Made by a program: the position numbers and the translations under genes
Notes under the pieces: model-generated
The model's input: only the letters and a program-made list of their open reading frames with translations
The model's database searches: none
Told to the model about the DNA's origin: nothing
Source of the DNA: a virus
Reading direction: 5' to 3' (one strand)
DNA length: 64,000 nucleotides
IMG/VR virus record: IMGVR_UViG_3300028844_006574
Coordinates: 1-64,000 of that record
Shown: positions 1 through 64,000 of the stretch, piece by piece
How the letters are laid out: every line of letters starts with the position of its first letter
How positions within the stretch are numbered: the first letter of the stretch is position 1

Positions 1-1
1 A

Positions 2-664
2 TTTTTAGATCGTATCATAGAGAACAAACAACAAGGTAAATTCATCATCAGTATCGATAGTCTAGGTAATCTTGCTAGTAAAAAAGAGATGGAAGATATT
101 GAAAAGGATAAAAGTGCTGTTGATATGGGTACACGCGCCAAAGGACTCAAAAGCATGATGAGAACCTTGACGTTCAAAGCAGCTGAAGCCAACACAACAA
201 TTTTGTTCAGTAATCATACATATGACGACCCAGCTGCTATGTTTCCATCACTAGTGAAAAACCAAGCCGGTGGTAAAGGCCCGGTGTATCTAGCCAGTGT
301 GTTGGTACAATTAGCCAAACGAGACGAAAGAAACGATAAAAACAACGAGTCTGATCAAATGATAGCTGAAGCTAAAAATTACAGTGGTACCACTCTACGG
401 GCACTCACAGTGAAAAACCGCTTTGTACCACCTTTCTTAGAAGCTGAGATGTATTTAAATTTCAAAACTGGCCTAGACAAATATTCTGGTCTGTTGAATG
501 TCGCTGTGAATCATGGAGCTATTGTTCAAACAGGTAGCACATATCAATTACCTGACGGTACAAAACTAGGATATTACAAGCAGTGGAGAGATAAAGAAGA
601 AATATGGGAAAAGGTTTTACCAGTAATCGAAGAAAAATTAAAAGAAGATTATCAATACAATTAA
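2..664 (+). CDS. uvsX: RecA-like recombinase UvsX (5' truncated by window edge)
   Basis: Frame is open from base 2 (FLDRII...ISIDSLGNLASKKE, Walker B region), then DMGTRAK, NHTY, GGKG and KNRFVPPF motifs typical of T4 UvsX. Confidence 0.93.
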   Translation, partial: FLDRIIENKQQGKFIISIDSLGNLASKKEMEDIEKDKSAVDMGTRAKGLKSMMRTLTFKAAEANTTILFSNHTYDDPAAMFPSLVKNQAGGKGPVYLASVLVQLAKRDERNDKNNESDQMIAEAKNYSGTTLRALTVKNRFVPPFLEAEMYLNFKTGLDKYSGLLNVAVNHGAIVQTGSTYQLPDGTKLGYYKQWRDKEEIWEKVLPVIEEKLKEDYQYN

Positions 665-2166
665 GAGATCTTCCTATTGACCCATCCCGGGCGATTGAGT
701 ATTGCTTCAGACTCTTCTAGGTTAGCAGGAAATGAAACCCTCCCAGATGGCCCGCGGCTCAGACCCGAAAGTCCGGAACCACCCTTCCAACCACCGGTCT
801 GCATCGATTGAGCCATTCGTTTTGCTGCATTTATAGAATCTAGTTGCTGTGGAGTATATAAATTATCTGGTATAGGTACACCATTGACTGACGTGGGTAT
901 ACCTGCTTTGGTATTAAAATTAATCTTACTAGGGTCCACGTCTAACCCCATCCTACCAGCAAAATCTCTAGCTTGAGAGGATTGAGCTCTATATGTATCC
1001 ATCCTTCCCTCTAAGCGATCGAATTTATTCGCCAATGGGGACTTTGCTTTTTCCGCATCTCCTAGCGCTTGACCAGTATCAGCATTTGCACCATCAGCAC
1101 CACCGGTACCATCAGTACCATCAGCACCATCAGCACCAGGTGCCGATGCATCTCCCGGGCTCATCAATTTGTTGGCAATATTACCAACCATCTGTGAACC
1201 GGTGGTTATGGCACCTGTAGTCATCCCAGCGCTATGGGCAGCCGCACCAGCTTGTTTCAAAGCTTCCATTGGCTCAACGCCTTGTTTTCTTAGCTGGAAA
1301 TACTTGGGTACACCAGCCATACCTCCGCCAATTGCATAACCACTAGCAGCAGTACCGAGTACAGATATAAAAGCAGTACCCATGGCCATACTAGCCGCGC
1401 CAAATATTCCCATGGCTATAGCTTTGCTCATGTTTGGATTCTCCTTGACCCAGTTGACAATCTTACCAATCATGCCAGGTTCTTTGTTTCCATCTCCGGG
1501 TTGCGGTGGTGGTGGGTCTTTCAAAGTTGTTTGTTCTGGTGGTTGTTCCGGAGCAATGGATTGAGATGGTGGCGGGTCCTTCAAAGTGGTTTGCTCTGGT
1601 TCTGTTGGCTGCTCACCACTCACTCCTTGTTGAAAACCTTGTTTGACGTCTGACCAGGCATTTTTCACTCCCCGGACACCTTTACCAACACCCTTGGCTA
1701 TGTTACCCAACAAACCCTCGTTATGTAAATACAATATATGCTCTCTCAGCAACTCTTTATATGCGTCGTTACTCTCGTTTACCGGTGCACTGGTTATTTG
1801 CTGCTCCACTTGATCACCACCTTGTTGAGAAATCACTTGGTCTAGAGCACCTTGACCGTCTTGAGCAGCACTAGCTATTTGTACCAACGAATCCGGGTCG
1901 TTTTGTTTCAACCAATCAACAGCTTTTTGTATGATAGGTTGTAAAACTCTGCTATTGACAGTCGCACCAATGTTTTTTACAGCTCCACCGACTTTACCGG
2001 CCACGTTTTTCACAGTGTCCATCAAGCCTTCTTCAATTAATATTTGTTCTATTAAATGGTGTGTGTACTGTTCTTGTAAAAATGTCTCATACACTAATCG
2101 TTTATTACGCTGAGTTTCAGCCCTTCGATGAAAATTCTCCCATATTAGATGATTGTCTTTATTCAT
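661..2166 (-). CDS. Hypothetical Gly/Ala/Pro-rich protein with hydrophobic segment; paralog of 2184-3434; putative internal head (ejected) protein
   Basis: 501-aa ORF; N-terminal D-x-H-LIWE, repeated (I/L)-x-E motifs, hydrophobic stretch AIAMGIFGAASMAMGTAFISVLG. Confidence 0.7.
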   Translation of the reverse strand: MNKDNHLIWENFHRRAETQRNKRLVYETFLQEQYTHHLIEQILIEEGLMDTVKNVAGKVGGAVKNIGATVNSRVLQPIIQKAVDWLKQNDPDSLVQIASAAQDGQGALDQVISQQGGDQVEQQITSAPVNESNDAYKELLREHILYLHNEGLLGNIAKGVGKGVRGVKNAWSDVKQGFQQGVSGEQPTEPEQTTLKDPPPSQSIAPEQPPEQTTLKDPPPPQPGDGNKEPGMIGKIVNWVKENPNMSKAIAMGIFGAASMAMGTAFISVLGTAASGYAIGGGMAGVPKYFQLRKQGVEPMEALKQAGAAAHSAGMTTGAITTGSQMVGNIANKLMSPGDASAPGADGADGTDGTGGADGANADTGQALGDAEKAKSPLANKFDRLEGRMDTYRAQSSQARDFAGRMGLDVDPSKINFNTKAGIPTSVNGVPIPDNLYTPQQLDSINAAKRMAQSMQTGGWKGGSGLSGLSRGPSGRVSFPANLEESEAILNRPGWVNRKIS

Positions 2167-2183
2167 TTGATATAATTTTAAAA

Positions 2184-3434
2184 TTAAATGATTTTTTTAT
2201 TCACCCAACCAGGTCTAGGTAGTATTGACTCTTCAAAATCATCAATCATTGAATCAACACCACTTCTCATTCCACCTACAGTGCCATATCGAACCGTACC
2301 ATCGGGGTTACGTACTACGTTGTTTACATAAGTTGAGTCGGTAGAAGATCCCGGCTGAACTGGTTGTTCTGCCCCGGCGGTCGGTTCAGCACCAGCACCG
2401 CCACCTCCACCCATCAATTTACCTGCAACATTCCCGGCCAGACCAGCACCAGTCGCTAGTGTAGCTCCTGACATACCACTGTCATGAGCGGTTGCACCGG
2501 CCTGTTTCAATGCTTCCATTGGCTCAACACCTTGTTTACGAAGCTCTAAATATTTAGGTACACCCTTCATACCACCGGCAATAGCATAACCTGCTGCAGC
2601 TTGTGTAAGAACTGTGGCGAAAGCTGCTCCTAGTCCCACGCTGGCCGCTCCCATGATACCCATGGCTATAGCTTTGCTCATGTTAGGATTCTCTTTGACC
2701 CATCCCATGATTTTGCTCAACACACCTTGTTTATCACCACCTGGTGCTGGTTGTCCATCCAGTGCAGGTTTATTTGCTACAGGTGATTCACCTGGTGCTG
2801 GTTGTCCATCCAGTGCAGGTTTATTTGCTACAGGTGATTCACCTGGTGCTGGTTGTTCACCACTCACACCCTGTTGGTAACCTTGTTTAATATCCTGCAC
2901 ACCACTCTTAATGGCCCCCGGGAGTTGTTTAGCTTTGTTAACTAACTTACCAGCACCCTTGGCTATGTTACCCAACAAACCCTCGTTATGTAAATACAAT
3001 ATATGCTCACGTAACATCTCTTTGTATTGAGCATCAAAGTCTTCGTTGATCGGAGCATTGACTATTTGCTGCTCCACTTGATCACCACCTTGTTGAGAAA
3101 TCACTTGGTCTAGAGCACCTTGACCATCCGATGCCGCGCTAGCCACTTGTACCAACGCATCCGGGTCGTTTTGTTTCAACCAATCAACAGCTTTTTGTAC
3201 GATGGGTTGAATCATTTTAGAATTGACTGTCGCGCCAATGTTTTTTATAGCCCCACCGACTTTACCGGCCACGTTTTTCACAGTGTCCATCAAGCCTTCT
3301 TCAATTAATATTTGTTCGATCAAATAACTAGTGTACTGTTCTTGAATTAAAGATTCATTGTAAATTCTTTTTTGCTTTTGAATACTAGCTCGGTGTTCAA
3401 ATTGCTCCCATATTAAATGTGTATCATTATTCAT
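2184..3434 (-). CDS. Hypothetical protein, paralog of 661-2166; putative internal head (ejected) protein
   Basis: 416-aa ORF, long identical blocks with neighbour, TAAATA 8 nt upstream of ATG. Confidence 0.7.
   Translation of the reverse strand: MNNDTHLIWEQFEHRASIQKQKRIYNESLIQEQYTSYLIEQILIEEGLMDTVKNVAGKVGGAIKNIGATVNSKMIQPIVQKAVDWLKQNDPDALVQVASAASDGQGALDQVISQQGGDQVEQQIVNAPINEDFDAQYKEMLREHILYLHNEGLLGNIAKGAGKLVNKAKQLPGAIKSGVQDIKQGYQQGVSGEQPAPGESPVANKPALDGQPAPGESPVANKPALDGQPAPGGDKQGVLSKIMGWVKENPNMSKAIAMGIMGAASVGLGAAFATVLTQAAAGYAIAGGMKGVPKYLELRKQGVEPMEALKQAGATAHDSGMSGATLATGAGLAGNVAGKLMGGGGGAGAEPTAGAEQPVQPGSSTDSTYVNNVVRNPDGTVRYGTVGGMRSGVDSMIDDFEESILPRPGWVNKKII
2740..2856. repeat. 51-bp perfect tandem repeat (2 copies + 15-nt partial) encoding QPAPGESPVANKPALDG
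   Basis: cctggtgctggttgt... unit starts at 2740, 2791 and 2842. Confidence 0.95.
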
Positions 3435-3436
3435 GC

Positions 3437-3465
3437 TTGAATTATTTAGTCAAGTAGTATACAAT
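3437..3465 (+). promoter_or_regulatory. sigma70-like early promoter TTGAAT-N17-TACAAT; late TAAATA on the minus strand nested in its spacer (3443-3448)
   Basis: Exact 17-nt spacer; ATG of queC 6 nt after -10 box. Confidence 0.7.
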
Positions 3466-3471
3466 TAACAT

Positions 3472-4182
3472 ATGAGAAAATGTGTTATTCCCGTGAGCGG
3501 TGGTTTAGATTCAAGTACTATACTGTATTATGTAAAGAAACAACGCCCGGAGTTCGAAGAAATTCATACACTCACGTTTGATTATGGTCAGAGACACAAA
3601 CGTGAGATCGACAGTGCAACAGACATAATACTGGGCCAGGTGGCTAGCCATCGTGTGACAAATGTACAGTTCATAAAAGAACTGTTCTCGACAAGCTCAC
3701 TAACGAATGATGATATAGATGTGGCTAAAACAGCTGATGTGTTAGGTGACCCACAAACTGTCAATTATGTACCCAACAGAAACATGATATTGTTGAGTAT
3801 CTGCACCGGTTATGCAGAGAGTATCGGAGCAGACACTGTATTCCATGGATCTGCGCAAGTGGATAGTGAAGCTGGTTACTGGGATGGTACACCCGAATTT
3901 TTAAAATGTTTAAACAACTTGAACGAACTGAACAGAAGAGACCGCGTCACAGTTGAGGCACCATTAATAGACAAATCAAAACAACAGATTATCAAAATGG
4001 GTCTAGAATGCGGTCTAGATTTTAGTAAAACATGGACTTGTTACGAGGGCGGTGAAGAGGCGTGTGGCAAATGCACTGCGTGCAGCAGCCGCATAAAGGG
4101 TTTTATTGACAATAAAAAACAAGACCCAGTCCCATACTCGATATACATACCCTGGGAACAATTTGGGTGTGACAAAATATAA
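3472..4182 (+). CDS. queC: QueC-family 7-cyano-7-deazaguanine synthase
   Basis: SGGLDS PP-loop, FDYGQRH, YVPNRN, TWTCY...CGKCTAC Zn motif. Confidence 0.93.
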   Translation: MRKCVIPVSGGLDSSTILYYVKKQRPEFEEIHTLTFDYGQRHKREIDSATDIILGQVASHRVTNVQFIKELFSTSSLTNDDIDVAKTADVLGDPQTVNYVPNRNMILLSICTGYAESIGADTVFHGSAQVDSEAGYWDGTPEFLKCLNNLNELNRRDRVTVEAPLIDKSKQQIIKMGLECGLDFSKTWTCYEGGEEACGKCTACSSRIKGFIDNKKQDPVPYSIYIPWEQFGCDKI

Positions 4183-4865
4183 TGTGCGGTATATACGGAT
4201 CAACTAGTTACTCAGGATTCAAACAATTGCACGAGTTGAACGTGACTCGTGGCAATTTCGCCACCGGTCATCTCTTTGTGACTAACACCGGTGATTATGA
4301 GATAGAAAGATTCTCCGGTGAAAACAATTACGATGAATATCCAACCATGGAACAGGTGGGTCATTACAACATGTACATGGGTCACACCCAATCTCCAACT
4401 GGTTCAGTGAGAGATTTTCGATTCGATACATCACACCCGTTTGAAACTCGTAACTGGGTTGTGGCTCACAATGGTGTGTTGAACAATCACCAATCTCTAG
4501 CAGACGAATTCATAAAAAATTACAAATGTGAGGTTGACTCTATGATAATCCCAGAATTTATGGAGCATTTGATCCGAAACAAACCAATCAAAGACAATAT
4601 TGAATTGATGGACAATGTTGTCAAATCAGTATTAAATAGATTATCCGGAACTTACGCACTGTTTATATACAACAAAATTAACAACTTGATATATATAGCT
4701 CGTTCCGGAAGCACATTGTTTTACAACCCGGAAGATTTTGAATTCTCATCCGTAAAAACCGATCAAACCGTCCCGGTACCAGAAGGTATCTTATACAGAT
4801 ACAACGGTAGAAAATTTATTGAAATTTCACAATTGCAAATCAATTCATCATTTATTATATTTTAA
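4182..4865 (+). CDS. Class II (Ntn) glutamine amidotransferase
   Basis: N-terminal MCGIYG, GHT, SHPF, VAHNG, VDS motifs; start overlaps queC stop. Confidence 0.88.
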   Translation: MCGIYGSTSYSGFKQLHELNVTRGNFATGHLFVTNTGDYEIERFSGENNYDEYPTMEQVGHYNMYMGHTQSPTGSVRDFRFDTSHPFETRNWVVAHNGVLNNHQSLADEFIKNYKCEVDSMIIPEFMEHLIRNKPIKDNIELMDNVVKSVLNRLSGTYALFIYNKINNLIYIARSGSTLFYNPEDFEFSSVKTDQTVPVPEGILYRYNGRKFIEISQLQINSSFIIF

Positions 4866-4867
4866 CT

Positions 4868-5569
4868 ATGAGCAACACAAAAATTGAACTCAAACCATTG
4901 CTGATTGTTTCAGCTACAAAACAAAAAGAAGAAAAAGAAACGAGATTAGGTGCGTGTAAGAATGCACTAAATAACCAAGCTAATTTTAGATTCATTAAAG
5001 AAAATGAAAAAGGTTTACCCAAAGTATACAATGATTTTTTCACTAAAAAGATAGAAAAGAAACACGATATTGTAATTTTTTGTCATGATGATCTGTACAT
5101 AGATGATTCAAAAATACGAGGTAAATTGTACAAGTCAATGTTTGTAGATGGTTATGATATTGTCGGACTAGCAGGAGCCAGTACATGTAACATATCAGAA
5201 GACAAACCAACACTATGGCACCTCATGAGCGACCGTCAAACATGGAGTGGTACTGTGTTTCATCCGTACGGAAACAACACTAATCAAGTGATGTCAACAA
5301 CATACGGACCCACCCCACAGAGATGTTTAGTACTGGATGGCTTGTTCTTAGCAGTGAACATCAAACGAGCCAGGGAAACCGGATGGCGATTCAACGAAAC
5401 ATTTAATTTTCATCATTATGACATAGCCGCATGTTTAGACGCGAATGTAAAGCAGATGAAAATGGGGACCTGCATGATACATGCTGTACATGACTCACCT
5501 GGTTTATCATCTCTTGAAGACCCTGGGTGGAAAGCTAGCTCTGATAAATTTTTAGAATTATACGGATAA
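4868..5569 (+). CDS. GT-A fold (GT2-like) glycosyltransferase
   Basis: GLPKVYN, IFCHDDL (DxD-like), LDGLFLAV, FHHYD motifs. Confidence 0.8.
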   Translation: MSNTKIELKPLLIVSATKQKEEKETRLGACKNALNNQANFRFIKENEKGLPKVYNDFFTKKIEKKHDIVIFCHDDLYIDDSKIRGKLYKSMFVDGYDIVGLAGASTCNISEDKPTLWHLMSDRQTWSGTVFHPYGNNTNQVMSTTYGPTPQRCLVLDGLFLAVNIKRARETGWRFNETFNFHHYDIAACLDANVKQMKMGTCMIHAVHDSPGLSSLEDPGWKASSDKFLELYG

Positions 5570-5570
5570 A

Positions 5571-6893
5571 ATGATTGGTATAGACGATCAATTGTTTGAG
5601 CACGTGCTCATACACAACTGCATGTCAGATGATAGATACCTGGCTAGTATAATTGATTATTTAAAACCGGAGCACTTGAAGGACTCTAATATAAAACAAA
5701 CTTATACTTTGTTGTCAGAGTTTTATATAGAGCATGGAGAACTACCCACATCTACAGAAATAAAAACAAGATGTGATACAGATGAGCTCAAAACAGCAGT
5801 AAGAAATGTTGTAAGTTATATAAAAAACTTAGACAAAGACTACAACAAAGATGAGTTATACAAAAATACAGAACAATTCATAAAGGAACGTGCTGTATAT
5901 ACAACATTACTAGACGTGGTTGATCAAGGATCTTCCGGTGAGTTGGAACCTAGTGAACTTTTAACTAAATTCGAAACAGCATGTAACATAAACCTGAATG
6001 TTGATGTTGGTATCAAGTATCTAGATGATGTAGACTTACATGTTGACGACATGTTGAGAGAAGAAAAATACATGAAAACCGGTTGGGATTGGTTAGATAA
6101 AAAATTAAACGGAGGTTTTTTGCAAAATGGCCGCGCATTGTATGTACTAGCCGGTGAAACAAATGTAGGTAAGAGTATATTTTTAGGTAACATAGCTACA
6201 AACTTGTGTAAGCAGAACAAAAAGGTCTTGCTAGTATCATTAGAAATGTCTGAAATGTTATATGCAAAGCGTCTCAGCTCAAACATCGCGCAAGTACCTA
6301 TCAATGAAGCTCATTTAAGTACAGATTTTCTCAAAGAAAGTGTCAAAAGTTTCAAAACAAAGCACTCTGACGCTCAATTAGTCGTTAAAGAGTTTCCACC
6401 TAGTACTGTAACACCACAACAATTGACTGCGTATATTAAAAAATTAACGCAGACGGTTATGAAACCAGACGCTATTGTGTTGGATTATATCAATCTACTC
6501 AAAGGACCCACCGGTAGTAGTAGTTACGAGCAAATAAAGAAGATAACAGAGCAAGTGAGAGCCATATCATACAAGTTTGAATGTCCGATCATAACAGCAA
6601 CACAGCTCAACCGTTCCGGGTATAATGAGACAGACCCAGGGTTAGAATCTGTGGGTGAGAGTTATGGTATGGGTGCAACAGCAGACTGTGTTGTGAGTAT
6701 CTGGCAACGTGAAGAAGACGCGGAATTGAACGTTATAAACATGGGCATGATGAAAAACCGGTTTGGACCAAACTTTGGCACTTGCGCGATGAACATAGAT
6801 TACAGTACATTAACCGTGACTGAACAAGAGAATGTGAATGAAACAGAACAGATGAGTGAAACCATAGGGTCACTATCTATATTGAGTGATTGA
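5571..6893 (+). CDS. gp41: DnaB-like replicative helicase (T4 gp41)
   Basis: GETNVGKS Walker A, SLEM, VKEFP, LDYINL, TATQLNR, KNRFG. Confidence 0.95.
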   Translation: MIGIDDQLFEHVLIHNCMSDDRYLASIIDYLKPEHLKDSNIKQTYTLLSEFYIEHGELPTSTEIKTRCDTDELKTAVRNVVSYIKNLDKDYNKDELYKNTEQFIKERAVYTTLLDVVDQGSSGELEPSELLTKFETACNINLNVDVGIKYLDDVDLHVDDMLREEKYMKTGWDWLDKKLNGGFLQNGRALYVLAGETNVGKSIFLGNIATNLCKQNKKVLLVSLEMSEMLYAKRLSSNIAQVPINEAHLSTDFLKESVKSFKTKHSDAQLVVKEFPPSTVTPQQLTAYIKKLTQTVMKPDAIVLDYINLLKGPTGSSSYEQIKKITEQVRAISYKFECPIITATQLNRSGYNETDPGLESVGESYGMGATADCVVSIWQREEDAELNVINMGMMKNRFGPNFGTCAMNIDYSTLTVTEQENVNETEQMSETIGSLSILSD

Positions 6894-6927
6894 TTTACAG
6901 AAAATAATTACATAAATACTAGCTAAC

Positions 6928-7821
6928 ATGAAAAATATAGTGTTTACAGATGCAGACCTAGACGGTAGCATGAGCTATCTATTACTAAAATGGGCACTCA
7001 AAAGCACATTACCATACAAAGTAACAACAGTCACCAAATTTCATGACGATTTCACTGCATGGAAAAGAAAAAACAAAACCGAAGATTATAACAAGATCAT
7101 AATTTTAGACTTAGATGTTTCACAGTCACAAGAATTGATCGATTTACCTAACGTTGTTATTGTAGATCATCACAAAACACACGTACCAAACCGAGAAAAA
7201 TATAAACATGCCAAAGCTATTGTACAGGAGTACCCTAGTTGTGCTAAATTGTTGTACAAAATATATAAACATAAGCTTGACGATGTTATAGATAATAATC
7301 AAAAGAAACTGTTATTACTCGTAGATGACTATGATAGTTGGACACACAAATACCCACAGAGTAAGAAACTAAACTATCTGTTCTGGAACTATCAAGGAGA
7401 TCGTTTAGAAAAATTTCTCAAAGATTTTCAATTCGGTTTCAAAAGCTTCAACGACCAGCAAACTAAAACTATAGATTTCTATGAACGTAAGCTCGAAAAA
7501 ACAGTGAACAATCTAGCTTATCACCAAGCACTTGTAGCTATACAAGGTAAAAAACGTAAATGTATAAGTACTTTCGCTAGTACATTGATTAGTGATATAG
7601 GTAACTACTTGGTTGATGAGATGAGCGCCGATATAGGGTTCGTGATCAACCCCGAGACAAACAGAGTGAGTGTAAGAAAAAATAAAGAATGTACAGTAGA
7701 TGTAGGAAAACTAGCTCAAGTGTTGTTGGATGGAGGAGGCCATGAAGCTGCGTCTGGTGGTGTATGTACAGAAAAATTTTTAGAGCTGAGTAAATTATTC
7801 AAACCTATACATCATGTATAA
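6928..7821 (+). CDS. DHH/DHHA1 family phosphoesterase
   Basis: DADLDG, ILDL, VDHH, DDYD, GGGHEAASG motifs. Confidence 0.9.
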   Translation: MKNIVFTDADLDGSMSYLLLKWALKSTLPYKVTTVTKFHDDFTAWKRKNKTEDYNKIIILDLDVSQSQELIDLPNVVIVDHHKTHVPNREKYKHAKAIVQEYPSCAKLLYKIYKHKLDDVIDNNQKKLLLLVDDYDSWTHKYPQSKKLNYLFWNYQGDRLEKFLKDFQFGFKSFNDQQTKTIDFYERKLEKTVNNLAYHQALVAIQGKKRKCISTFASTLISDIGNYLVDEMSADIGFVINPETNRVSVRKNKECTVDVGKLAQVLLDGGGHEAASGGVCTEKFLELSKLFKPIHHV

Positions 7822-8101
7822 TTATGAAGAAAATCCAATCGAGTCTTTATATAGAGAAGACCTTGAACACACGTTTTATAGTTTCTGTAGCTTGATCGCT
7901 ATGAGTAAAAACAAAAAAATGAACATAGCTAGTATATTTATAGAAGTGTTACAAGATAAAAATTTACTTGACATTTATAAGGAACTATGTGATCATAATA
8001 CGAAATATGAAGCTGTCAGAAGCTTCTTAACAATTGAACCGAGTTTACAAAAGAGCAAATACATTAAAAGATACATAAACAAAAACCTTGAAACTACCTA
8101 A
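7814..8101 (+). CDS. Hypothetical protein
   Basis: 95-aa ORF overlapping upstream stop, operon context. Confidence 0.7.
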   Translation: MYNYEENPIESLYREDLEHTFYSFCSLIAMSKNKKMNIASIFIEVLQDKNLLDIYKELCDHNTKYEAVRSFLTIEPSLQKSKYIKRYINKNLETT

Positions 8102-8116
8102 AAAATATATTATAAT
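8088..8116 (+). promoter_or_regulatory. sigma70-like promoter TTGAAA-N17-TATAAT
   Basis: Near-consensus; ATG of gp32 6 nt downstream of -10. Confidence 0.8.
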
Positions 8117-8122
8117 TAAATC

Positions 8123-9001
8123 ATGAGCGCATTCACCACAAGTATGTTTGATTCGATTAAAGAATCATTATCAAAAGCCCCTACATCTGGATTCAAAGAT
8201 GTACTTAAATTCAAACCTGGAACCAGTTGTGAGTTGAGATTATTACCCAATGTAAAAAAACCAGCTGAAACATTTTATCATTACTATACCTACGGTTGGG
8301 AAAGCTTTGCGACCGGACAATATATAAATGTCGTGTCACCACAGACTGTAGGTGAACGATGCCCAGTGAGTGAAGCACGTTACAAAATGAGACAAGGTTC
8401 CGGTGAAGAACAAGAAAAGTCTAGCAAAGTGATGAGACGAGAACAATGGTTAGTAAACACTTATGTTATCAATCATTCAGAAGAGTCTGAAAACAATGAC
8501 TCTGTAAAAATATTACGATACGGTAAACAACTTCACAAGATAATAACAGATGCTATTGAAGGTGAAGATGCTGATCAGTTCGGTGCTCGAGTGTTTGATC
8601 TTTCAGAAAACGGAAGCAGCTTCCGTGTCAGATGTGATAAACAAGGTGATTTTCCTACCTATGTCGCTAGTAAATTCTTAATTCCGGCTGCGGTGCCAGG
8701 TCTTAACGAGAGTGATGTGAGTAAAATATATGATCAAGCCATCACACTCAACGATGTATTTCCAGTAAAATCATATGATGAATTACAAGAAGTTGTGAAT
8801 GAACACTTGTATTGTCAGACTACTACTAGCGTTGTTGTGGATAACGTACTGGAAAGTCCATCAAGTGACCCGGATCTAAATGAGGATATTCCGATGGATT
8901 TTGACGCTCCATCCGCTAAAAAAGAGACTAAAAAAGAGGTCAAGAAAGAAGCTGATATTGATATCCCAGACGATCTATTAGAAGGTCTAGAAGATTTATA
9001 A
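8123..9001 (+). CDS. gp32: Single-stranded DNA-binding protein (T4 gp32-like)
   Basis: LRLLP, CPV, KILRYGKQL, FDLSENG, Y..SKF, KSYDEL and acidic C-terminal tail. Confidence 0.88.
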   Translation: MSAFTTSMFDSIKESLSKAPTSGFKDVLKFKPGTSCELRLLPNVKKPAETFYHYYTYGWESFATGQYINVVSPQTVGERCPVSEARYKMRQGSGEEQEKSSKVMRREQWLVNTYVINHSEESENNDSVKILRYGKQLHKIITDAIEGEDADQFGARVFDLSENGSSFRVRCDKQGDFPTYVASKFLIPAAVPGLNESDVSKIYDQAITLNDVFPVKSYDELQEVVNEHLYCQTTTSVVVDNVLESPSSDPDLNEDIPMDFDAPSAKKETKKEVKKEADIDIPDDLLEGLEDL

Positions 9002-9615
9002 TGGCTGAAGAAGTTCAAAAAATACAAGCGGAACAACCTAAACTACATGAACCCCCACCACCTGGTACCGGTTCATCAGTTGATGGTCAGCAATACACAC
9101 CCGCTAGGCAAGATTTGCGACCACAGGACGTGGGTTTGATTGAAAACTTCATTGGTGGTATATACGGAGAAGCTAAGCAAATAGAAAACAACAACATTGG
9201 TGACAATAAATTCACTAAGGCTGTAAAAATGGATGCAGCTAAAGAAATAGTAAATGTTAGAAATATCGCTCGTGGTACGCAACCTCCACCACCGCAACCG
9301 GTACCACAACAACCCCCACCCGTACTGCCAGTTCAACAACCCATGCAACAAGCAATACAAGGTCATGTACCTACAAACACAAGCGATTCACTAATTCTCA
9401 AGCATGAAATTGACCAACTAAAAGACCAAGTAAAAGATATCAAGAGAGTTTATGATGAATTTGTAAAATTGAAGACCGTAAAAGGTAAATGGGTTATTAA
9501 ACATGATTCAAAAACACAAAGCGCACCTACAATCTCAAAAACATGGAACACACTTACTAAATTGTTGAAAAACAAAACAAAATCCATTACAATTGAGTAT
9601 GTAGAAGATGAGTAA
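9001..9615 (+). CDS. Hypothetical protein with Pro/Gln-rich linker and coiled coil
   Basis: 204-aa ORF coupled to gp32 stop. Confidence 0.7.
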   Translation: MAEEVQKIQAEQPKLHEPPPPGTGSSVDGQQYTPARQDLRPQDVGLIENFIGGIYGEAKQIENNNIGDNKFTKAVKMDAAKEIVNVRNIARGTQPPPPQPVPQQPPPVLPVQQPMQQAIQGHVPTNTSDSLILKHEIDQLKDQVKDIKRVYDEFVKLKTVKGKWVIKHDSKTQSAPTISKTWNTLTKLLKNKTKSITIEYVEDE

Positions 9616-10339
9616 CAAATTAAAAATACAAAAAGGTACAAGTTTTACTAACAACTTCCTAAACACTATAGGTAAGGTTGTTGAAGACTGTATCGTAAAC
9701 ATAACACCTAATCAATTGAATTCATTAGGTTCAACATCTGACGGTACATTAATACAATATGTTAGATTTAAAAATGAAAATGAGTTTGAAAAAACATTAA
9801 ACGTCCCGGATGTAAAACGTTTACATAAGATAATCAGTTGTATTAGTTCAGAGAGTTTTGAAATACAAACTGAAGAAAATTGTTTATCCTATAAATCACC
9901 GGAAACCAGGTTCAAATTCTATTTGTTAGATGATGGTATATTGAGCCCACCACCTATAAGTGTTGACAAGATAAAAAGCTTGGAATATGACTCTGAATTC
10001 ACGTTATCACATAGTAAATTACTAGAATTAGTCAAAGGAAGTACATTTTCTAATGAATCTGAAAAACTATACATATATACATCTGAAGGTTATATATATG
10101 GGGAATTAACAGACAGAGAGAAACCTAACATGGATAGTTTTTGTATCAGACTGACAGACGAACCACAAGATAATACATTTCAACCTCTAGCATTCAATTT
10201 CGAAAACATAAGAATCATTAGCAGTACTAGGTGCGAACAAATTAAATTTAGAGTTAACACTCAAATGAGCGTGATCCGAGTTGATATTGCCCTAGAAGAC
10301 TGCTATATAACATATATAGTATCAGCACTAATAAAATAA
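9608..10339 (+). CDS. gp45: DNA polymerase sliding clamp (gp45-like)
   Basis: 243 aa, PCNA/gp45-like alternating beta pattern, C-terminal YIVSAL, replication cluster. Confidence 0.75.
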   Translation: MSNKLKIQKGTSFTNNFLNTIGKVVEDCIVNITPNQLNSLGSTSDGTLIQYVRFKNENEFEKTLNVPDVKRLHKIISCISSESFEIQTEENCLSYKSPETRFKFYLLDDGILSPPPISVDKIKSLEYDSEFTLSHSKLLELVKGSTFSNESEKLYIYTSEGYIYGELTDREKPNMDSFCIRLTDEPQDNTFQPLAFNFENIRIISSTRCEQIKFRVNTQMSVIRVDIALEDCYITYIVSALIK

Positions 10340-10740
10340 TGGTCGCAACAAAAAACAATATATACACCCCTAGTTATTTCATGAAACGTATGAAAGATAA
10401 TGGTTATGGAATTTGGAAAATTTTTGACAAATATGGTCCACATGACAGTAGATATTGGACCATGTTGGTAGACCCGGGTGGTTACTCCGTTTGGGTAACC
10501 TGTTACTTGAATCGAGAAGAGCTGAAAGATGTATGTTTTGAAATAAATGATGGAGGGGTGAGGATACCTAGAAATTTTATAATAAAGACTGCAAGTGTAC
10601 AAACCTTTATAAACAATTTGTTACAGTTTGGTATTGAAAATAGTGAGACCTTTGATTCTTCGCTCATAGACATAAATAAGTACAATGACAGAGGACAAGC
10701 CAACCCCGCCCAAGAGGTCTTACAAGAAAAAACGAGTTAA
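10339..10740 (+). CDS. Hypothetical protein
   Basis: 133-aa ORF coupled to upstream stop. Confidence 0.7.
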   Translation: MVATKNNIYTPSYFMKRMKDNGYGIWKIFDKYGPHDSRYWTMLVDPGGYSVWVTCYLNREELKDVCFEINDGGVRIPRNFIIKTASVQTFINNLLQFGIENSETFDSSLIDINKYNDRGQANPAQEVLQEKTS

Positions 10741-11044
10741 GAAACCTCAAGAGCCTACCTTGTCTGAAGAACTAGATCCGTTGTTTGAAGATGCACTGAC
10801 AAAATTTCTCAAGACACACGCTGGTAAAAAAAATAAATCACTAAAAAATATAAAATCATTGGAGCATCTACTCTCGCAATTCCTTAACAGTTTTATATTG
10901 ATAGGGTATGCACAGGACACTAGAGAGTTTGTGAGTTTGGTCAATGCACGTGATGAACAGTCGGCCGACTCCTTGAGCGCTGCTCTAAACAAATTTATAT
11001 TAAACAACGTAAACAACGGACCTAAATACCCACCAATGTTATAA
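10685..11044 (+). CDS. Hypothetical late protein
   Basis: 119-aa ORF; TAAATA at 10673-10678, 6 nt before ATG. Confidence 0.7.
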   Translation: MTEDKPTPPKRSYKKKRVKKPQEPTLSEELDPLFEDALTKFLKTHAGKKNKSLKNIKSLEHLLSQFLNSFILIGYAQDTREFVSLVNARDEQSADSLSAALNKFILNNVNNGPKYPPML

Positions 11045-11050
11045 TACTAG

Positions 11051-11079
11051 TTGAAAATCTTCTAGTAGTATAATACTAT
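11051..11079 (+). promoter_or_regulatory. sigma70-like promoter TTGAAA-N17-TACTAT
   Basis: 17-nt spacer; ATG 5 nt downstream. Confidence 0.65.
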
Positions 11080-11084
11080 TACAT

Positions 11085-12038
11085 ATGGGTAAATTTAATA
11101 CAAACGTAGCGGTGTTCGGCACCGGTTTTGTTGGTACCGCATTACAAAAATTAAAGAAATTACATAACGTTGTTACATTTAATAAAAAGGAACATGAATA
11201 TCATGAACCTGATAAACTATTAAAATTATTAAATGATATTCGATGGAAACCGGATATTGTAATCAATGCATGTGGTTACACAGGTAGACCAAACGTAGAT
11301 GCATGTGAAGACGATAAAGCAAAATGCTGGGAACTGAATGTCAACTTACCTGTCACAATGGCTACTATGTGTAAAGCCCTTGATATCCCCTACATACACA
11401 TAAGTAGCGGGTGTATATACACGGGTTATGATAAAGAGTATAATGAACGAGACGAACCTAATTTTGGCCTAGTGTCTGAAGAGAGTAGCTGGTATAGTAA
11501 AACAAAACATGCAGCTGAAATCGCATTGAATAAAACCGATGCTCATATACTACGCATCCGGATGCCGTTTTGTGATCAAAATCATGAAAGAAACTTCCTA
11601 AACAAGGTACTTAAATACGATCAATTGATCGATTTCCCTAATTCCATGACCAGAATCGAAGACCTAGTCGTGTTTATTGACAAATTTATCACAAAAATTA
11701 AAAATGAATACAACACACTACCATGGAACCGATCAGTCAAACCGGGTATATATAATGTATGTAACCCGGGAGCTGTATCCATCAAGAACTGTGTCAAACT
11801 TTTTAAGAAAAACGGTATTGCTAACAGTAACTGGTCGTTTGTTGATATAAAACAGCTCGATTTGAAAGCCAATCGGTCAAACTGTGTGTTGAATTGCCAA
11901 AAAATTAAAAACCTAGACCTGGAACTACCACCTGTTGAAGAAAGTTTAGCTCAAAGTGTACAAAATCTTTGTAAATCACTATTATTCAAAACCGGTTTAC
12001 AAAGCCCTCAAGGTGGTCTCGAATGGCAGATAAAATAA
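11085..12038 (+). CDS. NDP-4-keto-6-deoxyhexose 3,5-epimerase/4-reductase (RmlD-like SDR, NRS/ER type; rhamnose synthesis)
   Basis: GTGFVG Rossmann motif, GYTGRPNVDACE, HISSGCIY, YSKTK (YxxxK), LRIRMP, PNSMT, NPG, RSN. Confidence 0.85.
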   Translation: MGKFNTNVAVFGTGFVGTALQKLKKLHNVVTFNKKEHEYHEPDKLLKLLNDIRWKPDIVINACGYTGRPNVDACEDDKAKCWELNVNLPVTMATMCKALDIPYIHISSGCIYTGYDKEYNERDEPNFGLVSEESSWYSKTKHAAEIALNKTDAHILRIRMPFCDQNHERNFLNKVLKYDQLIDFPNSMTRIEDLVVFIDKFITKIKNEYNTLPWNRSVKPGIYNVCNPGAVSIKNCVKLFKKNGIANSNWSFVDIKQLDLKANRSNCVLNCQKIKNLDLELPPVEESLAQSVQNLCKSLLFKTGLQSPQGGLEWQIK

Positions 12039-12286
12039 ATATCCAACCTGGTCAATTGTACGCTGTAACAACAGGTACGTACAAAGGATCCAACATGGTT
12101 GTTATAGACAGTGATAAGGAACATGTCAATTTTTTAGATCTACCAGACATGGTACCTAGAAACATACCGTATCTTGATGTACAAGAGGGGATCACAAACC
12201 AAATTATAGAGTTGCTAGAAACACTACCACAAGATATAATGAATACATGTGTAAAACAATATGAAAAAAACATTAGTAATAGATAG
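12023..12286 (+). CDS. Hypothetical protein
   Basis: 87-aa ORF in operon. Confidence 0.65.
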   Translation: MADKINIQPGQLYAVTTGTYKGSNMVVIDSDKEHVNFLDLPDMVPRNIPYLDVQEGITNQIIELLETLPQDIMNTCVKQYEKNISNR

Positions 12287-13169
12287 TAACAATTTGTTGT
12301 ATAGAATATTCTACATGAACCGCGCCAGGGGTACAGACGTGAATATGTTAAATGTATTTTTGACCTGTGTCAAATCTTATGCCAACTTGACAGGGGGTGT
12401 AGATAATATAATCGCTGTTTGGGACAGTAGATTGTGTAGAGGACAACCAAATTTTAGGCGTGTAGCCAAAGAAGCAGATTATAAAGGTAATAGAGACAAA
12501 ACCGGATTAGAAGAAGCACATGTATTGGATGAGCAGATACAGTCCGCAATTGAATGCTTAGGGGGTTTGAACATGTTTCCGTACCGAATGGAAGCAGATG
12601 ATGTAATAGCTTGGTTAACACACAATGTAACCGATCAAGAATTTACTATTGTCACAGTTGACAAAGACATGTATCAATTGATCAATGAAAATGTTTGTGT
12701 ATATACCCCTATCAAAAAAATGATGGTGAATAAAAACAATTTCGCGCAAGCCGCTGGTGTGAATCAAGATCAATTCTTGCAATACAAAGCGCTTGTAGGT
12801 GACAAATCTGACAACATACCTGGTATACCACGTGTAGGTCATAAAACAGCGCACAAAATACTCAAAACCGGTATAGAACAAACATTAACACCGGAACATC
12901 TAGAGATATACAAGAAAAACATTGAATTGATGGACCTATCATACGGTTACACAGTACATGAAGGAGAAACTGACAGTTATCAAGAACAGTACTCTAAAAT
13001 AACCGAATGTAAAGCAGATAAATCCAAGCTCAAACAAATACTTATACATAATGCAGTGTATAACATAGCAAACAATATAGATAATTGGTTTGAACTATTT
13101 GAATCTGGTGGAAATAATGTTCCAAACGTTGTAAACCTGATTAAATCATTAAATATTTCTAACACATGA
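12261..13169 (+). CDS. rnh: 5'-3' exonuclease / T4 RNase H-like flap nuclease
   Basis: LVIDSNN, YKGNR, EADD, DKD, GDKSDNIPG..VGHKTA (H3TH). Confidence 0.93.
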   Translation: MKKTLVIDSNNLLYRIFYMNRARGTDVNMLNVFLTCVKSYANLTGGVDNIIAVWDSRLCRGQPNFRRVAKEADYKGNRDKTGLEEAHVLDEQIQSAIECLGGLNMFPYRMEADDVIAWLTHNVTDQEFTIVTVDKDMYQLINENVCVYTPIKKMMVNKNNFAQAAGVNQDQFLQYKALVGDKSDNIPGIPRVGHKTAHKILKTGIEQTLTPEHLEIYKKNIELMDLSYGYTVHEGETDSYQEQYSKITECKADKSKLKQILIHNAVYNIANNIDNWFELFESGGNNVPNVVNLIKSLNISNT

Positions 13170-13363
13170 ACAAAAAAGTACAGTATAATGATAAAGTAGA
13201 ACCTAGAATTATAAATTCACCCTATGATGGTACACCCGTAAAACCTAAGCTGATAACAAAACAGATGAACGGTATGCAAATAACAGAAGCACATTGGTAC
13301 TGCCCCACCACCGGAAAGTTTATAAGAAAAGGCACTGTCGAAATCAAAGAAATAAAAAAATAA
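13166..13363 (+). CDS. Small hypothetical protein
   Basis: 65 aa, overlaps rnh stop, SPYDG...WYCPTTG. Confidence 0.7.
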   Translation: MNKKVQYNDKVEPRIINSPYDGTPVKPKLITKQMNGMQITEAHWYCPTTGKFIRKGTVEIKEIKK

Positions 13364-13368
13364 CATCA

Positions 13369-13397
13369 TTGAAATGTAATATAAGGTATCTTATAAT
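13369..13397 (+). promoter_or_regulatory. sigma70-like promoter TTGAAA-N17-TATAAT
   Basis: Near-consensus; primase ATG 6 nt downstream. Confidence 0.8.
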
Positions 13398-13403
13398 ATA
13401 ATC

Positions 13404-14447
13404 ATGGTTATATTACCTGATCAGTATGTTATAGAAAAGTTTTGTCAATATGGTGGTTACCCCAAGTATAACAAACGTGCAAATGCATGGATGGCTGGTT
13501 GTCCTATATGTAGAGAAGGAACTAGTTGGGGTAAAAAACGTAGATTATACTACAAATTAGATAAAAATTATATTTTCTGCTTCAATTGCGGGTGGAAAAG
13601 TAATTCGTTGAATTATATAAAACATGTCACCGGCATGACGTTCAGTGAAATCACCGCCGAATCTGGTGAATACACTACCGATAATGTTATTGAACAATTA
13701 GAACAAGACAAACCAACAAGACATTTAGAAACTCCACCGTTACCGGACGATTCTATCAATTTGTTTGAGCAAAACCAAATTAGATACTGGTTGACCACCG
13801 GAACACCGGCCGAGAAAAAAGTTGTTTCAGACACGGTGTCACTTTTGAAACGTAGAAACCTGTACAACGCTATCAACAAACCAAAAACTTTGTGGCTGAG
13901 CCTGACAGATTACGTACATAAGAATAGAATAACAATACCATTCTACAATACTGACAACAAGATCGTCTTCTATCAAACAAGATCAGTTTACGCAAAGGAT
14001 AACCCTAAATATCTGAGCAAAGCGGGTGGTGGTAAAACCATATTCAATATAAATCAAGTAGACCCAAATTTAAACAGTGTGTTTTTGTTTGAAGGCCCGA
14101 TAGATAGCTGCTTTGTAAAAAATGGTCTGGCTGTTGCAGGTATAACAAATGGGCCCGGTGAAGATCTAACCAATTTACAAACCAAACAACTAGAAGATCT
14201 ACGCCTGTATCAAAAAATATGGGTACTAGACTCTCAATGGTTGGATAAAACTAGTCTAGACAAGACTAGACTGTTAGTGGATCAGGGACATACAGTGTTC
14301 ATTTGGCCGGAAAATTTAGGTAAACAGTACAAAGACTTGAACGACCTGTGCATAGATATAGACAAACCCGGGATCGGTTACAAATTTATAGAAAAAAATA
14401 GTTTCACCGGGTTAAAAGCGAAGCTATTACTCAAAAATATAAATTAG
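13404..14447 (+). CDS. gp61: DNA primase (T4 gp61)
   Basis: CPIC...CFNC Zn finger, IPFY, EGPIDS TOPRIM, KDLND. Confidence 0.93.
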   Translation: MVILPDQYVIEKFCQYGGYPKYNKRANAWMAGCPICREGTSWGKKRRLYYKLDKNYIFCFNCGWKSNSLNYIKHVTGMTFSEITAESGEYTTDNVIEQLEQDKPTRHLETPPLPDDSINLFEQNQIRYWLTTGTPAEKKVVSDTVSLLKRRNLYNAINKPKTLWLSLTDYVHKNRITIPFYNTDNKIVFYQTRSVYAKDNPKYLSKAGGGKTIFNINQVDPNLNSVFLFEGPIDSCFVKNGLAVAGITNGPGEDLTNLQTKQLEDLRLYQKIWVLDSQWLDKTSLDKTRLLVDQGHTVFIWPENLGKQYKDLNDLCIDIDKPGIGYKFIEKNSFTGLKAKLLLKNIN

Positions 14448-14881
14448 TCGTTTGATATTAAATAGCTTTTTAAACTTTCAGATAAACTTCTAAGATCTTG
14501 TGCGATCCTCCCAATCTTTTTAGTTTCACTACGAGCTATATCATCAAAAATTGTGTCACATGGCGCGTTGTTGATCTGAGAGTTGAGAGATTCACCATCT
14601 AAACCGTTCAAATAATTGATAAAGTCTTCTATTTTAACAACCCAACCTTCGATCTGCCCGGCAAACTGAACATTCTGTTGTTTTTTCAGCTCATCCGCTG
14701 GATTACCTCCACCAACGCTCGGATCTACACCCGCCGGAGCTACATCTGGGCCAGGTTCAACATCCAACATAGCTGGATCTGTTCCCCCATCTAGTTCACC
14801 TGCTGCTGCTTCTGCATCTGAAACAGGCGCTTCATCAGCTTCTTGTAAAATTTTGAAAAATCGCTCAGTAAATGTCTTCAT
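14444..14881 (-). CDS. Hypothetical late protein, possible internal head protein
   Basis: N-terminus MKTFTERFFKILQE resembles T4 capsid-targeting sequence; late motif at 14891-14896. Confidence 0.7.
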   Translation of the reverse strand: MKTFTERFFKILQEADEAPVSDAEAAAGELDGGTDPAMLDVEPGPDVAPAGVDPSVGGGNPADELKKQQNVQFAGQIEGWVVKIEDFINYLNGLDGESLNSQINNAPCDTIFDDIARSETKKIGRIAQDLRSLSESLKSYLISND

Positions 14882-14890
14882 ATTGATAAT

Positions 14891-14912
14891 TATTTATGTC
14901 GCGCTATAAATA
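14891..14912. promoter_or_regulatory. Divergent pair of T4-type late promoters
   Basis: TATTTA 14891-14896 (minus-strand TAAATA) and TATAAATA 14905-14912 between divergent ORFs. Confidence 0.75.
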
Positions 14913-14919
14913 ATATAAG

Positions 14920-15318
14920 ATGGAACCACAAGAAAAAAATAATCAAGAGCCGGAAGACCTAGTATTTGAAGATTTAGTCAATTATGGTAACGACTATACG
15001 TACGGAGCTACTAGTGCCGGTCGTAATGCAGGTGCAAATAAATTAACAGTGTTAGATTTGTTAAGAATGAATGCAGATGATAACAGTGATGCCCCAAACA
15101 TACTACCGCACCAGATGAGCACATTTGTAGACAATCTAGGTGATATATATATCAAGCTTGTTGAAGTACAGCAGATGGTTTCACAAGCATACAAATCTAG
15201 TATAACAAAAGACACAAAAAAAATTAAAAAAGGTCTGATTAAAATCAATAAAAATTTACAAAATCAAAAAAAATTAATCAAAGACTGTGGTAAATTAATA
15301 GATAAGTTGAGTCATTAA
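14920..15318 (+). CDS. Hypothetical protein
   Basis: 132-aa ORF after TATAAATA. Confidence 0.7.
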   Translation: MEPQEKNNQEPEDLVFEDLVNYGNDYTYGATSAGRNAGANKLTVLDLLRMNADDNSDAPNILPHQMSTFVDNLGDIYIKLVEVQQMVSQAYKSSITKDTKKIKKGLIKINKNLQNQKKLIKDCGKLIDKLSH

Positions 15319-15339
15319 TATTTTATCATAAATAATGAT

Positions 15340-15792
15340 GTGTTTGAAGTATTTAAATCATTATTAATTGTAACAACCATTTCTGCTGGTATAGCTGGTG
15401 TAGGTTATACCACGCTCGGAGCTGATTTTATAGGTATATTTGTAATATCTATAGTGATACAACTTGCATTAGGTTGGTTTGTAAGATCATACAATGAATC
15501 ATCAGAACGTAGATTACTACTTGAACAACAATCAAAACTAATCACACAAATAGACCAAGAAGCTAATGAAGCCCCATGCGCATACTGCGGAACAGTTAAC
15601 TTAATACCAATCCTCCCCGGATCAAATAATGACTTTGATTGTATAGAGTGCGAAAAACCGAACAGTGTGTATGTAAACATAACTGTAGCTCAAAAAACAG
15701 TACCAATAGACGCGCAACCATACGAAATAACAAATTTTAACGAGAATTTACAATCTGCGAAAGATAAAGTATTATCTAATGAGCCATCTTGA
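15340..15792 (+). CDS. Membrane protein with two TM segments and a CxxC...CxxC Zn ribbon
   Basis: Two hydrophobic N-terminal segments; CAYC and CIEC; GTG start 5 nt after TAAATA. Confidence 0.75.
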   Translation: MFEVFKSLLIVTTISAGIAGVGYTTLGADFIGIFVISIVIQLALGWFVRSYNESSERRLLLEQQSKLITQIDQEANEAPCAYCGTVNLIPILPGSNNDFDCIECEKPNSVYVNITVAQKTVPIDAQPYEITNFNENLQSAKDKVLSNEPS

Positions 15793-16189
15793 AGACCGGA
15801 CAACAATCATCCCATCTAGCAAGTTCAATCCACATAAGGACGTGGTAGAAGAGTTAGATATTAATGATATTGAAAATAATAACGATAAGTTCTGGGAGCA
15901 GCAAAGTGTAAATTTACATAAATGTTATAAACAAGGACAAGCCTACGCTAATAATAGTAATAAAAAAACATCTATAGACTTATTACAAGACATGTTCAAG
16001 CTGCTCAAACAACAGTACAAGAATTGTTCAGAAAATGAACAACATTTTGAAAATATATTTAATCAACTGAATAGTAACTTACAGTTAGTAGAAGATTTAG
16101 GTAACACTGTTGACAAAAACTGTATATTATCTATAATACAAGGATATACCTTAGGGTGTTTGAAGCGATATGAAAAACAACAAGACTGA
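15779..16189 (+). CDS. Hypothetical protein
   Basis: 136-aa ORF overlapping neighbours. Confidence 0.65.
   Translation: MSHLEDRTTIIPSSKFNPHKDVVEELDINDIENNNDKFWEQQSVNLHKCYKQGQAYANNSNKKTSIDLLQDMFKLLKQQYKNCSENEQHFENIFNQLNSNLQLVEDLGNTVDKNCILSIIQGYTLGCLKRYEKQQD
16110..16137 (+). promoter_or_regulatory. Internal sigma70 consensus promoter TTGACA-N16-TATAAT
   Basis: Perfect hexamers inside the upstream CDS, ahead of the 16170 ORF. Confidence 0.55.
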
Positions 16190-16445
16190 TTTAAATTTTA
16201 AAAATAAACGCGGTGAAGATATATCGATGTCTGAAGATGAAGTAGCTAGATGGTGTTGCTTGGTTGAGGCAGTAGATATAATTGACAAAAAAGGTGAACA
16301 AATAGGGGTAGATCTCACAAAAAATAATTGGGTAAAACCAATAGCCATACAAAAATACATAGACGAACGGTACGACACAATGGTAGAAGAGATAGAACAC
16401 GAGAAGCAAAACTTACCAGTGACCATATCATGCCAACATACATAG
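16170..16445 (+). CDS. Hypothetical protein
   Basis: 91-aa ORF. Confidence 0.7.
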   Translation: MKNNKTDLNFKNKRGEDISMSEDEVARWCCLVEAVDIIDKKGEQIGVDLTKNNWVKPIAIQKYIDERYDTMVEEIEHEKQNLPVTISCQHT

Positions 16446-16882
16446 TAGGTACAATTATCTCCACCAAAAACTCGGACCGCCCGGCGTTTGACCCATTAGC
16501 ACCATCAGCAGCCATGCAACCGCAGCAAAGACCACGCGCTAGTTGGTTACCAGTGGATGTAGAATGGATTTTGGGACGTATCAGCCAAACACCCGGTGAA
16601 AAAACCTATGATTACATGTTTTATGCCGCGGGTAATCCTCAACGAACACACACGACAACATTTGAGACAATGGTTCAAGCAGATGAAGCGATCGCTCGTT
16701 TGAGAAATGAAAAACTAACCGCGCCTATGACAGAAGAAGATCGTCAAAAAGTTGATGCTGATAAAAAGTTTGACCAAGTATCAGATAAATTAGCTCAACG
16801 TGAAGGTTTGAACAGAAGACAAGCTGCAGACCCTAGGAGAGGTGGTCGCCCTGGAAACATGGGGCGTAAATTCGGTCGTTAA
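16430..16882 (+). CDS. Hypothetical protein (start corrected to ATG 16430)
   Basis: In-frame ATG gives MPTYIVG... with short overlap rather than 118-nt overlap. Confidence 0.65.
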   Translation: MPTYIVGTIISTKNSDRPAFDPLAPSAAMQPQQRPRASWLPVDVEWILGRISQTPGEKTYDYMFYAAGNPQRTHTTTFETMVQADEAIARLRNEKLTAPMTEEDRQKVDADKKFDQVSDKLAQREGLNRRQAADPRRGGRPGNMGRKFGR

Positions 16883-17685
16883 TAATAATCTCCATATACA
16901 GCGTCACCACCGCCGTAGTCACCATAATCAAAAATTTCTTTTGGTCTAATAGTTGACCATGTATCCGCATTTTGCATGTACGGGTCATAGATGGAATCCT
17001 CATCAACCATACGCTGACCACCTTCTGGCTCCACATTTTGCTCGAAACTATAATCATGTCGCTTACCTTTGAGCATCCAGATGTAATGACCTAACAATGG
17101 GTTCATCTTAGCTTGTATATCCTGGTCGATACGTTGCGTGACTTCATATACATTACCTTTTCTTGGATAAACACGGTCATTACCGTACTCTTCCAAACGA
17201 AATATATCACCAGCATTGGGTTCTATACCACTTGTGTCGGTCCATGGGTTACCGGTACCACCCATCGCCTCATAGAATGTTTCTATATGTATAAATATAG
17301 TGATATCATCATCACTTTGTAAACCAAATTGTTGAAGTGTCAATGAATTTTCGTTCAATTCCATGTAAACAACAAGATCTATAGGTGCACCAAACGTTTG
17401 AGTGCTAGACTCACCGTACAACGGGTCGTAATCTGATAAATCTGTACTAGCACGTTGATATTTGATACCTGTACCAAACTGACATATCTGTTCTTTGTAC
17501 CAGCCGCTGTACAACTGGCGTTCACCCGCGTTACTATCTTTGTCTAGATAGCGAACACAACCGTCTTCATACTTGAACAAATTGTTCAACCCCTCTGGGA
17601 CACCCTGAGTCAAGCCCTGGTTACAAGGTCGTTCGATATTGAACGGTGTACCGCAAAACTTGGAATTATGTGGCCCGGGATTCAT
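16879..17685 (-). CDS. gp14: Neck / head-closure protein (T4 gp14-like)
   Basis: DPLYGE, QQFGLQSDD, PNAGDI, YEVT, LGHYIW.L motifs. Confidence 0.85.
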   Translation of the reverse strand: MNPGPHNSKFCGTPFNIERPCNQGLTQGVPEGLNNLFKYEDGCVRYLDKDSNAGERQLYSGWYKEQICQFGTGIKYQRASTDLSDYDPLYGESSTQTFGAPIDLVVYMELNENSLTLQQFGLQSDDDITIFIHIETFYEAMGGTGNPWTDTSGIEPNAGDIFRLEEYGNDRVYPRKGNVYEVTQRIDQDIQAKMNPLLGHYIWMLKGKRHDYSFEQNVEPEGGQRMVDEDSIYDPYMQNADTWSTIRPKEIFDYGDYGGGDAVYGDYY

Positions 17686-18029
17686 TTTTCAGCTACAAAA
17701 TTGTTTATAGTCTCGTCCCAGTATATCTTGATACCAGTTTTACCTAAAAATTTAGGGTTTGTTTTGGATAGATTACGAAGATCGTATTTAGGTATCATGT
17801 ATTTCAAGTCAGCTGCTGTGACAATCTCTTTACCATTGGGTTTGTCCCTCAATTTCTCGATTTTTGAGTTCAATGTAGGGTCCACCTTGTCTCGGTCTGG
17901 AACCAAGTTCTGACTACCCTGTCTCCATGGAGTCGCACCCATTCTAGCCGATTGTTGGCGAGTGGTGGTCTTCCCAACAACTTGTTTAGCTGTGTTGAAA
18001 TAGGTTTCAAACAATCTATCGAACTTCAC
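17682..18029 (-). CDS. Hypothetical late protein (start corrected to GTG 18029, MKFDRLFE...)
   Basis: TATAAATA (minus, 18035-18042) + atgat + GTG, same arrangement as at 15329-15340. Confidence 0.65.
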   Translation of the reverse strand: MKFDRLFETYFNTAKQVVGKTTTRQQSARMGATPWRQGSQNLVPDRDKVDPTLNSKIEKLRDKPNGKEIVTAADLKYMIPKYDLRNLSKTNPKFLGKTGIKIYWDETINNFVAEK

Positions 18030-18046
18030 ATCATTATTTATACAAA

Positions 18047-19732
18047 TCAATTGAGTCTGGACCAGCCTTGCTGCTCTAAATCAGCAATTTCTGACTCGAT
18101 ATAAGATGCTTCACCGAAAAGCATGGGATTAGCATCCACCATCTCTCCAGATTTTTGATTCGTGTACATGCTCAATGGATTTATAAACTCTTTGATACCA
18201 TAATCCAATTCTCTAAGCTTCAATGGCCGCTCATTATCATCATATTGCTCAATCTCAAAGTATTGTTCAACGACCGAGTTTTCCAACACAATCAACCCCC
18301 AAATAAAACTCATCACCCGGTCATCAAAATAATTACCTTCCCTAGCTTTCCAGGTACCATTGGGATATCTAACAAAATTCTTCAATTCATGAACAAGAGC
18401 TTTGTCAAATATAGTAACACTCTTGAGTTGAGTCAGCCAATATCTCATGTTAACCACACCTTTAAATTTTGTATTGGTATGAGCAACTACACCCAGCCGT
18501 TCAGCTGTTCTACCCTTGATTGTTGGTGAGAAGCTCACAATGTTTCGATATCCAAACTCATTTGCTAAATTATCTACCACTTGTGCCCCACAATTGTTAC
18601 GCTCTATGGCAGCTAGCGGGCTACCCCAATGTTGTAATATTTCATACACCTTTTTAGTAAATAAATAAGGGCTTATTGTATTATCGTGATAAACAGCCAC
18701 TTGTTTGATGTTACTCAAATGTGTTATATCTAATATTTGTAAACAACTAGCGTCTAGATTCACACCCTCACTAACATCAACTCCCGCTACATATATATTG
18801 TCTGGATTAGGTTCTTCCCATAACAAATATTTTCCATCATCAAACACAAATTGTGGGTCATGGCACGTGTTTTTCATGGTTTCATACAATTCATCATCAA
18901 TTGTACTCTCACCGGTCTGTAAAAATTGACAACCAAACTCTTGATCAAACGCTTCTTGACTACCCATGTTGCGTATCTGCTCTTGTTTCCACTCCTCGTC
19001 TCTCCCCGGGACCTCCCACCAGTCTATTCTACCGGATTCCCATCCATTGCTTTTGTTTATAGCTCCAGTGTACAGTTTATGAAACAAATTTTCTGTACCA
19101 TTGGGCGTGCTACTGATGAAAATCTTACTCTTTTTAAAACTACTAATGATTGGATACACACTTTTCCAAAACTCTTCTACTAGATTGTTGTCAATAAACG
19201 CGAGCTCGTCCAGTATCAACACGTTACAACTTTGACCACGAGCAGCAGTACCAGTGGTGGTGCTGATACCTATTGTTGTACCATTTCCTAATGTCATGCT
19301 GGTTTTTCCATACTCGGTCACACCTGGCTTCAACCAGTTGGGTAACTCTTCATAAGCCATTCTGATACGTTTGAATATTTCGATAGCGGTACCTTCTTTA
19401 TTGGCCACTACCAGTATGCGTTGATCGTCATTGAAACACGCGTTCCACAACGCATAAACTGTCATCAGAGTGGTTTTACCCACCTGTCTACTTGCTAATA
19501 GTATGTAGAACCTATTATCTCTCATCTGCCGTATCACTTTTCGCTGGTAGTTGTGTAATTTGATAGGATGTCTACCTTTTTCGCTTATGATGTAGAAAAA
19601 ATTCTCCGCGAAATGTAAAATGTTCTTCTTACTCTTGCGTAAATCCGCCAACATCTGTGGCGTCCACTCGAACTCTGCATCTGGAGTTGGTAAGTTTTGA
19701 TTACCTAGGTAAAACTGTGATTTTTTATTCAA
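18047..19732 (-). CDS. gp17: Terminase large subunit (T4 gp17)
   Basis: YLGNQNL, SRQVGKT, LILDELAF, SSTPNG, QEFGCQF, GVDVSEG, DDRVM; TTG start at 19732 lies 8 nt after TATAAATA. Confidence 0.96.
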   Translation of the reverse strand: MNKKSQFYLGNQNLPTPDAEFEWTPQMLADLRKSKKNILHFAENFFYIISEKGRHPIKLHNYQRKVIRQMRDNRFYILLASRQVGKTTLMTVYALWNACFNDDQRILVVANKEGTAIEIFKRIRMAYEELPNWLKPGVTEYGKTSMTLGNGTTIGISTTTGTAARGQSCNVLILDELAFIDNNLVEEFWKSVYPIISSFKKSKIFISSTPNGTENLFHKLYTGAINKSNGWESGRIDWWEVPGRDEEWKQEQIRNMGSQEAFDQEFGCQFLQTGESTIDDELYETMKNTCHDPQFVFDDGKYLLWEEPNPDNIYVAGVDVSEGVNLDASCLQILDITHLSNIKQVAVYHDNTISPYLFTKKVYEILQHWGSPLAAIERNNCGAQVVDNLANEFGYRNIVSFSPTIKGRTAERLGVVAHTNTKFKGVVNMRYWLTQLKSVTIFDKALVHELKNFVRYPNGTWKAREGNYFDDRVMSFIWGLIVLENSVVEQYFEIEQYDDNERPLKLRELDYGIKEFINPLSMYTNQKSGEMVDANPMLFGEASYIESEIADLEQQGWSRLN

Positions 19733-19740
19733 TGTACATG

Positions 19741-19766
19741 TATTTATACCACTATCAGCATAAATA
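19741..19766. promoter_or_regulatory. Divergent late promoters for gp17 and the 19772 ORF
   Basis: TATTTATA at 19741 and TAAATA at 19761-19766. Confidence 0.75.
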
Positions 19767-19771
19767 ACGGT

Positions 19772-20614
19772 ATGACACGTGTAAACACTTTGAATGAAAT
19801 AGCGGACATCTACTTTGCCGGTAAGAAAATAGTAGAAGAGAAAGCAGACAACGTTGTAGGTAAGCAAGCTGCAGGCCAGGAGTTAGAAGATGAGAAAAAG
19901 GCATCTAAAAAACCTGCCAAAGGAACTGGACCAGAGGCTGCTGATAATTATGATAAAAAAGTCAATGAAGCTGGTGGTACCGGAGCTCGTGATGAAAAAA
20001 ATCAATACTCCGCCGGGAAAACTTCAAACGAGAGTATAAATAATCAAGATATGAGCAAGAAAAAAAGCATTTTTGATAAACTTTATGAAGAAGTTCTCGG
20101 AGGAGACGATGATGAACTCGAGATGGGCGCCGGTTTTGACGCATTCGGAGGAGACGACGAAGGTGGTGAAGACGATGAATTTGGATCTGATGAAGTGACT
20201 CTCAGTCTACCAAGAGACTTAGCTGAGAAATTACATGAAGTACTCATGGACCAGCTCGACGGTGGAGAAGATGACATAGAAGACATCGAAGACACAGAAG
20301 ATATGGAAGAACTTGACGAGTATAGTTCAGACGAAGAAGACGAAGATGAAGAGGTGATGCAAGAAGCACCAGAACATCAAGAGCTCGGAGATGCTGGACC
20401 CGGAGGTTCTGATACAGACAAAGGAAGTTTAAAAGGTAAAAACAACAAAGTAGGTGGCAAAACCGGAGTCACAATGAAAGGTCATGGTCAAGGTAAACTC
20501 AAAGGAGGAAAATCCGAACCATCACCACTTGGTGACAAAGTAGGTACATTGACCGGAAAAGACAACAAAGTCGGTGGTCGTATAACTGGTAAAGACCAAG
20601 ACGCATTTGCTTAA
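19772..20614 (+). CDS. Highly acidic late protein, probable prohead core/scaffold-like or internal protein
   Basis: D/E-rich centre, G/K-rich tail, several (L/V)-x-E sites, own late promoter and terminator. Confidence 0.6.
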   Translation: MTRVNTLNEIADIYFAGKKIVEEKADNVVGKQAAGQELEDEKKASKKPAKGTGPEAADNYDKKVNEAGGTGARDEKNQYSAGKTSNESINNQDMSKKKSIFDKLYEEVLGGDDDELEMGAGFDAFGGDDEGGEDDEFGSDEVTLSLPRDLAEKLHEVLMDQLDGGEDDIEDIEDTEDMEELDEYSSDEEDEDEEVMQEAPEHQELGDAGPGGSDTDKGSLKGKNNKVGGKTGVTMKGHGQGKLKGGKSEPSPLGDKVGTLTGKDNKVGGRITGKDQDAFA

Positions 20615-20641
20615 AATTTAACTCAAATCAAATCACAATAG

Positions 20642-20664
20642 AACCGCTCTAGGGCGGTTTTTTT
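20642..20664 (+). terminator. Rho-independent terminator
   Basis: AACCGCTCTAGGGCGGTT hairpin followed by T-run. Confidence 0.9.
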
Positions 20665-20699
20665 GTGGATATATAATAATATATGATATAAATGTTGGT

Positions 20700-21608
20700 G
20701 TGAATATAAAGGAGTATTACGCTACTGATCTACATGACTATCAGATATCTCCTAAACTCCTAGAGCATAGCAAAGATGCTAACATCCCTATAGCGGTTGT
20801 AGGTAACGGGGGTAGTTTGTCCGAACTGACAAACAGACAAATCGATAAATTAAACACATGTCGTATGTTTAGATGTAACTGGGCATTTGATGATCCGAGT
20901 AAATTGAAAAAACAATACGCAATATACTTTGCTCAGGCATTCAATGGATCCGGAGAAAACGATTTTACCGAGACTGTGACCACCGCGTCTCATCAAGGCC
21001 GGTTCGAGTGGTACAAATTTCAGAAAACAATAGTGTATGATTATAGTCTGTTCAGCTCAGTAGTGAACAACGAAGGCATGCCGGTCTGGCCGACCACCGG
21101 TATACAGATGTTATTAACCGCGGCGTTTCTTATCCCCTCTCCGGAGATACATATAGCAGGTTTAGACATGTACACTTACAAACGAAAAAAATCAGTGATG
21201 TCAAAACAAGAATCGCTTGAGTATTTGAAAAAACATGGAAAAAAATTCGGTAGGAGCCCCACTGGTAGCATAGGCATCGGTCTAGCTAAAGAAAACTTGA
21301 CATATATACACCCAAAAAAATGGGTAGAAACTATTCTAAAAATTAAAGCAACATATCATTATGTAGAATTAGATATATTGTTATTGTTCAAAATATTTTC
21401 ACATTGCATGTACCATAAAAAACCGGTACATATATATAACAGTGATACACTGAGCAATATATATAACATAACTAAAGATAATAAAGACGTTATACACGGG
21501 TATTTTTTACAAGACAAAGACAAGTTCGATTCATACGAGGCTATATACAAAGTGTATAACATGTGGAGATTGATAAACAAAACCATGGACCAGGTGCTGC
21601 CAGATTAA
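20700..21608 (+). CDS. Sialyltransferase-fold glycosyltransferase (CstII/GT42- or GT29-like)
   Basis: AVVGNGGSL, FRCN, PTTG, EIHIAGLDMY and HYVELD line up with remembered CstII motifs IAGNGPSL, FRCN, ITSG, EIYLSGIDFY, HSKNTD. Confidence 0.7.
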   Translation: MNIKEYYATDLHDYQISPKLLEHSKDANIPIAVVGNGGSLSELTNRQIDKLNTCRMFRCNWAFDDPSKLKKQYAIYFAQAFNGSGENDFTETVTTASHQGRFEWYKFQKTIVYDYSLFSSVVNNEGMPVWPTTGIQMLLTAAFLIPSPEIHIAGLDMYTYKRKKSVMSKQESLEYLKKHGKKFGRSPTGSIGIGLAKENLTYIHPKKWVETILKIKATYHYVELDILLLFKIFSHCMYHKKPVHIYNSDTLSNIYNITKDNKDVIHGYFLQDKDKFDSYEAIYKVYNMWRLINKTMDQVLPD

Positions 21609-21616
21609 ATAATCAT

Positions 21617-22192
21617 ATGGCAGAGTTGAAAAAAGAAGTAAGACAATCATATTTAAACAAGGCCCGGACTGATAAATTCCGTATTGCAGTACCGTTACCA
21701 CCAGTACTACGTAACAAAGACACTCGACTTGTACGTTCTGCGGAGTATGTTGACAAAGACAGTATCAACTTCAGTATATTTGCAATAAACATTCCCACCA
21801 TCGCGGTTGAACCAGTCGATTTAAAGTTCGGTGGTCAAACCCCGCGTATTAGCAGCATGGCTAGAACTGCTTTTGATCCCGTGGATGTAAAATTTGTGGT
21901 AGATAACATGTATGCTAATTACTGGCTGTTATATACATGGTTGAATCTGTTACACGATGAAGAGACCGGTCACATGGTCAAAGCAAAAGGTTCAAGTCAA
22001 CCGATAGATCAGTGGACAACCAACATAAAAGTAACAGGTATTGATGAGTATAATGAAAATGTGATTGAATATACATTTACTAATTGTGTCCCACAGGAGC
22101 TTGGCGCTATTTCATATAATTATCAAGAAACAAATGAGATAGAGAGCAGCTTTAAATTTAGATTTCACCAATTAAAAGTTAAAATTGTGTGA
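21617..22192 (+). CDS. gp3: Tail completion / tube terminator protein (T4 gp3-like)
   Basis: FDPVDVKFVVDNMYANY..LYTW, FTNCVP.ELG; ATG 21617 is 5 nt after TAAATA. Confidence 0.7.
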   Translation: MAELKKEVRQSYLNKARTDKFRIAVPLPPVLRNKDTRLVRSAEYVDKDSINFSIFAINIPTIAVEPVDLKFGGQTPRISSMARTAFDPVDVKFVVDNMYANYWLLYTWLNLLHDEETGHMVKAKGSSQPIDQWTTNIKVTGIDEYNENVIEYTFTNCVPQELGAISYNYQETNEIESSFKFRFHQLKVKIV

Positions 22193-22247
22193 AATTCAGA
22201 AAAAATTGGTTTAGAGTTGACTAAATACTTAGGAAGGAAAATTTATT

Positions 22248-24941
22248 ATGGCAAGAACAATTCAATCCCCTGGTGTAGAAATTAATGAGATCGATCTTAG
22301 CTCACGCACATCGTTCCCAATCGGTACAAATATCCTTATTCAAGGATTCTCCTCAAACGGACCAACCGATGAAACTTTGATCGTTAGCACTTTCTCAGAA
22401 TTCGAGACAATATATGGTACCCCCACAAACGCAGCTGAAAGGTATTTTTACCACACAGTAAAATCGACTTTTAACAGTCCTGCTAATGTGTTGGTCAATC
22501 GCTTACCTTACGGTAATCAAAAAGGTGAAGGTTTCACCGACGAGCTATTCAGTGCTCTTTGCTTACCTGTTAGCGGTGACGATCATTGGGCCAATCCATT
22601 GTCCGGAAGCTTTTTAACAGACAAAAGCGCCCTCACAGGTGCGGACCAACAAGCATCCGCCGGTGATGGTGACGGTTACAATGCAGACGGTACAGCTTCT
22701 AACAAGTTAGGTAGCATCTCTGACAGTACAAAATTAATGTTTGGTACACCGGTTCGTATGGATTTGTTACCAGAGGAGTACCAAGCGGTCAAAAATGGAG
22801 AAATTTCATTTGAAGAAAATTGCTTAGTACCACTGAAGGATTCAGACGGTACAGTCGATTACAGTGACCCAATCTTCGACAATGTAGGTGCTGAACAACA
22901 AAACGCATGTAAGTTTGATGATCTACCAGCATATTATAGTGCTGATGTACCTGGTATCGACATTGACAATTATGACGTTAACGGAAAACGTAAGCTTCGT
23001 GCTTTCGTTAACCGTGCCAAGTATGCTGGAATGTTCATCGTGAACAAAGCTCAAACAACTATTAACACATATTTTGAAGGCTATTATTTAGCGTTTGGAG
23101 ATAACATGCAGTTCGCTATCAACGACGGTACAGACAATGAAACCAACTTTTTTGATGCTATTGAAGGTTGTAAAACATTCGGTATTCAAGGAACATACTT
23201 CGATGTACCAGTTGTACGCCAAAACTTCAAAACAACAGCTCATACAGTGACTGGTGCTGGAGGAAGCATGAGTGAAGTGTTTGAAAACACACCAAACTAT
23301 GATATTGCTAATCCTGAGAATCGTGACGTTATCGGTCTTGGAGTTTTCAAGCTCAAGAAAAGTATTTACGCGACAGACACAACCATGTTGGACTTCGGTC
23401 TTGAAGAAGGACACATTGGTAGTATGGACGCTTACAAGCAAACAGCTAATATTACTGGCGGTAAGCCCAAGAGCTTCTACATTGAAACAGTCGATGCTAA
23501 CAGCTCTGTCCTCACAATCTTCGCTAACAAGTTTATATCGGAAAACACCGGTACATTCTTGACAGACACAGAGAACCCATTGGTCCCCAACACCACTATT
23601 TACTTTCACCCTGAAGCTCAAAAGTATGCTTGGGCCACCGGAAGTTATCAAGAAGAAGTTCCTGCCAGCTCTAAAAAGAGCATCGGTAGTGTGAATGCCA
23701 AGATTCAACGTAATTTCGACAAATTGTCCAACCTTGATGAATGGGACATTGACATCACATGTGATGCCGGTCTTACATCCATCTCTACATATGTTAAATA
23801 TATACAAGAGAAGACAAAATATAAAGCTCTAGAAAATTGGTTAGATGCTAACGGTTATAGTTCTTATGATGATGCGATCGCAGATCTAGGTGTACCTAGT
23901 CTCAAAGCAGCTATTGATTCTGGTGCAGCCGCAGTTTCTAGCCTTGCAGATAGTTATCCAGATAACAGAGACATCATTGTTGCATATGATGATGATGCAG
24001 TGATGGACACATCTGGTTTATTCTCCAACACAATCGGAGACAGCACAGGAGCTGCAGCTGATTGGGTAGGTTTACAAGGAGGAAAGACCTGGACTGGTCA
24101 AGAGGTGATCAACAACTGGAAATCTTGTGTAGATTCATTGGTAATTTTTGCTCAAGACCGTAGAAAAGATCACATCACATTGATTGACCCGTTACGTCAC
24201 ATCTTTGTACAAGGTAGAAACGGAGTTGCTTCCAAGGACACAACCAAAAACTTCAGTCAACACATCTTTTACCCAATGAAACATTTGATGGGCGTGGTGA
24301 ACACAAACTACGCTGCAACATATGGTACCTGGGTGAAGCAATACGATGCATCTCAAGACAAAAACTTCTGGGCTCCGCCTAGTGGTGTTGTTGCAGCATC
24401 ATTTGCTACAAATGACTCAGTATATCAACCATGGTTTGCCCCAGCAGGTTTCACCAGAGGCTTGATAACAAATGCGTTAGAAATTGCACTACGACCTAAT
24501 CAAAAGCAACGTGATCAGTTCTACAAAATTGGAGTCAATCCAATCGCGTGGTTCCCAGGTGACGGGTATGTGATATTTGGTCAGAAAACACTGCAAGCCA
24601 AACCTAGTGCGTTCGACAGAATCAATGTACGTCGTATGTTCCTCTACTTGGAAAAAGCAGTTCGTAAGACAGTCAAGTACTTCGTATTTGAACCCAACAC
24701 ATTCGCGACACGTCAGAACATAATCGCGGTTCTCACACCCATATTCCAACGGGTCAAGAGCACGCAAGGTTGTTATGACTACTTGATCGTTTGTGACGAC
24801 AGAAACAACCCACCAGCTGTTATTGATAACAACGAGATGGTGATTGATATATACATCAAACCAGTAAGGTTTGCCGAGTTCATCTTGGTTAACTTTTACG
24901 CAACCAGAACAGATCAAAACTTTGGAGAATTGATCGGGTAA
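22248..24941 (+). CDS. gp18: Tail sheath protein (T4 gp18)
   Basis: SPGVEINEIDL, PWFAPAG..RG, GQKTL, SAFDRINVRR, FEPN; late motif plus SD. Confidence 0.97.
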   Translation: MARTIQSPGVEINEIDLSSRTSFPIGTNILIQGFSSNGPTDETLIVSTFSEFETIYGTPTNAAERYFYHTVKSTFNSPANVLVNRLPYGNQKGEGFTDELFSALCLPVSGDDHWANPLSGSFLTDKSALTGADQQASAGDGDGYNADGTASNKLGSISDSTKLMFGTPVRMDLLPEEYQAVKNGEISFEENCLVPLKDSDGTVDYSDPIFDNVGAEQQNACKFDDLPAYYSADVPGIDIDNYDVNGKRKLRAFVNRAKYAGMFIVNKAQTTINTYFEGYYLAFGDNMQFAINDGTDNETNFFDAIEGCKTFGIQGTYFDVPVVRQNFKTTAHTVTGAGGSMSEVFENTPNYDIANPENRDVIGLGVFKLKKSIYATDTTMLDFGLEEGHIGSMDAYKQTANITGGKPKSFYIETVDANSSVLTIFANKFISENTGTFLTDTENPLVPNTTIYFHPEAQKYAWATGSYQEEVPASSKKSIGSVNAKIQRNFDKLSNLDEWDIDITCDAGLTSISTYVKYIQEKTKYKALENWLDANGYSSYDDAIADLGVPSLKAAIDSGAAAVSSLADSYPDNRDIIVAYDDDAVMDTSGLFSNTIGDSTGAAADWVGLQGGKTWTGQEVINNWKSCVDSLVIFAQDRRKDHITLIDPLRHIFVQGRNGVASKDTTKNFSQHIFYPMKHLMGVVNTNYAATYGTWVKQYDASQDKNFWAPPSGVVAASFATNDSVYQPWFAPAGFTRGLITNALEIALRPNQKQRDQFYKIGVNPIAWFPGDGYVIFGQKTLQAKPSAFDRINVRRMFLYLEKAVRKTVKYFVFEPNTFATRQNIIAVLTPIFQRVKSTQGCYDYLIVCDDRNNPPAVIDNNEMVIDIYIKPVRFAEFILVNFYATRTDQNFGELIG

Positions 24942-24979
24942 GGAGACTAGAGACTAAATAATTTTAGGAGATAACAGAT

Positions 24980-25642
24980 ATGGCAGATATAACAGAATAT
25001 GATATTGAACACTTTTACGACAATCTAATTGTCCGGGAAGTAGCTAGACAACACCAATTCCGTGTTACTAGTATCAACACAGGGTTTGGTCAGGACGTAC
25101 CAGCAGGTATTAATGACGTAGAAAACAAGTTGTTGGTAGAGAGTACCACACTTCCCGCAAGAAGCGTGACCAACGTACCGGTCAACTTCCACGGGGTGGA
25201 TTTCAACTTACCAGGTAACGCTAAGTACCCTGGAAGTGATGCATGGAACGTGACGTTTAGATTAGACCAACAGTTGAACATCCGTCGGATATTCGAAGAC
25301 TGGAACACAGCAGTGTTTGACGACCGTACCACCGCAGGTAGTATCGTTCGTAGTAATGACGCTTACATGGTGATCAGTTTGTTCGACCAGATGGGTGCTT
25401 CTCACGCACAATACGTGCTATGGGGTATATATCCTACAGAAGTAGGTTCCCTCGAGTACAACGTTGGCTCAGACGGAGAGATTGTCACATGTCAGGTGAC
25501 CCTTGCGTACCATTATTGGAGCCGTCAAGGACCTACAGCATTCAACAACCGCGCTATTGTTGCCGATCCATCACTTGGTGGTGGAGTACAAAACTCGGCC
25601 AGCACATACGGTGGTAGTGCTAATGCAGAAACCGGACTGTAA
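24980..25642 (+). CDS. gp19: Tail tube protein (T4 gp19)
   Basis: ARQHQFRV, TLPA, W.VTF..D....IR..FE.W, YPTEVG.LEY, VTLAY.YW; follows sheath; AGGAG SD. Confidence 0.92.
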   Translation: MADITEYDIEHFYDNLIVREVARQHQFRVTSINTGFGQDVPAGINDVENKLLVESTTLPARSVTNVPVNFHGVDFNLPGNAKYPGSDAWNVTFRLDQQLNIRRIFEDWNTAVFDDRTTAGSIVRSNDAYMVISLFDQMGASHAQYVLWGIYPTEVGSLEYNVGSDGEIVTCQVTLAYHYWSRQGPTAFNNRAIVADPSLGGGVQNSASTYGGSANAETGL

Positions 25643-25664
25643 TAGTCGTATCAATATTCTCAAT

Positions 25665-25696
25665 AAAAAGACCGCTCCTAGGAGCGGTCTTTTTTT
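25665..25696 (+). terminator. Rho-independent (bidirectional-type) terminator
   Basis: Perfect palindrome AAAAAGACCGCTCCTAGGAGCGGTCTTTTT plus T-run. Confidence 0.92.
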
Positions 25697-25731
25697 GTTT
25701 ACATAACTAAACATGTGGAATAAATAATTAT

Positions 25732-26571
25732 GTGACGGATCATATCAAATTCCCCCTGAGCTACAGTTCTGACACCAGTGAAGGAGCAAAAAGGTTCAAC
25801 TTGTTTGAAGAGTTGTTGTTACACAACTGGCCAACCGTACTGGCCAACCCCACAATGTGGTACATCACGTTTAGTCATATACCTAAACCTATAAGGAAGT
25901 TAGACAGGGACAATATATTGAACAAAGAAGGACCTAACACATATGATCAGTTACTTTCAAATCAAAAAAACTTGATCACATCCATGACCAACTCAATTGG
26001 ATGTATGTTAGCACACAGCGTGGAGTTACCCACAATACAAGTCCAAGCCGGGAGAGAACAAACACGAATGGGTGGTTATTACTCTGGATTAGTCAGCGAT
26101 ACTGTAACAGATGAAAACACAATCCGTATGGAGTTCAGAGAAACACACAGCTCCATATCAGAATTTATATTTAGACCATGGATAGAAGCAGTAGCTAAAA
26201 ATGGATTGATCGCTAGACCTCCCGGAGATCCAAGAAATGTCAAGTGTCATATAAGAATGTTCCAGATGGGTAAGGTGGGTCCAGGTACAGACCCCGTGGT
26301 ACGTAAAGTGTGGACATTTTATGATTGTGTACCTATAGACCTCTCAACACAACGGTATGCGCATGATGGTACATGGAGCGCACAAGACATGTTTTTTAAT
26401 ACCAATTGGATATACAGCAAATACAACATACAAGACATCAAATTCGAAAACATGAGTGAATTGTACAAAACACACATCGAAAGTCCGCTGAGCCGCCCGG
26501 ACTCTAGTCAGCGTACCAGTGGTAGAGTTGGTGAAAATGACGCACCTGTTGCTAAAATAACAGCCATATAG
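25732..26571 (+). CDS. Tube-fold baseplate/tail-tube initiator (gp54-like)
   Basis: SVELP, FRPW, WTFYDCVPI tube-fold motifs; GTG start 5 nt after TAAATA. Confidence 0.65.
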   Translation: MTDHIKFPLSYSSDTSEGAKRFNLFEELLLHNWPTVLANPTMWYITFSHIPKPIRKLDRDNILNKEGPNTYDQLLSNQKNLITSMTNSIGCMLAHSVELPTIQVQAGREQTRMGGYYSGLVSDTVTDENTIRMEFRETHSSISEFIFRPWIEAVAKNGLIARPPGDPRNVKCHIRMFQMGKVGPGTDPVVRKVWTFYDCVPIDLSTQRYAHDGTWSAQDMFFNTNWIYSKYNIQDIKFENMSELYKTHIESPLSRPDSSQRTSGRVGENDAPVAKITAI

Positions 26572-26582
26572 TAAATAGTTTG

Positions 26583-27479
26583 ATGGAATGGACGCTCACA
26601 GCTCCTATAATATCACATGAGAAGAACTATCGCTTCGCTCCGTTAACCAACAGACATCATGAAGTGATCATAAAATACTGCACCGGTAAGGACGATGCTG
26701 GTTTAGTGATGTTCATGCAAGACATGTTACAAGAACTGTCTCTAGACAAATCTGTAAAATATGATGAAATTCCAGCTATTGACCAGCTGTTTTTATTGCT
26801 CCGACTCAGATCCATATGCATAGGAACCCGAATCGATATTTTGGTTGATGGAAAAAATGAAGAAGGTGAAACAGTTCCAGTGAAACACCGTGTGTCATTG
26901 ATTGACATACAAAAAAGTATCAATAAGGAATACATACAACCAATCGAACTGATAGATGATACAAACAGTATAAAAACTGTGTTACATTATCCTACTGTGT
27001 GGCAACCTCAAGACGAGACAGATTGGATTAGATCTGTAACAATTGACGATACACACGTAGATTTTGACACTTTAGAAAAGGACAACAAGCACAAGTTACT
27101 AGAGAACATGTACCGTGATTATCGTACCATGATAGATAAAAATATACACAAATTAGAACAGAGTATAGATAAAATGATATTTGTACGTATACCTAGTGAG
27201 AATCCTGGAGAAAATGACCCTAACATCACCATAAATCACGACCAATTTTACCATATAATCAGAGTGTTATACTCAGACACCTTGAACAATTTTGCAGAAC
27301 TCATGTATGTTTTTGTAAAGGTTATGAACTTTTCACTCTCCGACGCGATGAAACTAACACCAAGTGACACTCAATTATATTATCAAATGTTTGTGAAAGA
27401 GCAAAATGAGAAAGAGAAAGCGGCTAGAGCTGCTCAACAAGCAGCTAGGAGCAATTCTAGAACCGTGGGTAGCAGGTAA
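26583..27479 (+). CDS. Baseplate hub assembly protein (gp26-like) with gp51-like C-terminus
   Basis: DQLFLLLRLRSICIG (gp26 motif), YPT; C-terminal NFSLSDAMKLTPSDTQLY. Confidence 0.7.
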   Translation: MEWTLTAPIISHEKNYRFAPLTNRHHEVIIKYCTGKDDAGLVMFMQDMLQELSLDKSVKYDEIPAIDQLFLLLRLRSICIGTRIDILVDGKNEEGETVPVKHRVSLIDIQKSINKEYIQPIELIDDTNSIKTVLHYPTVWQPQDETDWIRSVTIDDTHVDFDTLEKDNKHKLLENMYRDYRTMIDKNIHKLEQSIDKMIFVRIPSENPGENDPNITINHDQFYHIIRVLYSDTLNNFAELMYVFVKVMNFSLSDAMKLTPSDTQLYYQMFVKEQNEKEKAARAAQQAARSNSRTVGSR

Positions 27480-27517
27480 ACAGTGGCTAAACAACAACCG
27501 AGACATAAGTATTTTAT

Positions 27518-28330
27518 ATGAGCGAAGACCAGCAGTTTGATCAGTTGTTAGAAACGTTGAAGCAAAAAAATGCTACACGTACACTAAACATATGGATACC
27601 ATCACTAAAGAAAGGAGTACCTTTCAAACATCTCACTCTTGAACAACAAAAAACATTGATCAAGAGCTCTGTAAGAGAAAATTTACTCAAGTTAGATTTT
27701 AGCAGGAATATTTACAATATATTAAAAGATAATAATACAGACAACACTGTTAACATAGATAAACTTACTATTGTAGATCTAATCAGCATAGGTTTAGCGT
27801 ACCGGTCCGCTGATATAAGCAATGAATATGGTTTCTATGTGGGTGATGATTTTTTCCCGGTAGATTTAGACAAGATATGTGAACGTGCCAGAACAACCGA
27901 TTATAAAAACATGTTCCAACCAGACACTATAATTGCTGATGGTTATCATGTAACGGTTCAAATACCCACTATCAAAGTGGATAAACAGATGAACGATCAT
28001 TTATTTAAAAAATACCAAGATGTACCAGATGACCCAGAGTTGTTAAGAGATGTACTGGCTGATGTGTATATACATGAAGCCGCAAAATATATAACTAATA
28101 TTGATATAGTGGAACCCGGTGACAACCCGGATGTTGAACCGTTACAAATAGATTTGACAAACACCACAGCTGAGCAACGGTTGGATGTAATAAACCAGAT
28201 ACCACTAACCGTGTTGAACCGTTTAGTAGATGTGTCTGATAAGGTACAAGAGATTGAATCTTTGCTACTAGATGTAGATCTAAACGGGGAAACAGCCACT
28301 ATACAACTAAACTCAGCCTTCTTCACATAA
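27518..28330 (+). CDS. Second gp26-like baseplate hub assembly protein
   Basis: IPS...V.FK.LT..Q.K, LTIVDLISI...RS..I, C-terminal FF. Confidence 0.65.
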   Translation: MSEDQQFDQLLETLKQKNATRTLNIWIPSLKKGVPFKHLTLEQQKTLIKSSVRENLLKLDFSRNIYNILKDNNTDNTVNIDKLTIVDLISIGLAYRSADISNEYGFYVGDDFFPVDLDKICERARTTDYKNMFQPDTIIADGYHVTVQIPTIKVDKQMNDHLFKKYQDVPDDPELLRDVLADVYIHEAAKYITNIDIVEPGDNPDVEPLQIDLTNTTAEQRLDVINQIPLTVLNRLVDVSDKVQEIESLLLDVDLNGETATIQLNSAFFT

Positions 28331-28361
28331 TAGATTCTAGGCATAAATATTAATAGAGTTT

Positions 28362-31300
28362 ATGCCAGAACAAGAAACACAGACAGAACCGGTATTACCA
28401 GATTTCTCCCTGCTCAGAAAACCCCTAGCTGATCTATCTACATCTATACAAGGATTAGCTTCTACAATTGAAGGTGTTAAAAAAGCATTGTCCGGAATCA
28501 AAAATATTGAACCTAGCAAGATCAAAGAAGGTATTGATAACAAAATAACTCAACAACCATCAAATATATCCGGTAATGTACAACAAATCACTCCACCCTC
28601 TCAAAACAATACTTACATTAATGAATCAACATCTAATAATGTAAATACAACTAATGAACCATCTGCTCCCCCACCACCTCAACCAATAGTTCCAGATGAT
28701 GTTGTACAAGAAGTGATGTCCTCCGACCCGGTACAACCCGAGACGACGAACATTACTGAAAACAACAATCAAACAACAAACAACAATACACAGACATATC
28801 AGTCTACAAACAACAACGCTCAAAATCCATGGACCACGTTGTATAAAAACAACGAGCAAACCACAAACAACAACGAGCAACCCGCAAACAACACCCCGAA
28901 AAAATCATTGATATCTAATATCTTGAGTGGTGTCAAGAATAGTTATGAAAACATACAATACCGCCGGGAGAACATGGGAGAAACGTTTTTACAATCAACT
29001 CTACATGAAGCTAAAGACCGAGCTGTACAAGCAAAGGACGGTACGGTCTCCGGCTTTAAAAAAGCTAAAGATGTAACTATTGAATCTAAAAATAGTTTCA
29101 CACAAGGATTAAAAGCCGGTAATACCGGAGAAGGTGCCCCGAACGATTCGCTAGCTGCTAGAACTGGCCGAGAGCTAGGCGATGCGTGGAAAGAACAGAG
29201 AGACATGGACACACCGCTGTCACGTGCTGTTGATGCGTTCAAAGCCTTGAAGCAAGGAAACTTTAAAGATGCAATAGGTAAAGCTGCTAGCTCTTTTGGA
29301 GGTTATGTAATGGCCAAAGAGAACCGAGAAGAGAATGAAAAGTATCAACGAGATTTTGGTGTTGAAGGTTATACCCCTGCTAAAACTCTCAAACTCAATG
29401 AAATGGCAGAGGATCAAGCCAAAGAGAGGCAGGAACTAGTCGACCAAATTCGCAAAGAAAAAAACAGTGTAATAAAAACACAGACAATTGAAGAACTCAA
29501 ACAATTTGACAAAGAGTATGGTGAAAAAATGGGGGTTAGTTCTTCACAAGAACAAACAACAAACAACAATAACACGCCAACCTCAGATGATAACAATTCA
29601 AAAATTTCAGAAAATATATCAACAGAGAATGTTGAACGAATCAAAGAAGCAACTGACCCTCAATTTCCAAAACCAAACAGCCCGCATGCCTCCGAGTATA
29701 TTGAGACCGCTGGTGAGAACATAAACAAAGGAGTAGATCAATTAAAACAAAAAAGTGAACAATTTGCTGAAAATATAAAATCTCTCCAACCTGTAGACAA
29801 CAGTCAATCTAACATAGTTAACTTTCCAACACAACAAAACACACAACAAACTACAAACACAACAACACCAGCAGCACCAGCTGCTAACAGCACAACCGCA
29901 TCTGGTGAAAGTCAACGACAAGCTAAAGAATATGGTCCAGAAAAGGTTGAAATAGTCAACTTCAAAGAACTAGCCGAAGAGATTAGCGAGCTGATGGCCG
30001 GTAAGCTTGGAGACAAGATGAAAGGTGGGGTAATGTCTGGTGGTGGTTCTAGTGACGATGGTGACGATGGTGGTGGACTGCTAGACATGTTAGGGTTTGG
30101 GGCCAGTGCCGGTCTAGGAGGCGGCAGCGGTAAGGACAAAAACAAGAACAAGAACAAGACCAAGACCAAGGGACCTAAAGGTAAAAAACCTGGTCTGTTT
30201 AAACGAATCGGTTCAACAGTAGGTAAATTCATACCCAAAGGTAAAAATCTACTCAAAATTGGCGGAGTGGCTGCTGCAGCTGTAGGTACAAAACTTGGAT
30301 ATGACAAACTAACTCAGCCAGACACTCCAGATAAACCTAAAAAACCAGAAAAACCTGCTAAAACAACTTCAAAACAGGTGAAACCAGCACCTAAACCAGG
30401 AAGTCCGGTTACAGATGCAGTAAAGACAACACCTAAACCAGACACACCAAAAACAACCACAAAAGCACCACCAAAACCCAAGCCAAAACCAAAACCCAAG
30501 CCAAAACCAAAAGCTGGGTTCTTCAGTAGCATGTGGAGCAAGACTAAAAAACTCGCTAGTAAAATACCTGGAGCAGATACTGTCAAGAGTGTTGCCGGAG
30601 GAATTACTAGCGCAGTGAAGGACCCTATAGGGACTGCAAAAAAGGCTGTGAAGGGTGTTGTATCAACTGGTAAAAAAGCAATTTCTGCAGTCAAATCAGG
30701 AGTAGGAACCGCGGTAAAGTATGCAACCAATCCGAAACTAGCATTGAAAACATTGAAAGAAGCTGTAAAAACAAATGCTAAAACAGCTGTTAAACAGATG
30801 ATCAAAGTACCAATCATAAGTGCCCCGTTAGAGGCTCTTTTTGCTGGTTTTGAAATCAATGATATTTTAAGTAATCAAGAGCTGTCACCAGCAGATAAAA
30901 AGAAGCAAACCGGTAGAGTTGTAGGTAACTCTATTGGTGGGTTGATGGGTGGTGCCTTAGCTGCGGTAGTACCAACACTACTTACAGGTGGAGCAGCCGG
31001 TTTAGCTGCACCTATACTATACATGGGTGGAGATTATCTAGGTCGTATAGGTGCTGATGTGTTGATGAACAGTGTACCTGATATTGAAGAAATATTAGGT
31101 GAGACAACTGGTAATGTATTTGGATTGGACTATGGAGACGAAGAGCAACCTACTACCGGTGAGCTAACTCCTGAAGACAAAAAAGAATTAGAAGGTCAAG
31201 TCAAGCCTGTTGATACCAAAGATGTACAAGCAGCACCAAAAGACAGTGAATCACCTGTCAAAGATGCAGTGAGTAGCATAACACCACCGGCAGTACCAGA

Positions 31301-33596
31301 TAACAAAGTAACCGTTACACCAGAAGAAGTGGAATCTGCTGGTACAAACACACCAATCATGCAAGGTGTACCAGTTGCCGCCGGAGCTGCCGCGCTTGCT
31401 ACCGCAGCCACTACTAAAAATACAAGCAAAACCTCTGGAGCTAAAATAACACCTGCTTCAGAATACAAAACCACCGGTAAAACACCAGTCAACAAACCTA
31501 AAACTGTAGCTGGTAAAGTAGCAGCCGCCGGTGCACTTGCTACTGGAGGAGTTTTAGCAGCATCTGCAATGTCGGATGACACCCCACCAGCTAAAAAACT
31601 TCAAGCTGGTGCTCAAGCTACTGATACCGGAAAAACAACACCACCTCCACCAGCAGCACCTGCTAAAAAACTGCAAACCGGTGCCCAAGCTGCAGAAACC
31701 GGGGAAGTGACCGCAACTACAGCAACTACAGCTCCTTCACCAGCACCAATCCCTGCTAATGGTGTAACACCTGTAGCTAAAGACTTTACACACACAGGTA
31801 AACAAGCAATAGGGACTGACAGTTCTTCACCCGTACCAGCCAACCAATCTACTATAGGTCATAGCGAAGAAGGCCCAATGTATGTAAAACAGGTTCAAGA
31901 TGATGATGGAGATGACCCAGATCACCCAGATGAAGAAGAAGAACAACCTGAAATTTCAGATATACAACCAGATACTGGATCACAGGCGAAGGTACCTGGT
32001 ATCATGTCCAAAGTGGCTGACTCTGCAGCTGCAGTTTACCCAGATTCCATGGTAGGTAGAGCTGTTGAAGGTGGAAAAACTCTACTAGGCAAAGCAAAAC
32101 AAGCAAAAGACAAAGCCATGGCCACCGAAACTGGTCAAAAAGCCAAAGCAATCGGTACCAAAGCTTTAGATAAGACCAAACAAGTAGGAGCAACTGCAAT
32201 CGAAGGTGGTAAAACATTGGTAGGTAAAGCCATGGCTAGTGAAACTGGTCAAAAAGCCAAAGCAATCGGTGCAAAAGCATTAGACAAAGGAAAATATTTT
32301 GCCAGCCAAGCCGGTAGTATAGGTTCCGGATTGATAGACAAACTACCAGGTGCAGCAACATCTATGAAGTTGAAAGCTTCACAAGCCACAAAAGGTATCA
32401 AAGATAAAATTTCATCCCCCGGTCTAGGAAAACCAATCAAACCAGCCAAGCCTAAAAGTTTCTTGGGTAAACTCGCGAGTGGAGCAAAAAGTTTGGTCAC
32501 AGAACACCCATTGGTTAAACTATTCCGGAAAAAGGAAGAGTCTCCTAGCGGTAAGTCAGTAAAACCAGCGGAATCACAAGGCTTTTTGAGCAAAATAAAA
32601 TCTGGTGTCAAAGGCATGTTCAACAAAACAAAAGAATCCGGAGGAAAATTCAAAGAAGGGATCAAAAAAGCAGAACCGGGTGTAAAGGCAAAAGCTGCTC
32701 TTGAGAAGACCAAACAACTCGGCGCAACAGCAGTTCAAGGCGGGAAAACATTGTTAGGTAAAACAAAACAAAAAATTACCGAAGCTTCGAACAGCGAAAC
32801 TGGTCAAAAAGCCAAAGCGGTTGGTACCAAAGCGTTAGACAAAGGAAAGTACTTTGCTAGTCAAGCAGCCTCCATGGGTATGAGTTTAGCTGGAAAAGCC
32901 AAACAAAAAGCCGCGGAAAAAATCCCGGGTATGTTGACATCTGGTAAAGCTGCAGCAGCTAAAGCTGCTGGTAGCGTTGCCGCCACTGCGCGGTCATTAC
33001 CAGGTGTGATGAAGAGCAAGTCACAAGCTCTGAAACAAACAATTGACACTAAAGCTAAAGAACCGAATAGCTTGCTCGGTGGAGCAGCCAAGTTTGCCAA
33101 AGCCGCTGGTGAAAAGACTGTGAGTATTAGTAAAAAAGTCGGTGCAAAAGCTGTCGCGGGCGGAAAAAACTTGGTGGATAAAGCCAAACAATCTAAAGAC
33201 AGGGTAGTATCTGCAACTACAGGGGAGAGCTCAGATGGGGATACACCTAAAAACAGACTCTCTGGTATGATGGGTGCAGCTAAGGATAAATCCAAAGACC
33301 TTTTAAAAAATGCAATACCAGTGTCTCAAAAGATGGGTTCAAAAGCACTGGCGGGTGCAGCGATAATGGGTCAACGTTCCAAACAATTTATTGAAAAATT
33401 AGGCGAAAAGGAAATAGAAAAAGAAAAACAAGAGAAGGAACAAGCAGCTGGCGGTGGTACATCCATAATAAGCAACAGTAGTAGCAGCAGCAATAGTACC
33501 ACAATCAATCGATTCGATACAGATGTTGTGAGCAAATGGAGAAGCCAGTATGTTGATGACCAACACCGCCCGGGTCACTATTCGATGTACAGCTGA
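28362..33596 (+). CDS. Probable tape measure / gp29-position protein, 1744 aa, low complexity
   Basis: Between gp26-like and gp48-like genes; A/G/K-rich amphipathic repeats, central hydrophobic segments, S/N-rich C-terminus. Confidence 0.6.
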   Translation: MPEQETQTEPVLPDFSLLRKPLADLSTSIQGLASTIEGVKKALSGIKNIEPSKIKEGIDNKITQQPSNISGNVQQITPPSQNNTYINESTSNNVNTTNEPSAPPPPQPIVPDDVVQEVMSSDPVQPETTNITENNNQTTNNNTQTYQSTNNNAQNPWTTLYKNNEQTTNNNEQPANNTPKKSLISNILSGVKNSYENIQYRRENMGETFLQSTLHEAKDRAVQAKDGTVSGFKKAKDVTIESKNSFTQGLKAGNTGEGAPNDSLAARTGRELGDAWKEQRDMDTPLSRAVDAFKALKQGNFKDAIGKAASSFGGYVMAKENREENEKYQRDFGVEGYTPAKTLKLNEMAEDQAKERQELVDQIRKEKNSVIKTQTIEELKQFDKEYGEKMGVSSSQEQTTNNNNTPTSDDNNSKISENISTENVERIKEATDPQFPKPNSPHASEYIETAGENINKGVDQLKQKSEQFAENIKSLQPVDNSQSNIVNFPTQQNTQQTTNTTTPAAPAANSTTASGESQRQAKEYGPEKVEIVNFKELAEEISELMAGKLGDKMKGGVMSGGGSSDDGDDGGGLLDMLGFGASAGLGGGSGKDKNKNKNKTKTKGPKGKKPGLFKRIGSTVGKFIPKGKNLLKIGGVAAAAVGTKLGYDKLTQPDTPDKPKKPEKPAKTTSKQVKPAPKPGSPVTDAVKTTPKPDTPKTTTKAPPKPKPKPKPKPKPKAGFFSSMWSKTKKLASKIPGADTVKSVAGGITSAVKDPIGTAKKAVKGVVSTGKKAISAVKSGVGTAVKYATNPKLALKTLKEAVKTNAKTAVKQMIKVPIISAPLEALFAGFEINDILSNQELSPADKKKQTGRVVGNSIGGLMGGALAAVVPTLLTGGAAGLAAPILYMGGDYLGRIGADVLMNSVPDIEEILGETTGNVFGLDYGDEEQPTTGELTPEDKKELEGQVKPVDTKDVQAAPKDSESPVKDAVSSITPPAVPDNKVTVTPEEVESAGTNTPIMQGVPVAAGAAALATAATTKNTSKTSGAKITPASEYKTTGKTPVNKPKTVAGKVAAAGALATGGVLAASAMSDDTPPAKKLQAGAQATDTGKTTPPPPAAPAKKLQTGAQAAETGEVTATTATTAPSPAPIPANGVTPVAKDFTHTGKQAIGTDSSSPVPANQSTIGHSEEGPMYVKQVQDDDGDDPDHPDEEEEQPEISDIQPDTGSQAKVPGIMSKVADSAAAVYPDSMVGRAVEGGKTLLGKAKQAKDKAMATETGQKAKAIGTKALDKTKQVGATAIEGGKTLVGKAMASETGQKAKAIGAKALDKGKYFASQAGSIGSGLIDKLPGAATSMKLKASQATKGIKDKISSPGLGKPIKPAKPKSFLGKLASGAKSLVTEHPLVKLFRKKEESPSGKSVKPAESQGFLSKIKSGVKGMFNKTKESGGKFKEGIKKAEPGVKAKAALEKTKQLGATAVQGGKTLLGKTKQKITEASNSETGQKAKAVGTKALDKGKYFASQAASMGMSLAGKAKQKAAEKIPGMLTSGKAAAAKAAGSVAATARSLPGVMKSKSQALKQTIDTKAKEPNSLLGGAAKFAKAAGEKTVSISKKVGAKAVAGGKNLVDKAKQSKDRVVSATTGESSDGDTPKNRLSGMMGAAKDKSKDLLKNAIPVSQKMGSKALAGAAIMGQRSKQFIEKLGEKEIEKEKQEKEQAAGGGTSIISNSSSSSNSTTINRFDTDVVSKWRSQYVDDQHRPGHYSMYS
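32060..32870 (+). repeat. Dispersed internal repeats (ETGQKAKAxGxKALDK x3; GGKTL x3)
   Basis: gaaactggtcaaaaagccaaagc at ~32127, 32241, 32796. Confidence 0.85.
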
Positions 33597-33630
33597 TCTG
33601 GTAAACTAGTTTTGCTGATTAAATAATTAC

Positions 33631-34788
33631 ATGCCAATACCGGAAAAAAGATTCATATGGTCGTTTGACAGTCAAGGTTCAAACGGTCAAGAAGCACCTC
33701 AACTGATGGGAACGTTCGGTACCGGTTCAAGCTTGTTCCAGTTTGGTGTTGAAGGTGTTGGTCGCGCTATTGAACCTGATATAGCCAATTATACATATGT
33801 AAATATTAGCAAAGATTTTGATTGGACATTAAATGATGAACGAGAGGAGGTACCACGTATAATACTTAAGGAGATGACACCTAGTTCAAGTTCGCTACTA
33901 ACCAGATCTACATATTACCTGAGCCAGTTTGAAGATATTGACTTCGGTTTGATCAACAACGAACCTCTAGACTCATACACCGGGTTGTATGTCACAGATG
34001 ATACCGGATTTATATATGATATACCGCAACTCGGTGGTAGTTACATGATGACCGGTAGTAACTCTTATGGAGCCGATAGCGGTGGTCTAGGTAAAACACT
34101 CAAAGGAATAGCCGGCGTAGCTGGGGATTTTGCACCTGGTAAACTAGGTAAAGGTATAAACGCTGCTGTAAAAGGTGGCGGAGCTGCCATTGGTTTAGCC
34201 GGGCTCGCTGGAGACCTTGCCGGTGGTGTCCGTGAAGCTTTTGGTGGTGGCGCTGGTTATTATACTGAACAACCTCAATTTTACCAACATGGTCAAGGAG
34301 CTCGCAATTACGATATCAAGTTTCCATTGTTTAACACTGGCGATTATGAAAGCATGATTAGAAATTTTCAAGTAGCGTACATGCTGGTGTACCAAAATTT
34401 ACCCAACAGAAATAGTAAACAAACCATCCGTCCTCCATGCATGTATGAAATCACAGTACCCGGTATTTCGTACACCCCATTTGCATATATGAGCAAAGTG
34501 AACGTTGATTTCATAGGCGCTAGACGTGAGATGACAATCGCGTTACCCTTTGATGACCCAGACAATTACCGGAACATAAGAGTCACCGTTCCGGAGGCAT
34601 ATGAAATAACATTAAGTGTACAAGAACTAGTTGCCCATACTAAAAACTTTATGTTTCATAACGTGAGTAGAAAAATCAGCACCGGTGTCGCTAGTGTAGA
34701 CCAAGGGTTATCTGAAGAAGTGGATTCTGACAATGTTCTAGTCGAAGGTGTGAGTGATTTTATAAGCTGGTTGAACCCGTTTGATTAA
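33631..34788 (+). CDS. Baseplate tail-tube cap (gp48-like)
   Basis: RNYDIKFPL, PP.MYEI, KVNVDF, P...EITLSVQE. Confidence 0.7.
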   Translation: MPIPEKRFIWSFDSQGSNGQEAPQLMGTFGTGSSLFQFGVEGVGRAIEPDIANYTYVNISKDFDWTLNDEREEVPRIILKEMTPSSSSLLTRSTYYLSQFEDIDFGLINNEPLDSYTGLYVTDDTGFIYDIPQLGGSYMMTGSNSYGADSGGLGKTLKGIAGVAGDFAPGKLGKGINAAVKGGGAAIGLAGLAGDLAGGVREAFGGGAGYYTEQPQFYQHGQGARNYDIKFPLFNTGDYESMIRNFQVAYMLVYQNLPNRNSKQTIRPPCMYEITVPGISYTPFAYMSKVNVDFIGARREMTIALPFDDPDNYRNIRVTVPEAYEITLSVQELVAHTKNFMFHNVSRKISTGVASVDQGLSEEVDSDNVLVEGVSDFISWLNPFD

Positions 34789-34793
34789 AAATT

Positions 34794-35177
34794 ATGGACA
34801 CCTTAGGTTTATTTCAAAACGACATAGATGATCTGGAACAGCTAGGACCAGCCCGGTATGAGAACATATTCAAAATGTATGCTAAAGGTGAAAAGTATAT
34901 ATACAACATACTGAGAAGAGTGGATATAGATTTGAATTCGGCAGACCCGTCAACTTTTGCCGAAGCCCCTCTAAAGATTGAATCACCATGGACAAATATA
35001 AGCTACTTTGTGTACGGTACGGTAGATTTATGGTGGTTGATATATATTTGTAATAAAGATATTTTTAAAGATCCTTTACAATTAGTACCAGGAGGTACAA
35101 AACTAAGAGTCATAAAAACAAGTAAACTTCAATCAATATTGAACGAGATTGCAAATGATCTCAAACCTAGGGTATGA
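34794..35177 (+). CDS. gp53: Baseplate wedge LysM-like protein (gp53-like)
   Basis: ISYFVYGTVDLWWLI...N..DP. Confidence 0.8.
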   Translation: MDTLGLFQNDIDDLEQLGPARYENIFKMYAKGEKYIYNILRRVDIDLNSADPSTFAEAPLKIESPWTNISYFVYGTVDLWWLIYICNKDIFKDPLQLVPGGTKLRVIKTSKLQSILNEIANDLKPRV

Positions 35178-36853
35178 TCAATATACCGTTATTCGGCTCT
35201 GATAAAGAGTTAAACACGTTTGTAGATGACTATTCGAAGAAAAATTCTATAACTATAGATAATAGAGATTTTTTCTTCGCTGTTGCTATAGACAATGGGA
35301 AAGAACGTAAACTTTTCACTAAAAGTGGTATAGAAGATCTAGTTATAGAAGATGATTTGTTTGAATGGTATACTAAAGGTTACATACGCCTGAGAAATGA
35401 CGAAGATGATATGGAGCGTAGTTTAGGCCCGGATAAAATATTATCCATGCTCCGATTGTCTAAAACATACAAAATGAGAGGTGACGGTAGAGACATAATT
35501 TCTGTTAATATAACACCGAACTTACAAACACTACGTACATGGATCGCCCGGGTTGCTGGTATAGAGCAAAAACCAGATGAAGACATATTCAAATATTCTA
35601 ATGACTTTTCAGTATATGATGTGAAAACAGAATATGAAGGTCGTCAGCAATACAAAGTTTTATATTTCTGGGATTTGAGATATCAACTATTGTTAGAAAG
35701 AAATGTACATTATAGTACCGCTTTAGTCAAAAAAAAGCAAGAGAAACAATTTGAGAAGAAAATCCGAGTAGTAAACAACAAAGACCGGGAAGTACTGACA
35801 GGGGAAGCGATACAAGAATTCATTAAACAGGCATTAGAAGACCAAAACCCGGAATTTGAAGATGAATTATGGGACAAAGGAGGAGCAAAAATTTTCTACT
35901 CTAGCCCTGCACAATACAAAGGATTGAACGACCTAGACTATCTCATGACCTCTCATGTGAGTGATGATGAAGGTGATAATGATTTCAGTATATTGAAATA
36001 CGATACTTATTTGAAGAAATGGACATTAATGTCCATTTCTAAATACTTTAGTAAAGCATTAGATGGTGAGGAAGCCGGTGAGTATCAGTTTGACAAATTT
36101 CAAATTAGCCAACATGCTGGGCCACTAGGTTTTTTAGGTCCACTAGCATCGTTTCTAACATCAAACAAAGCACCTAATTTGAAACTAGGTGATTTGAACA
36201 GCAAAGTCAAATCAATAAAAGTACCCATACCTAAAATAGGTCAAACGCAACGAAAAAACATGATCCCAGGGGAATCGATGGAACTAGAACCTGATAGCTG
36301 GAGATTTGAAGATTTTGCTGGTATAGACAATCAATCTTTACTCACGACATATGCTGTGCATAGTTATAACACAAATACACACGAATTTAATATAGATGTT
36401 TTTGACAATGAAATAAGGACAGTGTCTGAAAAATTTCAAGAACAGTATTTAGATGGTAAATTTATAGGCGACCCGGACCCTGCACTCAACTTTCAATTGA
36501 CCAAAGGAAAAAAAGAGCAAAAAGTGTTGAATAATCTGTTCACTCTGGATCAAGACGAAAAATCCCGGGCTATAAAAGGTCGGAACCAGTTATTTAAAAA
36601 TTTAATTTTCCTGAACAATGCTGTGTCTTTAAATGTAAAAGGTGATACACATAGAAGAACCGGTAGATTTTTTAGTTTAGACCGGAAAGACCCGTATTTT
36701 CCGAACGAGTTTGACGATAAAATACTAGGGCAATATTTCATAGTGAATGTTAAACACATCATCAGTAAAGAAACGTATAGTAACGAGATGTTAGGAGTCA
36801 AACCATATCGGTACAAAGCACCAGCATTTGAAACAGACAAGGTACACGAGTAA
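35174..36853 (+). CDS. Baseplate hub protein (gp27-like)
   Basis: I.DDLF...KGYI at N-terminus; VKGD....G, GQYFIVNVKHII at C-terminus. Confidence 0.7.
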   Translation: MINIPLFGSDKELNTFVDDYSKKNSITIDNRDFFFAVAIDNGKERKLFTKSGIEDLVIEDDLFEWYTKGYIRLRNDEDDMERSLGPDKILSMLRLSKTYKMRGDGRDIISVNITPNLQTLRTWIARVAGIEQKPDEDIFKYSNDFSVYDVKTEYEGRQQYKVLYFWDLRYQLLLERNVHYSTALVKKKQEKQFEKKIRVVNNKDREVLTGEAIQEFIKQALEDQNPEFEDELWDKGGAKIFYSSPAQYKGLNDLDYLMTSHVSDDEGDNDFSILKYDTYLKKWTLMSISKYFSKALDGEEAGEYQFDKFQISQHAGPLGFLGPLASFLTSNKAPNLKLGDLNSKVKSIKVPIPKIGQTQRKNMIPGESMELEPDSWRFEDFAGIDNQSLLTTYAVHSYNTNTHEFNIDVFDNEIRTVSEKFQEQYLDGKFIGDPDPALNFQLTKGKKEQKVLNNLFTLDQDEKSRAIKGRNQLFKNLIFLNNAVSLNVKGDTHRRTGRFFSLDRKDPYFPNEFDDKILGQYFIVNVKHIISKETYSNEMLGVKPYRYKAPAFETDKVHE

Positions 36854-37950
36854 TGGCTGAACAGACAATAGATCCGGAATTGACAGAAGTAAATCTTACA
36901 AACACCACAGATTTTCTCAAAGCATTCACTGATTATAACGAGCATGTGAACAAGTTCGCTAAAGAGATTGCAGTCGCTAATGTGTATCAACATACAGATG
37001 TCACCGTTGACCCGATCACAGACAAAGCTCAATTATTTTTTGAATTAGCTACAAACTCATTATCAATAAAGGACGATATTAGAGGTAGTAAAGACAAAAA
37101 AGGAAAACCGCAATCTCCAGTGAAAGCATCTTCCACTGGGTTGAACAAAGACATTGATGGTTTTGATGATGAGTTTTTAGCATATTGGCTAGAAAAATAC
37201 AGATTGTTGCACCCGGTGATACAACAAGAATGTGAAAAGTTGATAGGCGCTGGTGGTGGAGAGTATTTCAAAGATGTTAGCGAGAGTATCGGGTGCTTGA
37301 CTGAAACAGACTTTATCGATGACGACAGGGTATTACCATACTTTGATGTGAGTGTCAAACAATACGACCCTCCAATGGTATACAACAGTAAATTACATAA
37401 CAAATTGAGCACAAACACCCAGCTCATAAACTTAAAATTTAGTAAACTGGTCAATGCTAATAGCAGAATGAACCTCAAAAACATAATAAATGGACCAAAC
37501 AGTCACAAGCTTGAAAAGGATAGCAGTCTAGATGCACACGGTAACAATCTTATAACTGATTTTGAACATAGAAACAGGATGGGTAAAATTGTCACAGAAC
37601 TAGTAACAACTTTACAAAAACAATACAAAGATTTGTGGAGATTTGTTGATTGGTTACAGACTAGAGAACCGGAAAGTTCATACAAGTTTAAAAAGGTTAA
37701 ATTAGACGTAGAAGATATAAAAATAAACGTCGATATACTCAAAAACAAACTCTATAAAACCAAAAAGGAAATGACCAACAACTGTGTATTGAGTGTAGAT
37801 TGTGAAGATATACTCACCCGGACCAAACGAAAAACAAAAGAGAAAGCCGAAGATGCTGAAATCGCTGCTAAACGATTGACTGCTGATAAAAAACAAGGTG
37901 TACTGGCTAGACTAGCCCTGGCCGCGAAAGAAGCGGTCGGATTGGCTTAA
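36853..37950 (+). CDS. Hypothetical protein (baseplate operon)
   Basis: 365-aa ORF coupled to hub gene. Confidence 0.7.
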   Translation: MAEQTIDPELTEVNLTNTTDFLKAFTDYNEHVNKFAKEIAVANVYQHTDVTVDPITDKAQLFFELATNSLSIKDDIRGSKDKKGKPQSPVKASSTGLNKDIDGFDDEFLAYWLEKYRLLHPVIQQECEKLIGAGGGEYFKDVSESIGCLTETDFIDDDRVLPYFDVSVKQYDPPMVYNSKLHNKLSTNTQLINLKFSKLVNANSRMNLKNIINGPNSHKLEKDSSLDAHGNNLITDFEHRNRMGKIVTELVTTLQKQYKDLWRFVDWLQTREPESSYKFKKVKLDVEDIKINVDILKNKLYKTKKEMTNNCVLSVDCEDILTRTKRKTKEKAEDAEIAAKRLTADKKQGVLARLALAAKEAVGLA

Positions 37951-38447
37951 TTATCCGTTTGTTCTACATCAGAAACTTCAGCTTCTACAACTACACTATC
38001 CTCTAACATTTTTTTGAAAATCTCTTCTCTCGTACCCACAAGTTTCATCATGTTGTTATCAGTGTTGATCTCTTTCTTAGCTTCTATATCCATTTGTTTT
38101 ATCCGGACCTGTGTATCTACACGTTGATTACTAGTATGTAGTTTGGTTAAGTTATCAATCGCAGTACTTGTAGCTTTCAATAACTCTGCAAAGCTACCTA
38201 TATCTTCTGCATTAGGGGCAGCTGCAACATACTGTTTCATAATCTGTAAGACATCAACACTATCTTTAATAAGAATACCCTGATTGTCTAAAATAAATTG
38301 TTCTAATTGATCTTTGTTGAGATTAACCTTTTCAGCCACTTCGACTAACTCACTAGTTTGGGCAGACCCACCCTGTAGTTGTTCGATTAAATCTTGAACA
38401 TTGTCAAAAGGGTCTTGTTCTTGTGAATCAACCTCGGTCATAATCAT
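37947..38447 (-). CDS. gp16: Terminase small subunit (T4 gp16-like)
   Basis: Helical core ELLKAT..AIDNL.KLH and NN..LVGTREE motif matching gp16 C-terminal pattern. Confidence 0.7.
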   Translation of the reverse strand: MIMTEVDSQEQDPFDNVQDLIEQLQGGSAQTSELVEVAEKVNLNKDQLEQFILDNQGILIKDSVDVLQIMKQYVAAAPNAEDIGSFAELLKATSTAIDNLTKLHTSNQRVDTQVRIKQMDIEAKKEINTDNNMMKLVGTREEIFKKMLEDSVVVEAEVSDVEQTDN

Positions 38448-38781
38448 CCTGTACTCTCACAATATCATCTTCACCGAAATAAGTACCGGTCTGTACCTCG
38501 ATCAATATCATCATTTCATCATCACCAGGATTGGCCATTCGATGCTTCGCACCTAGAGGTATCAATACAGTTTCTCCAGGTTTGTAATCCTCAGTCACAT
38601 CATCCAATGTGATTCTAGCAACACCACTCACCACCGTCCACGCCTCTTGCCGTTTATGGTGATATTGATAACTCAAACGCTGCCCAGGCTTTACATATAT
38701 ACGCTTAACTTTACAATACTCGGCATCCAAAAGAATTTCGTAGTTACCCCAAGGTCTTACAGATTCATCATCAACTTTCAT
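38428..38781 (-). CDS. Type II mannose-6-phosphate isomerase cupin domain
   Basis: RPWG.Y, VKRI.VKPG.RLSYQYH.KR.E.W, HR..NPG, IEVQTG.YFGEDDIVR..DDY.R. Confidence 0.92.
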   Translation of the reverse strand: MKVDDESVRPWGNYEILLDAEYCKVKRIYVKPGQRLSYQYHHKRQEAWTVVSGVARITLDDVTEDYKPGETVLIPLGAKHRMANPGDDEMMILIEVQTGTYFGEDDIVRVQDDYDRG

Positions 38782-38786
38782 GTTAT

Positions 38787-38830
38787 TATTTACACCCAGC
38801 CTTGAAATATCTCAACAAATATAATATAAT
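38787..38830. promoter_or_regulatory. Back-to-back late (minus) and sigma70-like (plus) promoters
   Basis: TATTTA 38787-38792; TTGAAA 38802-38807 -N17- TATAAT 38825-38830. Confidence 0.75.
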
Positions 38831-38835
38831 AAGGT

Positions 38836-38985
38836 ATGATCAACATAACAGTAAACGGGGTAGATTATAAATTACCAATAGAAAAGTTGTCAATACTACT
38901 AACATGGTTGCAGAGCAACGGGGCAGTAAAGGTGCTAGAATCATCAAACCCAGATGCACAAGGACGTACTTTGATAAATGAATAA
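38836..38985 (+). CDS. 49-aa hypothetical protein absent from the ORF track
   Basis: MINITVNGVDYKLPIEKLSILLTWLQSNGAVKVLESSNPDAQGRTLINE; ATG 5 nt after -10; stop overlaps dut start. Confidence 0.7.
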   Translation: MINITVNGVDYKLPIEKLSILLTWLQSNGAVKVLESSNPDAQGRTLINE

Positions 38986-39661
38986 CCCAGTATTAAAATT
39001 TAAAAAAACACATGATGCCGCGGTGCTCCCCAAGGCAAACAGCGATAAACCGTACTTCGGTGACACGGGATACGATTTGACCGCTGTCGAAAGCGCTTGG
39101 ATACCTCCTGGAACAAGTAGAGTTGTTGAGGTGGGGTTGACACTAGCAGATATCACACCAGGGTACTGGTTCAGGATTGAACCTAGAAGCGGTCTCGGTT
39201 TCAAAAACAGTATTCAACCACATCTAGGTGTGATTGATAATGGTTACCGTGGTGACCTGGGCGTGAAGTTGTACAATTTTCATGAAACTAAAGATTTACA
39301 GGTCAAAGCTGGTGATAAAATCGCTCAAATTGTTGTATATCCACTGATACAACCAGAATGTGAGTGGTCTGATCAAGTGACTGAAACAGATCGAGGTGAC
39401 AAAGGATTCGGATCATCTGATAAAAATCTAGGATTACCACCATTGCGTGAAAGAATTCGAGATACTTCAAAACTATCAACGGACATGCAAGATATAAAAG
39501 AAAAGGTGTTGAGAGTCAAATCAACCGATGATTGGTGGTCATATGCTGATACATACACTAAAGAAAAGTTGGACTCTGGTGAATATATACGTAATCCAAT
39601 GAAAATGGATGAAGGAGACCCGGATTTTATTAAAAACCCGGATTATGAGCAAGAGAAGTAA
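38978..39661 (+). CDS. dut: Trimeric dUTPase with C-terminal extension
   Basis: GYDL, PRSGL, GVIDNGYRG, KIAQ, RGDKGFGSS. Confidence 0.95.
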   Translation: MNNPVLKFKKTHDAAVLPKANSDKPYFGDTGYDLTAVESAWIPPGTSRVVEVGLTLADITPGYWFRIEPRSGLGFKNSIQPHLGVIDNGYRGDLGVKLYNFHETKDLQVKAGDKIAQIVVYPLIQPECEWSDQVTETDRGDKGFGSSDKNLGLPPLRERIRDTSKLSTDMQDIKEKVLRVKSTDDWWSYADTYTKEKLDSGEYIRNPMKMDEGDPDFIKNPDYEQEK

Positions 39662-39794
39662 AAAACCTACAATTAAAAAAATAAGAGGTGGGTGGATGTT
39701 TTACAACCATGATACGCTATTGATCAGTAATAGTAAATCGGATAAAGAGTATATGATATATAAAGTCAAAAAAATAAAAAATGAACAAATTTGA
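39645..39794 (+). CDS. Small basic hypothetical protein
   Basis: MSKRSKKP... 49 aa filling the gap between dut and gp44. Confidence 0.5.
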   Translation: MSKRSKKPTIKKIRGGWMFYNHDTLLISNSKSDKEYMIYKVKKIKNEQI

Positions 39795-40710
39795 TAGCCT
39801 GTGGGTAGAGAAGTATCGCCCCGGTACTCTTGATGAAATGATCTTGACCGAATCAACAAGATCAGCATTTGATAAGTTCAAACAACAACAAGAGATACCC
39901 AACATACTGTTCATAGGCAACGCCGGTATCGGAAAAACAAGCCTGGCTAAAGTGATTGTTAAAGATATTCTTGAAGAAACACAATATTTGTACATCAACG
40001 CTAGTGATGAAAATGGAATTGACACGATCAGATTAGCAGTAACCAACTTCGCTAAAACCAGATCATTAGGTAGTTCATTGAAAGTGGTGATTCTAGACGA
40101 GGTTGACGGACTGACAATTGATGCTCAACGTGCTTTGCGTAACACAATGGAAGAATACAGTGGTAACACACGGTTCATACTCACCGCTAACTACAAACAT
40201 CGGGTGATCCAACCATTACAGTCAAGGTCACAGTCATTTGACTTGACACCACCTATTAAAGGCTGTGTGAATCGTGTGGTACAGATACTCAAACAAGAGA
40301 ATATCAAAGTTTCCGACGATCAGAAACAACTCATCTCGCAGTTGATAAAGACTTTCTATCCAGATCTCAGAAAAACGATCAACGAACTACAAAAGTGCTG
40401 TATTAACGGTGAATTGAAGATCTCATCATACGAAAAACATGATGATTTCATCAAACAAATTTTTGAGACGTTGAAACAAGACAGTTTACAAGTGAGAAAG
40501 CTTGTGATCCAGCATGAACAACTGTTCAACAACGATTATGCTAGTTTACTCAAGCAGATGTTCGATTATATAGTGGACACCCTACCATCCAACCCGAAAA
40601 CTAAAAAATATTTGTTGGTTATATCGGAGCATCTGTATAGATCCGCGTTTGTGTTGGACCAAGAGATAAATTTTTACAGCTGCTGCATATCTCTAGAGTC
40701 GATAGAATAA
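39781..40710 (+). CDS. gp44: Clamp loader AAA+ subunit (T4 gp44)
   Basis: WVEKYRP, GNAGIGKT, INASD, ILDEVD, Q.ALR, LQSR, PDLRK. Confidence 0.95.
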   Translation: MNKFDSLWVEKYRPGTLDEMILTESTRSAFDKFKQQQEIPNILFIGNAGIGKTSLAKVIVKDILEETQYLYINASDENGIDTIRLAVTNFAKTRSLGSSLKVVILDEVDGLTIDAQRALRNTMEEYSGNTRFILTANYKHRVIQPLQSRSQSFDLTPPIKGCVNRVVQILKQENIKVSDDQKQLISQLIKTFYPDLRKTINELQKCCINGELKISSYEKHDDFIKQIFETLKQDSLQVRKLVIQHEQLFNNDYASLLKQMFDYIVDTLPSNPKTKKYLLVISEHLYRSAFVLDQEINFYSCCISLESIE

Positions 40711-40782
40711 ATACTTACATGAGAGTAGTTATAGTAAGTAGATAACGATTTTATTGGATTGTATCTACATAAAGATGGTGAC

Positions 40783-40905
40783 ATGCAACACATGCAACGA
40801 GAGTGGTACTGGATTATCGCGTTGTTTTTGTTTTTTTTAGAACGAGAAGCAGTGGTAGATATCATGGTGATGATACTCACCATTGTGTTGAAAGCTCTAG
40901 ATTAG
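40783..40905 (+). CDS. Putative 40-aa membrane peptide
   Basis: MQHMQREWYWIIALFLFFLEREAVVDIMVMILTIVLKALD fills an otherwise empty gap. Confidence 0.45.
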   Translation: MQHMQREWYWIIALFLFFLEREAVVDIMVMILTIVLKALD

Positions 40906-41156
40906 TCTTTCTTGAGCTGATCAGCAGTTTTTTTCAACCGTCTTCCGGTTTTATCATCTTTGTAGACTACTAGTCTACCGGGCATGTTTTCACCACCTTT
41001 ACCATCATCAACTTTAGGTAGTTTTTCAATATCTTCAACATCACCCTCTGAACCTACATGTTCACAGTCAGGGTTTACATTTTTAACATGATCCCCTTTG
41101 TGAAGATCTCTTGCCATCACTTCAGAAACGTATTGTCTGAATGTGATTAGTTTCAT
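40902..41156 (-). CDS. Small late protein, possible internal head protein
   Basis: MKLITFRQYVSE resembles T4 capsid-targeting sequence; SH3/KOW-like GD.V. Confidence 0.65.
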   Translation of the reverse strand: MKLITFRQYVSEVMARDLHKGDHVKNVNPDCEHVGSEGDVEDIEKLPKVDDGKGGENMPGRLVVYKDDKTGRRLKKTADQLKKD

Positions 41157-41756
41157 TTAACCTCTTGGCATGTAGTTTGTGGTGTAGTTACCACCACTCG
41201 CACCTGCTGTATTTTTTACCGGTAACGAGTGATCAGTATCCTTCAATTTACCTCTACCATCATCTGCCTTGAGTGTTTGATTCTCCGGACTGTCAGCAAC
41301 TTCATCATCATTCAACGGCTTGACCGGTTCTGGCTTGATAGTGACGCGTTCAGGACCTCTCCAACTATCGGGTATAGGAGCAGTTGCTCGATCACCGGTT
41401 GTTGCTAATACTTCGCACAAATTAGCCGGTAATTCAATTTTAGAATTAGGGCATTGGAACCCCGGAGCTAATTCTCTTGCGATAACAGCGCTAATGTTGT
41501 CATGGTCTCCGGTGACACCGTCAACAAACAAATTCAAATCACCATCATGTAACTCTTTAACAATTTGTTGTATCTCTGGAGGTTGACCCTTGAACCATTC
41601 ACTTGATATAATCTTTTCTACAAACTTGACCCTATCACCTGGCTGCAAACCCCCGGTACGCTCTCTATTATGAGGTATTCTAAACTGTGTAGATTCATCA
41701 ACTACCTCAAATCTCTTCATTTCTCTTTCAAACGATTCATTAAATTTGTTACTCAT
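41157..41756 (-). CDS. Hypothetical late protein
   Basis: 199 aa; minus-strand TAAATA at 41765-41770. Confidence 0.7.
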   Translation of the reverse strand: MSNKFNESFEREMKRFEVVDESTQFRIPHNRERTGGLQPGDRVKFVEKIISSEWFKGQPPEIQQIVKELHDGDLNLFVDGVTGDHDNISAVIARELAPGFQCPNSKIELPANLCEVLATTGDRATAPIPDSWRGPERVTIKPEPVKPLNDDEVADSPENQTLKADDGRGKLKDTDHSLPVKNTAGASGGNYTTNYMPRG

Positions 41757-41835
41757 GGTAGAATTATTTATTCCAACACGCTAGATTTAAACCTATCAAC
41801 TTGTTGTTAATCAAGTTTCTTAAATAAATAATCAT

Positions 41836-42336
41836 ATGGCCATAAAAATACGTTCACTGGAACCAAAAAAAGGAACCGGTACTCTAACACAAGGAGACAG
41901 TACATACAGAGACTTGGCTCTGGATTTTTCTATGGAATCCATTGGATCGTCCAAAAAACTCTTTGCGAGCAATGTACAGAAAGATTTAAACACTAATACC
42001 GATTTTACCGCTATTGACAATAGTATATCTAATATATTCAACACTGCACCTGGTCAAAAAATATTGAATCCTGCATTCGGGGCCGATTTGAAACGGTACT
42101 TGTTCCAACCGGTTTCAGAACCAACAGCTAAAATATTAGGTGAGGTGATACTCAACGCATTACAATTGTACGAACCAAGGGTCAAAGTTAAAAACATAGA
42201 TATAAAAGCCTTCCCGGACGATAACATGTACAAGATTGACATTTATTGTGATATAAAATCTCTGGCTGATAAACAATACAAATTCACCGGTTCACTATCA
42301 CAACGGGGTATGGTGAGCACTTCGGTATCCTACTAA
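41836..42336 (+). CDS. gp25: Baseplate wedge subunit (T4 gp25)
   Basis: AI.NSI.NIFNT.PGQKILNP.FG.DL..YLFQP, YEPRV. Confidence 0.93.
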   Translation: MAIKIRSLEPKKGTGTLTQGDSTYRDLALDFSMESIGSSKKLFASNVQKDLNTNTDFTAIDNSISNIFNTAPGQKILNPAFGADLKRYLFQPVSEPTAKILGEVILNALQLYEPRVKVKNIDIKAFPDDNMYKIDIYCDIKSLADKQYKFTGSLSQRGMVSTSVSY

Positions 42337-42338
42337 TA

Positions 42339-44276
42339 ATGAGCACATACAGAACAAACAACGACCAATTAGAATTTTCGTTACCCAAGAGTGGGTATGC
42401 AGCATTTGACGCTGCTAGTCTCAAAAACTTAATTATAGAACGTCTCAACAGCAACGAGGTGTTCACTGATCAAAACTATGAAGGTAGTAACATAAATGCT
42501 TTTATTGATATAATAAGCTATGCCTACCATGTACTGTTGTTTTATCTTAACGATACTAGTAATGAGGCCATGTTTTCAGAATCACAAATATATGAAAATA
42601 TAAACCGTATTGTAAAAAGTATAGATTACAAACCTGTTGGTACCCAGTCACCAGTTTTAACAATAAATGTTGTAGCATCTGATCAGTTAATAGCTGGTAC
42701 CTACACGATACCTAGGTATACATATATTGACGTCGGCGGCTTCAGGTACAGTTTTAATAGGGATATAACATTTGTTAAAACAACTAATGACGAACAGGAT
42801 CTAATACAAATCTCCGGAAACACGTTATTATATCAAGGAAGTTACAAGGAGTATCCAACCTATACTGCCACTGGAGAACCTAACGAGACTATCACATTAG
42901 TACCCGGAGAAGGTGTAAATGTCGACCATTTCAATATCGATGTATATGTACAAGAAGGTGGTAACAACGGACAGTATCATAAATATGACACTACAACATC
43001 ATTGTTGTTCGAGAGACCCACCTCTAGGAAAGTAGAAATCCGATTGAATGAAAACAAACGCTATGAAATAAAGTTCGGTAACGGTGTAAACGGTAGACAA
43101 ATACAATCTGGAGATCAAATATATATCTATTACTTATCAACAGACGGTATCGCTGGAGAAATCAGCGAAAATGACGCATACCGGAAATCGATGAGTATGT
43201 ATCAGTCTGTGCAGTTTGAAACACTGAAACAAAGTAATAACATAAAAGGAGATGGTGTTGTATACCTAGTCCAGTCTGAAGCTGACCAGGTGCTAGTCTC
43301 TAACCCGGAACCAAGTTCCAAATATTATGAAGGAGAAACAGTTGAAGATATACGTAAAAATTCTCCACAAACATTTTCATCACAATACAGACTGGTGAGC
43401 TTGACTGATTTTGAAAACTATATAAGAACAAATTTTAGTAACTTCATATCTGATGTCAAAGCTGTAAACAACGATACATATTTAGACACACATATAAAAT
43501 ACTATTATGACTTAGGTTTAAAATCACCTAGTTTAGAGAGTCGCGTGTTGTACAATCAAGTGCAGTTTAGCTCAAGCTGCAATTTCAACAATGTGTACAT
43601 GTATTGTGTACCAAGACTGGAAAAAACTACTACTGTAACAAAGAGAAACAATTATTTAACATCCGCGCAAAAAGAAATCATGATTGATAGGATTTCACAA
43701 ATAAAAACTGTTACATCCGAACCAATAATTATGGACCCTGTATATGTAGGTGTAACAGTAGGTCTCAAAGGACAGGACGAAGTAATTAATATAGAGAGTC
43801 TAAACAATACACAGATCCTAATAGTACAAGATGATAATAGTAGAGCAAACAGTAATGATATAATACAAAAAGTTATAGCTATATTTAAAAATTATTTCAC
43901 CGGGTCAGCCGCTAAAATAGGTATGGTCATAGATTTAACAACAATCAGTAACAGTATATTAACAATACAAGGGGTTTCAACGTTTTACACATACCGACCA
44001 GATTTGAGCAACACATATATAGAAGGTATGTCACTAGTAATACGTAACCCTGTATATGAAGCAGATATAAAACAGACTACACAAAATTTTGCATTACCAT
44101 TATTCAAGTTTCCATTTTTTGAGAATATAGATAGTCTCGGTAACAGTATTAGAGTAGCTAGAACAAGTGAGGTAACTAATATATTAGCCTCCGGTGGTGG
44201 CGTAACGACTATTGTAGAACAGTCTAGTATTTCTACTTCCGGATCTGATACAACCACCGGCAATTCTAGTTATTAA
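42339..44276 (+). CDS. gp6: Baseplate wedge subunit (T4 gp6)
   Basis: FTDQNYEGSN, YEIKFGNGV.G, YL.TDG..G, ET.EDIR..SP..F..Q.RLV...D. Confidence 0.93.
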   Translation: MSTYRTNNDQLEFSLPKSGYAAFDAASLKNLIIERLNSNEVFTDQNYEGSNINAFIDIISYAYHVLLFYLNDTSNEAMFSESQIYENINRIVKSIDYKPVGTQSPVLTINVVASDQLIAGTYTIPRYTYIDVGGFRYSFNRDITFVKTTNDEQDLIQISGNTLLYQGSYKEYPTYTATGEPNETITLVPGEGVNVDHFNIDVYVQEGGNNGQYHKYDTTTSLLFERPTSRKVEIRLNENKRYEIKFGNGVNGRQIQSGDQIYIYYLSTDGIAGEISENDAYRKSMSMYQSVQFETLKQSNNIKGDGVVYLVQSEADQVLVSNPEPSSKYYEGETVEDIRKNSPQTFSSQYRLVSLTDFENYIRTNFSNFISDVKAVNNDTYLDTHIKYYYDLGLKSPSLESRVLYNQVQFSSSCNFNNVYMYCVPRLEKTTTVTKRNNYLTSAQKEIMIDRISQIKTVTSEPIIMDPVYVGVTVGLKGQDEVINIESLNNTQILIVQDDNSRANSNDIIQKVIAIFKNYFTGSAAKIGMVIDLTTISNSILTIQGVSTFYTYRPDLSNTYIEGMSLVIRNPVYEADIKQTTQNFALPLFKFPFFENIDSLGNSIRVARTSEVTNILASGGGVTTIVEQSSISTSGSDTTTGNSSY

Positions 44277-44278
44277 TA

Positions 44279-47200
44279 ATGAGTTCAACTACAGACTTAC
44301 AATTTACTGTTTTAGCAGCAGAACAGATATATACAAACGAGTTAACCCCTGTTACTGCAGTCCCATGGCCTGATAGGTATACAAACACAACACTACCGTA
44401 CGCTACAGTAAATTTTTCAGAAGAAAATATGATATGGGATTTTGGAGACGGTACTACTTATACAGGTGTATCTGCAGTGCATATATACAATTGGCCAGGT
44501 GAATATACAATTAAATTGACTATAATTGATGAGTTCGGAGAAACAGTTATATCCACATACGAAGAAACAATAATAGTAAAAGATTTTATATTAACACAGT
44601 TAGGTTTTCGAGAACTATTAGATGTTATCGACATCCCTTCCGGTAGATTGGTTAGCCCTATAACCGTGGATTTTGCTCTTAGTTGGCAAAATTACGCGCA
44701 GAAACCAAGAACCGCACCGCAATGTACTGACGGTAAACAACATCTTATGAACAAAGGTACCGAACCTGGTTACTGGATGTGTGGAGAATCTCATCCCGGT
44801 CATGAGACAGCTCAACAACCAGAGGTCACCGAGTTCCCAATTTACACTTTTAATCTATTTGCTAGTGGAGCGGAAGCACAGCCATTAGATGTCATAAAAT
44901 ACAACAACAATAAATATAGCCATTTAGAACTAGATTGGTCATTTCATAGCGCAACACCGTCATTATCGGCCCAACCTGTTACAGAAATATTAGCCACTAG
45001 AACCGATTTCGTAACTGGTTCAAGTGGAGATGTAAACACATATGATTTGCTATATTATAAACCAGTAGATAGTAACAAGTATATACAAACCAGTGCATCA
45101 GACCCACAGGGTGTTTTTGTAGGATTATCAGGTAACGTATCGTTTTTCTATAGAGATGACGTAACAAAGTGTGTCAATTCTCGTAATGAACCGGTGTTAA
45201 TAACAGTTGAGCTTGATCAAAAAAAAATATATGATCAATTGAGTGTTGACAAGAGAAATTTGTCAATGTACAAATATACCAACACTAAACCGCTCATAAT
45301 AAACAATATAAAACCACGTGTTAATGAAGCAATACAGCTAGGAGTAACCTCTATTGGGTTGTCAGAGTTTGAAATAAGTAAAAACAAGTGGGACAGTTCA
45401 ATTATAAATTTTACCATTACTATACAAGATGCGTTTAATTTTAATATACTCGATTCTAAAACACTAAGTGGTGATAGCCCGTTATCTGGTTCAGATGTAC
45501 AGTTAGAATTGTTGGATAGTACTACAATGAAACCTATCACTAGCAGGAATTACGTATTTGAACAAATCACATCAGAACTAGGCCATCTACGAGGTCAACT
45601 CAAATTCAAAGGTAATATAAACGATGTGTTGATTAAAGCAACAACAACATATGACCAAACGAGTGGGTACAAAACTGATGCGATCGCTCCATGGCTGAAC
45701 TCATACCGACCCGAATTCGTAGGAACCGGTACAATATCAAACCCAGAGATATCAGAACAAGGAGGTTTATACAGGTATTACTATACAGATGTTATACAGT
45801 ATAATGGTGATCAATTGACTAACAACTTTACAAATATATTGACCGGGGCTTATTTAGACGTAGATACAAATGGTGTTATATCCGATGTCATTATAGTAAA
45901 CCCCGGTGAAAATTTAACGCAACCGCCGCGTATAACTGTTGAAGATGTCACCGGTAATGGAGCAGAACTAGTACCACGTTTTAATATTGATGGTGGTATT
46001 GTGTCTGATGTTATTGTTATACAAGGTGGTCGAGGATACTCATTGACACCTACATTATTCTTCACATTAGGGGACGCAAACGCTACAGTACCCAACGCTA
46101 CGGCAGTAGTAGATTATAATCATAGAGTGGAACTCATCGCGGTTCAGCCGGCGGAACCAGGTGTAATACAACCAAAAACATGGGGGTTAGAATATGGAGA
46201 ACCTGGTAATGATGAAAAACCTCCCAGGATAGTAGAAGCAACAACAAGACAGGGACTCACTAGAAGCCGTGCGTTATCAGCAATGACCACATTCCCCGGT
46301 ACTCCACGTGATATAAAACTAGACAACAACGGGAGTATATATATTGCTACAGAAAACAAAATAGTACAAATAGACCCTAACGACTTAGAGCTGACAAATA
46401 TATATGATGACAACGGTGGTGGGGTTGGTAATTTTAACTATGTACCAAACCCATCTAAAAATTTAATATTAGAGGTAGACTTAGTGAATGTATATATAGC
46501 CAATGAAACATTAATAACTAAAATAAACAAAGTTAATAATAGCGAAGTAGGAAATACTCAAAATCAAATAACATATGATATTCAACATATATTGTTACAT
46601 TTTAATGATAAACTATACTGTTTGACTAATGAACCTGGTCTTGTCGTAGTTGATAAAACAACCATGATCGTACAAGATAGTATAACGCTACCGTCTGGTA
46701 GTTACAGTGACCTAACAACAACAGTAGATGGTAAAATATACACAGTCAAGGATGCTAGATATCTATTATGTGTAGATGTTACAGACTTGTATGTAAGAGA
46801 GGTATACGATTTCGGTCCTACCGCCTCTATACAAACTATATGTGGGGATTCCAGAGGAACAATATGGTTACCTGACAACACCTCACGTAAACTATGGGCG
46901 ATAGATGTTGTTAATGTACAAACATACAATGTGAATAGCATCCCCGGTGTGTATGAATATGGTAGCTTGAACCATAGTGTTTACCCTACACCAGGAGACG
47001 GTATAACCACTGGTCACGTTCTAAGAGCCAAAGGTGACTGGACCGGATTTCATTGGTTACAAAAATTTGGTATCATAAGACCTGGAGATAGAACTTTAAT
47101 AGGTTACAGTTCAGTCTTCAATATAAACAATAAATCTGGTACATATAACATAAGCAAAATAAATGAAGATCATGATCAATCCGCTACAATAAAAAGTTAC

Positions 47201-48091
47201 GCAACTCAACCATGGATGTCTGACCAGCACAATTTGTGGGATGAAGCGGTCAAAAGCGTAGTTGGTGATGGTGATTCTGAACCAACCGGACTGGGCAAGC
47301 AAGTTTACGAGAGAATCGCTAATTTTACAAATAATAACACGGACATAGACGAATGTACAATAGACAATATACATAACCATGCATTACTATATGATGTAGA
47401 TATACAGTATTATAATTTAAACTACCCACCCACTCTCAAAAGATTGTTAGATTTATGTAGTATAAAACATAGCCGGTTATTCGGTACTGTAGATTACGCT
47501 ACTGAAAACTACGATATGTATACAGATTACACCATCCCGGATACTCGTGAAAATCTAGGTCGGGAAATGGACATACATACAGCAACCATAACACCGGGGC
47601 AGAAAATCGTTGCATATGAAAGGTTCTCTAAAATCTATACACCAATAACAGTTACAAAACCCACCTCTGGTAACCTAGATCAGTACAACAATTTAGTAGA
47701 TGTTAATATTGACAACAACCTGTATAAAGAAGGTGAACCATTTCCACTATCTGCATATAATGTGTTCTGGCAATGGGACCTTGTAGCCCCGGTGACGGTC
47801 AAAGGAGTTAATATAACAGATTATTATGCATTCTATACATTTAACGAGTCAACTGAATTAAATTTCGTTGAAGGTGTTATTGATTGGGACAACCCGAAAA
47901 CATTTTTAACACCTACTTTAAGTTCATTTGATACATGGCAACAAGACAAAGGTATTTTAGATAATATTTTAGAACATCAGCTCAGAGTCGGTCTAGACCT
48001 GTTCAGTGAGACAGTAACTGGGGATATAGATGATGATGGATTAAACAATTATTATGAAACAACCACCGGTTCCACCGTTTCAGCAAATTAA
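44279..48091 (+). CDS. Large baseplate-associated structural protein (PKD domain, gp7-type repeats, beta-propeller-like region)
   Basis: WDFGDG...H.Y..PG.YTI.L PKD motif; GVISDVIIVNPG / GIVSDVIVIQGGRGY repeats; coupled to gp6. Confidence 0.75.
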   Translation: MSSTTDLQFTVLAAEQIYTNELTPVTAVPWPDRYTNTTLPYATVNFSEENMIWDFGDGTTYTGVSAVHIYNWPGEYTIKLTIIDEFGETVISTYEETIIVKDFILTQLGFRELLDVIDIPSGRLVSPITVDFALSWQNYAQKPRTAPQCTDGKQHLMNKGTEPGYWMCGESHPGHETAQQPEVTEFPIYTFNLFASGAEAQPLDVIKYNNNKYSHLELDWSFHSATPSLSAQPVTEILATRTDFVTGSSGDVNTYDLLYYKPVDSNKYIQTSASDPQGVFVGLSGNVSFFYRDDVTKCVNSRNEPVLITVELDQKKIYDQLSVDKRNLSMYKYTNTKPLIINNIKPRVNEAIQLGVTSIGLSEFEISKNKWDSSIINFTITIQDAFNFNILDSKTLSGDSPLSGSDVQLELLDSTTMKPITSRNYVFEQITSELGHLRGQLKFKGNINDVLIKATTTYDQTSGYKTDAIAPWLNSYRPEFVGTGTISNPEISEQGGLYRYYYTDVIQYNGDQLTNNFTNILTGAYLDVDTNGVISDVIIVNPGENLTQPPRITVEDVTGNGAELVPRFNIDGGIVSDVIVIQGGRGYSLTPTLFFTLGDANATVPNATAVVDYNHRVELIAVQPAEPGVIQPKTWGLEYGEPGNDEKPPRIVEATTRQGLTRSRALSAMTTFPGTPRDIKLDNNGSIYIATENKIVQIDPNDLELTNIYDDNGGGVGNFNYVPNPSKNLILEVDLVNVYIANETLITKINKVNNSEVGNTQNQITYDIQHILLHFNDKLYCLTNEPGLVVVDKTTMIVQDSITLPSGSYSDLTTTVDGKIYTVKDARYLLCVDVTDLYVREVYDFGPTASIQTICGDSRGTIWLPDNTSRKLWAIDVVNVQTYNVNSIPGVYEYGSLNHSVYPTPGDGITTGHVLRAKGDWTGFHWLQKFGIIRPGDRTLIGYSSVFNINNKSGTYNISKINEDHDQSATIKSYATQPWMSDQHNLWDEAVKSVVGDGDSEPTGLGKQVYERIANFTNNNTDIDECTIDNIHNHALLYDVDIQYYNLNYPPTLKRLLDLCSIKHSRLFGTVDYATENYDMYTDYTIPDTRENLGREMDIHTATITPGQKIVAYERFSKIYTPITVTKPTSGNLDQYNNLVDVNIDNNLYKEGEPFPLSAYNVFWQWDLVAPVTVKGVNITDYYAFYTFNESTELNFVEGVIDWDNPKTFLTPTLSSFDTWQQDKGILDNILEHQLRVGLDLFSETVTGDIDDDGLNNYYETTTGSTVSAN

Positions 48092-48126
48092 TAATTGAAC
48101 CTCAATTATTAACCTATAAATATAAA

Positions 48127-48885
48127 ATGCACAGTGTTACTGTAGTAGTACCTATATTTAAACCGTGTAGTTTCCGGTCGCGTAATATAACCTTTTTGTT
48201 AAATGAGCTAAATAAACTACAAGTAAAAGTAATTGTTGTAGAACAAACACTAAACGATATTGCAAATAACAGGTTTGAAAAACTACCTAATGTAAACCAA
48301 GTCAATTTTGAAAAAAATACAAAACATTTTCACAAAACATATATATGTAATAAAATTATTGAACATATTGAAACAGAATATGTATGGTTTATCGACAGCG
48401 ATTTTTACATGGATTTCAATACGATTCTTATAAATCGAGAATTTTCAAAGTTTGATTTCTTCAAACCGTTTGATACATGTAAAGACTTAAACGAATTTCA
48501 GACTCAACAGCTGGTTACAACTAAACATATAAATGAAAACATGCTCAGAACAAATATGTCATCAGACCGGTTTATTAAATATTTTGGCGCGTTGAGTTAC
48601 ATATGTAAAGTGGATAGTTTTAAAACCTCCGGGCAGTTGGATGAAAAATATATAGGCTGGGGTTATGAAGATTTGGATTTATTTTTAAATATATACAAGC
48701 AAAACTATAGTATAGGTGTAGCTCACGGTGTAAATGCTGTACACATGTGGCACCCTCCTGTGACAAATAAAGCTAAACATATGTTGATAAATAAAAAATA
48801 TTTTGAAAATAAAGGTTACACTATTGACAGAGTTAAACAAGCTCACCGGGAATTGTTTGAAAGTAAAACCGTAATTGACTATTAA
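48127..48885 (+). CDS. GT-A glycosyltransferase with GT7 (galactosyltransferase-like) C-terminal motif
   Basis: VVEQ, FIDSD (DxD), LDEKYIGWGYED, HMWH; TATAAATA immediately upstream. Confidence 0.85.
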   Translation: MHSVTVVVPIFKPCSFRSRNITFLLNELNKLQVKVIVVEQTLNDIANNRFEKLPNVNQVNFEKNTKHFHKTYICNKIIEHIETEYVWFIDSDFYMDFNTILINREFSKFDFFKPFDTCKDLNEFQTQQLVTTKHINENMLRTNMSSDRFIKYFGALSYICKVDSFKTSGQLDEKYIGWGYEDLDLFLNIYKQNYSIGVAHGVNAVHMWHPPVTNKAKHMLINKKYFENKGYTIDRVKQAHRELFESKTVIDY

Positions 48886-48897
48886 ATACTAATATAC

Positions 48898-51800
48898 ATG
48901 TCAATCAACAGCACCAGATACTATTCGAGTGATGATACAACACTATCTGCTACAACCACTAAACCACTAACATATGTTGAATGGTTACAGTATGAAACAT
49001 CATTTGATAGGGCATCCGCATTTGAGCAGTACACAAGGTATCTATCTGAATGGTACAATAAGAGAGATGTAAACAACCAAGTCACAGATGTACAGTATAT
49101 AAGAAATATATACACTGAGTTATTGAAACAAATTTCCATAGAGTTTACCACACCTGATGAAAAGCGTTTTTTATCTAATATAGATTTTGAAAATAAAAAC
49201 GACTTGGATGTTGCTTTACCTTTTTTCGCTAGAAAGTTAAAGCAAATCGCGATATATTATTCAAATCAAAGAGAAGAAATTAAATTTTCCGGTGTCAAAG
49301 CCAATTTGAAAGGTAGTGATTATGGAATCAATCAAGTTGTTTATAAACAAGTGGCCGAGATCATAAAATATGACCCTGACATTCAATCTCAATTGGCTGA
49401 TATGGGACTATCACAGCAAGACGTACTAACGAATTTGAGAGTTGAAGTACAAGAATTGTATGACACGGAACAAAACTATTATAATATACCATATGAATCT
49501 GATGCGAGTAGTTACACCGGTACCGGTTCAAATAGATATAATTACTTCAACATGTCGTTAATTCCTCAAAGAGAGAGAATGTTTTTATCTGATACATTTA
49601 CCGAGACTGTGAAGGAATTGATAGAACAAGTACCGGTAATCATGTTTTCGGGTATCGAAAGCGTAACCCAATCAGACTCGAAGGAAATGAGAGATATAGA
49701 GAATAGATCATATGCCATATCTGATATTATAACCGGAACGGAATTAGATAGATTAAATGATAAACAATTTTCAAATTATTTGTCAACGGGTCAGTTAAAT
49801 ATAGAATATGAACAACTCGCTTTTAAAAAATACTGCGGTACCGACTATTATTATTTGAGCACCGGTGATACACTGTCCCAAGTAGTATCTTCCAAATTAT
49901 TTGCGGCTGATAACCCACATAAAGAAATATTAAATAAATTTTACCCAACTATATTAACCACAAACGGTGAAGGGTTGTATAAGCAAGAATATATTGGAGG
50001 TTATTTTAACTCAAACAATGTGGGTATTTTAACATACACTACTTTAGATTTTGAGTATAAATTCAAACCAACTGAAACAAACAAAACATACTTTTTTCCA
50101 GACCCATCCACTGGCTCAACCGGGTTCTTTGGAGCTGATAGACCGTTTGAAACAGTAGTAGAGTATTATGAAAATGTGAATTGGCAAAAAAACGCAATAA
50201 CAACACATTATAATTTTGGTTTACAAAAACAGTACAAAAACCTCATCAGATTTACCCCGTATCAATCAAAATCTGACACGTATATGACACAAACCGGTGT
50301 CAATAGAAGTACAGATGAATTTGACTTTTGGGAACAAAAAAGTGACAATGTCTGGAAAAACCCGGACATATACCCACTTGGAGAAAATTACACACAACCA
50401 ATAGACACACGATACGGTCAGTTGCTAGGAGGAGACAAGGTATTATATAAATGGAAATCTGATATATATGGTAATGAATATACTTTAATTAAAACAAAGG
50501 TTGAACCAGTTGAACAACCACCTATCAACAAAAATTCAACTCTATATCAGACCGAGTTAAAAACCATACCGGAAGAGCACTTAAAACCCGCTAGTAGACA
50601 TAAAAATAATATAGTACCCAAGCACCACAAAAAGAAAACTCTGACAGAACAACAATCGATCGCCGGTGAATTGTATATTAGGAACAATACATATACCGGT
50701 ATATTAACCTTAAATTCACCTCTGGTAAAACCTTTATACGAAAAATATACCGTACAGGGTAAGGTAACATATAGAGACTCGGAAATAACATTAACCGATA
50801 TATCTTCAGAAATAACTAACGAGTTGCTAGATATTGATGTGATTTATGATACGATAGTCTTTGAAACTCGTAATTACTTAGTATTTGAAAGAATATCCTA
50901 CGATTATGATACCGGGAAAATAAGCACCGGTCATAATAATTTTTCGTTTTTGAAAAAAGACTATCATCAGAACCGGTATGAAAAAACAAGTAATTGGTGG
51001 TATGACAAATCTCAACAAAGTCTAATGGTGGTAAAAACTACCGTCCACCCGGAACTATCTGCAACTACAGACAAGATGATTTACCCGGAAATATATGACT
51101 ACAACATGAATTCCGGTGTTTTGAGACGTACGTACCCGGATCAAGACTTAACAGATGATCAGATTATATATGAAACATCTGTATATTCTCTGTCAAGTAT
51201 AAATAAATTCAATATAATAGACATAGATCGAGTAAAATCACCTAGAATAACATACAACAAAGATTCGGAAAGATATACAATGACTCAACTAGGTTATGAT
51301 ATCGCGGATAATATATTTCTATTAAAAAACGACTTTTTAATGTATGATAACACGGTACAGGCAGTCAAACCAAGTATCTACAAAAACAATTATATAATAT
51401 ATACACTGAACCCGGCTAATGATAGCATACAGAGAACATTTATGTATGAAACAAACCCTAGTCTGACATATCTATCAATGAGTGAGTTTACATACATGCA
51501 CGACGATGTTAGAAACTTGTTGTTCATGGGATGTCTGGAGAACCGAACTACTGAAAACCCAGACCCTCAACCCAATAGCAGTTGTGTGTTTATACACGGT
51601 ACAGAACCACAAAACATGCAAACAAACAGAGACATGGTGATGTGTTTTGACTTCATGACATGTGGGTTTATAGACGGTGACACGACTGCAAAACCAAACG
51701 GGTTGAGTGTAGTGTTTTTCCAAGCACGTGTTAAGGATTTAAATTTAAAAAATGCTGCAGCTTCAGAACCGGAATATGAACTACTCGATGATGGTGGGTT

Positions 51801-52629
51801 AGGGCCTGCATTTACATATTTAGATGATGTAACCCGTGGTACAAACACTCAAAGTGCTTTATCCGGTTTAGACACTGGACATGCATGTGTAGCTTTAGAC
51901 GTTGTTGGTAATGTAGGTGGTAATACAAAAACACCAAACAACATAACCGTATTCGCGCAGTACGATACAGTGAATAGATTTGAAGAAACAACGAATGTTG
52001 ATTCAAGCAAGTATAACTTTTGGTCAGACATATCAGAATATACCGACTACACAGATTTACCATTTGTCAGGTGTAAAGTAGTGTTGACCGATTTAGGTAA
52101 GAGAATTAAAGTATATTTGAAACATCCTCATGAACCAGAGTTTGAATTGGTATCAGATGTGTCACTGCTCCCGGCTGCAGATGCTAGTAAAGTTTTTTAC
52201 AACGACAAAATATACAAATGTTTAACAGACCATACATCATCAGTAACTATCAATATAGAGGATGACACACGAGTAAGCTACAACGGTACAATATACAGAT
52301 GCACAAGAGACCACACAGCTTCTGTAACAGAAACACCTGATAGTACCCCATTTTATTGGAAAGCAGACAAGCAATGGCCATATACATTAAATGCAACCCC
52401 ATGGACCTCCGGGACAAATTATAAATCTAGTAACTGGATCATGATCCAAAGTTACGCACCTGCTCCCGGGGATTATGAAACATGGGATTCCGGAGGTAAC
52501 ACCTATTACAAGGAGTATCAAGCACCTGATCGATTGAAAATGGCATTAGCAAGTAATACATCAGAAGCTAACACTGGATTGACTGTGATCCGGAACATAA
52601 CGGTAACAGGAGCAGGTAACAACACATGA
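48898..52629 (+). CDS. Large structural protein with C-terminal ConA/L-lectin-like domain interrupted by CBM5/12-like motifs
   Basis: NGLSVVFF..GGLG..VALD..PNNI..MALASNT pattern; V.YN..IY.C..DHT x2; late motif upstream. Confidence 0.65.
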   Translation: MSINSTRYYSSDDTTLSATTTKPLTYVEWLQYETSFDRASAFEQYTRYLSEWYNKRDVNNQVTDVQYIRNIYTELLKQISIEFTTPDEKRFLSNIDFENKNDLDVALPFFARKLKQIAIYYSNQREEIKFSGVKANLKGSDYGINQVVYKQVAEIIKYDPDIQSQLADMGLSQQDVLTNLRVEVQELYDTEQNYYNIPYESDASSYTGTGSNRYNYFNMSLIPQRERMFLSDTFTETVKELIEQVPVIMFSGIESVTQSDSKEMRDIENRSYAISDIITGTELDRLNDKQFSNYLSTGQLNIEYEQLAFKKYCGTDYYYLSTGDTLSQVVSSKLFAADNPHKEILNKFYPTILTTNGEGLYKQEYIGGYFNSNNVGILTYTTLDFEYKFKPTETNKTYFFPDPSTGSTGFFGADRPFETVVEYYENVNWQKNAITTHYNFGLQKQYKNLIRFTPYQSKSDTYMTQTGVNRSTDEFDFWEQKSDNVWKNPDIYPLGENYTQPIDTRYGQLLGGDKVLYKWKSDIYGNEYTLIKTKVEPVEQPPINKNSTLYQTELKTIPEEHLKPASRHKNNIVPKHHKKKTLTEQQSIAGELYIRNNTYTGILTLNSPLVKPLYEKYTVQGKVTYRDSEITLTDISSEITNELLDIDVIYDTIVFETRNYLVFERISYDYDTGKISTGHNNFSFLKKDYHQNRYEKTSNWWYDKSQQSLMVVKTTVHPELSATTDKMIYPEIYDYNMNSGVLRRTYPDQDLTDDQIIYETSVYSLSSINKFNIIDIDRVKSPRITYNKDSERYTMTQLGYDIADNIFLLKNDFLMYDNTVQAVKPSIYKNNYIIYTLNPANDSIQRTFMYETNPSLTYLSMSEFTYMHDDVRNLLFMGCLENRTTENPDPQPNSSCVFIHGTEPQNMQTNRDMVMCFDFMTCGFIDGDTTAKPNGLSVVFFQARVKDLNLKNAAASEPEYELLDDGGLGPAFTYLDDVTRGTNTQSALSGLDTGHACVALDVVGNVGGNTKTPNNITVFAQYDTVNRFEETTNVDSSKYNFWSDISEYTDYTDLPFVRCKVVLTDLGKRIKVYLKHPHEPEFELVSDVSLLPAADASKVFYNDKIYKCLTDHTSSVTINIEDDTRVSYNGTIYRCTRDHTASVTETPDSTPFYWKADKQWPYTLNATPWTSGTNYKSSNWIMIQSYAPAPGDYETWDSGGNTYYKEYQAPDRLKMALASNTSEANTGLTVIRNITVTGAGNNT

Positions 52630-55109
52630 AGACACCTTTCAACATACCTAAAATAGAGTTTGATATCACACATGAAAATCAAACATCCACTGGTGAAACT
52701 ATCACACAGACATACGAACAAATCGTACTCAAAGGACCTCATGAAATACAGTTCAACATAAAATCCCAACCTGAGCTGATCAAGGTGGTATACAATCTTG
52801 ACTACACTCAACAGTGTGGTACTACAACACAACCAGCGAGTAGTGAAGTACGATATGAACCCGAATTTACTACTGGTAGTAACAATTTGTTAACAGATCC
52901 CGCTGATTCAATAATCACTGGTCGGTTCTTTCCAGATAAATACCAGTACGAAACAACTGTATTCCCAGGCTTAACAACTATAGATAAAGACCTTAACAAA
53001 GTCGTGCATCAGGTGAGTGTACGAGTTGCACAACCATCCGTACATGATTATGTCAATGATTTAGACATTGTGGATGTAAGAACATTTACAAATCTGTCCG
53101 GTAAACGAGGCAAGGCATTGCTATTACTAGAGGACCAAACAAACAATTTTATAGTCCCTATGACATTGTTTGGAGAGAGACAATACACCAGTACAATTGA
53201 GCTAGGAGACGCACTGTTTGGGCAGATAGTATTCAATATATGTGTATCTAGAGCACCGTACGATAATGTCAAACCTGACGGTACTGAAGTGGTAACAACT
53301 AGTGAGTCATTTTTAGCAGAAACAGTTTTTTACGGTCAGACCAGGTTTGGTACATATGAAGCTGAAGGTTTCCCCGCAGCTGTTCGTGACCAATTCACAA
53401 TAAACAACACAGGTAGTTATCCGCTCCGGGTTTTATCTGTTACTAACCCTAACACACCCTTTTATATGGATGGTATTCAACTAGAAGGTGTATACTCCCC
53501 GGTAGACAGTGGATGTTTAAATTCAAAATCTATTTATGTTTATTTCTCCCCACCTGACTTGATTGATTCAGCGCAATCACAAGGCCAAAATTTTTCTGTA
53601 ACATATCAGGATAGCATCATCATTGAAAATGACAGTGTGAACAACCCCGAGATCAAAATAGATTTAACAGGTACCGCCAAATCCGGGTACTTGGTTGTAG
53701 ATGGACCCGGTTTCACTAGTGATGACCCGGTTGAGTTTGACCCAACATTAGTTGGTGAAAAAACATTACAACCAATCACAATAAGCAACAACGGTAGCTG
53801 CCCGGTCAAGATATTCGATATTGAATATGATGACGATGCGGAAATCACTCCAGATGGAGTGTCATACCCATTTGTTTTGTTACCTCAAGAATCTAGAACA
53901 ATAAATGCGGCTTTCAGACCAACTGAAGCGCGTTACTTAGAAGATATAGCAGACGAAATCGCATACCCGGTACCATATGAAGCTGTGATACCTAAAACCG
54001 TCAACTGGACCATACGTAGCAACGCGTTCAATGACATAACTGTACCAGCCGCTTTGACCGGTCATGCATTCACTACTACAACTACCACAACTACTACTAC
54101 AACAACTACTACAACAACTACTACAACCACCACAACTACAACTACAACTACAACTCAAAGTACCACAACCACAACCACAACCACAACCACAACTACAACA
54201 TGTCCTGTTGAACCGGAAGTGGTGTTTTTGAAGTGGCAAGTGAATCCAGTGTATGTTGTGGAAGGAAAAACAACAAGCATCAGAATAATTAGGGACAGTC
54301 GTAGTACATACAAAGGAGCTCTGCTTGTGGATTACCATCCAGAGGGTGTTACTGACAGTGCACAACCCGGAGAAGATTATGATGAATCTGTGAACACTAG
54401 TGTGGCGTTCTTCCCTGAAAATGCCATGTCGACCGACATCATAATCGGTACATTGGCTGGTGGTGGTATCACGATAGACGGTGTAGAGTTACAGATTTCA
54501 GGTTTGGAAACAGCTGAATATTTCAACATGATGTTGACCAACATCAGAGCCACTCCACCAGAGGGTACCGAGGATGTGTTCCCGTACAGATGTGTACCTG
54601 GATATTTCGTAACCGATTCAGAACCAGAAGGTATACCGTCTGCAAGTGAACCAGTACCATACGTACCCAAGCCTGTGTTGATTCTAGACAAACCTGGTGA
54701 TGCCAGCGTGTCGTTCAAAGGGAGTTGTACATTGGAAGACGTGACCGCGTTGTTGAGATGTGTGGATGATGATGTTACACTGGAACTATTAGAAGTGGAT
54801 GCGCCAGGAGACGGTGCAACATTGTTGGAAGTGTTCAACAAATACACGGGTCAGCTGATCACCACAGTACCGGTGGCCAACTTACAAAACGGACCGGTGT
54901 ATATAGATGTAAAGGAACACCAAGATGAATTTGGTTATGTACAAATACTGTATGAAGCATGCGGTTGCTGTATAGAGAAGGTGTATTCATGCACTTGTTC
55001 AATAATAGATGTTGAAGGAGAGTTGGTATGTTGTAACATCGCAGGTGTTGATGGAGAGCTTGTATGTTGTGAGATAACACAGGTAGAAGGAGAACTTAGT
55101 TGCGGTTAA
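52626..55109 (+). CDS. Structural/appendage protein: Ig-like (ASH/choice-of-anchor-D-like) domains, poly-Thr linker, Calx-beta-like domain, Cys-rich tail
   Basis: TINNTG..PL.V, TISNNG..PV.I, AFRPT, LTG.A; T28-QS-T13; V.EG...A.PGEDY....F. Confidence 0.75.
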   Translation: MKTPFNIPKIEFDITHENQTSTGETITQTYEQIVLKGPHEIQFNIKSQPELIKVVYNLDYTQQCGTTTQPASSEVRYEPEFTTGSNNLLTDPADSIITGRFFPDKYQYETTVFPGLTTIDKDLNKVVHQVSVRVAQPSVHDYVNDLDIVDVRTFTNLSGKRGKALLLLEDQTNNFIVPMTLFGERQYTSTIELGDALFGQIVFNICVSRAPYDNVKPDGTEVVTTSESFLAETVFYGQTRFGTYEAEGFPAAVRDQFTINNTGSYPLRVLSVTNPNTPFYMDGIQLEGVYSPVDSGCLNSKSIYVYFSPPDLIDSAQSQGQNFSVTYQDSIIIENDSVNNPEIKIDLTGTAKSGYLVVDGPGFTSDDPVEFDPTLVGEKTLQPITISNNGSCPVKIFDIEYDDDAEITPDGVSYPFVLLPQESRTINAAFRPTEARYLEDIADEIAYPVPYEAVIPKTVNWTIRSNAFNDITVPAALTGHAFTTTTTTTTTTTTTTTTTTTTTTTTTTTTQSTTTTTTTTTTTTTCPVEPEVVFLKWQVNPVYVVEGKTTSIRIIRDSRSTYKGALLVDYHPEGVTDSAQPGEDYDESVNTSVAFFPENAMSTDIIIGTLAGGGITIDGVELQISGLETAEYFNMMLTNIRATPPEGTEDVFPYRCVPGYFVTDSEPEGIPSASEPVPYVPKPVLILDKPGDASVSFKGSCTLEDVTALLRCVDDDVTLELLEVDAPGDGATLLEVFNKYTGQLITTVPVANLQNGPVYIDVKEHQDEFGYVQILYEACGCCIEKVYSCTCSIIDVEGELVCCNIAGVDGELVCCEITQVEGELSCG
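54072..54200 (+). repeat. Poly-threonine tract (T28-Q-S-T13) of mixed ACT/ACA/ACC codons
   Basis: Read directly, 43 codons. Confidence 0.97.
54996..55103 (+). repeat. Three degenerate 36-bp repeats encoding C-x-I-x2-V-(E/D)-GEL-x-C
   Basis: CSIIDVEGELVC CNIAGVDGELVC CEITQVEGELSC. Confidence 0.9.
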
Positions 55110-55164
55110 TCAATATGAACCGCTTTAAAACTGAAATTTGTGAATAAATAATCACTAGAGTGCT

Positions 55165-55911
55165 ATGTCCTGCGAAAACTGTAACATTATAATCCGAAAC
55201 GTTATCGGAACCCCGGCTTCGTATAAAATCCGGTGGACAAAACTAAATTCTTTAAACGAGGTTGTATATATTAACAATGGACCAATCACAGCTAATGATA
55301 TAAGAGAGACAAATCTGGAGATCTTCGCCGGCGGGCCCGGGCATCCGGATTACGGTCAGTATTGGGATGGTAACAACATAAACATCAGATTTGAAAACTT
55401 TTTTAACCCAGATTGTTACCTTGATGTAACATACAGCTGTGAACCAGCGACAACTACCACATTACCATCAGTTGATTGTTGTGACGGCATGGATTACGCG
55501 ATAAAAACAACAGGCTCCGGAGCCGATCAATCACCATTGGCTGGGTTATCAACAACAGGTTTTGCTCAGGGCACATATCAATATACGCAGACAGGTACAT
55601 TTACATACACAGTTGATATACAAGGTACAGGTAAGTTATGCTACGGTGGAATAAATCAGACGGCAACCCCTCGAGGCTCCGGGCTTGGTTGGTCATGTGT
55701 ATTGGTCAATGGTACTGGTCAAGAAGTAGAAGCTGATGGAACAACTTTAGTACAAGGCTTTGCCGGTCCGGTTGGTAGAATAACAATGATTAGGCCATGG
55801 TCAGATAATGTAAACGGTAACTATGTAACATACGTATCTCCAAGCGGTATATGTTTTAGAGGGCAACTCGACGAAAATGGACCATTTTTCGTAGAATTGA
55901 GAGAAGTGTAA
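55165..55911 (+). CDS. Cys/Gly/Thr-rich late protein
   Basis: 248 aa; TAAATA upstream; PATTTTLP linker. Confidence 0.7.
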   Translation: MSCENCNIIIRNVIGTPASYKIRWTKLNSLNEVVYINNGPITANDIRETNLEIFAGGPGHPDYGQYWDGNNINIRFENFFNPDCYLDVTYSCEPATTTTLPSVDCCDGMDYAIKTTGSGADQSPLAGLSTTGFAQGTYQYTQTGTFTYTVDIQGTGKLCYGGINQTATPRGSGLGWSCVLVNGTGQEVEADGTTLVQGFAGPVGRITMIRPWSDNVNGNYVTYVSPSGICFRGQLDENGPFFVELREV

Positions 55912-56468
55912 TGAGATTGTTACAATTACAAGACGAGGTGCAATATTACGTAGGGTGGTACGGAGTGTGTAAAGAAGACGGTACCCCGGATGCTAGTGAT
56001 AGTGACGCGCCCTGTCAAAATATAGATTTAAATACAGGTAGATACGCAGACGGTACTTTATTACAATGGGACAATGGGAAGGGAAACTTCCGCGACCAGT
56101 TACAGTTTGTACAACAAGTTCGGGATGATGGTAAAGACTTTGGGTTGTATGATATGAAAGTTCTAGATGAGATCCGACAATTTTTTATGTTTAGATACGG
56201 TCTCAGCACTAGTGATGCAGCACAAGCTGTTGACCAAGCCATCCGGGAGGAGCTGAACACTCCTCCACCAACCGGGCCTTTAACAAATATTGTAAATTTT
56301 GCTGACCTTGTGTGCGGTAAAGCATATACTATTGTAGTTAAACCTGGTACTGGCGGAACTGGTGTTGGTTCTGTTACATGTCAAATAGACATACCGGAGT
56401 TTAGATACATGTATGTAGGTACAGCTGATTCCGGATTAAGATTAACTAACGAGTGTTGTTACAGTTAA
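55911..56468 (+). CDS. Hypothetical Cys-containing protein
   Basis: 185 aa coupled to upstream stop. Confidence 0.7.
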   Translation: MRLLQLQDEVQYYVGWYGVCKEDGTPDASDSDAPCQNIDLNTGRYADGTLLQWDNGKGNFRDQLQFVQQVRDDGKDFGLYDMKVLDEIRQFFMFRYGLSTSDAAQAVDQAIREELNTPPPTGPLTNIVNFADLVCGKAYTIVVKPGTGGTGVGSVTCQIDIPEFRYMYVGTADSGLRLTNECCYS

Positions 56469-56510
56469 TATAACATTGCATATTAAGTAAAATAACCATA
56501 TATATAGTAT

Positions 56511-57626
56511 ATGAAGTTAACAATAGGCATGTCATGTTATGACGATTATGATGGTGTGTGGTTCACCATTCAGAGCATACTAATGTATCACTCTGAGTGT
56601 GTAGACGATATAAATTTTGTTGTTATTGATGGCAACCCGGAAAGCTCTCACGGTAAAGCTTGTGAGCAACTGATCAGCAAACTGAAAAACAAACACGGTA
56701 ACAACGGATTGTATGTGAAAAATGTTTCTTGGCCTGGTACAGCCAGTAGAGACTACATATTCCAGTATGCAAAGACACCATATGTGTTAGTTGTTGACAG
56801 TCATGTACAGATTGTACCAGGTGCGATCAAAAAATTAATAAAATATTATGATAAACAACCAGATTGTAAAAATTTGATACACGGACCATTGCTAGATGGC
56901 GCCGGTAACACATTTGCTACTGAGATGTCACCAGAATGGGATTACAACATGTATGGTAAATGGTTGGTAAACCCTGACCGGTTGAAATTAAACAAAGAGT
57001 ACGAGATTGAAATCATGGGCCTAGGCTTATTCAGTTGTGTCAAGTCTAACTGGTTAGGATTCAACAAAAAGTTCAGAGGTTTTGGTGGGGAAGAAGGGTA
57101 CATACACAAAAAATATAGAAAAGCCGGTCACAAATCTGTAGCGTTACCCTGGCTCAAATGGAATCATCGTTTCACCAGACCTAGAGGAGTACCTTACCAA
57201 AACGAATACATTGACCGGGTGAAAAACTATTTAATCGGCTGGAACGAGCTTGGTGAAGACACCACAGAAATAATAGACTACTACAGCACCAGCAACACAC
57301 AGCCTGGCCAGGAGCGAGAGGCTATAAACGAATCAGATCTGCTGGTGCTACAAGATAAACTGTCACAAACCAAATTAAACTCTGTAGCACCTGACGCTCT
57401 AGCAGAAGAACATCGTCAGTTACGTGCTCGAGTGATTGAGTTGGAGATGAAATTGATGGAACTAGCTTTCTCACCAGAGTCTAACAAAGTAAAAGAGATG
57501 AGTCTGTCGGAATACACACAACAAACCGAACGATCAACAAATGTATTAGAAAAACCACCAACTGACCCGGTAAAGGCGATAGAGGATTCATTCAAACAAA
57601 AATTAATCCAAGAACCACAGGGTTAA
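56511..57626 (+). CDS. GT-A glycosyltransferase resembling polypeptide GalNAc-transferase catalytic domain (GT2/GT27-like), with C-terminal coiled coil
   Basis: VVDSHV (DxH), MGLGLFS, GFGGEE, NHRF. Confidence 0.8.
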   Translation: MKLTIGMSCYDDYDGVWFTIQSILMYHSECVDDINFVVIDGNPESSHGKACEQLISKLKNKHGNNGLYVKNVSWPGTASRDYIFQYAKTPYVLVVDSHVQIVPGAIKKLIKYYDKQPDCKNLIHGPLLDGAGNTFATEMSPEWDYNMYGKWLVNPDRLKLNKEYEIEIMGLGLFSCVKSNWLGFNKKFRGFGGEEGYIHKKYRKAGHKSVALPWLKWNHRFTRPRGVPYQNEYIDRVKNYLIGWNELGEDTTEIIDYYSTSNTQPGQEREAINESDLLVLQDKLSQTKLNSVAPDALAEEHRQLRARVIELEMKLMELAFSPESNKVKEMSLSEYTQQTERSTNVLEKPPTDPVKAIEDSFKQKLIQEPQG

Positions 57627-57667
57627 AAACAATCCCCTATAAAAGAAAAATTGTATAAATATATACA

Positions 57668-60010
57668 ATGGCTCAGCAAAGATACATATACCCACCTTCA
57701 ACAATAGAAGGTGTTGAAGCAATATATGCCAACCCGGAAATTGGTGATGGGTTCACAACAACATCTCAGCTGATTGCTAATTATGACATATTGCTCGACC
57801 GTACAGTGATAGACAAGCTAGATTTACCTAAGAAGTGGGATGTTTTACATTTGAACCCCAACGAACTAGCAACAAGTGCCAGTATATTCAACATAATTAA
57901 CGGTTTTAACGAAAATTTCGCTTATTTAAACTCAAGAGCTATACTAATATCCAACATATTACCAGGAAACTACATGGGATTTTACACCCATAATGGTGAT
58001 TCCCCTGGTGCCCCAGTGTTCAAATCATCAGACACACCTGTACCTTTGACCGGGTACAATCTTGGTGGTACCATACAAATATCCACTAATGCTCCTTCAA
58101 TTTCTGGAACAATGAAAGGAGAACATTTGAATAGTTTGATCACCGGTACTTGGGTGAGAGATAACACATCTGTGGCTACAGAATATGCCGACTCAGGCCG
58201 CGAAAATTTTCACCTAGGCTTCCTAGGAAGCCAGCAAGCAATAACTGTAGTGAAAATGTCAAACACCCCTATTAATCAGTCTGCTCCTAAGTTCACCCCG
58301 GATGGAGAAATCTCTGGTTCTCAAGGCTGGGTCGTATTAGACAACTACAAATCTGCAGAACCATTCCCATCAGCAAACAACACCTTAATATTTAACAATA
58401 TACAAAAAATTAAATCTAGTGATAGTAAGAAATTGTATGTTTTTGATAGAGGGTTACCGCGACTAGGTGTCTCTAATGTGTCTAGTAGTAGTCAACGATC
58501 TGTGATATATCGATACGATGTATCCGGTTACTTAGCCTCTGATTCTCAAAACAGTATTAAGAATAACAAGTTAGTGCTTGAAAACATGCTCGGGGATGTT
58601 AACAACGCGACAAACACATCGGATATAATCAACCCTGTCGCATTCACTACAACTCCAGATGATCAATTGATTGTGTATGATGAACACGACTACACATTTA
58701 AAATATACGATAAAAACAACAACTTTTTATTTAAAAGAGCAAAACGGAACATCGTCTTCCGCGGAGCAACTGGAACCACCAAGAAATACACGGGTGTTTC
58801 TGACATACATTATGATAAATTTACTGATCAGATATATGTATTAACCCCCGGAGGTTTTTTGACGATATTAGACAATGACTATAAAACCGTTGCTACTCTC
58901 ATGATAAGCAAGGACACATCAAATCAGGGAACATCATTGACTCAATCAGATATGGATTTGAGATACTACAAGGTTGGGCAACCTGGTGACACCACGAAAG
59001 AAACATTCATATCTATAGAGTTTAGTCTCAATGAACCAAACATATATTACATACTGACTAACCGTCGGGTGATCAAACGTTTCAAATCTAGAGATTTTGA
59101 CATTGGAGTGTTCAGCTTGTTAGACCATAACATTGGTGTTTCTGCATCCGATCTCGAAGAACATAATATTGCATGTCGTGCCGCATTGAAATTTATGAGT
59201 GTTTCACAAGAAGTGGAAGTTGTCACACGTCAATTTCAAAACGACGAAGGAGAGTTAGTATATATTATTGACAAGGACCGGTCCTATACGTATGATCAAA
59301 TATATTTATATACTGATTTTGTTGATGTAGCCAACGATGGTACTACAATAGCCACGGACGAAGACTTAGGGGAAAAATATATATTATCTTTCAAGGAAAA
59401 GGTAAACACTCGATCGAATCTAAGTGATCAAAACTACTCTATATATGAATTGAGTAACACAACATCATTATCATTTAAAGAGTATAATAGCGATTTTGTA
59501 TACAACAAATTGATGGTGAAGCTTGTCAGTAACCATTTACAATTCATAGAAAAAATAAACTATAGATTAGCCGCGGACTACACCCCGCGTGGTCAATTGT
59601 TTTTCGCTGGGAGAAACTACCTAGATCAACAAGATTACAACAGTCTGATAATCACAGACACAGCGCAACGAAACATGTATGTAGGTATAAATGAATACTT
59701 TTCTTCCGCAGTGCTGAACAGGTGTTTTCAACAACTTTACACCATACAAAAAGACATCATGAAAATGTTAGAGACTAAACACTTGACAACATGGCCTCTT
59801 CCCAGTCTAGATGTACCTATTGAACCATATTTTCATACATATGGGACTGAATATAATGACATAGACGGAAAACCGTACACAGGGTTTTATTATGTCCGGG
59901 AACAGCCAACCGGTGACATATATGTACAAGGCCGTAATGAAGCAGATGGTACAACATTATTAGATGGAAGCCCTACAACAGACAGGTACTTGAATACAAT
60001 TGTAACTTGA
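57668..60010 (+). CDS. Large late structural protein with beta-propeller-like repeats
   Basis: LYVFD, LIVYD..., IYVLT, IYYILT strands; TATAAATA 6 nt upstream. Confidence 0.65.
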   Translation: MAQQRYIYPPSTIEGVEAIYANPEIGDGFTTTSQLIANYDILLDRTVIDKLDLPKKWDVLHLNPNELATSASIFNIINGFNENFAYLNSRAILISNILPGNYMGFYTHNGDSPGAPVFKSSDTPVPLTGYNLGGTIQISTNAPSISGTMKGEHLNSLITGTWVRDNTSVATEYADSGRENFHLGFLGSQQAITVVKMSNTPINQSAPKFTPDGEISGSQGWVVLDNYKSAEPFPSANNTLIFNNIQKIKSSDSKKLYVFDRGLPRLGVSNVSSSSQRSVIYRYDVSGYLASDSQNSIKNNKLVLENMLGDVNNATNTSDIINPVAFTTTPDDQLIVYDEHDYTFKIYDKNNNFLFKRAKRNIVFRGATGTTKKYTGVSDIHYDKFTDQIYVLTPGGFLTILDNDYKTVATLMISKDTSNQGTSLTQSDMDLRYYKVGQPGDTTKETFISIEFSLNEPNIYYILTNRRVIKRFKSRDFDIGVFSLLDHNIGVSASDLEEHNIACRAALKFMSVSQEVEVVTRQFQNDEGELVYIIDKDRSYTYDQIYLYTDFVDVANDGTTIATDEDLGEKYILSFKEKVNTRSNLSDQNYSIYELSNTTSLSFKEYNSDFVYNKLMVKLVSNHLQFIEKINYRLAADYTPRGQLFFAGRNYLDQQDYNSLIITDTAQRNMYVGINEYFSSAVLNRCFQQLYTIQKDIMKMLETKHLTTWPLPSLDVPIEPYFHTYGTEYNDIDGKPYTGFYYVREQPTGDIYVQGRNEADGTTLLDGSPTTDRYLNTIVT

Positions 60011-60041
60011 TAACAACAACCTTTTAACATAAATATACACA

Positions 60042-61820
60042 ATGGCAACAGGTAACGACAGCACTTTCGGACGACAACTGATGTCGTATGTTCAATCCAA
60101 ACTACCATATACTTCAAATAATAATACTATTGAAAATGTGGATGAACTCAACCCTAAATACAAACACTTTTTCAAGACAGGTACCAGAAGAACTGAACTT
60201 ATCCAAAAACATGCTATTAGTACTGTCAAAGCTGGAGAGGATGTACCCATGGGTGGTTTCAACATCGACAAAAAATACCTGGATTACATGTATGCCAATA
60301 TTGATGTCGATAAGGGTAAAAGAATACGAGACTACAGGACCATGGGGGCTTATGCCGAAGTCGCTGACGCTCTAGACGAGATATGTGATGAATGTGTAGT
60401 AGAAGATGACAACGGTCAGATAATCAAAATCGAATATGATGATGCTAGGGATCTAAGCTCCAATGAAAAAGACTCTATCAATCACGAATTTGACAAGTTT
60501 ATAGAGCAGTTCGAATTGGAAGAAAAAGGCTGGGAGCATTTCAGAAACATATTAGTGGATGGTGAGATATTTTTTGAACATGTTATACATGAGGATTATA
60601 AAGATGCTGGTATATTAGGTATAATGAATGTTCCGACTGAGCTAATGGACCCGGTGTATGATAACATCCAAAATACAATAGTCAAAGGATTCATTCTTAA
60701 AAAGCCAGTGTTGAACCCTCAAACCGGTGGTTTAGACAAGTACGAGTTCATACCCTTGGATAAAAACCAAATGACTTATATCAACAGCGGTATCTGGAAC
60801 CAAGACAAATCATTAAGACTACCATTTGTAGAAAATTGTCGTAGAGCTTACAGGCAATTGTTGTTGATGGAAGACGCTATCATTATATATAGATTAGTAA
60901 GAGCCCCTGAACGGTTAGTATTCAATGTAGATGTTGGAAACATGCCCCCACCCAAGGCTGAAGCTTATTTACGTAAACTGATTCAAAACTATTGGTCTAG
61001 GAAAACACATGATGCGTCAAGCTCAGGTGATGGTAACACACAAACCTTCAACCCACAGTCGATGCTTGATAGTTTTTGGTTTGCTAAACGACAAGGTAGT
61101 GAAGGTACGCAGGTTAGTAACTTAGAAGGCGGTGCCAATCTAGGGGAACTAGATGACTTGCTATACTTCATGAAAAAATTGTACAAGTCACTCAAAGTGC
61201 CGGTGAATCGCTTGAACCCAGAATCCACTGTAGAAGACCCGAGTCAAGTGCTGCGAGAAGAACTCAAATTTGCTAGATTTGTCATCCGATTACAACAAAA
61301 TTTTGCCTCTGGGTTGAAAGACGGTTTCATAACCCATTTGAGAATGAGAGGTACCTGGAGCGATTTGGATTTGAAAGAGAAAGACTTCAGGTTCGTGTTC
61401 AACCCGCCTAGAAACTATCACGAACTACGTCAACAGCAGATATTTGAATTACAGTACAACAACTTCAGTCAAATGACTCAAAACGAAGGTGTTAGTAACA
61501 TATTTGCACAGAAAAAATACCTCAAATGGAGCGACAGTGAAGTGAAAGCCAATAGAGAATTTTTACGGAAAGATAAGGAAATTGCATGGGAGTTAGCTCA
61601 GATTGAAAGCGGAGGCCCTAACTGGAGAGAACAATTAGAAGCACAAGCAGCAGACCCTGCAGCTGGTGGTGACGCCCCGGGAGCAGCTCCAATGGACACC
61701 GGTGGAGGTTTAGGTGCACCCCCACCAGCATTCGGTGGCCCGGCGGAAACTGGTATGGAACCAGCAGCAGATGCACCAGTAGACATCGCTCCACCTGAGG
61801 ACACCCCGCCTGCGGCATAA
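60042..61820 (+). CDS. gp20: Portal protein (T4 gp20)
   Basis: YR.M...EV..A.DEI, VDG.IFF, MEDAIIIYRLVRAPERLVFNVDVGNMP..KAE.YL, LYKSL.VP..RL, REELKF. Confidence 0.97.
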   Translation: MATGNDSTFGRQLMSYVQSKLPYTSNNNTIENVDELNPKYKHFFKTGTRRTELIQKHAISTVKAGEDVPMGGFNIDKKYLDYMYANIDVDKGKRIRDYRTMGAYAEVADALDEICDECVVEDDNGQIIKIEYDDARDLSSNEKDSINHEFDKFIEQFELEEKGWEHFRNILVDGEIFFEHVIHEDYKDAGILGIMNVPTELMDPVYDNIQNTIVKGFILKKPVLNPQTGGLDKYEFIPLDKNQMTYINSGIWNQDKSLRLPFVENCRRAYRQLLLMEDAIIIYRLVRAPERLVFNVDVGNMPPPKAEAYLRKLIQNYWSRKTHDASSSGDGNTQTFNPQSMLDSFWFAKRQGSEGTQVSNLEGGANLGELDDLLYFMKKLYKSLKVPVNRLNPESTVEDPSQVLREELKFARFVIRLQQNFASGLKDGFITHLRMRGTWSDLDLKEKDFRFVFNPPRNYHELRQQQIFELQYNNFSQMTQNEGVSNIFAQKKYLKWSDSEVKANREFLRKDKEIAWELAQIESGGPNWREQLEAQAADPAAGGDAPGAAPMDTGGGLGAPPPAFGGPAETGMEPAADAPVDIAPPEDTPPAA

Positions 61821-61828
61821 ATAACTAT

Positions 61829-63814
61829 ATGGCAGGAACTCTAGACTCATCATCATTCAACACATCATCTACATCATCAAACTATCAAACCGGTGCCGGT
61901 AGCGCGGCTTTAACAGGTGAAGATGTAAAACCACTTAGTTCATTTTATAGCACCGCTCTAAGCCCCAGGTGTGATAGTTACGAGACATTAGCCACTCGTA
62001 TAGCATATGCTATGGGTTATCCCATGACCAATGTCGAAGTGCACCCTAACGCAATTTTTGACAATATTAGTATAGCTTGTGAATTCTTCGCAAAATATGC
62101 CGGGTATACAGAAGAGTATTTGGTGTTCAATAGTGATTTGTATGAACCTGGCAAAGGAGTCCGGATGGATAAACTGTTCACAATAACACCGGACATGAGA
62201 CAGTGTTATGATACAACCAAGCGTAAATTGGCTACGACTTGCCCTCCGGAAGACCCAGTTACAGAAACAGAAACAGTAACAGGTTATAAAGTCACGTGTA
62301 CTGCGGTGGTCACCTCGACTGATGGACCCGCGCTGTCTAGTACAGAGATAATATGTACAGAAAATCCGGTAAACACAACACCTACAAACACAGACCCTTA
62401 CGCTGGAAATTTGGCAAGTATAATAGCTGCATCTTTTACCAATACAAACACTGGGTCTACTACATCAGACAACCAAATACAGGATACATCCACTACACAA
62501 GAATATGATTATGTCGGTGACTGGTCCGCTATATTGACAGCAGATATGATGAGACAGTCGTTGAGACAACGTATAGCTGACCTGATCGCGCAACAAGAAC
62601 CGGTATGCGAAACATTGACCACGGTTGTAACAGGTATGGACAACAGAATCGTTACAGGTACAACAACACTCACATCTTCTCAACCAGTTTATACAGGTGG
62701 TAGTTTAGCACCAATATTAACAGAATCTACAAAATACAGCTTTACATCATCAACAACCGGTACAACAGGTGTATCTGCAACCAGTACATACACCGGTCCG
62801 TTCACGGCAGAAGACGGTAATGTATATTCATTAGACCCTTATGATGTATACCCACCAGGACCAACACAGTTTCAGACAATAACATCTACTACCATAACTT
62901 CAGATGTATTGCAAGTACCATATGAATCGATCGAGTCGACAACAACATGCACACCTGTAACATCGTTGACAGATGAACAATTACAAGCACTAACAGGAAC
63001 TACAACTACTCCCCCTCCCCCGGTTGTAGACCTACCCACGATTGATTCAGACACAACCACCACGACAAAAACAACCACTGGTACTGTTACACTCGAAGGA
63101 GAGGATGGTACTGAAGTGACATGTATAACGTCGGTTAAAATTGAACCAACAACAGAAACAGGTACTCAAACAGTATGTGTAACGAGTAACACAACAGAAC
63201 AGGTACCAACCACCGCAGCAGAAGAAGAGGTATCTGAATGTTTGTACAACAAAATGTACGATTATGATGTAAATGATTATAGAAAAGTGATCGACATCTG
63301 GAGCTTCAATCAAGGTACACACACAGGTGTCAATACCTTATTCACTTTAGAGCAATCATTAGCACAACAAACATATTTCAGTTACTCCATGGGAAATTAT
63401 GGTTTTGACTTGGTTAGTTGGTACGCTGTAAAAGAGTGGTTAGAACTACGCGAAAAATTGCTAGTTACTAAACCATCTATACATTGGGATTTCCGAACAC
63501 AGTACATGCGGTTGATACCTGAACCTCGTAACAAATATTACGGAGTGATAGCGTGTTATGTAGAGTTACCTGTCAAAGACCTGGTCAAAGAGTTATGGGT
63601 GTACAAATACGCATTAGCTTTGACGAAATTACAAGTGGGTCGTACCAGAAGCAAATTTTCTAACGTACCACTCATTGGTGGTGGTACCGTCAATAGTAAT
63701 GGTGACGCTTTGCTGAGCGAAGGTAAAGAAGAAAAGGACGAACTAGAAAAACAAATGTACGAAGGAGCCCCCGGTCTTGGAGACGCTGCACCCCCAATGT
63801 TCTTTGTTGGATAA
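61829..63814 (+). CDS. gp13: Neck protein (T4 gp13-like) with large Thr-rich insertion
   Basis: N-term LATRI...G.P..NVEV; C-term WVYKYALAL.K.Q.G...SKF..VPL.GG..VN.......EG.EE. Confidence 0.88.
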   Translation: MAGTLDSSSFNTSSTSSNYQTGAGSAALTGEDVKPLSSFYSTALSPRCDSYETLATRIAYAMGYPMTNVEVHPNAIFDNISIACEFFAKYAGYTEEYLVFNSDLYEPGKGVRMDKLFTITPDMRQCYDTTKRKLATTCPPEDPVTETETVTGYKVTCTAVVTSTDGPALSSTEIICTENPVNTTPTNTDPYAGNLASIIAASFTNTNTGSTTSDNQIQDTSTTQEYDYVGDWSAILTADMMRQSLRQRIADLIAQQEPVCETLTTVVTGMDNRIVTGTTTLTSSQPVYTGGSLAPILTESTKYSFTSSTTGTTGVSATSTYTGPFTAEDGNVYSLDPYDVYPPGPTQFQTITSTTITSDVLQVPYESIESTTTCTPVTSLTDEQLQALTGTTTTPPPPVVDLPTIDSDTTTTTKTTTGTVTLEGEDGTEVTCITSVKIEPTTETGTQTVCVTSNTTEQVPTTAAEEEVSECLYNKMYDYDVNDYRKVIDIWSFNQGTHTGVNTLFTLEQSLAQQTYFSYSMGNYGFDLVSWYAVKEWLELREKLLVTKPSIHWDFRTQYMRLIPEPRNKYYGVIACYVELPVKDLVKELWVYKYALALTKLQVGRTRSKFSNVPLIGGGTVNSNGDALLSEGKEEKDELEKQMYEGAPGLGDAAPPMFFVG

Positions 63815-64000
63815 TGTTTCATAGAGACGAGAGGTTCAAACAAGGTATATACAAGCCTTTGAACAACAAGTATAAAGGTAAACGTTACCCTAAATACCGT
63901 AGCAGTTGGGAGTTGAAGTTCTTTCGGTGGTGTGATTCGAACCCTCATGTTGTCGAATGGAACAGTGAGAATGTTGTGATACCATATGCTATAGGTAAAA
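63814..64000 (+). CDS. gp4: Head completion nuclease (T4 gp4-like, TnsA-type fold), 3' truncated
   Basis: QGIYKP...KYKG....YRSSWELKFFRWCD.NP.V.EW.SE...IPY. Confidence 0.9.
   Translation, partial: MFHRDERFKQGIYKPLNNKYKGKRYPKYRSSWELKFFRWCDSNPHVVEWNSENVVIPYAIGK

Follow-up and report, generated by a model that had tools for sequence, protein, structure and literature searches.

A GT27-like glycosyltransferase gene beside poly-threonine proteins in an uncultured T4-like phage: a candidate system for O-glycosylation of phage structural proteins

To our knowledge, glycosylation of a virus's own particle by virus-encoded enzymes has been demonstrated experimentally only in mycobacteriophages and in some giant viruses. 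In giant viruses, virus-made UDP-rhamnose goes into the glycans of the particle itself. The ppGalNAc-transferases (ppGalNAc-Ts) of family GT27 are recognized by a motif set consisting of DxH, (W/F)GGE and a distal His. For mycobacteriophages, virion glycosylation was described by Freeman et al. (2023, Cell Host Microbe), as cited in PMC12619734; in these actinobacteriophages, glycan measurements reportedly concerned the C-terminal ends of the capsid and tail-tube subunits.

The window analyzed here, a stretch of 64,000 nt, comes from an uncultured, marine/estuarine T4-like myophage and belongs to a 91-kb contig that represents ~43% of the genome. Two GT-A glycosyltransferases had been reported in its late structural region by the initial annotation, and both were recovered: ORF 56511 (PF00535) and ORF 48127 (PF10111 and Glyco_transf_7C) sit between gp25/gp6 and gp20/gp13, in a baseplate-to-portal block with the following features:

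41836..48091, + strand: baseplate wedge genes (gp25-like, gp6-like and a 1270-aa PKD-domain protein; PF04965, PF21379, PKD), the start of the structural block that holds the glycosyltransferases
48127..48885, + strand: second GT-A glycosyltransferase, 252 aa (PF10111 and PF02709)
48898..52629, + strand: 1243-aa structural/fiber-like protein with a CBM5/12 module (PF02839, E 1e-7)
52626..55109, + strand: 827-aa candidate acceptor protein, its tract kept in related loci L003 and L004; dN/dS 0.036
54072..54200, + strand: poly-Thr tract T28-Q-S-T13, proposed glycan acceptor, aa 483-525 of the 827-aa protein
55165..55911, + strand: 248-aa Cys-rich ORF between carrier and glycosyltransferase, kept in L003 and L004; dN/dS 0.07
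55911..56468, + strand: 185-aa ORF immediately 5′ of ORF 56511, with C-terminus ...CCYS, kept in L003-L005; dN/dS 0.19
56511..57626, + strand: GT27-like soluble GT-A glycosyltransferase, 371 aa (PF00535, E 1.7e-7)
57668..61820, + strand: 780-aa conserved ORF and gp20 portal, immediately 3′ of ORF 56511 (Portal_T4, E 2e-101); synteny in L003-L005
61829..63814, + strand: gp13-type neck protein (head-tail adaptor), 661 aa, with a Thr-rich insert (PHROG 211, E 1e-16)
62231..63238, + strand: gp13 Thr-rich insert, ~336 aa (about aa 135-470) with 7 Cys, second candidate acceptor

Comparison with a 96%-identical contig gave dN/dS values of 0.02-0.19 for all genes of the block, indicating purifying selection, and estuary metagenomes taken six years afterwards contained ~96%-identical, gap-free copies. 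Homologs of the 1243-aa protein were found in the same operons, 5′ of Thr-rich proteins, in 14 related loci, and ORF 55165..55911 matched no family in Pfam or PHROG. Among the cultured phages of INPHARED, neither a tblastn search with both glycosyltransferases nor a search with the block DNA gave a match, and the portal shared only ~30% identity with gp20 of cyanophages. ORFs 48127 and 57668 are each preceded, at 5 nt, by the T4 late-promoter word TATAAATA; the word was not enriched in the window (10 found vs. 6.3 expected) and was set aside as evidence.

We propose ORF 56511 as a candidate initiating polypeptide O-glycosyltransferase. More than 1400 homologs were found, in which the motifs given below are invariant; aquatic viral metagenomes hold many members of the family (on at least 578 viral contigs), and its glycosyltransferase domain also occurs in bacteria of many phyla, cultured strains included. 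The protein carries the motifs DSH (aa 96-98), GFGGEEGY (aa 190-197) and W-x-HRF-x-RP (aa 217-224), in which D96, H98, G190-E195 and H219 were invariant among 89 homologs. Along the sequence, DSH (96-98), FGGEE (191-195) and H219 follow one another in the order of the GT27 motif set, of which they are candidate counterparts. When the predicted structure (pLDDT 89.5) was compared with the PDB by Foldseek, the top ~47 matches were all GT27 ppGalNAc-Ts. An all-against-all comparison with VIA-align placed mouse GalNAc-T1 (8v9q) at Z 22.8, with an rmsd of 2.9 Å over 258 aa, and Toxoplasma GalNAc-T3 (TgGalNAc-T3) at Z 21.8, and other GT-A folds reached Z ≤18.3, ~4 Z units below GT27. The solved folds nearest to the modeled protein are thus eukaryotic GT27 ppGalNAc-Ts by two independent aligners, in agreement with the mucin-type initiator that the initial annotation had envisaged. 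By sequence, the family is not a member of GT27: among PDB sequences, its profile matched the wall-teichoic-acid glycosyltransferases TarP and TarS with E values of 5e-5 to 6e-3, and GalNAc-T7 reached no better than E 0.56, which counts against the explanation favored below. Neither the single sequence nor a profile of the C-terminal half matched any PDB sequence. Pfam gives PF00535 alone, with no ricin-type lectin domain and no membrane anchor, and the model places a helical C-terminal extension of ~100 aa (helices at aa 274-365) where GT27 has its lectin domain.

The 827-aa candidate acceptor is composed of an N-terminal part of ~475 aa, the T28-QS-T13 tract, a C-terminal part of ~300 aa and a Cys-rich end bearing VEGELVCC three times. 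An ESM Atlas lead (0.92) hints that the N-terminal part may resemble Ig-like (HYDIN/VesB-type) domains. The tract, already described in the initial annotation, is real and is encoded by a mixture of ACT, ACA and ACC codons; a relative with a glycosyltransferase 57% identical has it at the same site as T26...T13, and L004 shares its architecture. The Thr-rich insertion claimed for gp13 was likewise borne out, with 25.9% Thr compared to 7.4% in the remainder of gp13 and 7.7% in the window proteome; by alignment, the same site in the 369-aa gp13 of L005 holds only a short GTETTATTSTS-type repeat. The PATTTT segment of ORF 55165, put forward as a further Thr tract, consists of four threonines only and carries no weight. 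Across the 91-kb contig, Thr runs or Thr-rich windows occurred only in ORF 52626-55109 and gp13, both within 5 kb of ORF 56511. Two small ORFs separate ORF 56511 from the poly-Thr gene, which we counted against the favored explanation. The assemblies of four runs all break at the poly-Thr repeat (54072..54200).

Pairing of the 56511 family with poly-Thr was analyzed using a Thr run of at least 8, or at least 60% Thr in 30 aa, as the definition of a Thr-rich ORF. Such an ORF ended ≤300 nt upstream of the glycosyltransferase, on the same strand, in 33 of the 66 viral loci with enough upstream DNA, and lay ≤3 kb upstream in 37 of the 39 loci having any. Once the glycosyltransferases were collapsed to 35 clusters, the 3 kb upstream held Thr-rich tracts at 8 times the density found elsewhere (p 7e-9), and the immediate upstream ORF was Thr-rich in 15/35 clusters vs. 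18/550 other ORFs (p 9e-12). The N-terminal parts of the carriers were mostly non-homologous (13 singletons among 17), and in 15 of 19 carriers the Thr tract was followed by a C-terminal C-x(2-7)-C-[NK]-x-L-x-[FYW] end. Since the carriers are mostly unrelated except for the Thr tract and this short Cys tail, simple synteny is a poor explanation of the pairing. An unbiased reverse scan for (ACN)x14 recovered the glycosyltransferase family in 7/120 poly-Thr loci, directly downstream of the poly-Thr ORF in 5 of the 7. Several observations count against the favored explanation: most poly-Thr loci in viral contigs had no 56511-family gene in the flanking DNA examined, about a third of the glycosyltransferase clusters had no Thr-rich ORF within 10 kb, and relatives with 55-60% identical portals, in which (T-x)n-type Thr-rich proteins adjoin the portal, had no 56511-family gene within 10 kb. 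Full-text literature searches found no paper on poly-Thr together with a glycosyltransferase in phages or bacteria.

In bacteria, the 56511-family domain was found fused to an HprK-related-kinase-A-like domain or to further glycosyltransferase domains, and its partners were small Tat-signal peptides ending in T10-T23 or a PqqD-domain Thr-rich protein. Thr tracts were enriched 4.6-fold beside bacterial members (p 8e-6), and no curated family covers either the 56511-family domain or these partner peptides. The co-occurrence of glycosyltransferases and poly-Thr tracts anticipated in the initial annotation is therefore strong for the 56511 family, in phages and bacteria, but does not extend to ORF 48127, which shows no link to Thr tracts and whose distant relatives end fiber blocks without poly-Thr.

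ORF 48127 carries the motifs DSD (aa 90-92), GWGYEDLD and VHMWH. As to its suspected kinship to GT7, Glyco_transf_7C was matched at 25.1 bits (cut-off 23), but no GT7-specific fold signal was obtained: chondroitin synthase, LARGE1, K4CP and RmlT tied at Z about 15, beta4GalT7 reached Z 12.6, and the top matches were generic GT-A folds tied among many families. B4GALT1 was matched with E 0.006 over 70 aa. The family is rare, with only 7 homologs among 5.8 billion proteins; in viral contigs a single-sequence scan found none and an alignment scan only 4 loci. That ORF 48127 might be a sugar-on-sugar extender is only a guess. Other sugar-related genes lie elsewhere on the contig:

11085..12038, + strand: UDP-4-keto-6-deoxyglucose 3,5-epimerase/4-reductase-type enzyme (RmlD_sub_bind, E 6e-23)
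20700..21608, + strand: GT42-like (CstII-type) sialyltransferase-family protein, an ESM Atlas lead, between terminase and tail-tube genes
38428..38781, - strand: 117-aa cupin of the mannose-6-phosphate isomerase C-terminal type (PF01050, E 1.7e-33)
84226-86286 of the contig, outside the window: NeuB (PF03102, E 4e-76) and CTP_transf_3 (E 9e-10)

The sialyltransferase-type assignment of ORF 20700 gained support, and we regard the protein as a predicted GT42-like, sialyltransferase-like enzyme. A profile of 14 homologs matched CstII with E 1.7e-7 (profile positions 25-188) and a CMP-Neu5Ac LOS sialyltransferase with E 8e-5, and the motifs GNGGS, RCN, TTG and G-x-DMY aligned with the N-terminal nucleotide-binding motifs of CstII; Pfam CST-I matched 2 of the 14 family members, the window protein itself being unmatched. 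NeuB, a HAD phosphatase and a cytidylyltransferase are encoded just outside the window, so that the contig carries predicted CMP-nonulosonate donor genes for ORF 20700; the nearest relatives of this NeuB include pseudaminic acid synthase and SpsE besides NeuB proper. The proposal of an NDP-rhamnose epimerase/reductase in ORF 11085 also stands: the best PDB matches were 4qqr ("3,5-epimerase/4-reductase," E 3e-30) and 7jid ("UDP-L-Rhamnose Synthase," E 5e-19), and bacterial RmlD entries scored E 8e-7 or weaker, supporting a predicted UDP-L-rhamnose synthase of the plant/giant-virus (NRS/ER) type. ORF 38428, annotated as a mannose-6-phosphate isomerase, matches the C-terminal domain of that enzyme (PDB 7zvm, "Mannose-6-phosphate isomerase," E 1e-7) but only that domain. 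ORF 4868, annotated as a GT2 enzyme, matches a GT2-like Pfam family but below the cut-off (24.5 vs. 27 bits), and belongs to the replication module, with QueC and an amidotransferase as neighbors, away from the structural genes. A search of the 91 kb for NeuC, DegT-type aminotransferase, 4,6-dehydratase and NTP-transferase families was negative, a result that says little since the contig is only 43% complete. The idea that the cupin, NeuB, HAD phosphatase and cytidylyltransferase make CMP-KDN is only a guess.

Since the 56511 family adjoins poly-Thr proteins in many phages and bacteria, this phage probably decorates portions of its own virion with sugars. The structural model and the gene adjacency make it reasonably probable that ORF 56511 encodes a polypeptide O-glycosyltransferase acting on the Thr tracts of phage structural proteins. 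ORF 56511 would be a soluble cytoplasmic GT-A enzyme of a large unnamed family that adds the first sugar, late in infection, to Thr residues of homopolymeric tracts, in this phage the T28-QS-T13 linker within the Ig-like protein of 827 aa and perhaps also the Thr-rich gp13 loop; a mucin-like glycan brush on the appendages would result. We infer the acceptor, timing, virion location and donor sugar, and gene position suggests that the carriers are virion proteins. It seems unlikely, by comparison, that the Thr tracts serve simply as flexible or extended linkers, whether bare or modified by host enzymes, with ORF 56511 using phage DNA, a glycan or lipid carrier of the host envelope, or some small molecule as its acceptor, and with the adjacency reflecting inherited gene order at the fiber/replication boundary. 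In many relatives the gene does border the replication module (primase/gp32/helicase), so that a DNA acceptor is possible, and phage glycosyltransferases are classically DNA-modifying or serotype-converting (PMC12619734); TarP and TarS as the closest sequence-level relatives in the PDB and the family members without a Thr-rich neighbor fit this reading as well. Against it stand the carriers that share little beyond tract and Cys tail, the recovery of the gene directly downstream in the unbiased poly-Thr scan, and the clear lead of GT27 over other GT-A folds; moreover, the pairing recurs in many bacterial phyla without phage module structure, accompanied by Tat-signal poly-Thr peptides and PqqD/HprK-type peptide-modification domains. 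Quite unlikely, in our view, is glycosylation of poly-Thr proteins outside the particle, as released or exported products that might build a matrix at lysis, act as decoys or coat cell debris against adsorption. The bacterial partners are indeed small exported peptides rather than structural proteins, and many phage carriers are short (130-280 aa) and have no recognizable structural domain; on the other hand, one Thr-rich segment lies inside gp13, a known neck component, carriers end co-directional baseplate/fiber operons, and the large ones (700-2400 aa) look like fiber/adhesin proteins.

Beyond glycosylation of the structural Thr tracts by ORF 56511, further sugars could be supplied by ORFs 11085, 38428, 48127 and 20700 and the NeuB/HAD phosphatase/CMP-sugar synthetase cassette, and whether these enzymes would extend and cap the same O-glycan is doubtful. 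A complete, self-sufficient mucin-type pathway seems improbable; in it, a GT27-like initiator would act on neck/baseplate poly-Thr, the second GT-A enzyme would elongate, with UDP-rhamnose as one donor, the GT42-like protein would cap with a phage-made nonulosonic acid, and the initiator family, shared with bacteria bearing Tat-exported poly-Thr peptides, would be an unrecognized prokaryotic/viral counterpart, possibly kin, of the animal mucin-initiating enzymes. It is quite possible instead that ORF 56511 alone acts on phage proteins and that the GT42-like protein, NeuB/CMP-synthetase, rhamnose synthase, cupin and ORF 48127 are auxiliary genes remodeling the host envelope (LOS/capsule) or serving other ends, with no single initiator-extender-capper pathway. 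This alternative shares the core of the favored explanation and competes with its extended part only. The genes concerned are spread over 80 kb, GT42 enzymes of solved structure sialylate lipo-oligosaccharide, 48127 relatives occur without poly-Thr, and ORF 11085 had no counterpart among 80 related loci carrying a 56511-family gene. ORFs 20700 and 48127 nevertheless lie inside late structural blocks, and giant viruses do build the glycans of their own particles with virus-made UDP-rhamnose, 7jid being a named UDP-L-rhamnose synthase. Overall, what the initial annotation had observed was confirmed and its interpretation was partly supported; the roles suggested there, shielding, grazer evasion or mimicry, may apply.

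These results tie one enzyme family, by gene context, to a simple and recognizable acceptor, homopolymeric threonine. If the proposal is true, many marine T4-like phages would carry mucin-like glycan brushes, with consequences for how they adsorb, stick to particles and mucus, are grazed, decay and act as antigens; the mucin-type initiating step would have a cytoplasmic counterpart in prokaryotes, and poly-Thr with a ~270-aa soluble glycosyltransferase would form a compact enzyme-and-tag pair of possible use in glyco-engineering. As bacterial homologs occur in cultured strains, the question is directly testable.

Among known systems, CstII/CST-I (GT42) resembles this locus through the ORF 20700 family profile and the NeuB/CTP_transf_3 donor-type genes on the contig; CstII acts on lipo-oligosaccharide. 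Like the chloroviruses and Mimivirus, the phage encodes sugar-nucleotide genes and glycosyltransferases, and its ORF 11085 is most like plant 4qqr and 7jid; unlike them, it is a tailed phage of bacteria, and the 91 kb available (43% of the genome) revealed no 4,6-dehydratase. The bacterial members recall RiPP-like loci in being fused to an HprK_rel_A-like domain and in adjoining short precursor-like peptides and PqqD-domain proteins, but the HprK_rel_A-like score is far under the NCBIfam cut-offs (77 bits vs. 200), the peptides bear Tat signals and poly-Thr tails, and the phage enzyme has no HprK- or PqqD-type domain. In mycobacteriophages, too, glycosyltransferases encoded by the phage reportedly act on structural proteins of the phage itself (PMC12619734), and ORFs 48127 and 56511 are similarly located with structural genes; the candidate system described here differs in belonging to aquatic T4-like phages, in its enzyme family and in its dedicated poly-Thr candidate acceptor. 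With GT27, to which human GalNAc-T2 belongs as well, ORF 56511 shares a GT-A catalytic domain but no significant sequence-profile relation, ricin-type lectin domain, membrane anchor or secretory-pathway setting. The acceptors of GT27 are Thr/Ser-rich mucin repeats, to which the poly-Thr neighbors of ORF 56511 form a parallel, although these candidate acceptors are near-homopolymeric threonine.

Two GT-A glycosyltransferases had been claimed in the late structural region, and both ORFs, 48127 and 56511 (named by their start in the window), were confirmed as such. ORF 56511 had more than 1400 homologues in metagenomes and none in 50,697 cultured-phage records, and no NCBIfam family was found to cover it. 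The invariant residues of its family include D96, H98, G190-F-G-G-E-E195, W217, H219, R220, F221, and R223, and DSH stands where DxD is usual. An AlphaFold model was produced from 89 sequences (pLDDT 89.5). When the proposed likeness to GT27 was examined with this model using Foldseek, the first ~47 PDB matches listed were all polypeptide GalNAc-transferases. A second, independent fold search, performed using VIA-align against all of 48,161 chains, returned mouse GalNAc-T1 (Z 22.8; 2.9 Å over 258 residues) and Toxoplasma GalNAc-T3 (Z 21.8), with a step down after the GT27 entries to chondroitin polymerase K4CP (18.3), WrtF, B4GALNT1, RmlT, and TarS. Among PDB sequences the family profile reached only TarP (E 5e-5) and TarS, with GalNAc-T7 at just E 0.56, so that on sequence the enzyme was not assigned to GT27 as a member. 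Judged from the model, ORF 56511 resembles the GT27 catalytic domain in form and in presumed action. Unlike GT27 enzymes, it has neither a lectin domain nor a membrane anchor; in the position of the lectin domain, the protein of this phage's clade ends in ~100 residues of helices, whereas most family members end at ~275 aa. This helical extension (aa 270-371) carries a conserved L-[RK]-x-R-[VI]-[IVM]-E-L-E-[MI]-[KR]-L-[ML] segment that occurs only in this phage's clade.

The enzyme is encoded by an IMG/VR virus contig of 91,375 bases, estimated to be 43% complete, of which the window is the first 64 kb. The window contains T4-type replication genes (a RecA/UvsX-like fragment, gp41-type helicase, gp32, RNase H, and primase), a large terminase, gp19-like tube and gp18-like sheath proteins, the baseplate genes gp25 and gp6, a gp20 portal (E 2e-101), and a gp13-type neck protein. 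Cyanophage portals are only ~30% identical to this gp20, and no cultured phage matched the DNA of the contig. Near-identical DNA was found in one marine metagenome, from which the contig probably derives, and ~96% identical copies were present in several metagenomes taken from estuaries six years later. Relative to a 96%-identical contig, dN/dS was 0.02-0.19 for all genes of the GT/structural block. The T4 late-promoter word TATAAATA occurs at window positions 48115-48122 and 57654-57661, 5-6 nt 5′ of the starts of ORFs 48127 and 57668, and is not enriched across the window as a whole.

Of the three Thr-rich segments listed in the initial annotation as candidate acceptors, two were confirmed as such segments. 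The tract T28-Q-S-T13 lies at aa 483-525 of the 827-aa protein encoded by ORF 52626-55109, and gp13 contains an insert of ~336 aa with 25.9% Thr, versus 7.4% in the rest of the protein; the "PATTTT" noted in ORF 55165 carries no weight. Neither Thr-rich ORF is more than 5 kb away from ORF 56511, and elsewhere on the whole 91-kb contig no ORF reaches ≥5 consecutive Thr or a 40% Thr window. In a close relative (portal 85% identical), gp13 is 369 aa long with just a short Thr/Ser repeat at the insert site. The codons of T28-Q-S-T13 are mixed (ACT/ACA/ACC), and a relative with just 57% GT identity keeps the tract as T26...T13, followed by the same Cys-Pro. Mixed codons and this retention mark the tract as selected for its peptide, and not as an artefact of slippage. 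Gene position, together with a lead toward Ig-like domains, suggests that the 827-aa protein is part of the virion. Its end (window 54950-55109) is formed by a VEGELVCC-type repeat present three times and by additional Cys pairs. Between its gene and ORF 56511 lie two small Cys-rich ORFs, both of which have Cys-Cys-Tyr at their ends. These Cys-rich ends may serve a disulfide- or metal-linked assembly.

Co-occurrence of the GT with poly-Thr across related phages was then assessed in an alignment-based scan of IMG/VR, which yielded relatives of ORF 56511 on at least 578 viral contigs; 80 loci were taken for context. At most loci, a co-directional baseplate/fibre operon ends with the GT, which faces the replication module. 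For raw counts, an ORF was scored as Thr-rich if it had ≥8 consecutive Thr or if Thr made up ≥60% of a 30-aa stretch. Such an ORF ended ≤300 nt from the GT start, on the same strand, at 33 of the 66 loci with enough upstream DNA, and where a locus had any Thr-rich ORF, it was almost always ≤3 kb upstream of the GT (37/39). The GTs were then dereplicated at 80% identity, which left 35-36 clusters. For at least 15 of 35, the ORF just upstream was Thr-rich, a conservative figure since one 10-member cluster was wrongly scored negative; among the other ORFs the proportion was 18 of 550 (Fisher p 9e-12). Thr tract density in dereplicated loci was 8-fold higher in the 3 kb upstream of the GT than elsewhere (p 7e-9), and 16 of 33 tracts fell within the first kilobase upstream. 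The Thr-rich carriers, which gene position places putatively in the virion, range from 130 to 2431 aa. Some relatives also have a ~350-aa Cys-rich ORF, which separates the GT from the Thr-rich protein or, at loci with no Thr-rich ORF, immediately precedes the GT; motifs such as C-x-x-C close to its end hint at a metal- or cluster-binding maturase:

L042:8943-9998 and L055:8914-9996, ~350-aa Cys-rich ORF in relatives of the phage locus
L028:4408-5433, L030, L047, and L075, the same ORF in further relatives

A gene order simply inherited together could place the same two genes side by side. The N-terminal parts of the carriers are mostly non-homologous (13 singletons and two pairs among 17), and 15 of 19 carriers share an end module in which a Thr tract is followed by C-x(2-7)-C-[NK]-x-L-x-[FYW]-stop. 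Inherited gene order alone is hard-pressed to explain a portable, acceptor-like tail on unrelated carriers beside the same enzyme. The Cys end occupies the last ~15 codons (e.g., in L010, L022, L056, and L062) and is absent from the contig of this window; it could act as a docking or recognition element. The pairing is not universal in either direction. About a third of GT clusters had no Thr-rich ORF within 10 kb. In the reverse test, viral contigs were scanned for 14 consecutive ACN codons, giving 120 loci, of which 85 had an in-frame run of ≥12 Thr. Seven of the 120 contained the 56511 GT family, with the GT directly downstream of the poly-Thr ORF in five, and most poly-Thr loci had no such GT in the DNA retrieved. 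Likewise, portal relatives at 55-60% identity (L291-L296 and L301) carry Thr-rich proteins (24-37% Thr) just upstream of the portal, with no 56511-family GT within 10 kb; their Thr residues alternate as T-x-T-x (TRTRT, TQT, TPT), as in L292:9280-9996 and L292:3891-7904.

A scan covering one genome per species produced 159 bacterial relatives of the GT, distributed among Alpha-, Gamma-, and Deltaproteobacteria, Actinomycetota, Acidobacteriota, Planctomycetota, Chloroflexota, and others. Cultured strains among the carriers include Bradyrhizobium diazoefficiens SZCCT0138, Yoonia tamlensis DSM 26879, Labrys okinawensis, Amylibacter marinus NBRC 110140, and Propioniciclava tarda DSM 22130. The bacterial GT domains are 40-50% identical to the phage enzyme, as are most phage homologues, and form part of 500-1180-aa fusion proteins. 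The partner is an N-terminal domain resembling HprK-related kinase A, whose score falls well short of the family cut-off, or else GT25, another GT2, or TPR domains. Directly upstream are one to four small ORFs encoding a twin-arginine signal, a conserved K-W-x-K-P-V-V...P-A-H-A segment, and a tail of 10-23 Thr, for which NCBIfam has no family:

L222:4103-4895, small Tat poly-Thr ORFs (70-130 aa, sometimes in tandem) adjoining an HprK-like-GT fusion
L205, L223, L257, L269, and others, ORFs of the same kind beside such fusions

One bacterial locus has, next to the GT, a PqqD-domain protein whose tail is Thr-rich. Thr-rich tracts were enriched 4.6-fold within 3 kb upstream of the bacterial GT (p 8e-6), and all 36 tracts were ≤3 kb from it. 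The Tat system exports finished proteins. Glycosylation of the Thr tail before export would fit a cytoplasmic GT, accessory domains of peptide-binding type, and Tat export. The bacterial pairing is independent of phage genome architecture and points in the same direction as the phage data.

The remaining sugar genes that had been drawn into the system differ in how they relate to it. ORF 20700 had no Pfam match as a single sequence. A profile of 14 homologues matched Campylobacter CstII (E 1.7e-7) and a CMP-Neu5Ac LOS sialyltransferase (8e-5), the GNG-S, RCN, T-G, and GiD-Y motifs line up with those of CstII, and two homologues matched Pfam CST-I; on these grounds the sialyltransferase fold ascribed to it is supported. 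Beyond the window, at contig positions 84,226-86,286 (L284:6226-8286), three consecutive genes encode NeuB (E 4e-76; 280 aa, without the C-terminal SAF domain), a small HAD-type phosphatase (120 aa; weak match), and a CTP_transf_3 cytidylyltransferase. We interpret this row as a predicted CMP-nonulosonate synthesis cassette in a T4-like phage, from which it follows that a CMP-nonulosonate donor could be made. ORF 38428, annotated as a mannose-6-P isomerase, is of PMI type and is a cupin; that it feeds the cassette in a KDN-type route is a guess. The rhamnose-pathway assignment of ORF 11085 (window 11085-12038) was supported: its closest matches are a plant 3,5-epimerase/4-reductase (4qqr) and a UDP-L-rhamnose synthase entry (7jid), i.e., the bifunctional UDP-sugar type of plants and giant viruses and not bacterial RmlD. 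No counterpart occupies its position in 80 related loci. GT 48127, which carries DSD, GWGYEDLD, and VHMWH motifs, belongs to a rare family: a search of 5.8 billion proteins gave seven homologues. Its model matched many GT-A families equally (Z ~15). Certain related phages that lack both poly-Thr and the 56511 family carry distant relatives of GT 48127 at the ends of their fibre operons, and nothing links this enzyme to Thr tracts. ORF 4868, also counted in the glycan system, more likely belongs to another one, given its place beside QueC, an amidotransferase, and a helicase, which is kept in ten relatives. The row of QueC, a glutamine amidotransferase, and the weak GT2-like ORF next to the gp41 helicase spans window 3472-5569; L057 and other relatives have the amidotransferase and GT2-like genes at the same place.

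Of the mucin-type O-glycosylation system put forward in the initial annotation, the initiator core is probable. Fold and comparative genomics lend good support to a phage-encoded initiating O-glycosyltransferase whose probable substrates are poly-Thr tracts in structural proteins. As to a complete initiator-extender-capper pathway acting on the virion, the discovery of the NeuB/CMP-synthetase cassette strengthens the case, and we regard such a pathway as a plausible but tentative reading. Full-text literature searches on the pairing of poly-Thr with a GT retrieved only the mycobacteriophage case and general reviews. Alongside that case, the phage described here is a candidate for virus-encoded particle glycosylation, one in which both the enzyme family and the type of acceptor would be new.

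What the first reader, a model, noticed from the sequence alone, without database searches (positions are those of the whole stretch)
56511..57626. ppGalNAc-T-like motif set in a phage enzyme directly downstream of the poly-Thr genes
The protein has DSH where most GT2s have DxD, followed by MGLGLFS...GFGGEE...NHRF. This parallels the polypeptide GalNAc-transferase series D(A/S)H...MAGGLF...WGGEN...GHVF recalled from that family. In place of the ricin lectin it ends in a coiled coil/low-complexity tail, which could dock it on assembling particles. It is the best candidate for the peptide-initiating enzyme.
Basis: partly seen in the sequence, partly recalled or inferred. Interest (0 to 1): 0.8.

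Follow-up and report, generated by a model that had tools for sequence, protein, structure and literature searches.

The report
Phage GT27-like poly-threonine glycosyltransferase
An uncultured marine T4-like phage encodes, among its particle genes, a sugar-adding enzyme whose predicted shape is closest to the animal enzymes that start mucin sugar coats. Its relatives in phages and bacteria usually sit next to genes for threonine-rich proteins, so it probably sugar-coats a threonine-rich phage protein, though no experiment has shown this.

Summary
The ORF and all four motifs are real: DSH 96-98, MGLGLFS 169-175, GFGGEE 190-195, NHRF 218-221. D96, H98, E194, E195 and H219 are invariant in 161 homologous domains. 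A confident AlphaFold model (pLDDT 90) matches polypeptide GalNAc-transferases (GT27) best by two independent aligners: Foldseek's listed top-50 are all GT27, and VIA gives Z 22.8/21.7 against 18.9 or less for other GT-A enzymes.

Sequence profiles reach only generic GT2, so this is a GT27-like fold, not a GT27 member. It has no lectin domain. Glu195 sits where GT27 has Asn and inverting enzymes have the catalytic base, so the linkage stereochemistry is open.

Gene neighbourhood is the strongest evidence. In dereplicated relatives, a Thr/Ser-rich ORF lies just upstream in 28/48 phage loci (background 6/693 ORFs) and 18/68 bacterial loci (11/1177). The bacterial enzymes are fused to PqqD peptide-binding domains and follow small leader-plus-poly-Thr precursors.

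In the window's own clade, a 43-residue poly-Thr tract (54072-54200) two genes upstream keeps its length despite synonymous codon turnover.

Activity, donor sugar and the role of the C-terminal tail are untested. This scan had already noted the same cassette on other DNA. I found no paper describing it.

The parts
56511..57626 (+). Glycosyltransferase gene (371 aa): a GT-A catalytic core followed by a clade-specific helical tail
   Evidence: ORF and translation. Pfam PF00535, E 1.7e-7, residues 5-117. AlphaFold model pLDDT 90.3.
56511..57296 (+). Catalytic core (residues 1-262), the part shared by about 1600 homologue clusters
   Evidence: Homologues match query residues 2-260. Foldseek and VIA top hits are GT27 catalytic domains.
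56796..56804 (+). D96-S-H98, a DxH metal-binding motif in place of DxD
   Evidence: D and H are invariant in 161/161; the middle residue is S (94) or C (64). DxH is reported as confined to GT27 and GT60 (PMC7185993).
57015..57101 (+). Region like the Gal/GalNAc-transferase motif (MGLGLFS ... GFGGEEGY), with E195 at the xED position
   Evidence: Weak Pfam PF02709 match over residues 167-211 (E 0.11; 15 of 74 family members match, best E 0.006). G190, G192, E194, E195 and Y197 are invariant.
57162..57179 (+). N-H219-R-F-T-R, holding the C-terminal His of the metal triad and basic residues
   Evidence: H219, R220, F221 and R223 are invariant in 161/161.
57279..57464 (+). Clade-specific extension: a conserved linker (N262, G266, Q267, R269) and a leucine-heptad helix at 297-318
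   Evidence: Conserved in 24 of 24 clade members. Predicted helices at 274-290 and 294-320.
57465..57626 (+). Variable low-confidence tail (residues 319-371)
   Evidence: Present in 16 of 24 clade members and poorly conserved. Blockwise mean pLDDT is about 51-84 over residues 320-371.
52626..55109 (+). 827-aa protein with an internal poly-Thr tract, the most likely substrate in this phage
   Evidence: Translation. Homologues in L161, L164, L169 and L171 are 56-78% identical. Weak NCBIfam 'choice-of-anchor D' match at residues 362-435.
54072..54200 (+). T28-QS-T13 tract (residues 483-525)
   Evidence: Length and position are conserved in 5 homologues. Thr codons differ synonymously between them. 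Predicted disordered, though that model has low confidence.
55165..55911 (+). 248-aa Cys-containing ORF between the poly-Thr gene and the GT; function unknown
   Evidence: Conserved in position in the clade at 30-57% identity. No family match.
55911..56468 (+). 185-aa ORF immediately upstream of the GT, ending in a Cys pair and an aromatic residue; function unknown
   Evidence: Conserved in position in the clade at 29-47% identity. No family match.
48127..48885 (+). Second GT-A gene in the same late block (GWGYED motif), a possible glycan-extending enzyme
   Evidence: Pfam PF10111 E 1.3e-7 and PF02709 E 1.3e-5. TATAAATA lies at 48115-48122, just upstream.

Best explanation
The gene encodes a soluble, cytoplasmic GT-A glycosyltransferase from a large uncharacterised family of phages and bacteria. 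The family has a ppGalNAc-T-like (GT27-like) catalytic domain and uses threonine-rich polypeptide tracts as acceptors. During late infection it most likely transfers a sugar from a nucleotide-sugar, bound through Mn2+ held by D96, H98 and H219, onto Thr hydroxyls of phage proteins. The first candidate is the conserved 43-residue poly-Thr linker of the 827-aa protein two genes upstream. The Thr-rich neck protein may also be a target. The result would be a mucin-like, sugar-coated appendage on or around the virion. Other transferases, such as the GT at 48127, could extend the glycan.

Shown: the fold, the invariant residues and the family-wide linkage to Thr-rich genes. Inferred: the protein acceptor, its identity in this phage, and the initiating role. 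Unknown: the donor sugar, the anomeric outcome and the role of the leucine-heptad tail.
For: 1. Fold.
- AlphaFold model: pLDDT 90.3, core above 95.
- Foldseek against the PDB: every entry listed in the top 50 is GT27 (GalNAc-T1/2/4/7/10/12, Toxoplasma GalNAc-T3, PGANT9), best E 4e-15.
- The independent VIA search of 48,161 chains: mouse GalNAc-T1 Z 22.8, rmsd 3.0, 258 residues; TgGalNAc-T3 Z 21.7; next best 18.9 (WrtF), then RmlT, K4CP, B4GALNT1, TarS and SpsA.

2. Catalytic residues.
- D-x-H plus the C-terminal His are invariant in 161/161.
- DxH in place of DxD is described as confined to GT27 and GT60, the two polypeptide Ser/Thr O-glycosylating families (PMC7185993; PMC3825155).

3. Neighbourhood, phages.
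- In 42 of 74 IMG/VR loci the ORF ending about 18 nt upstream on the same strand has a T/S run of 8 or more, against 10 of 1263 other ORFs.
- After dereplication: 28/48 against 6/693 (odds ratio 160, p 4e-32).
- These ORFs are Pro/Thr/Ser-rich proteins of 100-2426 aa that end in poly-Thr plus a Cys-x(2-5)-Cys-(N/K)-x-L-x-aromatic C-terminus.

4. Neighbourhood, bacteria.
- 18/68 against 11/1177 (p 4e-17).
- The GT domain is fused to PqqD/RRE peptide-binding domains, HprK-related kinase, GT25, sulfotransferase and methyltransferase domains.
- It follows small ORFs with a twin-Arg leader, a W-x-x-P-V-V block, P-A-H-A and then poly-Thr.
- [Y/W]xxPx[LVIFA] is the published RRE-binding leader motif (PMC13381572).

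5. This phage's own clade.
- The gene order poly-Thr protein, two small ORFs, GT, 780-aa protein, portal is conserved at 57-64% GT identity.
- The poly-Thr tract keeps its length while its codons change synonymously.

6. Setting.
- The gene sits in a same-strand block of structural genes (gp6-like, portal, neck).
- The protein starts directly with the first Rossmann strand, with no signal peptide or membrane segment.

7. Related complete phages.
- In related ~200-kb phages this is the only GT2 in the structural module. Other GT2 genes cluster more than 30 kb away.
Against: - There are no biochemical or proteomic data for any family member.
- No sequence-level relationship to GT27 was detected. 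The A1 profile against PDB sequences finds TarP (E 4.7e-6) and TarS over the N-terminal half only. Fold similarity does not prove acceptor type.
- In this phage the GT is not adjacent to the poly-Thr gene. The conserved C-terminal Cys motif of the other phages' mucin-like proteins is absent from the window.
- About 40% of phage loci and about 75% of bacterial loci show no Thr-rich ORF within 2.5 kb upstream. Some of these are truncated contigs.
- Invariant Glu195 lies where GT27 has Asn. This departs from the GT27 active site and is compatible with an inverting enzyme, which could equally extend a glycan.
- The phage carries other transferases and DNA-modification genes, so other acceptors are possible.
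Confidence: 0.65

Rival explanations
1. It is a glycan- or polymer-directed GT2 that modifies a host envelope polymer (LPS, capsule or teichoic-acid-like) during infection, as proposed for many marine phage glycosyltransferases and shown for the prophage enzyme TarP.
For: Pfam assigns it only to GT2. The best sequence-profile hit among solved structures is TarP, a wall-teichoic-acid GlcNAc transferase, followed by TarS. Invariant Glu195 at the xED position fits an inverting sugar-to-sugar transferase. Related phages carry several other GT2 genes.
Against: The TarP and TarS matches cover only the nucleotide-binding N-half. Full-domain structure comparison ranks GT27 above every polysaccharide GT2 by 3-4 Z units, with lower rmsd. 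This reading does not explain the strong same-strand linkage to Thr-rich ORFs in phages and bacteria, the PqqD/RRE fusions or the position inside the structural gene block.
Confidence: 0.12
2. It does act on the Thr-rich glycoprotein, but as an extending enzyme. It would add a second sugar to a residue installed by another transferase, for example the GT at 48127-48885 or a host enzyme.
For: Glu195 occupies the catalytic-base position used by inverting GT-A enzymes. The window holds a second GT-A in the same block. Bacterial relatives are fused to further GT domains (GT25, FucT_N).
Against: In most phage relatives this is the only GT next to the mucin-like gene and the only GT2 in the structural module. 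In bacteria it is the domain always present alongside the RRE, while the partner GT domains vary. The closest folds are initiating polypeptide transferases.
Confidence: 0.13
3. It glycosylates modified phage DNA, or a small molecule, rather than protein.
For: Phage GTs often glucosylate DNA (review statements in PMC12619734). This genome also carries a 7-deazaguanine pathway: QueC at 3472-4182 and earlier-scan note e1-6048453.
Against: The gene lies in the late structural block, far from the DNA-modification genes. Its bacterial homologues are peptide-guided fusions. Nothing links the family to modified-base genes in the 80 phage loci examined.
Confidence: 0.04
4. The Thr-rich neighbours are an incidental feature of fast-evolving fibre genes, and the enzyme's true acceptor is unrelated and unknown.
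For: Low-complexity linkers are common in fibre proteins. Many loci lack a Thr-rich neighbour.
Against: The enrichment is 40- to 160-fold over other ORFs in the same loci. It is seen in every major clade of the tree. It recurs in bacteria, where the neighbours are small leader-bearing peptides rather than fibre proteins.
Confidence: 0.06

Closest known systems
Polypeptide N-acetylgalactosaminyltransferases (CAZy GT27; e.g. mouse GalNAc-T1 8v9q, human GalNAc-T2 2ffu, Toxoplasma GalNAc-T3)
   Same: Closest solved fold for the whole catalytic domain. Both have DxH plus a C-terminal His metal triad, a region like the Gal/GalNAc-T motif with G-G-E, and an H-x-F-(x)-R segment. Both are linked to Thr-rich, Pro-containing acceptors.
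   Different: No detectable sequence-profile similarity. The phage enzyme has no ricin-type lectin domain, no membrane anchor and no secretory pathway. It has Glu, not Asn, after the G-G-E. Its motif has Phe for Trp and Asn for the upstream Asp. It comes from phages and bacteria, not eukaryotes. Donor and stereochemistry are unknown.
GT60 cytoplasmic and kinetoplastid polypeptide alpha-GlcNAc transferases
   Same: These are the only other family reported with DxH. They are cytoplasmic or lectin-less polypeptide O-glycosyltransferases placed next to GT27, GT7 and GT2-CHS in the GT-A tree (PMC7185993).
   Different: Not compared directly here: no GT60 chain appeared in the lists and no GT60 sequence was available from the tools. 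GT60 is eukaryotic.
Bacterial GT2 enzymes TarP, TarS, SpsA and K4CP
   Same: Pfam GT2 N-terminal domain. These are the best sequence-profile hits. GT-A fold with Z 16-18. All carry a carboxylate at the xED position.
   Different: They use DxD, act on polyol-phosphate or glycan acceptors, and give lower structural scores than GT27.
Mycobacteriophage virion glycosylation (Che8, Corndog, Myrna; Freeman et al. 2023, cited in PMC12801897 and PMC12619734)
   Same: Phage-encoded transferases that O-glycosylate the phage's own structural proteins. This is the only experimentally shown case I am aware of.
   Different: Actinobacteriophages, with glycans on the C-termini of capsid and tail-tube subunits. 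I could not read that paper, so the enzyme families were not compared. No family member was found in the INPHARED collection of deposited phage genomes, by tblastn at E 1e-5.
RRE-guided peptide tailoring with HprK-like kinases (linear polyphosphorylated peptides and paeninodin-type lasso peptides; Popov et al. 2026, PMC13381572)
   Same: The bacterial relatives of this GT are fused to PqqD/RRE and HprK-related kinase A domains. They follow precursors carrying a W-x-x-P-V-V leader block that fits the published [Y/W]xxPx[LVIFA] motif.
   Different: Those systems lack this GT domain. The phage enzyme has no RRE, and its likely substrates are large proteins without such a leader.
Glycocin S/O-glycosyltransferase SunS (GT2)
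   Same: A GT-A enzyme that glycosylates a ribosomal peptide.
   Different: A much weaker structural match (Z 13.4, rmsd 5.9). It uses DxD and modifies single Cys or Ser sites on a folded peptide.

Membership tests
CAZy GT27 (ppGalNAc-T) | GT-A catalytic domain most similar in structure to known GT27 domains | tested here: met
   Foldseek top-50 listed entries are all GT27, E down to 4e-15. VIA gives Z 22.8 and 21.7 against 18.9 or less for other families.
CAZy GT27 (ppGalNAc-T) | DxH motif plus a C-terminal His coordinating Mn2+ | tested here: met
   D96, H98 and H219 are invariant in 161/161. The motif definition comes from PMC3825155 and PMC7185993. Metal binding itself was not tested.
CAZy GT27 (ppGalNAc-T) | Gal/GalNAc-T motif D-x5-W-G-G-E-N-L-E | tested here: not met
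   The protein reads N-x5-F-G-G-E-E-G-Y. G-G-E is kept, but Asn becomes an invariant Glu, Trp becomes Phe and Asp becomes Asn. Pfam PF02709 matches only weakly (E 0.11).
CAZy GT27 (ppGalNAc-T) | Significant sequence similarity to GT27 members | tested here: not met
   phmmer against PDB sequences gave no hit. The A1 profile at E <= 1 found no GT27 chain. Foldseek alignments show 13-17% identity.
CAZy GT27 (ppGalNAc-T) | C-terminal ricin-type lectin domain and a type II membrane anchor | tested here: not met
   No lectin or membrane domain was found. The C-terminus is a helical tail.
CAZy GT27 (ppGalNAc-T) | Retaining transfer of GalNAc from UDP-GalNAc to Ser/Thr | not testable with these tools
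   Needs an enzyme assay and linkage analysis.
GT2 (Pfam PF00535 Glycos_transf_2) | Match to the family model above its curated cut-off | tested here: met
   31.8 bits against a cut-off of 23.3, residues 5-117. All 74 members of A1 match.
GT2 (Pfam PF00535 Glycos_transf_2) | DxD metal motif and an xED catalytic base (inverting mechanism) | tested here: inconclusive
   DxD is replaced by DxH. A carboxylate is present at the xED position, but as Glu rather than Asp. The mechanism is untested.
Phage 'mucin-like protein plus GT' cassette (uncharacterised; seen here in IMG/VR loci) | A GT of this family encoded about 18 nt downstream of a Pro/Thr/Ser-rich ORF that ends in poly-Thr plus a Cys-x(2-5)-Cys-(N/K)-x-L-x-aromatic C-terminus | tested here: not met
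   The GT belongs to the family at 43-51% identity to the main clade. The window lacks that C-terminal motif, and its poly-Thr tract is internal to a gene two ORFs upstream. The window's clade is a separate, strongly supported branch (8 rows, support 100) with its own conserved gene order.

The most novel reading that the evidence does not exclude
This phage and bacterial family is a prokaryotic sister lineage, possibly close to the source, of the eukaryotic DxH polypeptide O-glycosyltransferases (GT27 and GT60). If so, mucin-type chemistry (dense O-glycosylation of poly-Thr/Pro tracts by a soluble GT-A enzyme) exists outside eukaryotes. Large marine phages would use it to build sugar-coated mucin-like fibres on their particles, and many bacteria would use it to make exported, leader-guided poly-Thr glycopeptides.
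Probability: 0.3. Interest if true: 0.85.

Novelty: new variant of a known kind. Interest (0 to 1): 0.7.

Why it matters
Virion protein glycosylation by phage enzymes has been shown experimentally only for mycobacteriophages. Mucin-type initiation by DxH GT-A enzymes is regarded as a eukaryotic invention.

This is a large family: about 1600 clusters at 50% identity, hundreds of viral contigs, and 402 matches among the species-representative bacterial genomes. It combines a GT27-like fold with a conserved link to poly-Thr substrates.

Three things would follow if the reading holds:
- The origin of mucin-type O-glycosylation would become testable with simple soluble enzymes.
- Abundant estuarine and marine T4-like phages would be predicted to carry a glycan coat, which could affect adsorption, stickiness to organic matter, grazing or stability.
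- The family would offer lectin-free, cytoplasmic Thr-glycosylating enzymes as tools for making mucin mimetics in bacteria.

Tried and rejected
- PHROGs: no family for the GT or its neighbours.
- phmmer against PDB sequences: no hit.
- tblastn against the INPHARED phage collection: no match at E 1e-5.
Contexts came from the search for related loci instead.
- Complex prediction of the GT core with residues 470-540 of the poly-Thr protein: 'no answer', score 0.00. This is no evidence either way.
- AlphaFold of the 827-aa poly-Thr protein with only five sequences: pLDDT 44, too poor for a fold search.
- ESM Atlas: only viral and bacterial GT2 clusters, and no structure held.
- Sequencing runs: no RNA holder listed. 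DNA holders are marine and estuary metagenomes.
- T4 late-promoter word TATAAATA: 10 matches against 6.3 expected, not significant overall. None lies directly before the GT; the nearest is a one-mismatch TATATATA at 56497-56504.
- A loose regex for the RRE leader motif also hit 14 of 80 phage loci, so it is not specific. I rely on the inspected bacterial precursors instead.
- A residue-level superposition on GalNAc-T2 could not be made. Model coordinates are not exposed, and no GT27 sequence was available from a tool. The residue correspondences therefore rest on motif order, the aligned ranges (model 1-289 to GalNAc-T1 116-398) and published motif descriptions.
- Ten literature searches found no description of this family or cassette. 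Freeman et al. 2023 is not held.
Full report
**1. Observation.** The window is a stretch of an uncultured T4-like myovirus. It carries a portal gene at 60042-61820 (Pfam Portal_T4, E 2e-101), a tail sheath at 22248-24941, a gp6-like wedge protein at 42339-44276 and a neck adaptor at 61829-63814. The portal is only about 31% identical to cyanomyovirus portals. The record is a 91-kb fragment, estimated 43% complete.

ORF 56511-57626 (+) encodes 371 aa. Pfam sees only the N-terminal half of a GT2 domain (E 1.7e-7). PHROGs, NCBIfam and PDB sequence searches give nothing specific.

**2. The family.** The protein has 1426 relatives in the word-indexed database. An exhaustive HMMER search of 50%-identity representatives finds 1623. 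Nearly all match residues 2-260, which defines a ~260-aa catalytic module. D96, H98, W143, W181, E194, E195, W217, H219, R220, F221 and R223 are invariant in A1 (74 rows) and in 161 of 161 domains taken from phage and bacterial loci. The motif set is therefore a family signature, not chance.

**3. Fold.** With A1 as the alignment, AlphaFold gives pLDDT 90.3, above 95 through residue ~280. Foldseek against the PDB returns only GT27 entries in its listed top 50, best E 4e-15. These are human GalNAc-T2, T4, T7, T10 and T12, mouse T1, Drosophila PGANT9 and Toxoplasma GalNAc-T3.

The VIA-align search does not depend on Foldseek. Against 48,161 representative chains it ranks mouse GalNAc-T1 first (Z 22.8, rmsd 3.0 Å, 258 residues; model 1-289 aligned to chain 116-398) and TgGalNAc-T3 second (Z 21.7). 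There is then a step down to WrtF (18.9), RmlT, K4CP, B4GALNT1, TarS and SpsA. The peptide S-glycosyltransferase SunS scores 13.4.

In the viral structure library, the only match stronger than those to GT27 is one uncharacterised family member.

**4. How GT27-like is the active site?** Published descriptions give ppGalNAc-Ts a DxH motif for Mn2+ and a D-x5-WGGENLE Gal/GalNAc-T motif shared with beta-1,4-galactosyltransferases (PMC3825155). A survey of GT-A families states three things (PMC7185993):
- Replacement of DxD by DxH is confined to GT27 and GT60.
- Those two families share polypeptide Ser/Thr O-glycosylation and cluster with GT7 and GT2-CHS.
- Inverting enzymes keep an xED Asp as catalytic base, which retaining families lose.

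The phage family has the DxH and the C-terminal His. Its motif region matches Pfam Glyco_transf_7C weakly (residues 167-211, E 0.11; 15 of 74 members match, best E 0.006).

At the xED position it has an invariant Glu (G-G-E194-E195). GT27 has Asn there and GT7 and GT2 have Asp. The site is therefore a hybrid: metal ligands of the GT27/GT60 type, with a carboxylate retained as in inverting enzymes. I cannot predict the anomeric outcome or the donor.

Sequence profiles do not connect the family to GT27. The A1 profile against PDB sequences finds TarP (E 4.7e-6) and TarS over the N-half only. I therefore file it as GT27-like in fold and metal site, not as a GT27 member.

**5. Neighbourhood in phages.** A scan of IMG/VR found 538 relatives, and 80 loci were fetched. 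In 42 of 74 loci with upstream sequence, the ORF ending about 18 nt before the GT on the same strand has a Thr/Ser run of 8 or more. Only 10 of 1263 other ORFs do.

These ORFs range from 100 to 2426 aa. They are Pro/Thr/Ser-rich and almost all end in a poly-Thr run followed by a short conserved C-terminus, Cys-x(2-5)-Cys-(N/K)-x-L-x-aromatic-stop.

After dereplicating GT domains at 90% identity, 28 of 48 phage loci have a 30-residue window with at least 60% Thr+Ser within 2.5 kb upstream. The background is 6 of 693 ORFs (odds ratio 160, p 4e-32).

The host genomes are related T4-like phages. The GT closes a same-strand block of large fibre-like genes and abuts homologues of the window's replication genes. 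In four such genomes, two of them complete at ~200 kb, this is the only GT2 in the structural module.

**6. Neighbourhood in bacteria.** The species-representative genome set holds 402 relatives, in Alpha- and Gammaproteobacteria, Desulfobacterota, Acidobacteriota, Planctomycetota and others. There the module is usually part of a 450-1300-aa fusion. The fused domains include PqqD/RRE peptide-binding, HprK-related kinase A, GT25, FucT_N, sulfotransferase and methyltransferase domains.

In 18 of 68 dereplicated loci a Thr/Ser-rich ORF lies just upstream, against 11 of 1177 for background (p 4e-17). Fifteen of 80 loci show P-A-H-A followed by a Thr run, and none of 80 phage loci do.

These are small precursors, sometimes in tandem copies. 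Each has a twin-arginine leader, a conserved (K/R)-W-x-(K/R)-P-V-V block, P-A-H-A and a poly-Thr tail. One reaches the TAT-signal model at threshold. The W-x-x-P-V-V block fits the published RRE-binding leader motif [Y/W]xxPx[L/V/I/F/A] (PMC13381572).

An enzyme fused to a leader-binding domain and encoded next to a leader-plus-poly-Thr peptide is the classic signature of a peptide-modifying enzyme. The GT domain is the constant catalytic part of these fusions. By homology (43-51% identity) this carries over to the phage enzymes.

**7. The window's own clade.** A quick maximum-likelihood tree places the window with seven metagenomic relatives on a long, fully supported branch, separate from the main phage clade. 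Thr-rich neighbours occur in every major clade.

In this clade the order is conserved in L161, L164, L169 and L171, at 57-64% GT identity:
- a 1243-aa CBM-bearing protein
- a ~820-aa poly-Thr protein
- a ~250-300-aa ORF
- a ~150-200-aa ORF
- the GT
- a ~780-aa protein
- the portal
- the neck protein

The poly-Thr tract (residues 483-525, nt 54072-54200, T28-QS-T13) has the same position and nearly the same length in five homologues that are 56-78% identical. Its ACA/ACT/ACC/ACG codons are shuffled between them. Selection therefore acts on the Thr tract itself, not on a DNA repeat. The tract links two mostly beta-strand regions, but that model is of low confidence.

Only this protein, and more weakly the 661-aa neck protein (16.8% Thr), are Thr-rich among the neighbouring structural proteins.

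**8. The tail.** The clade has a specific extension after the core. It has an invariant N262/G266/Q267/R269 block and a helix at 297-318 with Leu every seventh residue, present in all 24 close relatives. The remaining ~50 residues are variable and absent in a third of them. The main phage clade lacks this extension altogether. A coiled-coil contact is plausible, either self-association or docking to a neighbouring gene product, but it is untested.

**9. Mechanism proposed.** A late-expressed cytoplasmic enzyme binds a nucleotide-sugar through Mn2+ held by D96, H98 and H219. It glycosylates Thr hydroxyls in extended Thr-rich tracts of phage proteins before or during assembly.

The fold, the invariant residues and the linkage to Thr-rich genes are shown. 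The acceptor, the initiating role and virion display are inferred. The donor and stereochemistry are unknown.

The genome fragment also encodes an RmlD-like reductase (11085-12038) and a CMP-sugar-synthetase-like gene at 85648-86166. It has two further GT-like genes, at 48127-48885 and 4868-5569, which could supply or extend glycans.

**10. Rivals.** The alternatives considered are:
- a GT2 that modifies the host envelope
- a glycan-extending role on the same glycoprotein
- DNA or small-molecule glycosylation
- coincidental linkage to Thr-rich genes

The extension rival is the most serious, because of Glu195. The others do not explain the neighbourhood data or the RRE fusions.

**11. Novelty.** Ten full-text searches found no description of this family or cassette. 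The nearest experimental precedent is mycobacteriophage virion glycosylation (cited).

This scan has already flagged the same phage cassette (e1-5810539, e1-3443958 and several first-reader notes) and the bacterial cassette (e1-3939780, e1-2983128, e1-4008627) on other DNA. Those are unchecked AI notes. I re-derived the fold result, the enrichment statistics and the leader motif independently here.

New for this window:
- a distinct clade of the enzyme with a leucine-heptad tail
- a different, conserved gene arrangement
- an internal, length-conserved poly-Thr linker as the probable target

Noticed in passing
window 48127-48885 (+): A second GT-A glycosyltransferase (252 aa; Pfam Glyco_tranf_2_2 and Glyco_transf_7C; GWGYED motif). 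It sits between two >1200-aa structural-type genes, with the T4 late-promoter word TATAAATA at 48115-48122. A distant homologue occupies the same position in L164.
   Followed up: partly
window 61829-63814 (+): The neck/head-tail adaptor homologue (phrog_211) is 661 aa with 16.8% Thr. It has a central region reaching 50% Thr+Ser over 40 residues, which relatives L002 and L171 (369 and 449 aa) lack. It is a second possible acceptor.
   Followed up: partly
IMG/VR loci such as L021:9489-9983, L014:9489-9983, L043:6606-9983, L036:2702-9982: Phage mucin-like Pro/Thr/Ser proteins of very different lengths share a C-terminal signature: a poly-Thr run, then Cys-x(2-5)-Cys-(N/K)-x-L-x-(F/Y/W)-stop. The GT gene starts about 18 nt later. 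No database family matches (the L021 example was scanned).
   Followed up: partly
Bacterial loci such as L148:3411-4893, L139:1221-4597, L091:4532-4903, L082:6951-7866: Small, sometimes tandem precursor genes sit upstream of RRE/HprK-fused homologues of the GT. Each has a twin-Arg leader, a (K/R)WxKPVV block, PAHA and a poly-Thr tail. They look like exported, leader-guided poly-Thr glycopeptides.
   Followed up: partly
window 54990-55109 (C-terminus of the 827-aa protein): The poly-Thr protein ends in three to four repeats of a short G-E-L-x-C-C unit with conserved Cys pairs. The two small downstream ORFs are also Cys-rich at their C-termini. The function is unknown.
   Followed up: no
window 3472-5569 (+): QueC (7-cyano-7-deazaguanine synthase, E 1.5e-54) lies next to a glutamine-amidotransferase-like ORF (4182-4865) and a Glyco_tranf_2_5-like ORF (4868-5569). 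The latter two have homologues near the GT cassette in other phages.
   Followed up: no
window 11085-12038 (+) and G000:C1:85648-86166: An RmlD-like nucleotide-sugar reductase (E 1e-21, below the curated cut-off) and a CMP-sugar-synthetase-like gene (PF02348, E 5e-11). Both are possible donor-sugar pathway parts carried by the phage.
   Followed up: partly
window 48898-52629 (+): A 1243-aa protein with a CBM_5_12 carbohydrate-binding module at residues 1124-1155. Homologues lie upstream of the mucin-like/GT cassette in 12 other phage loci.
   Followed up: no
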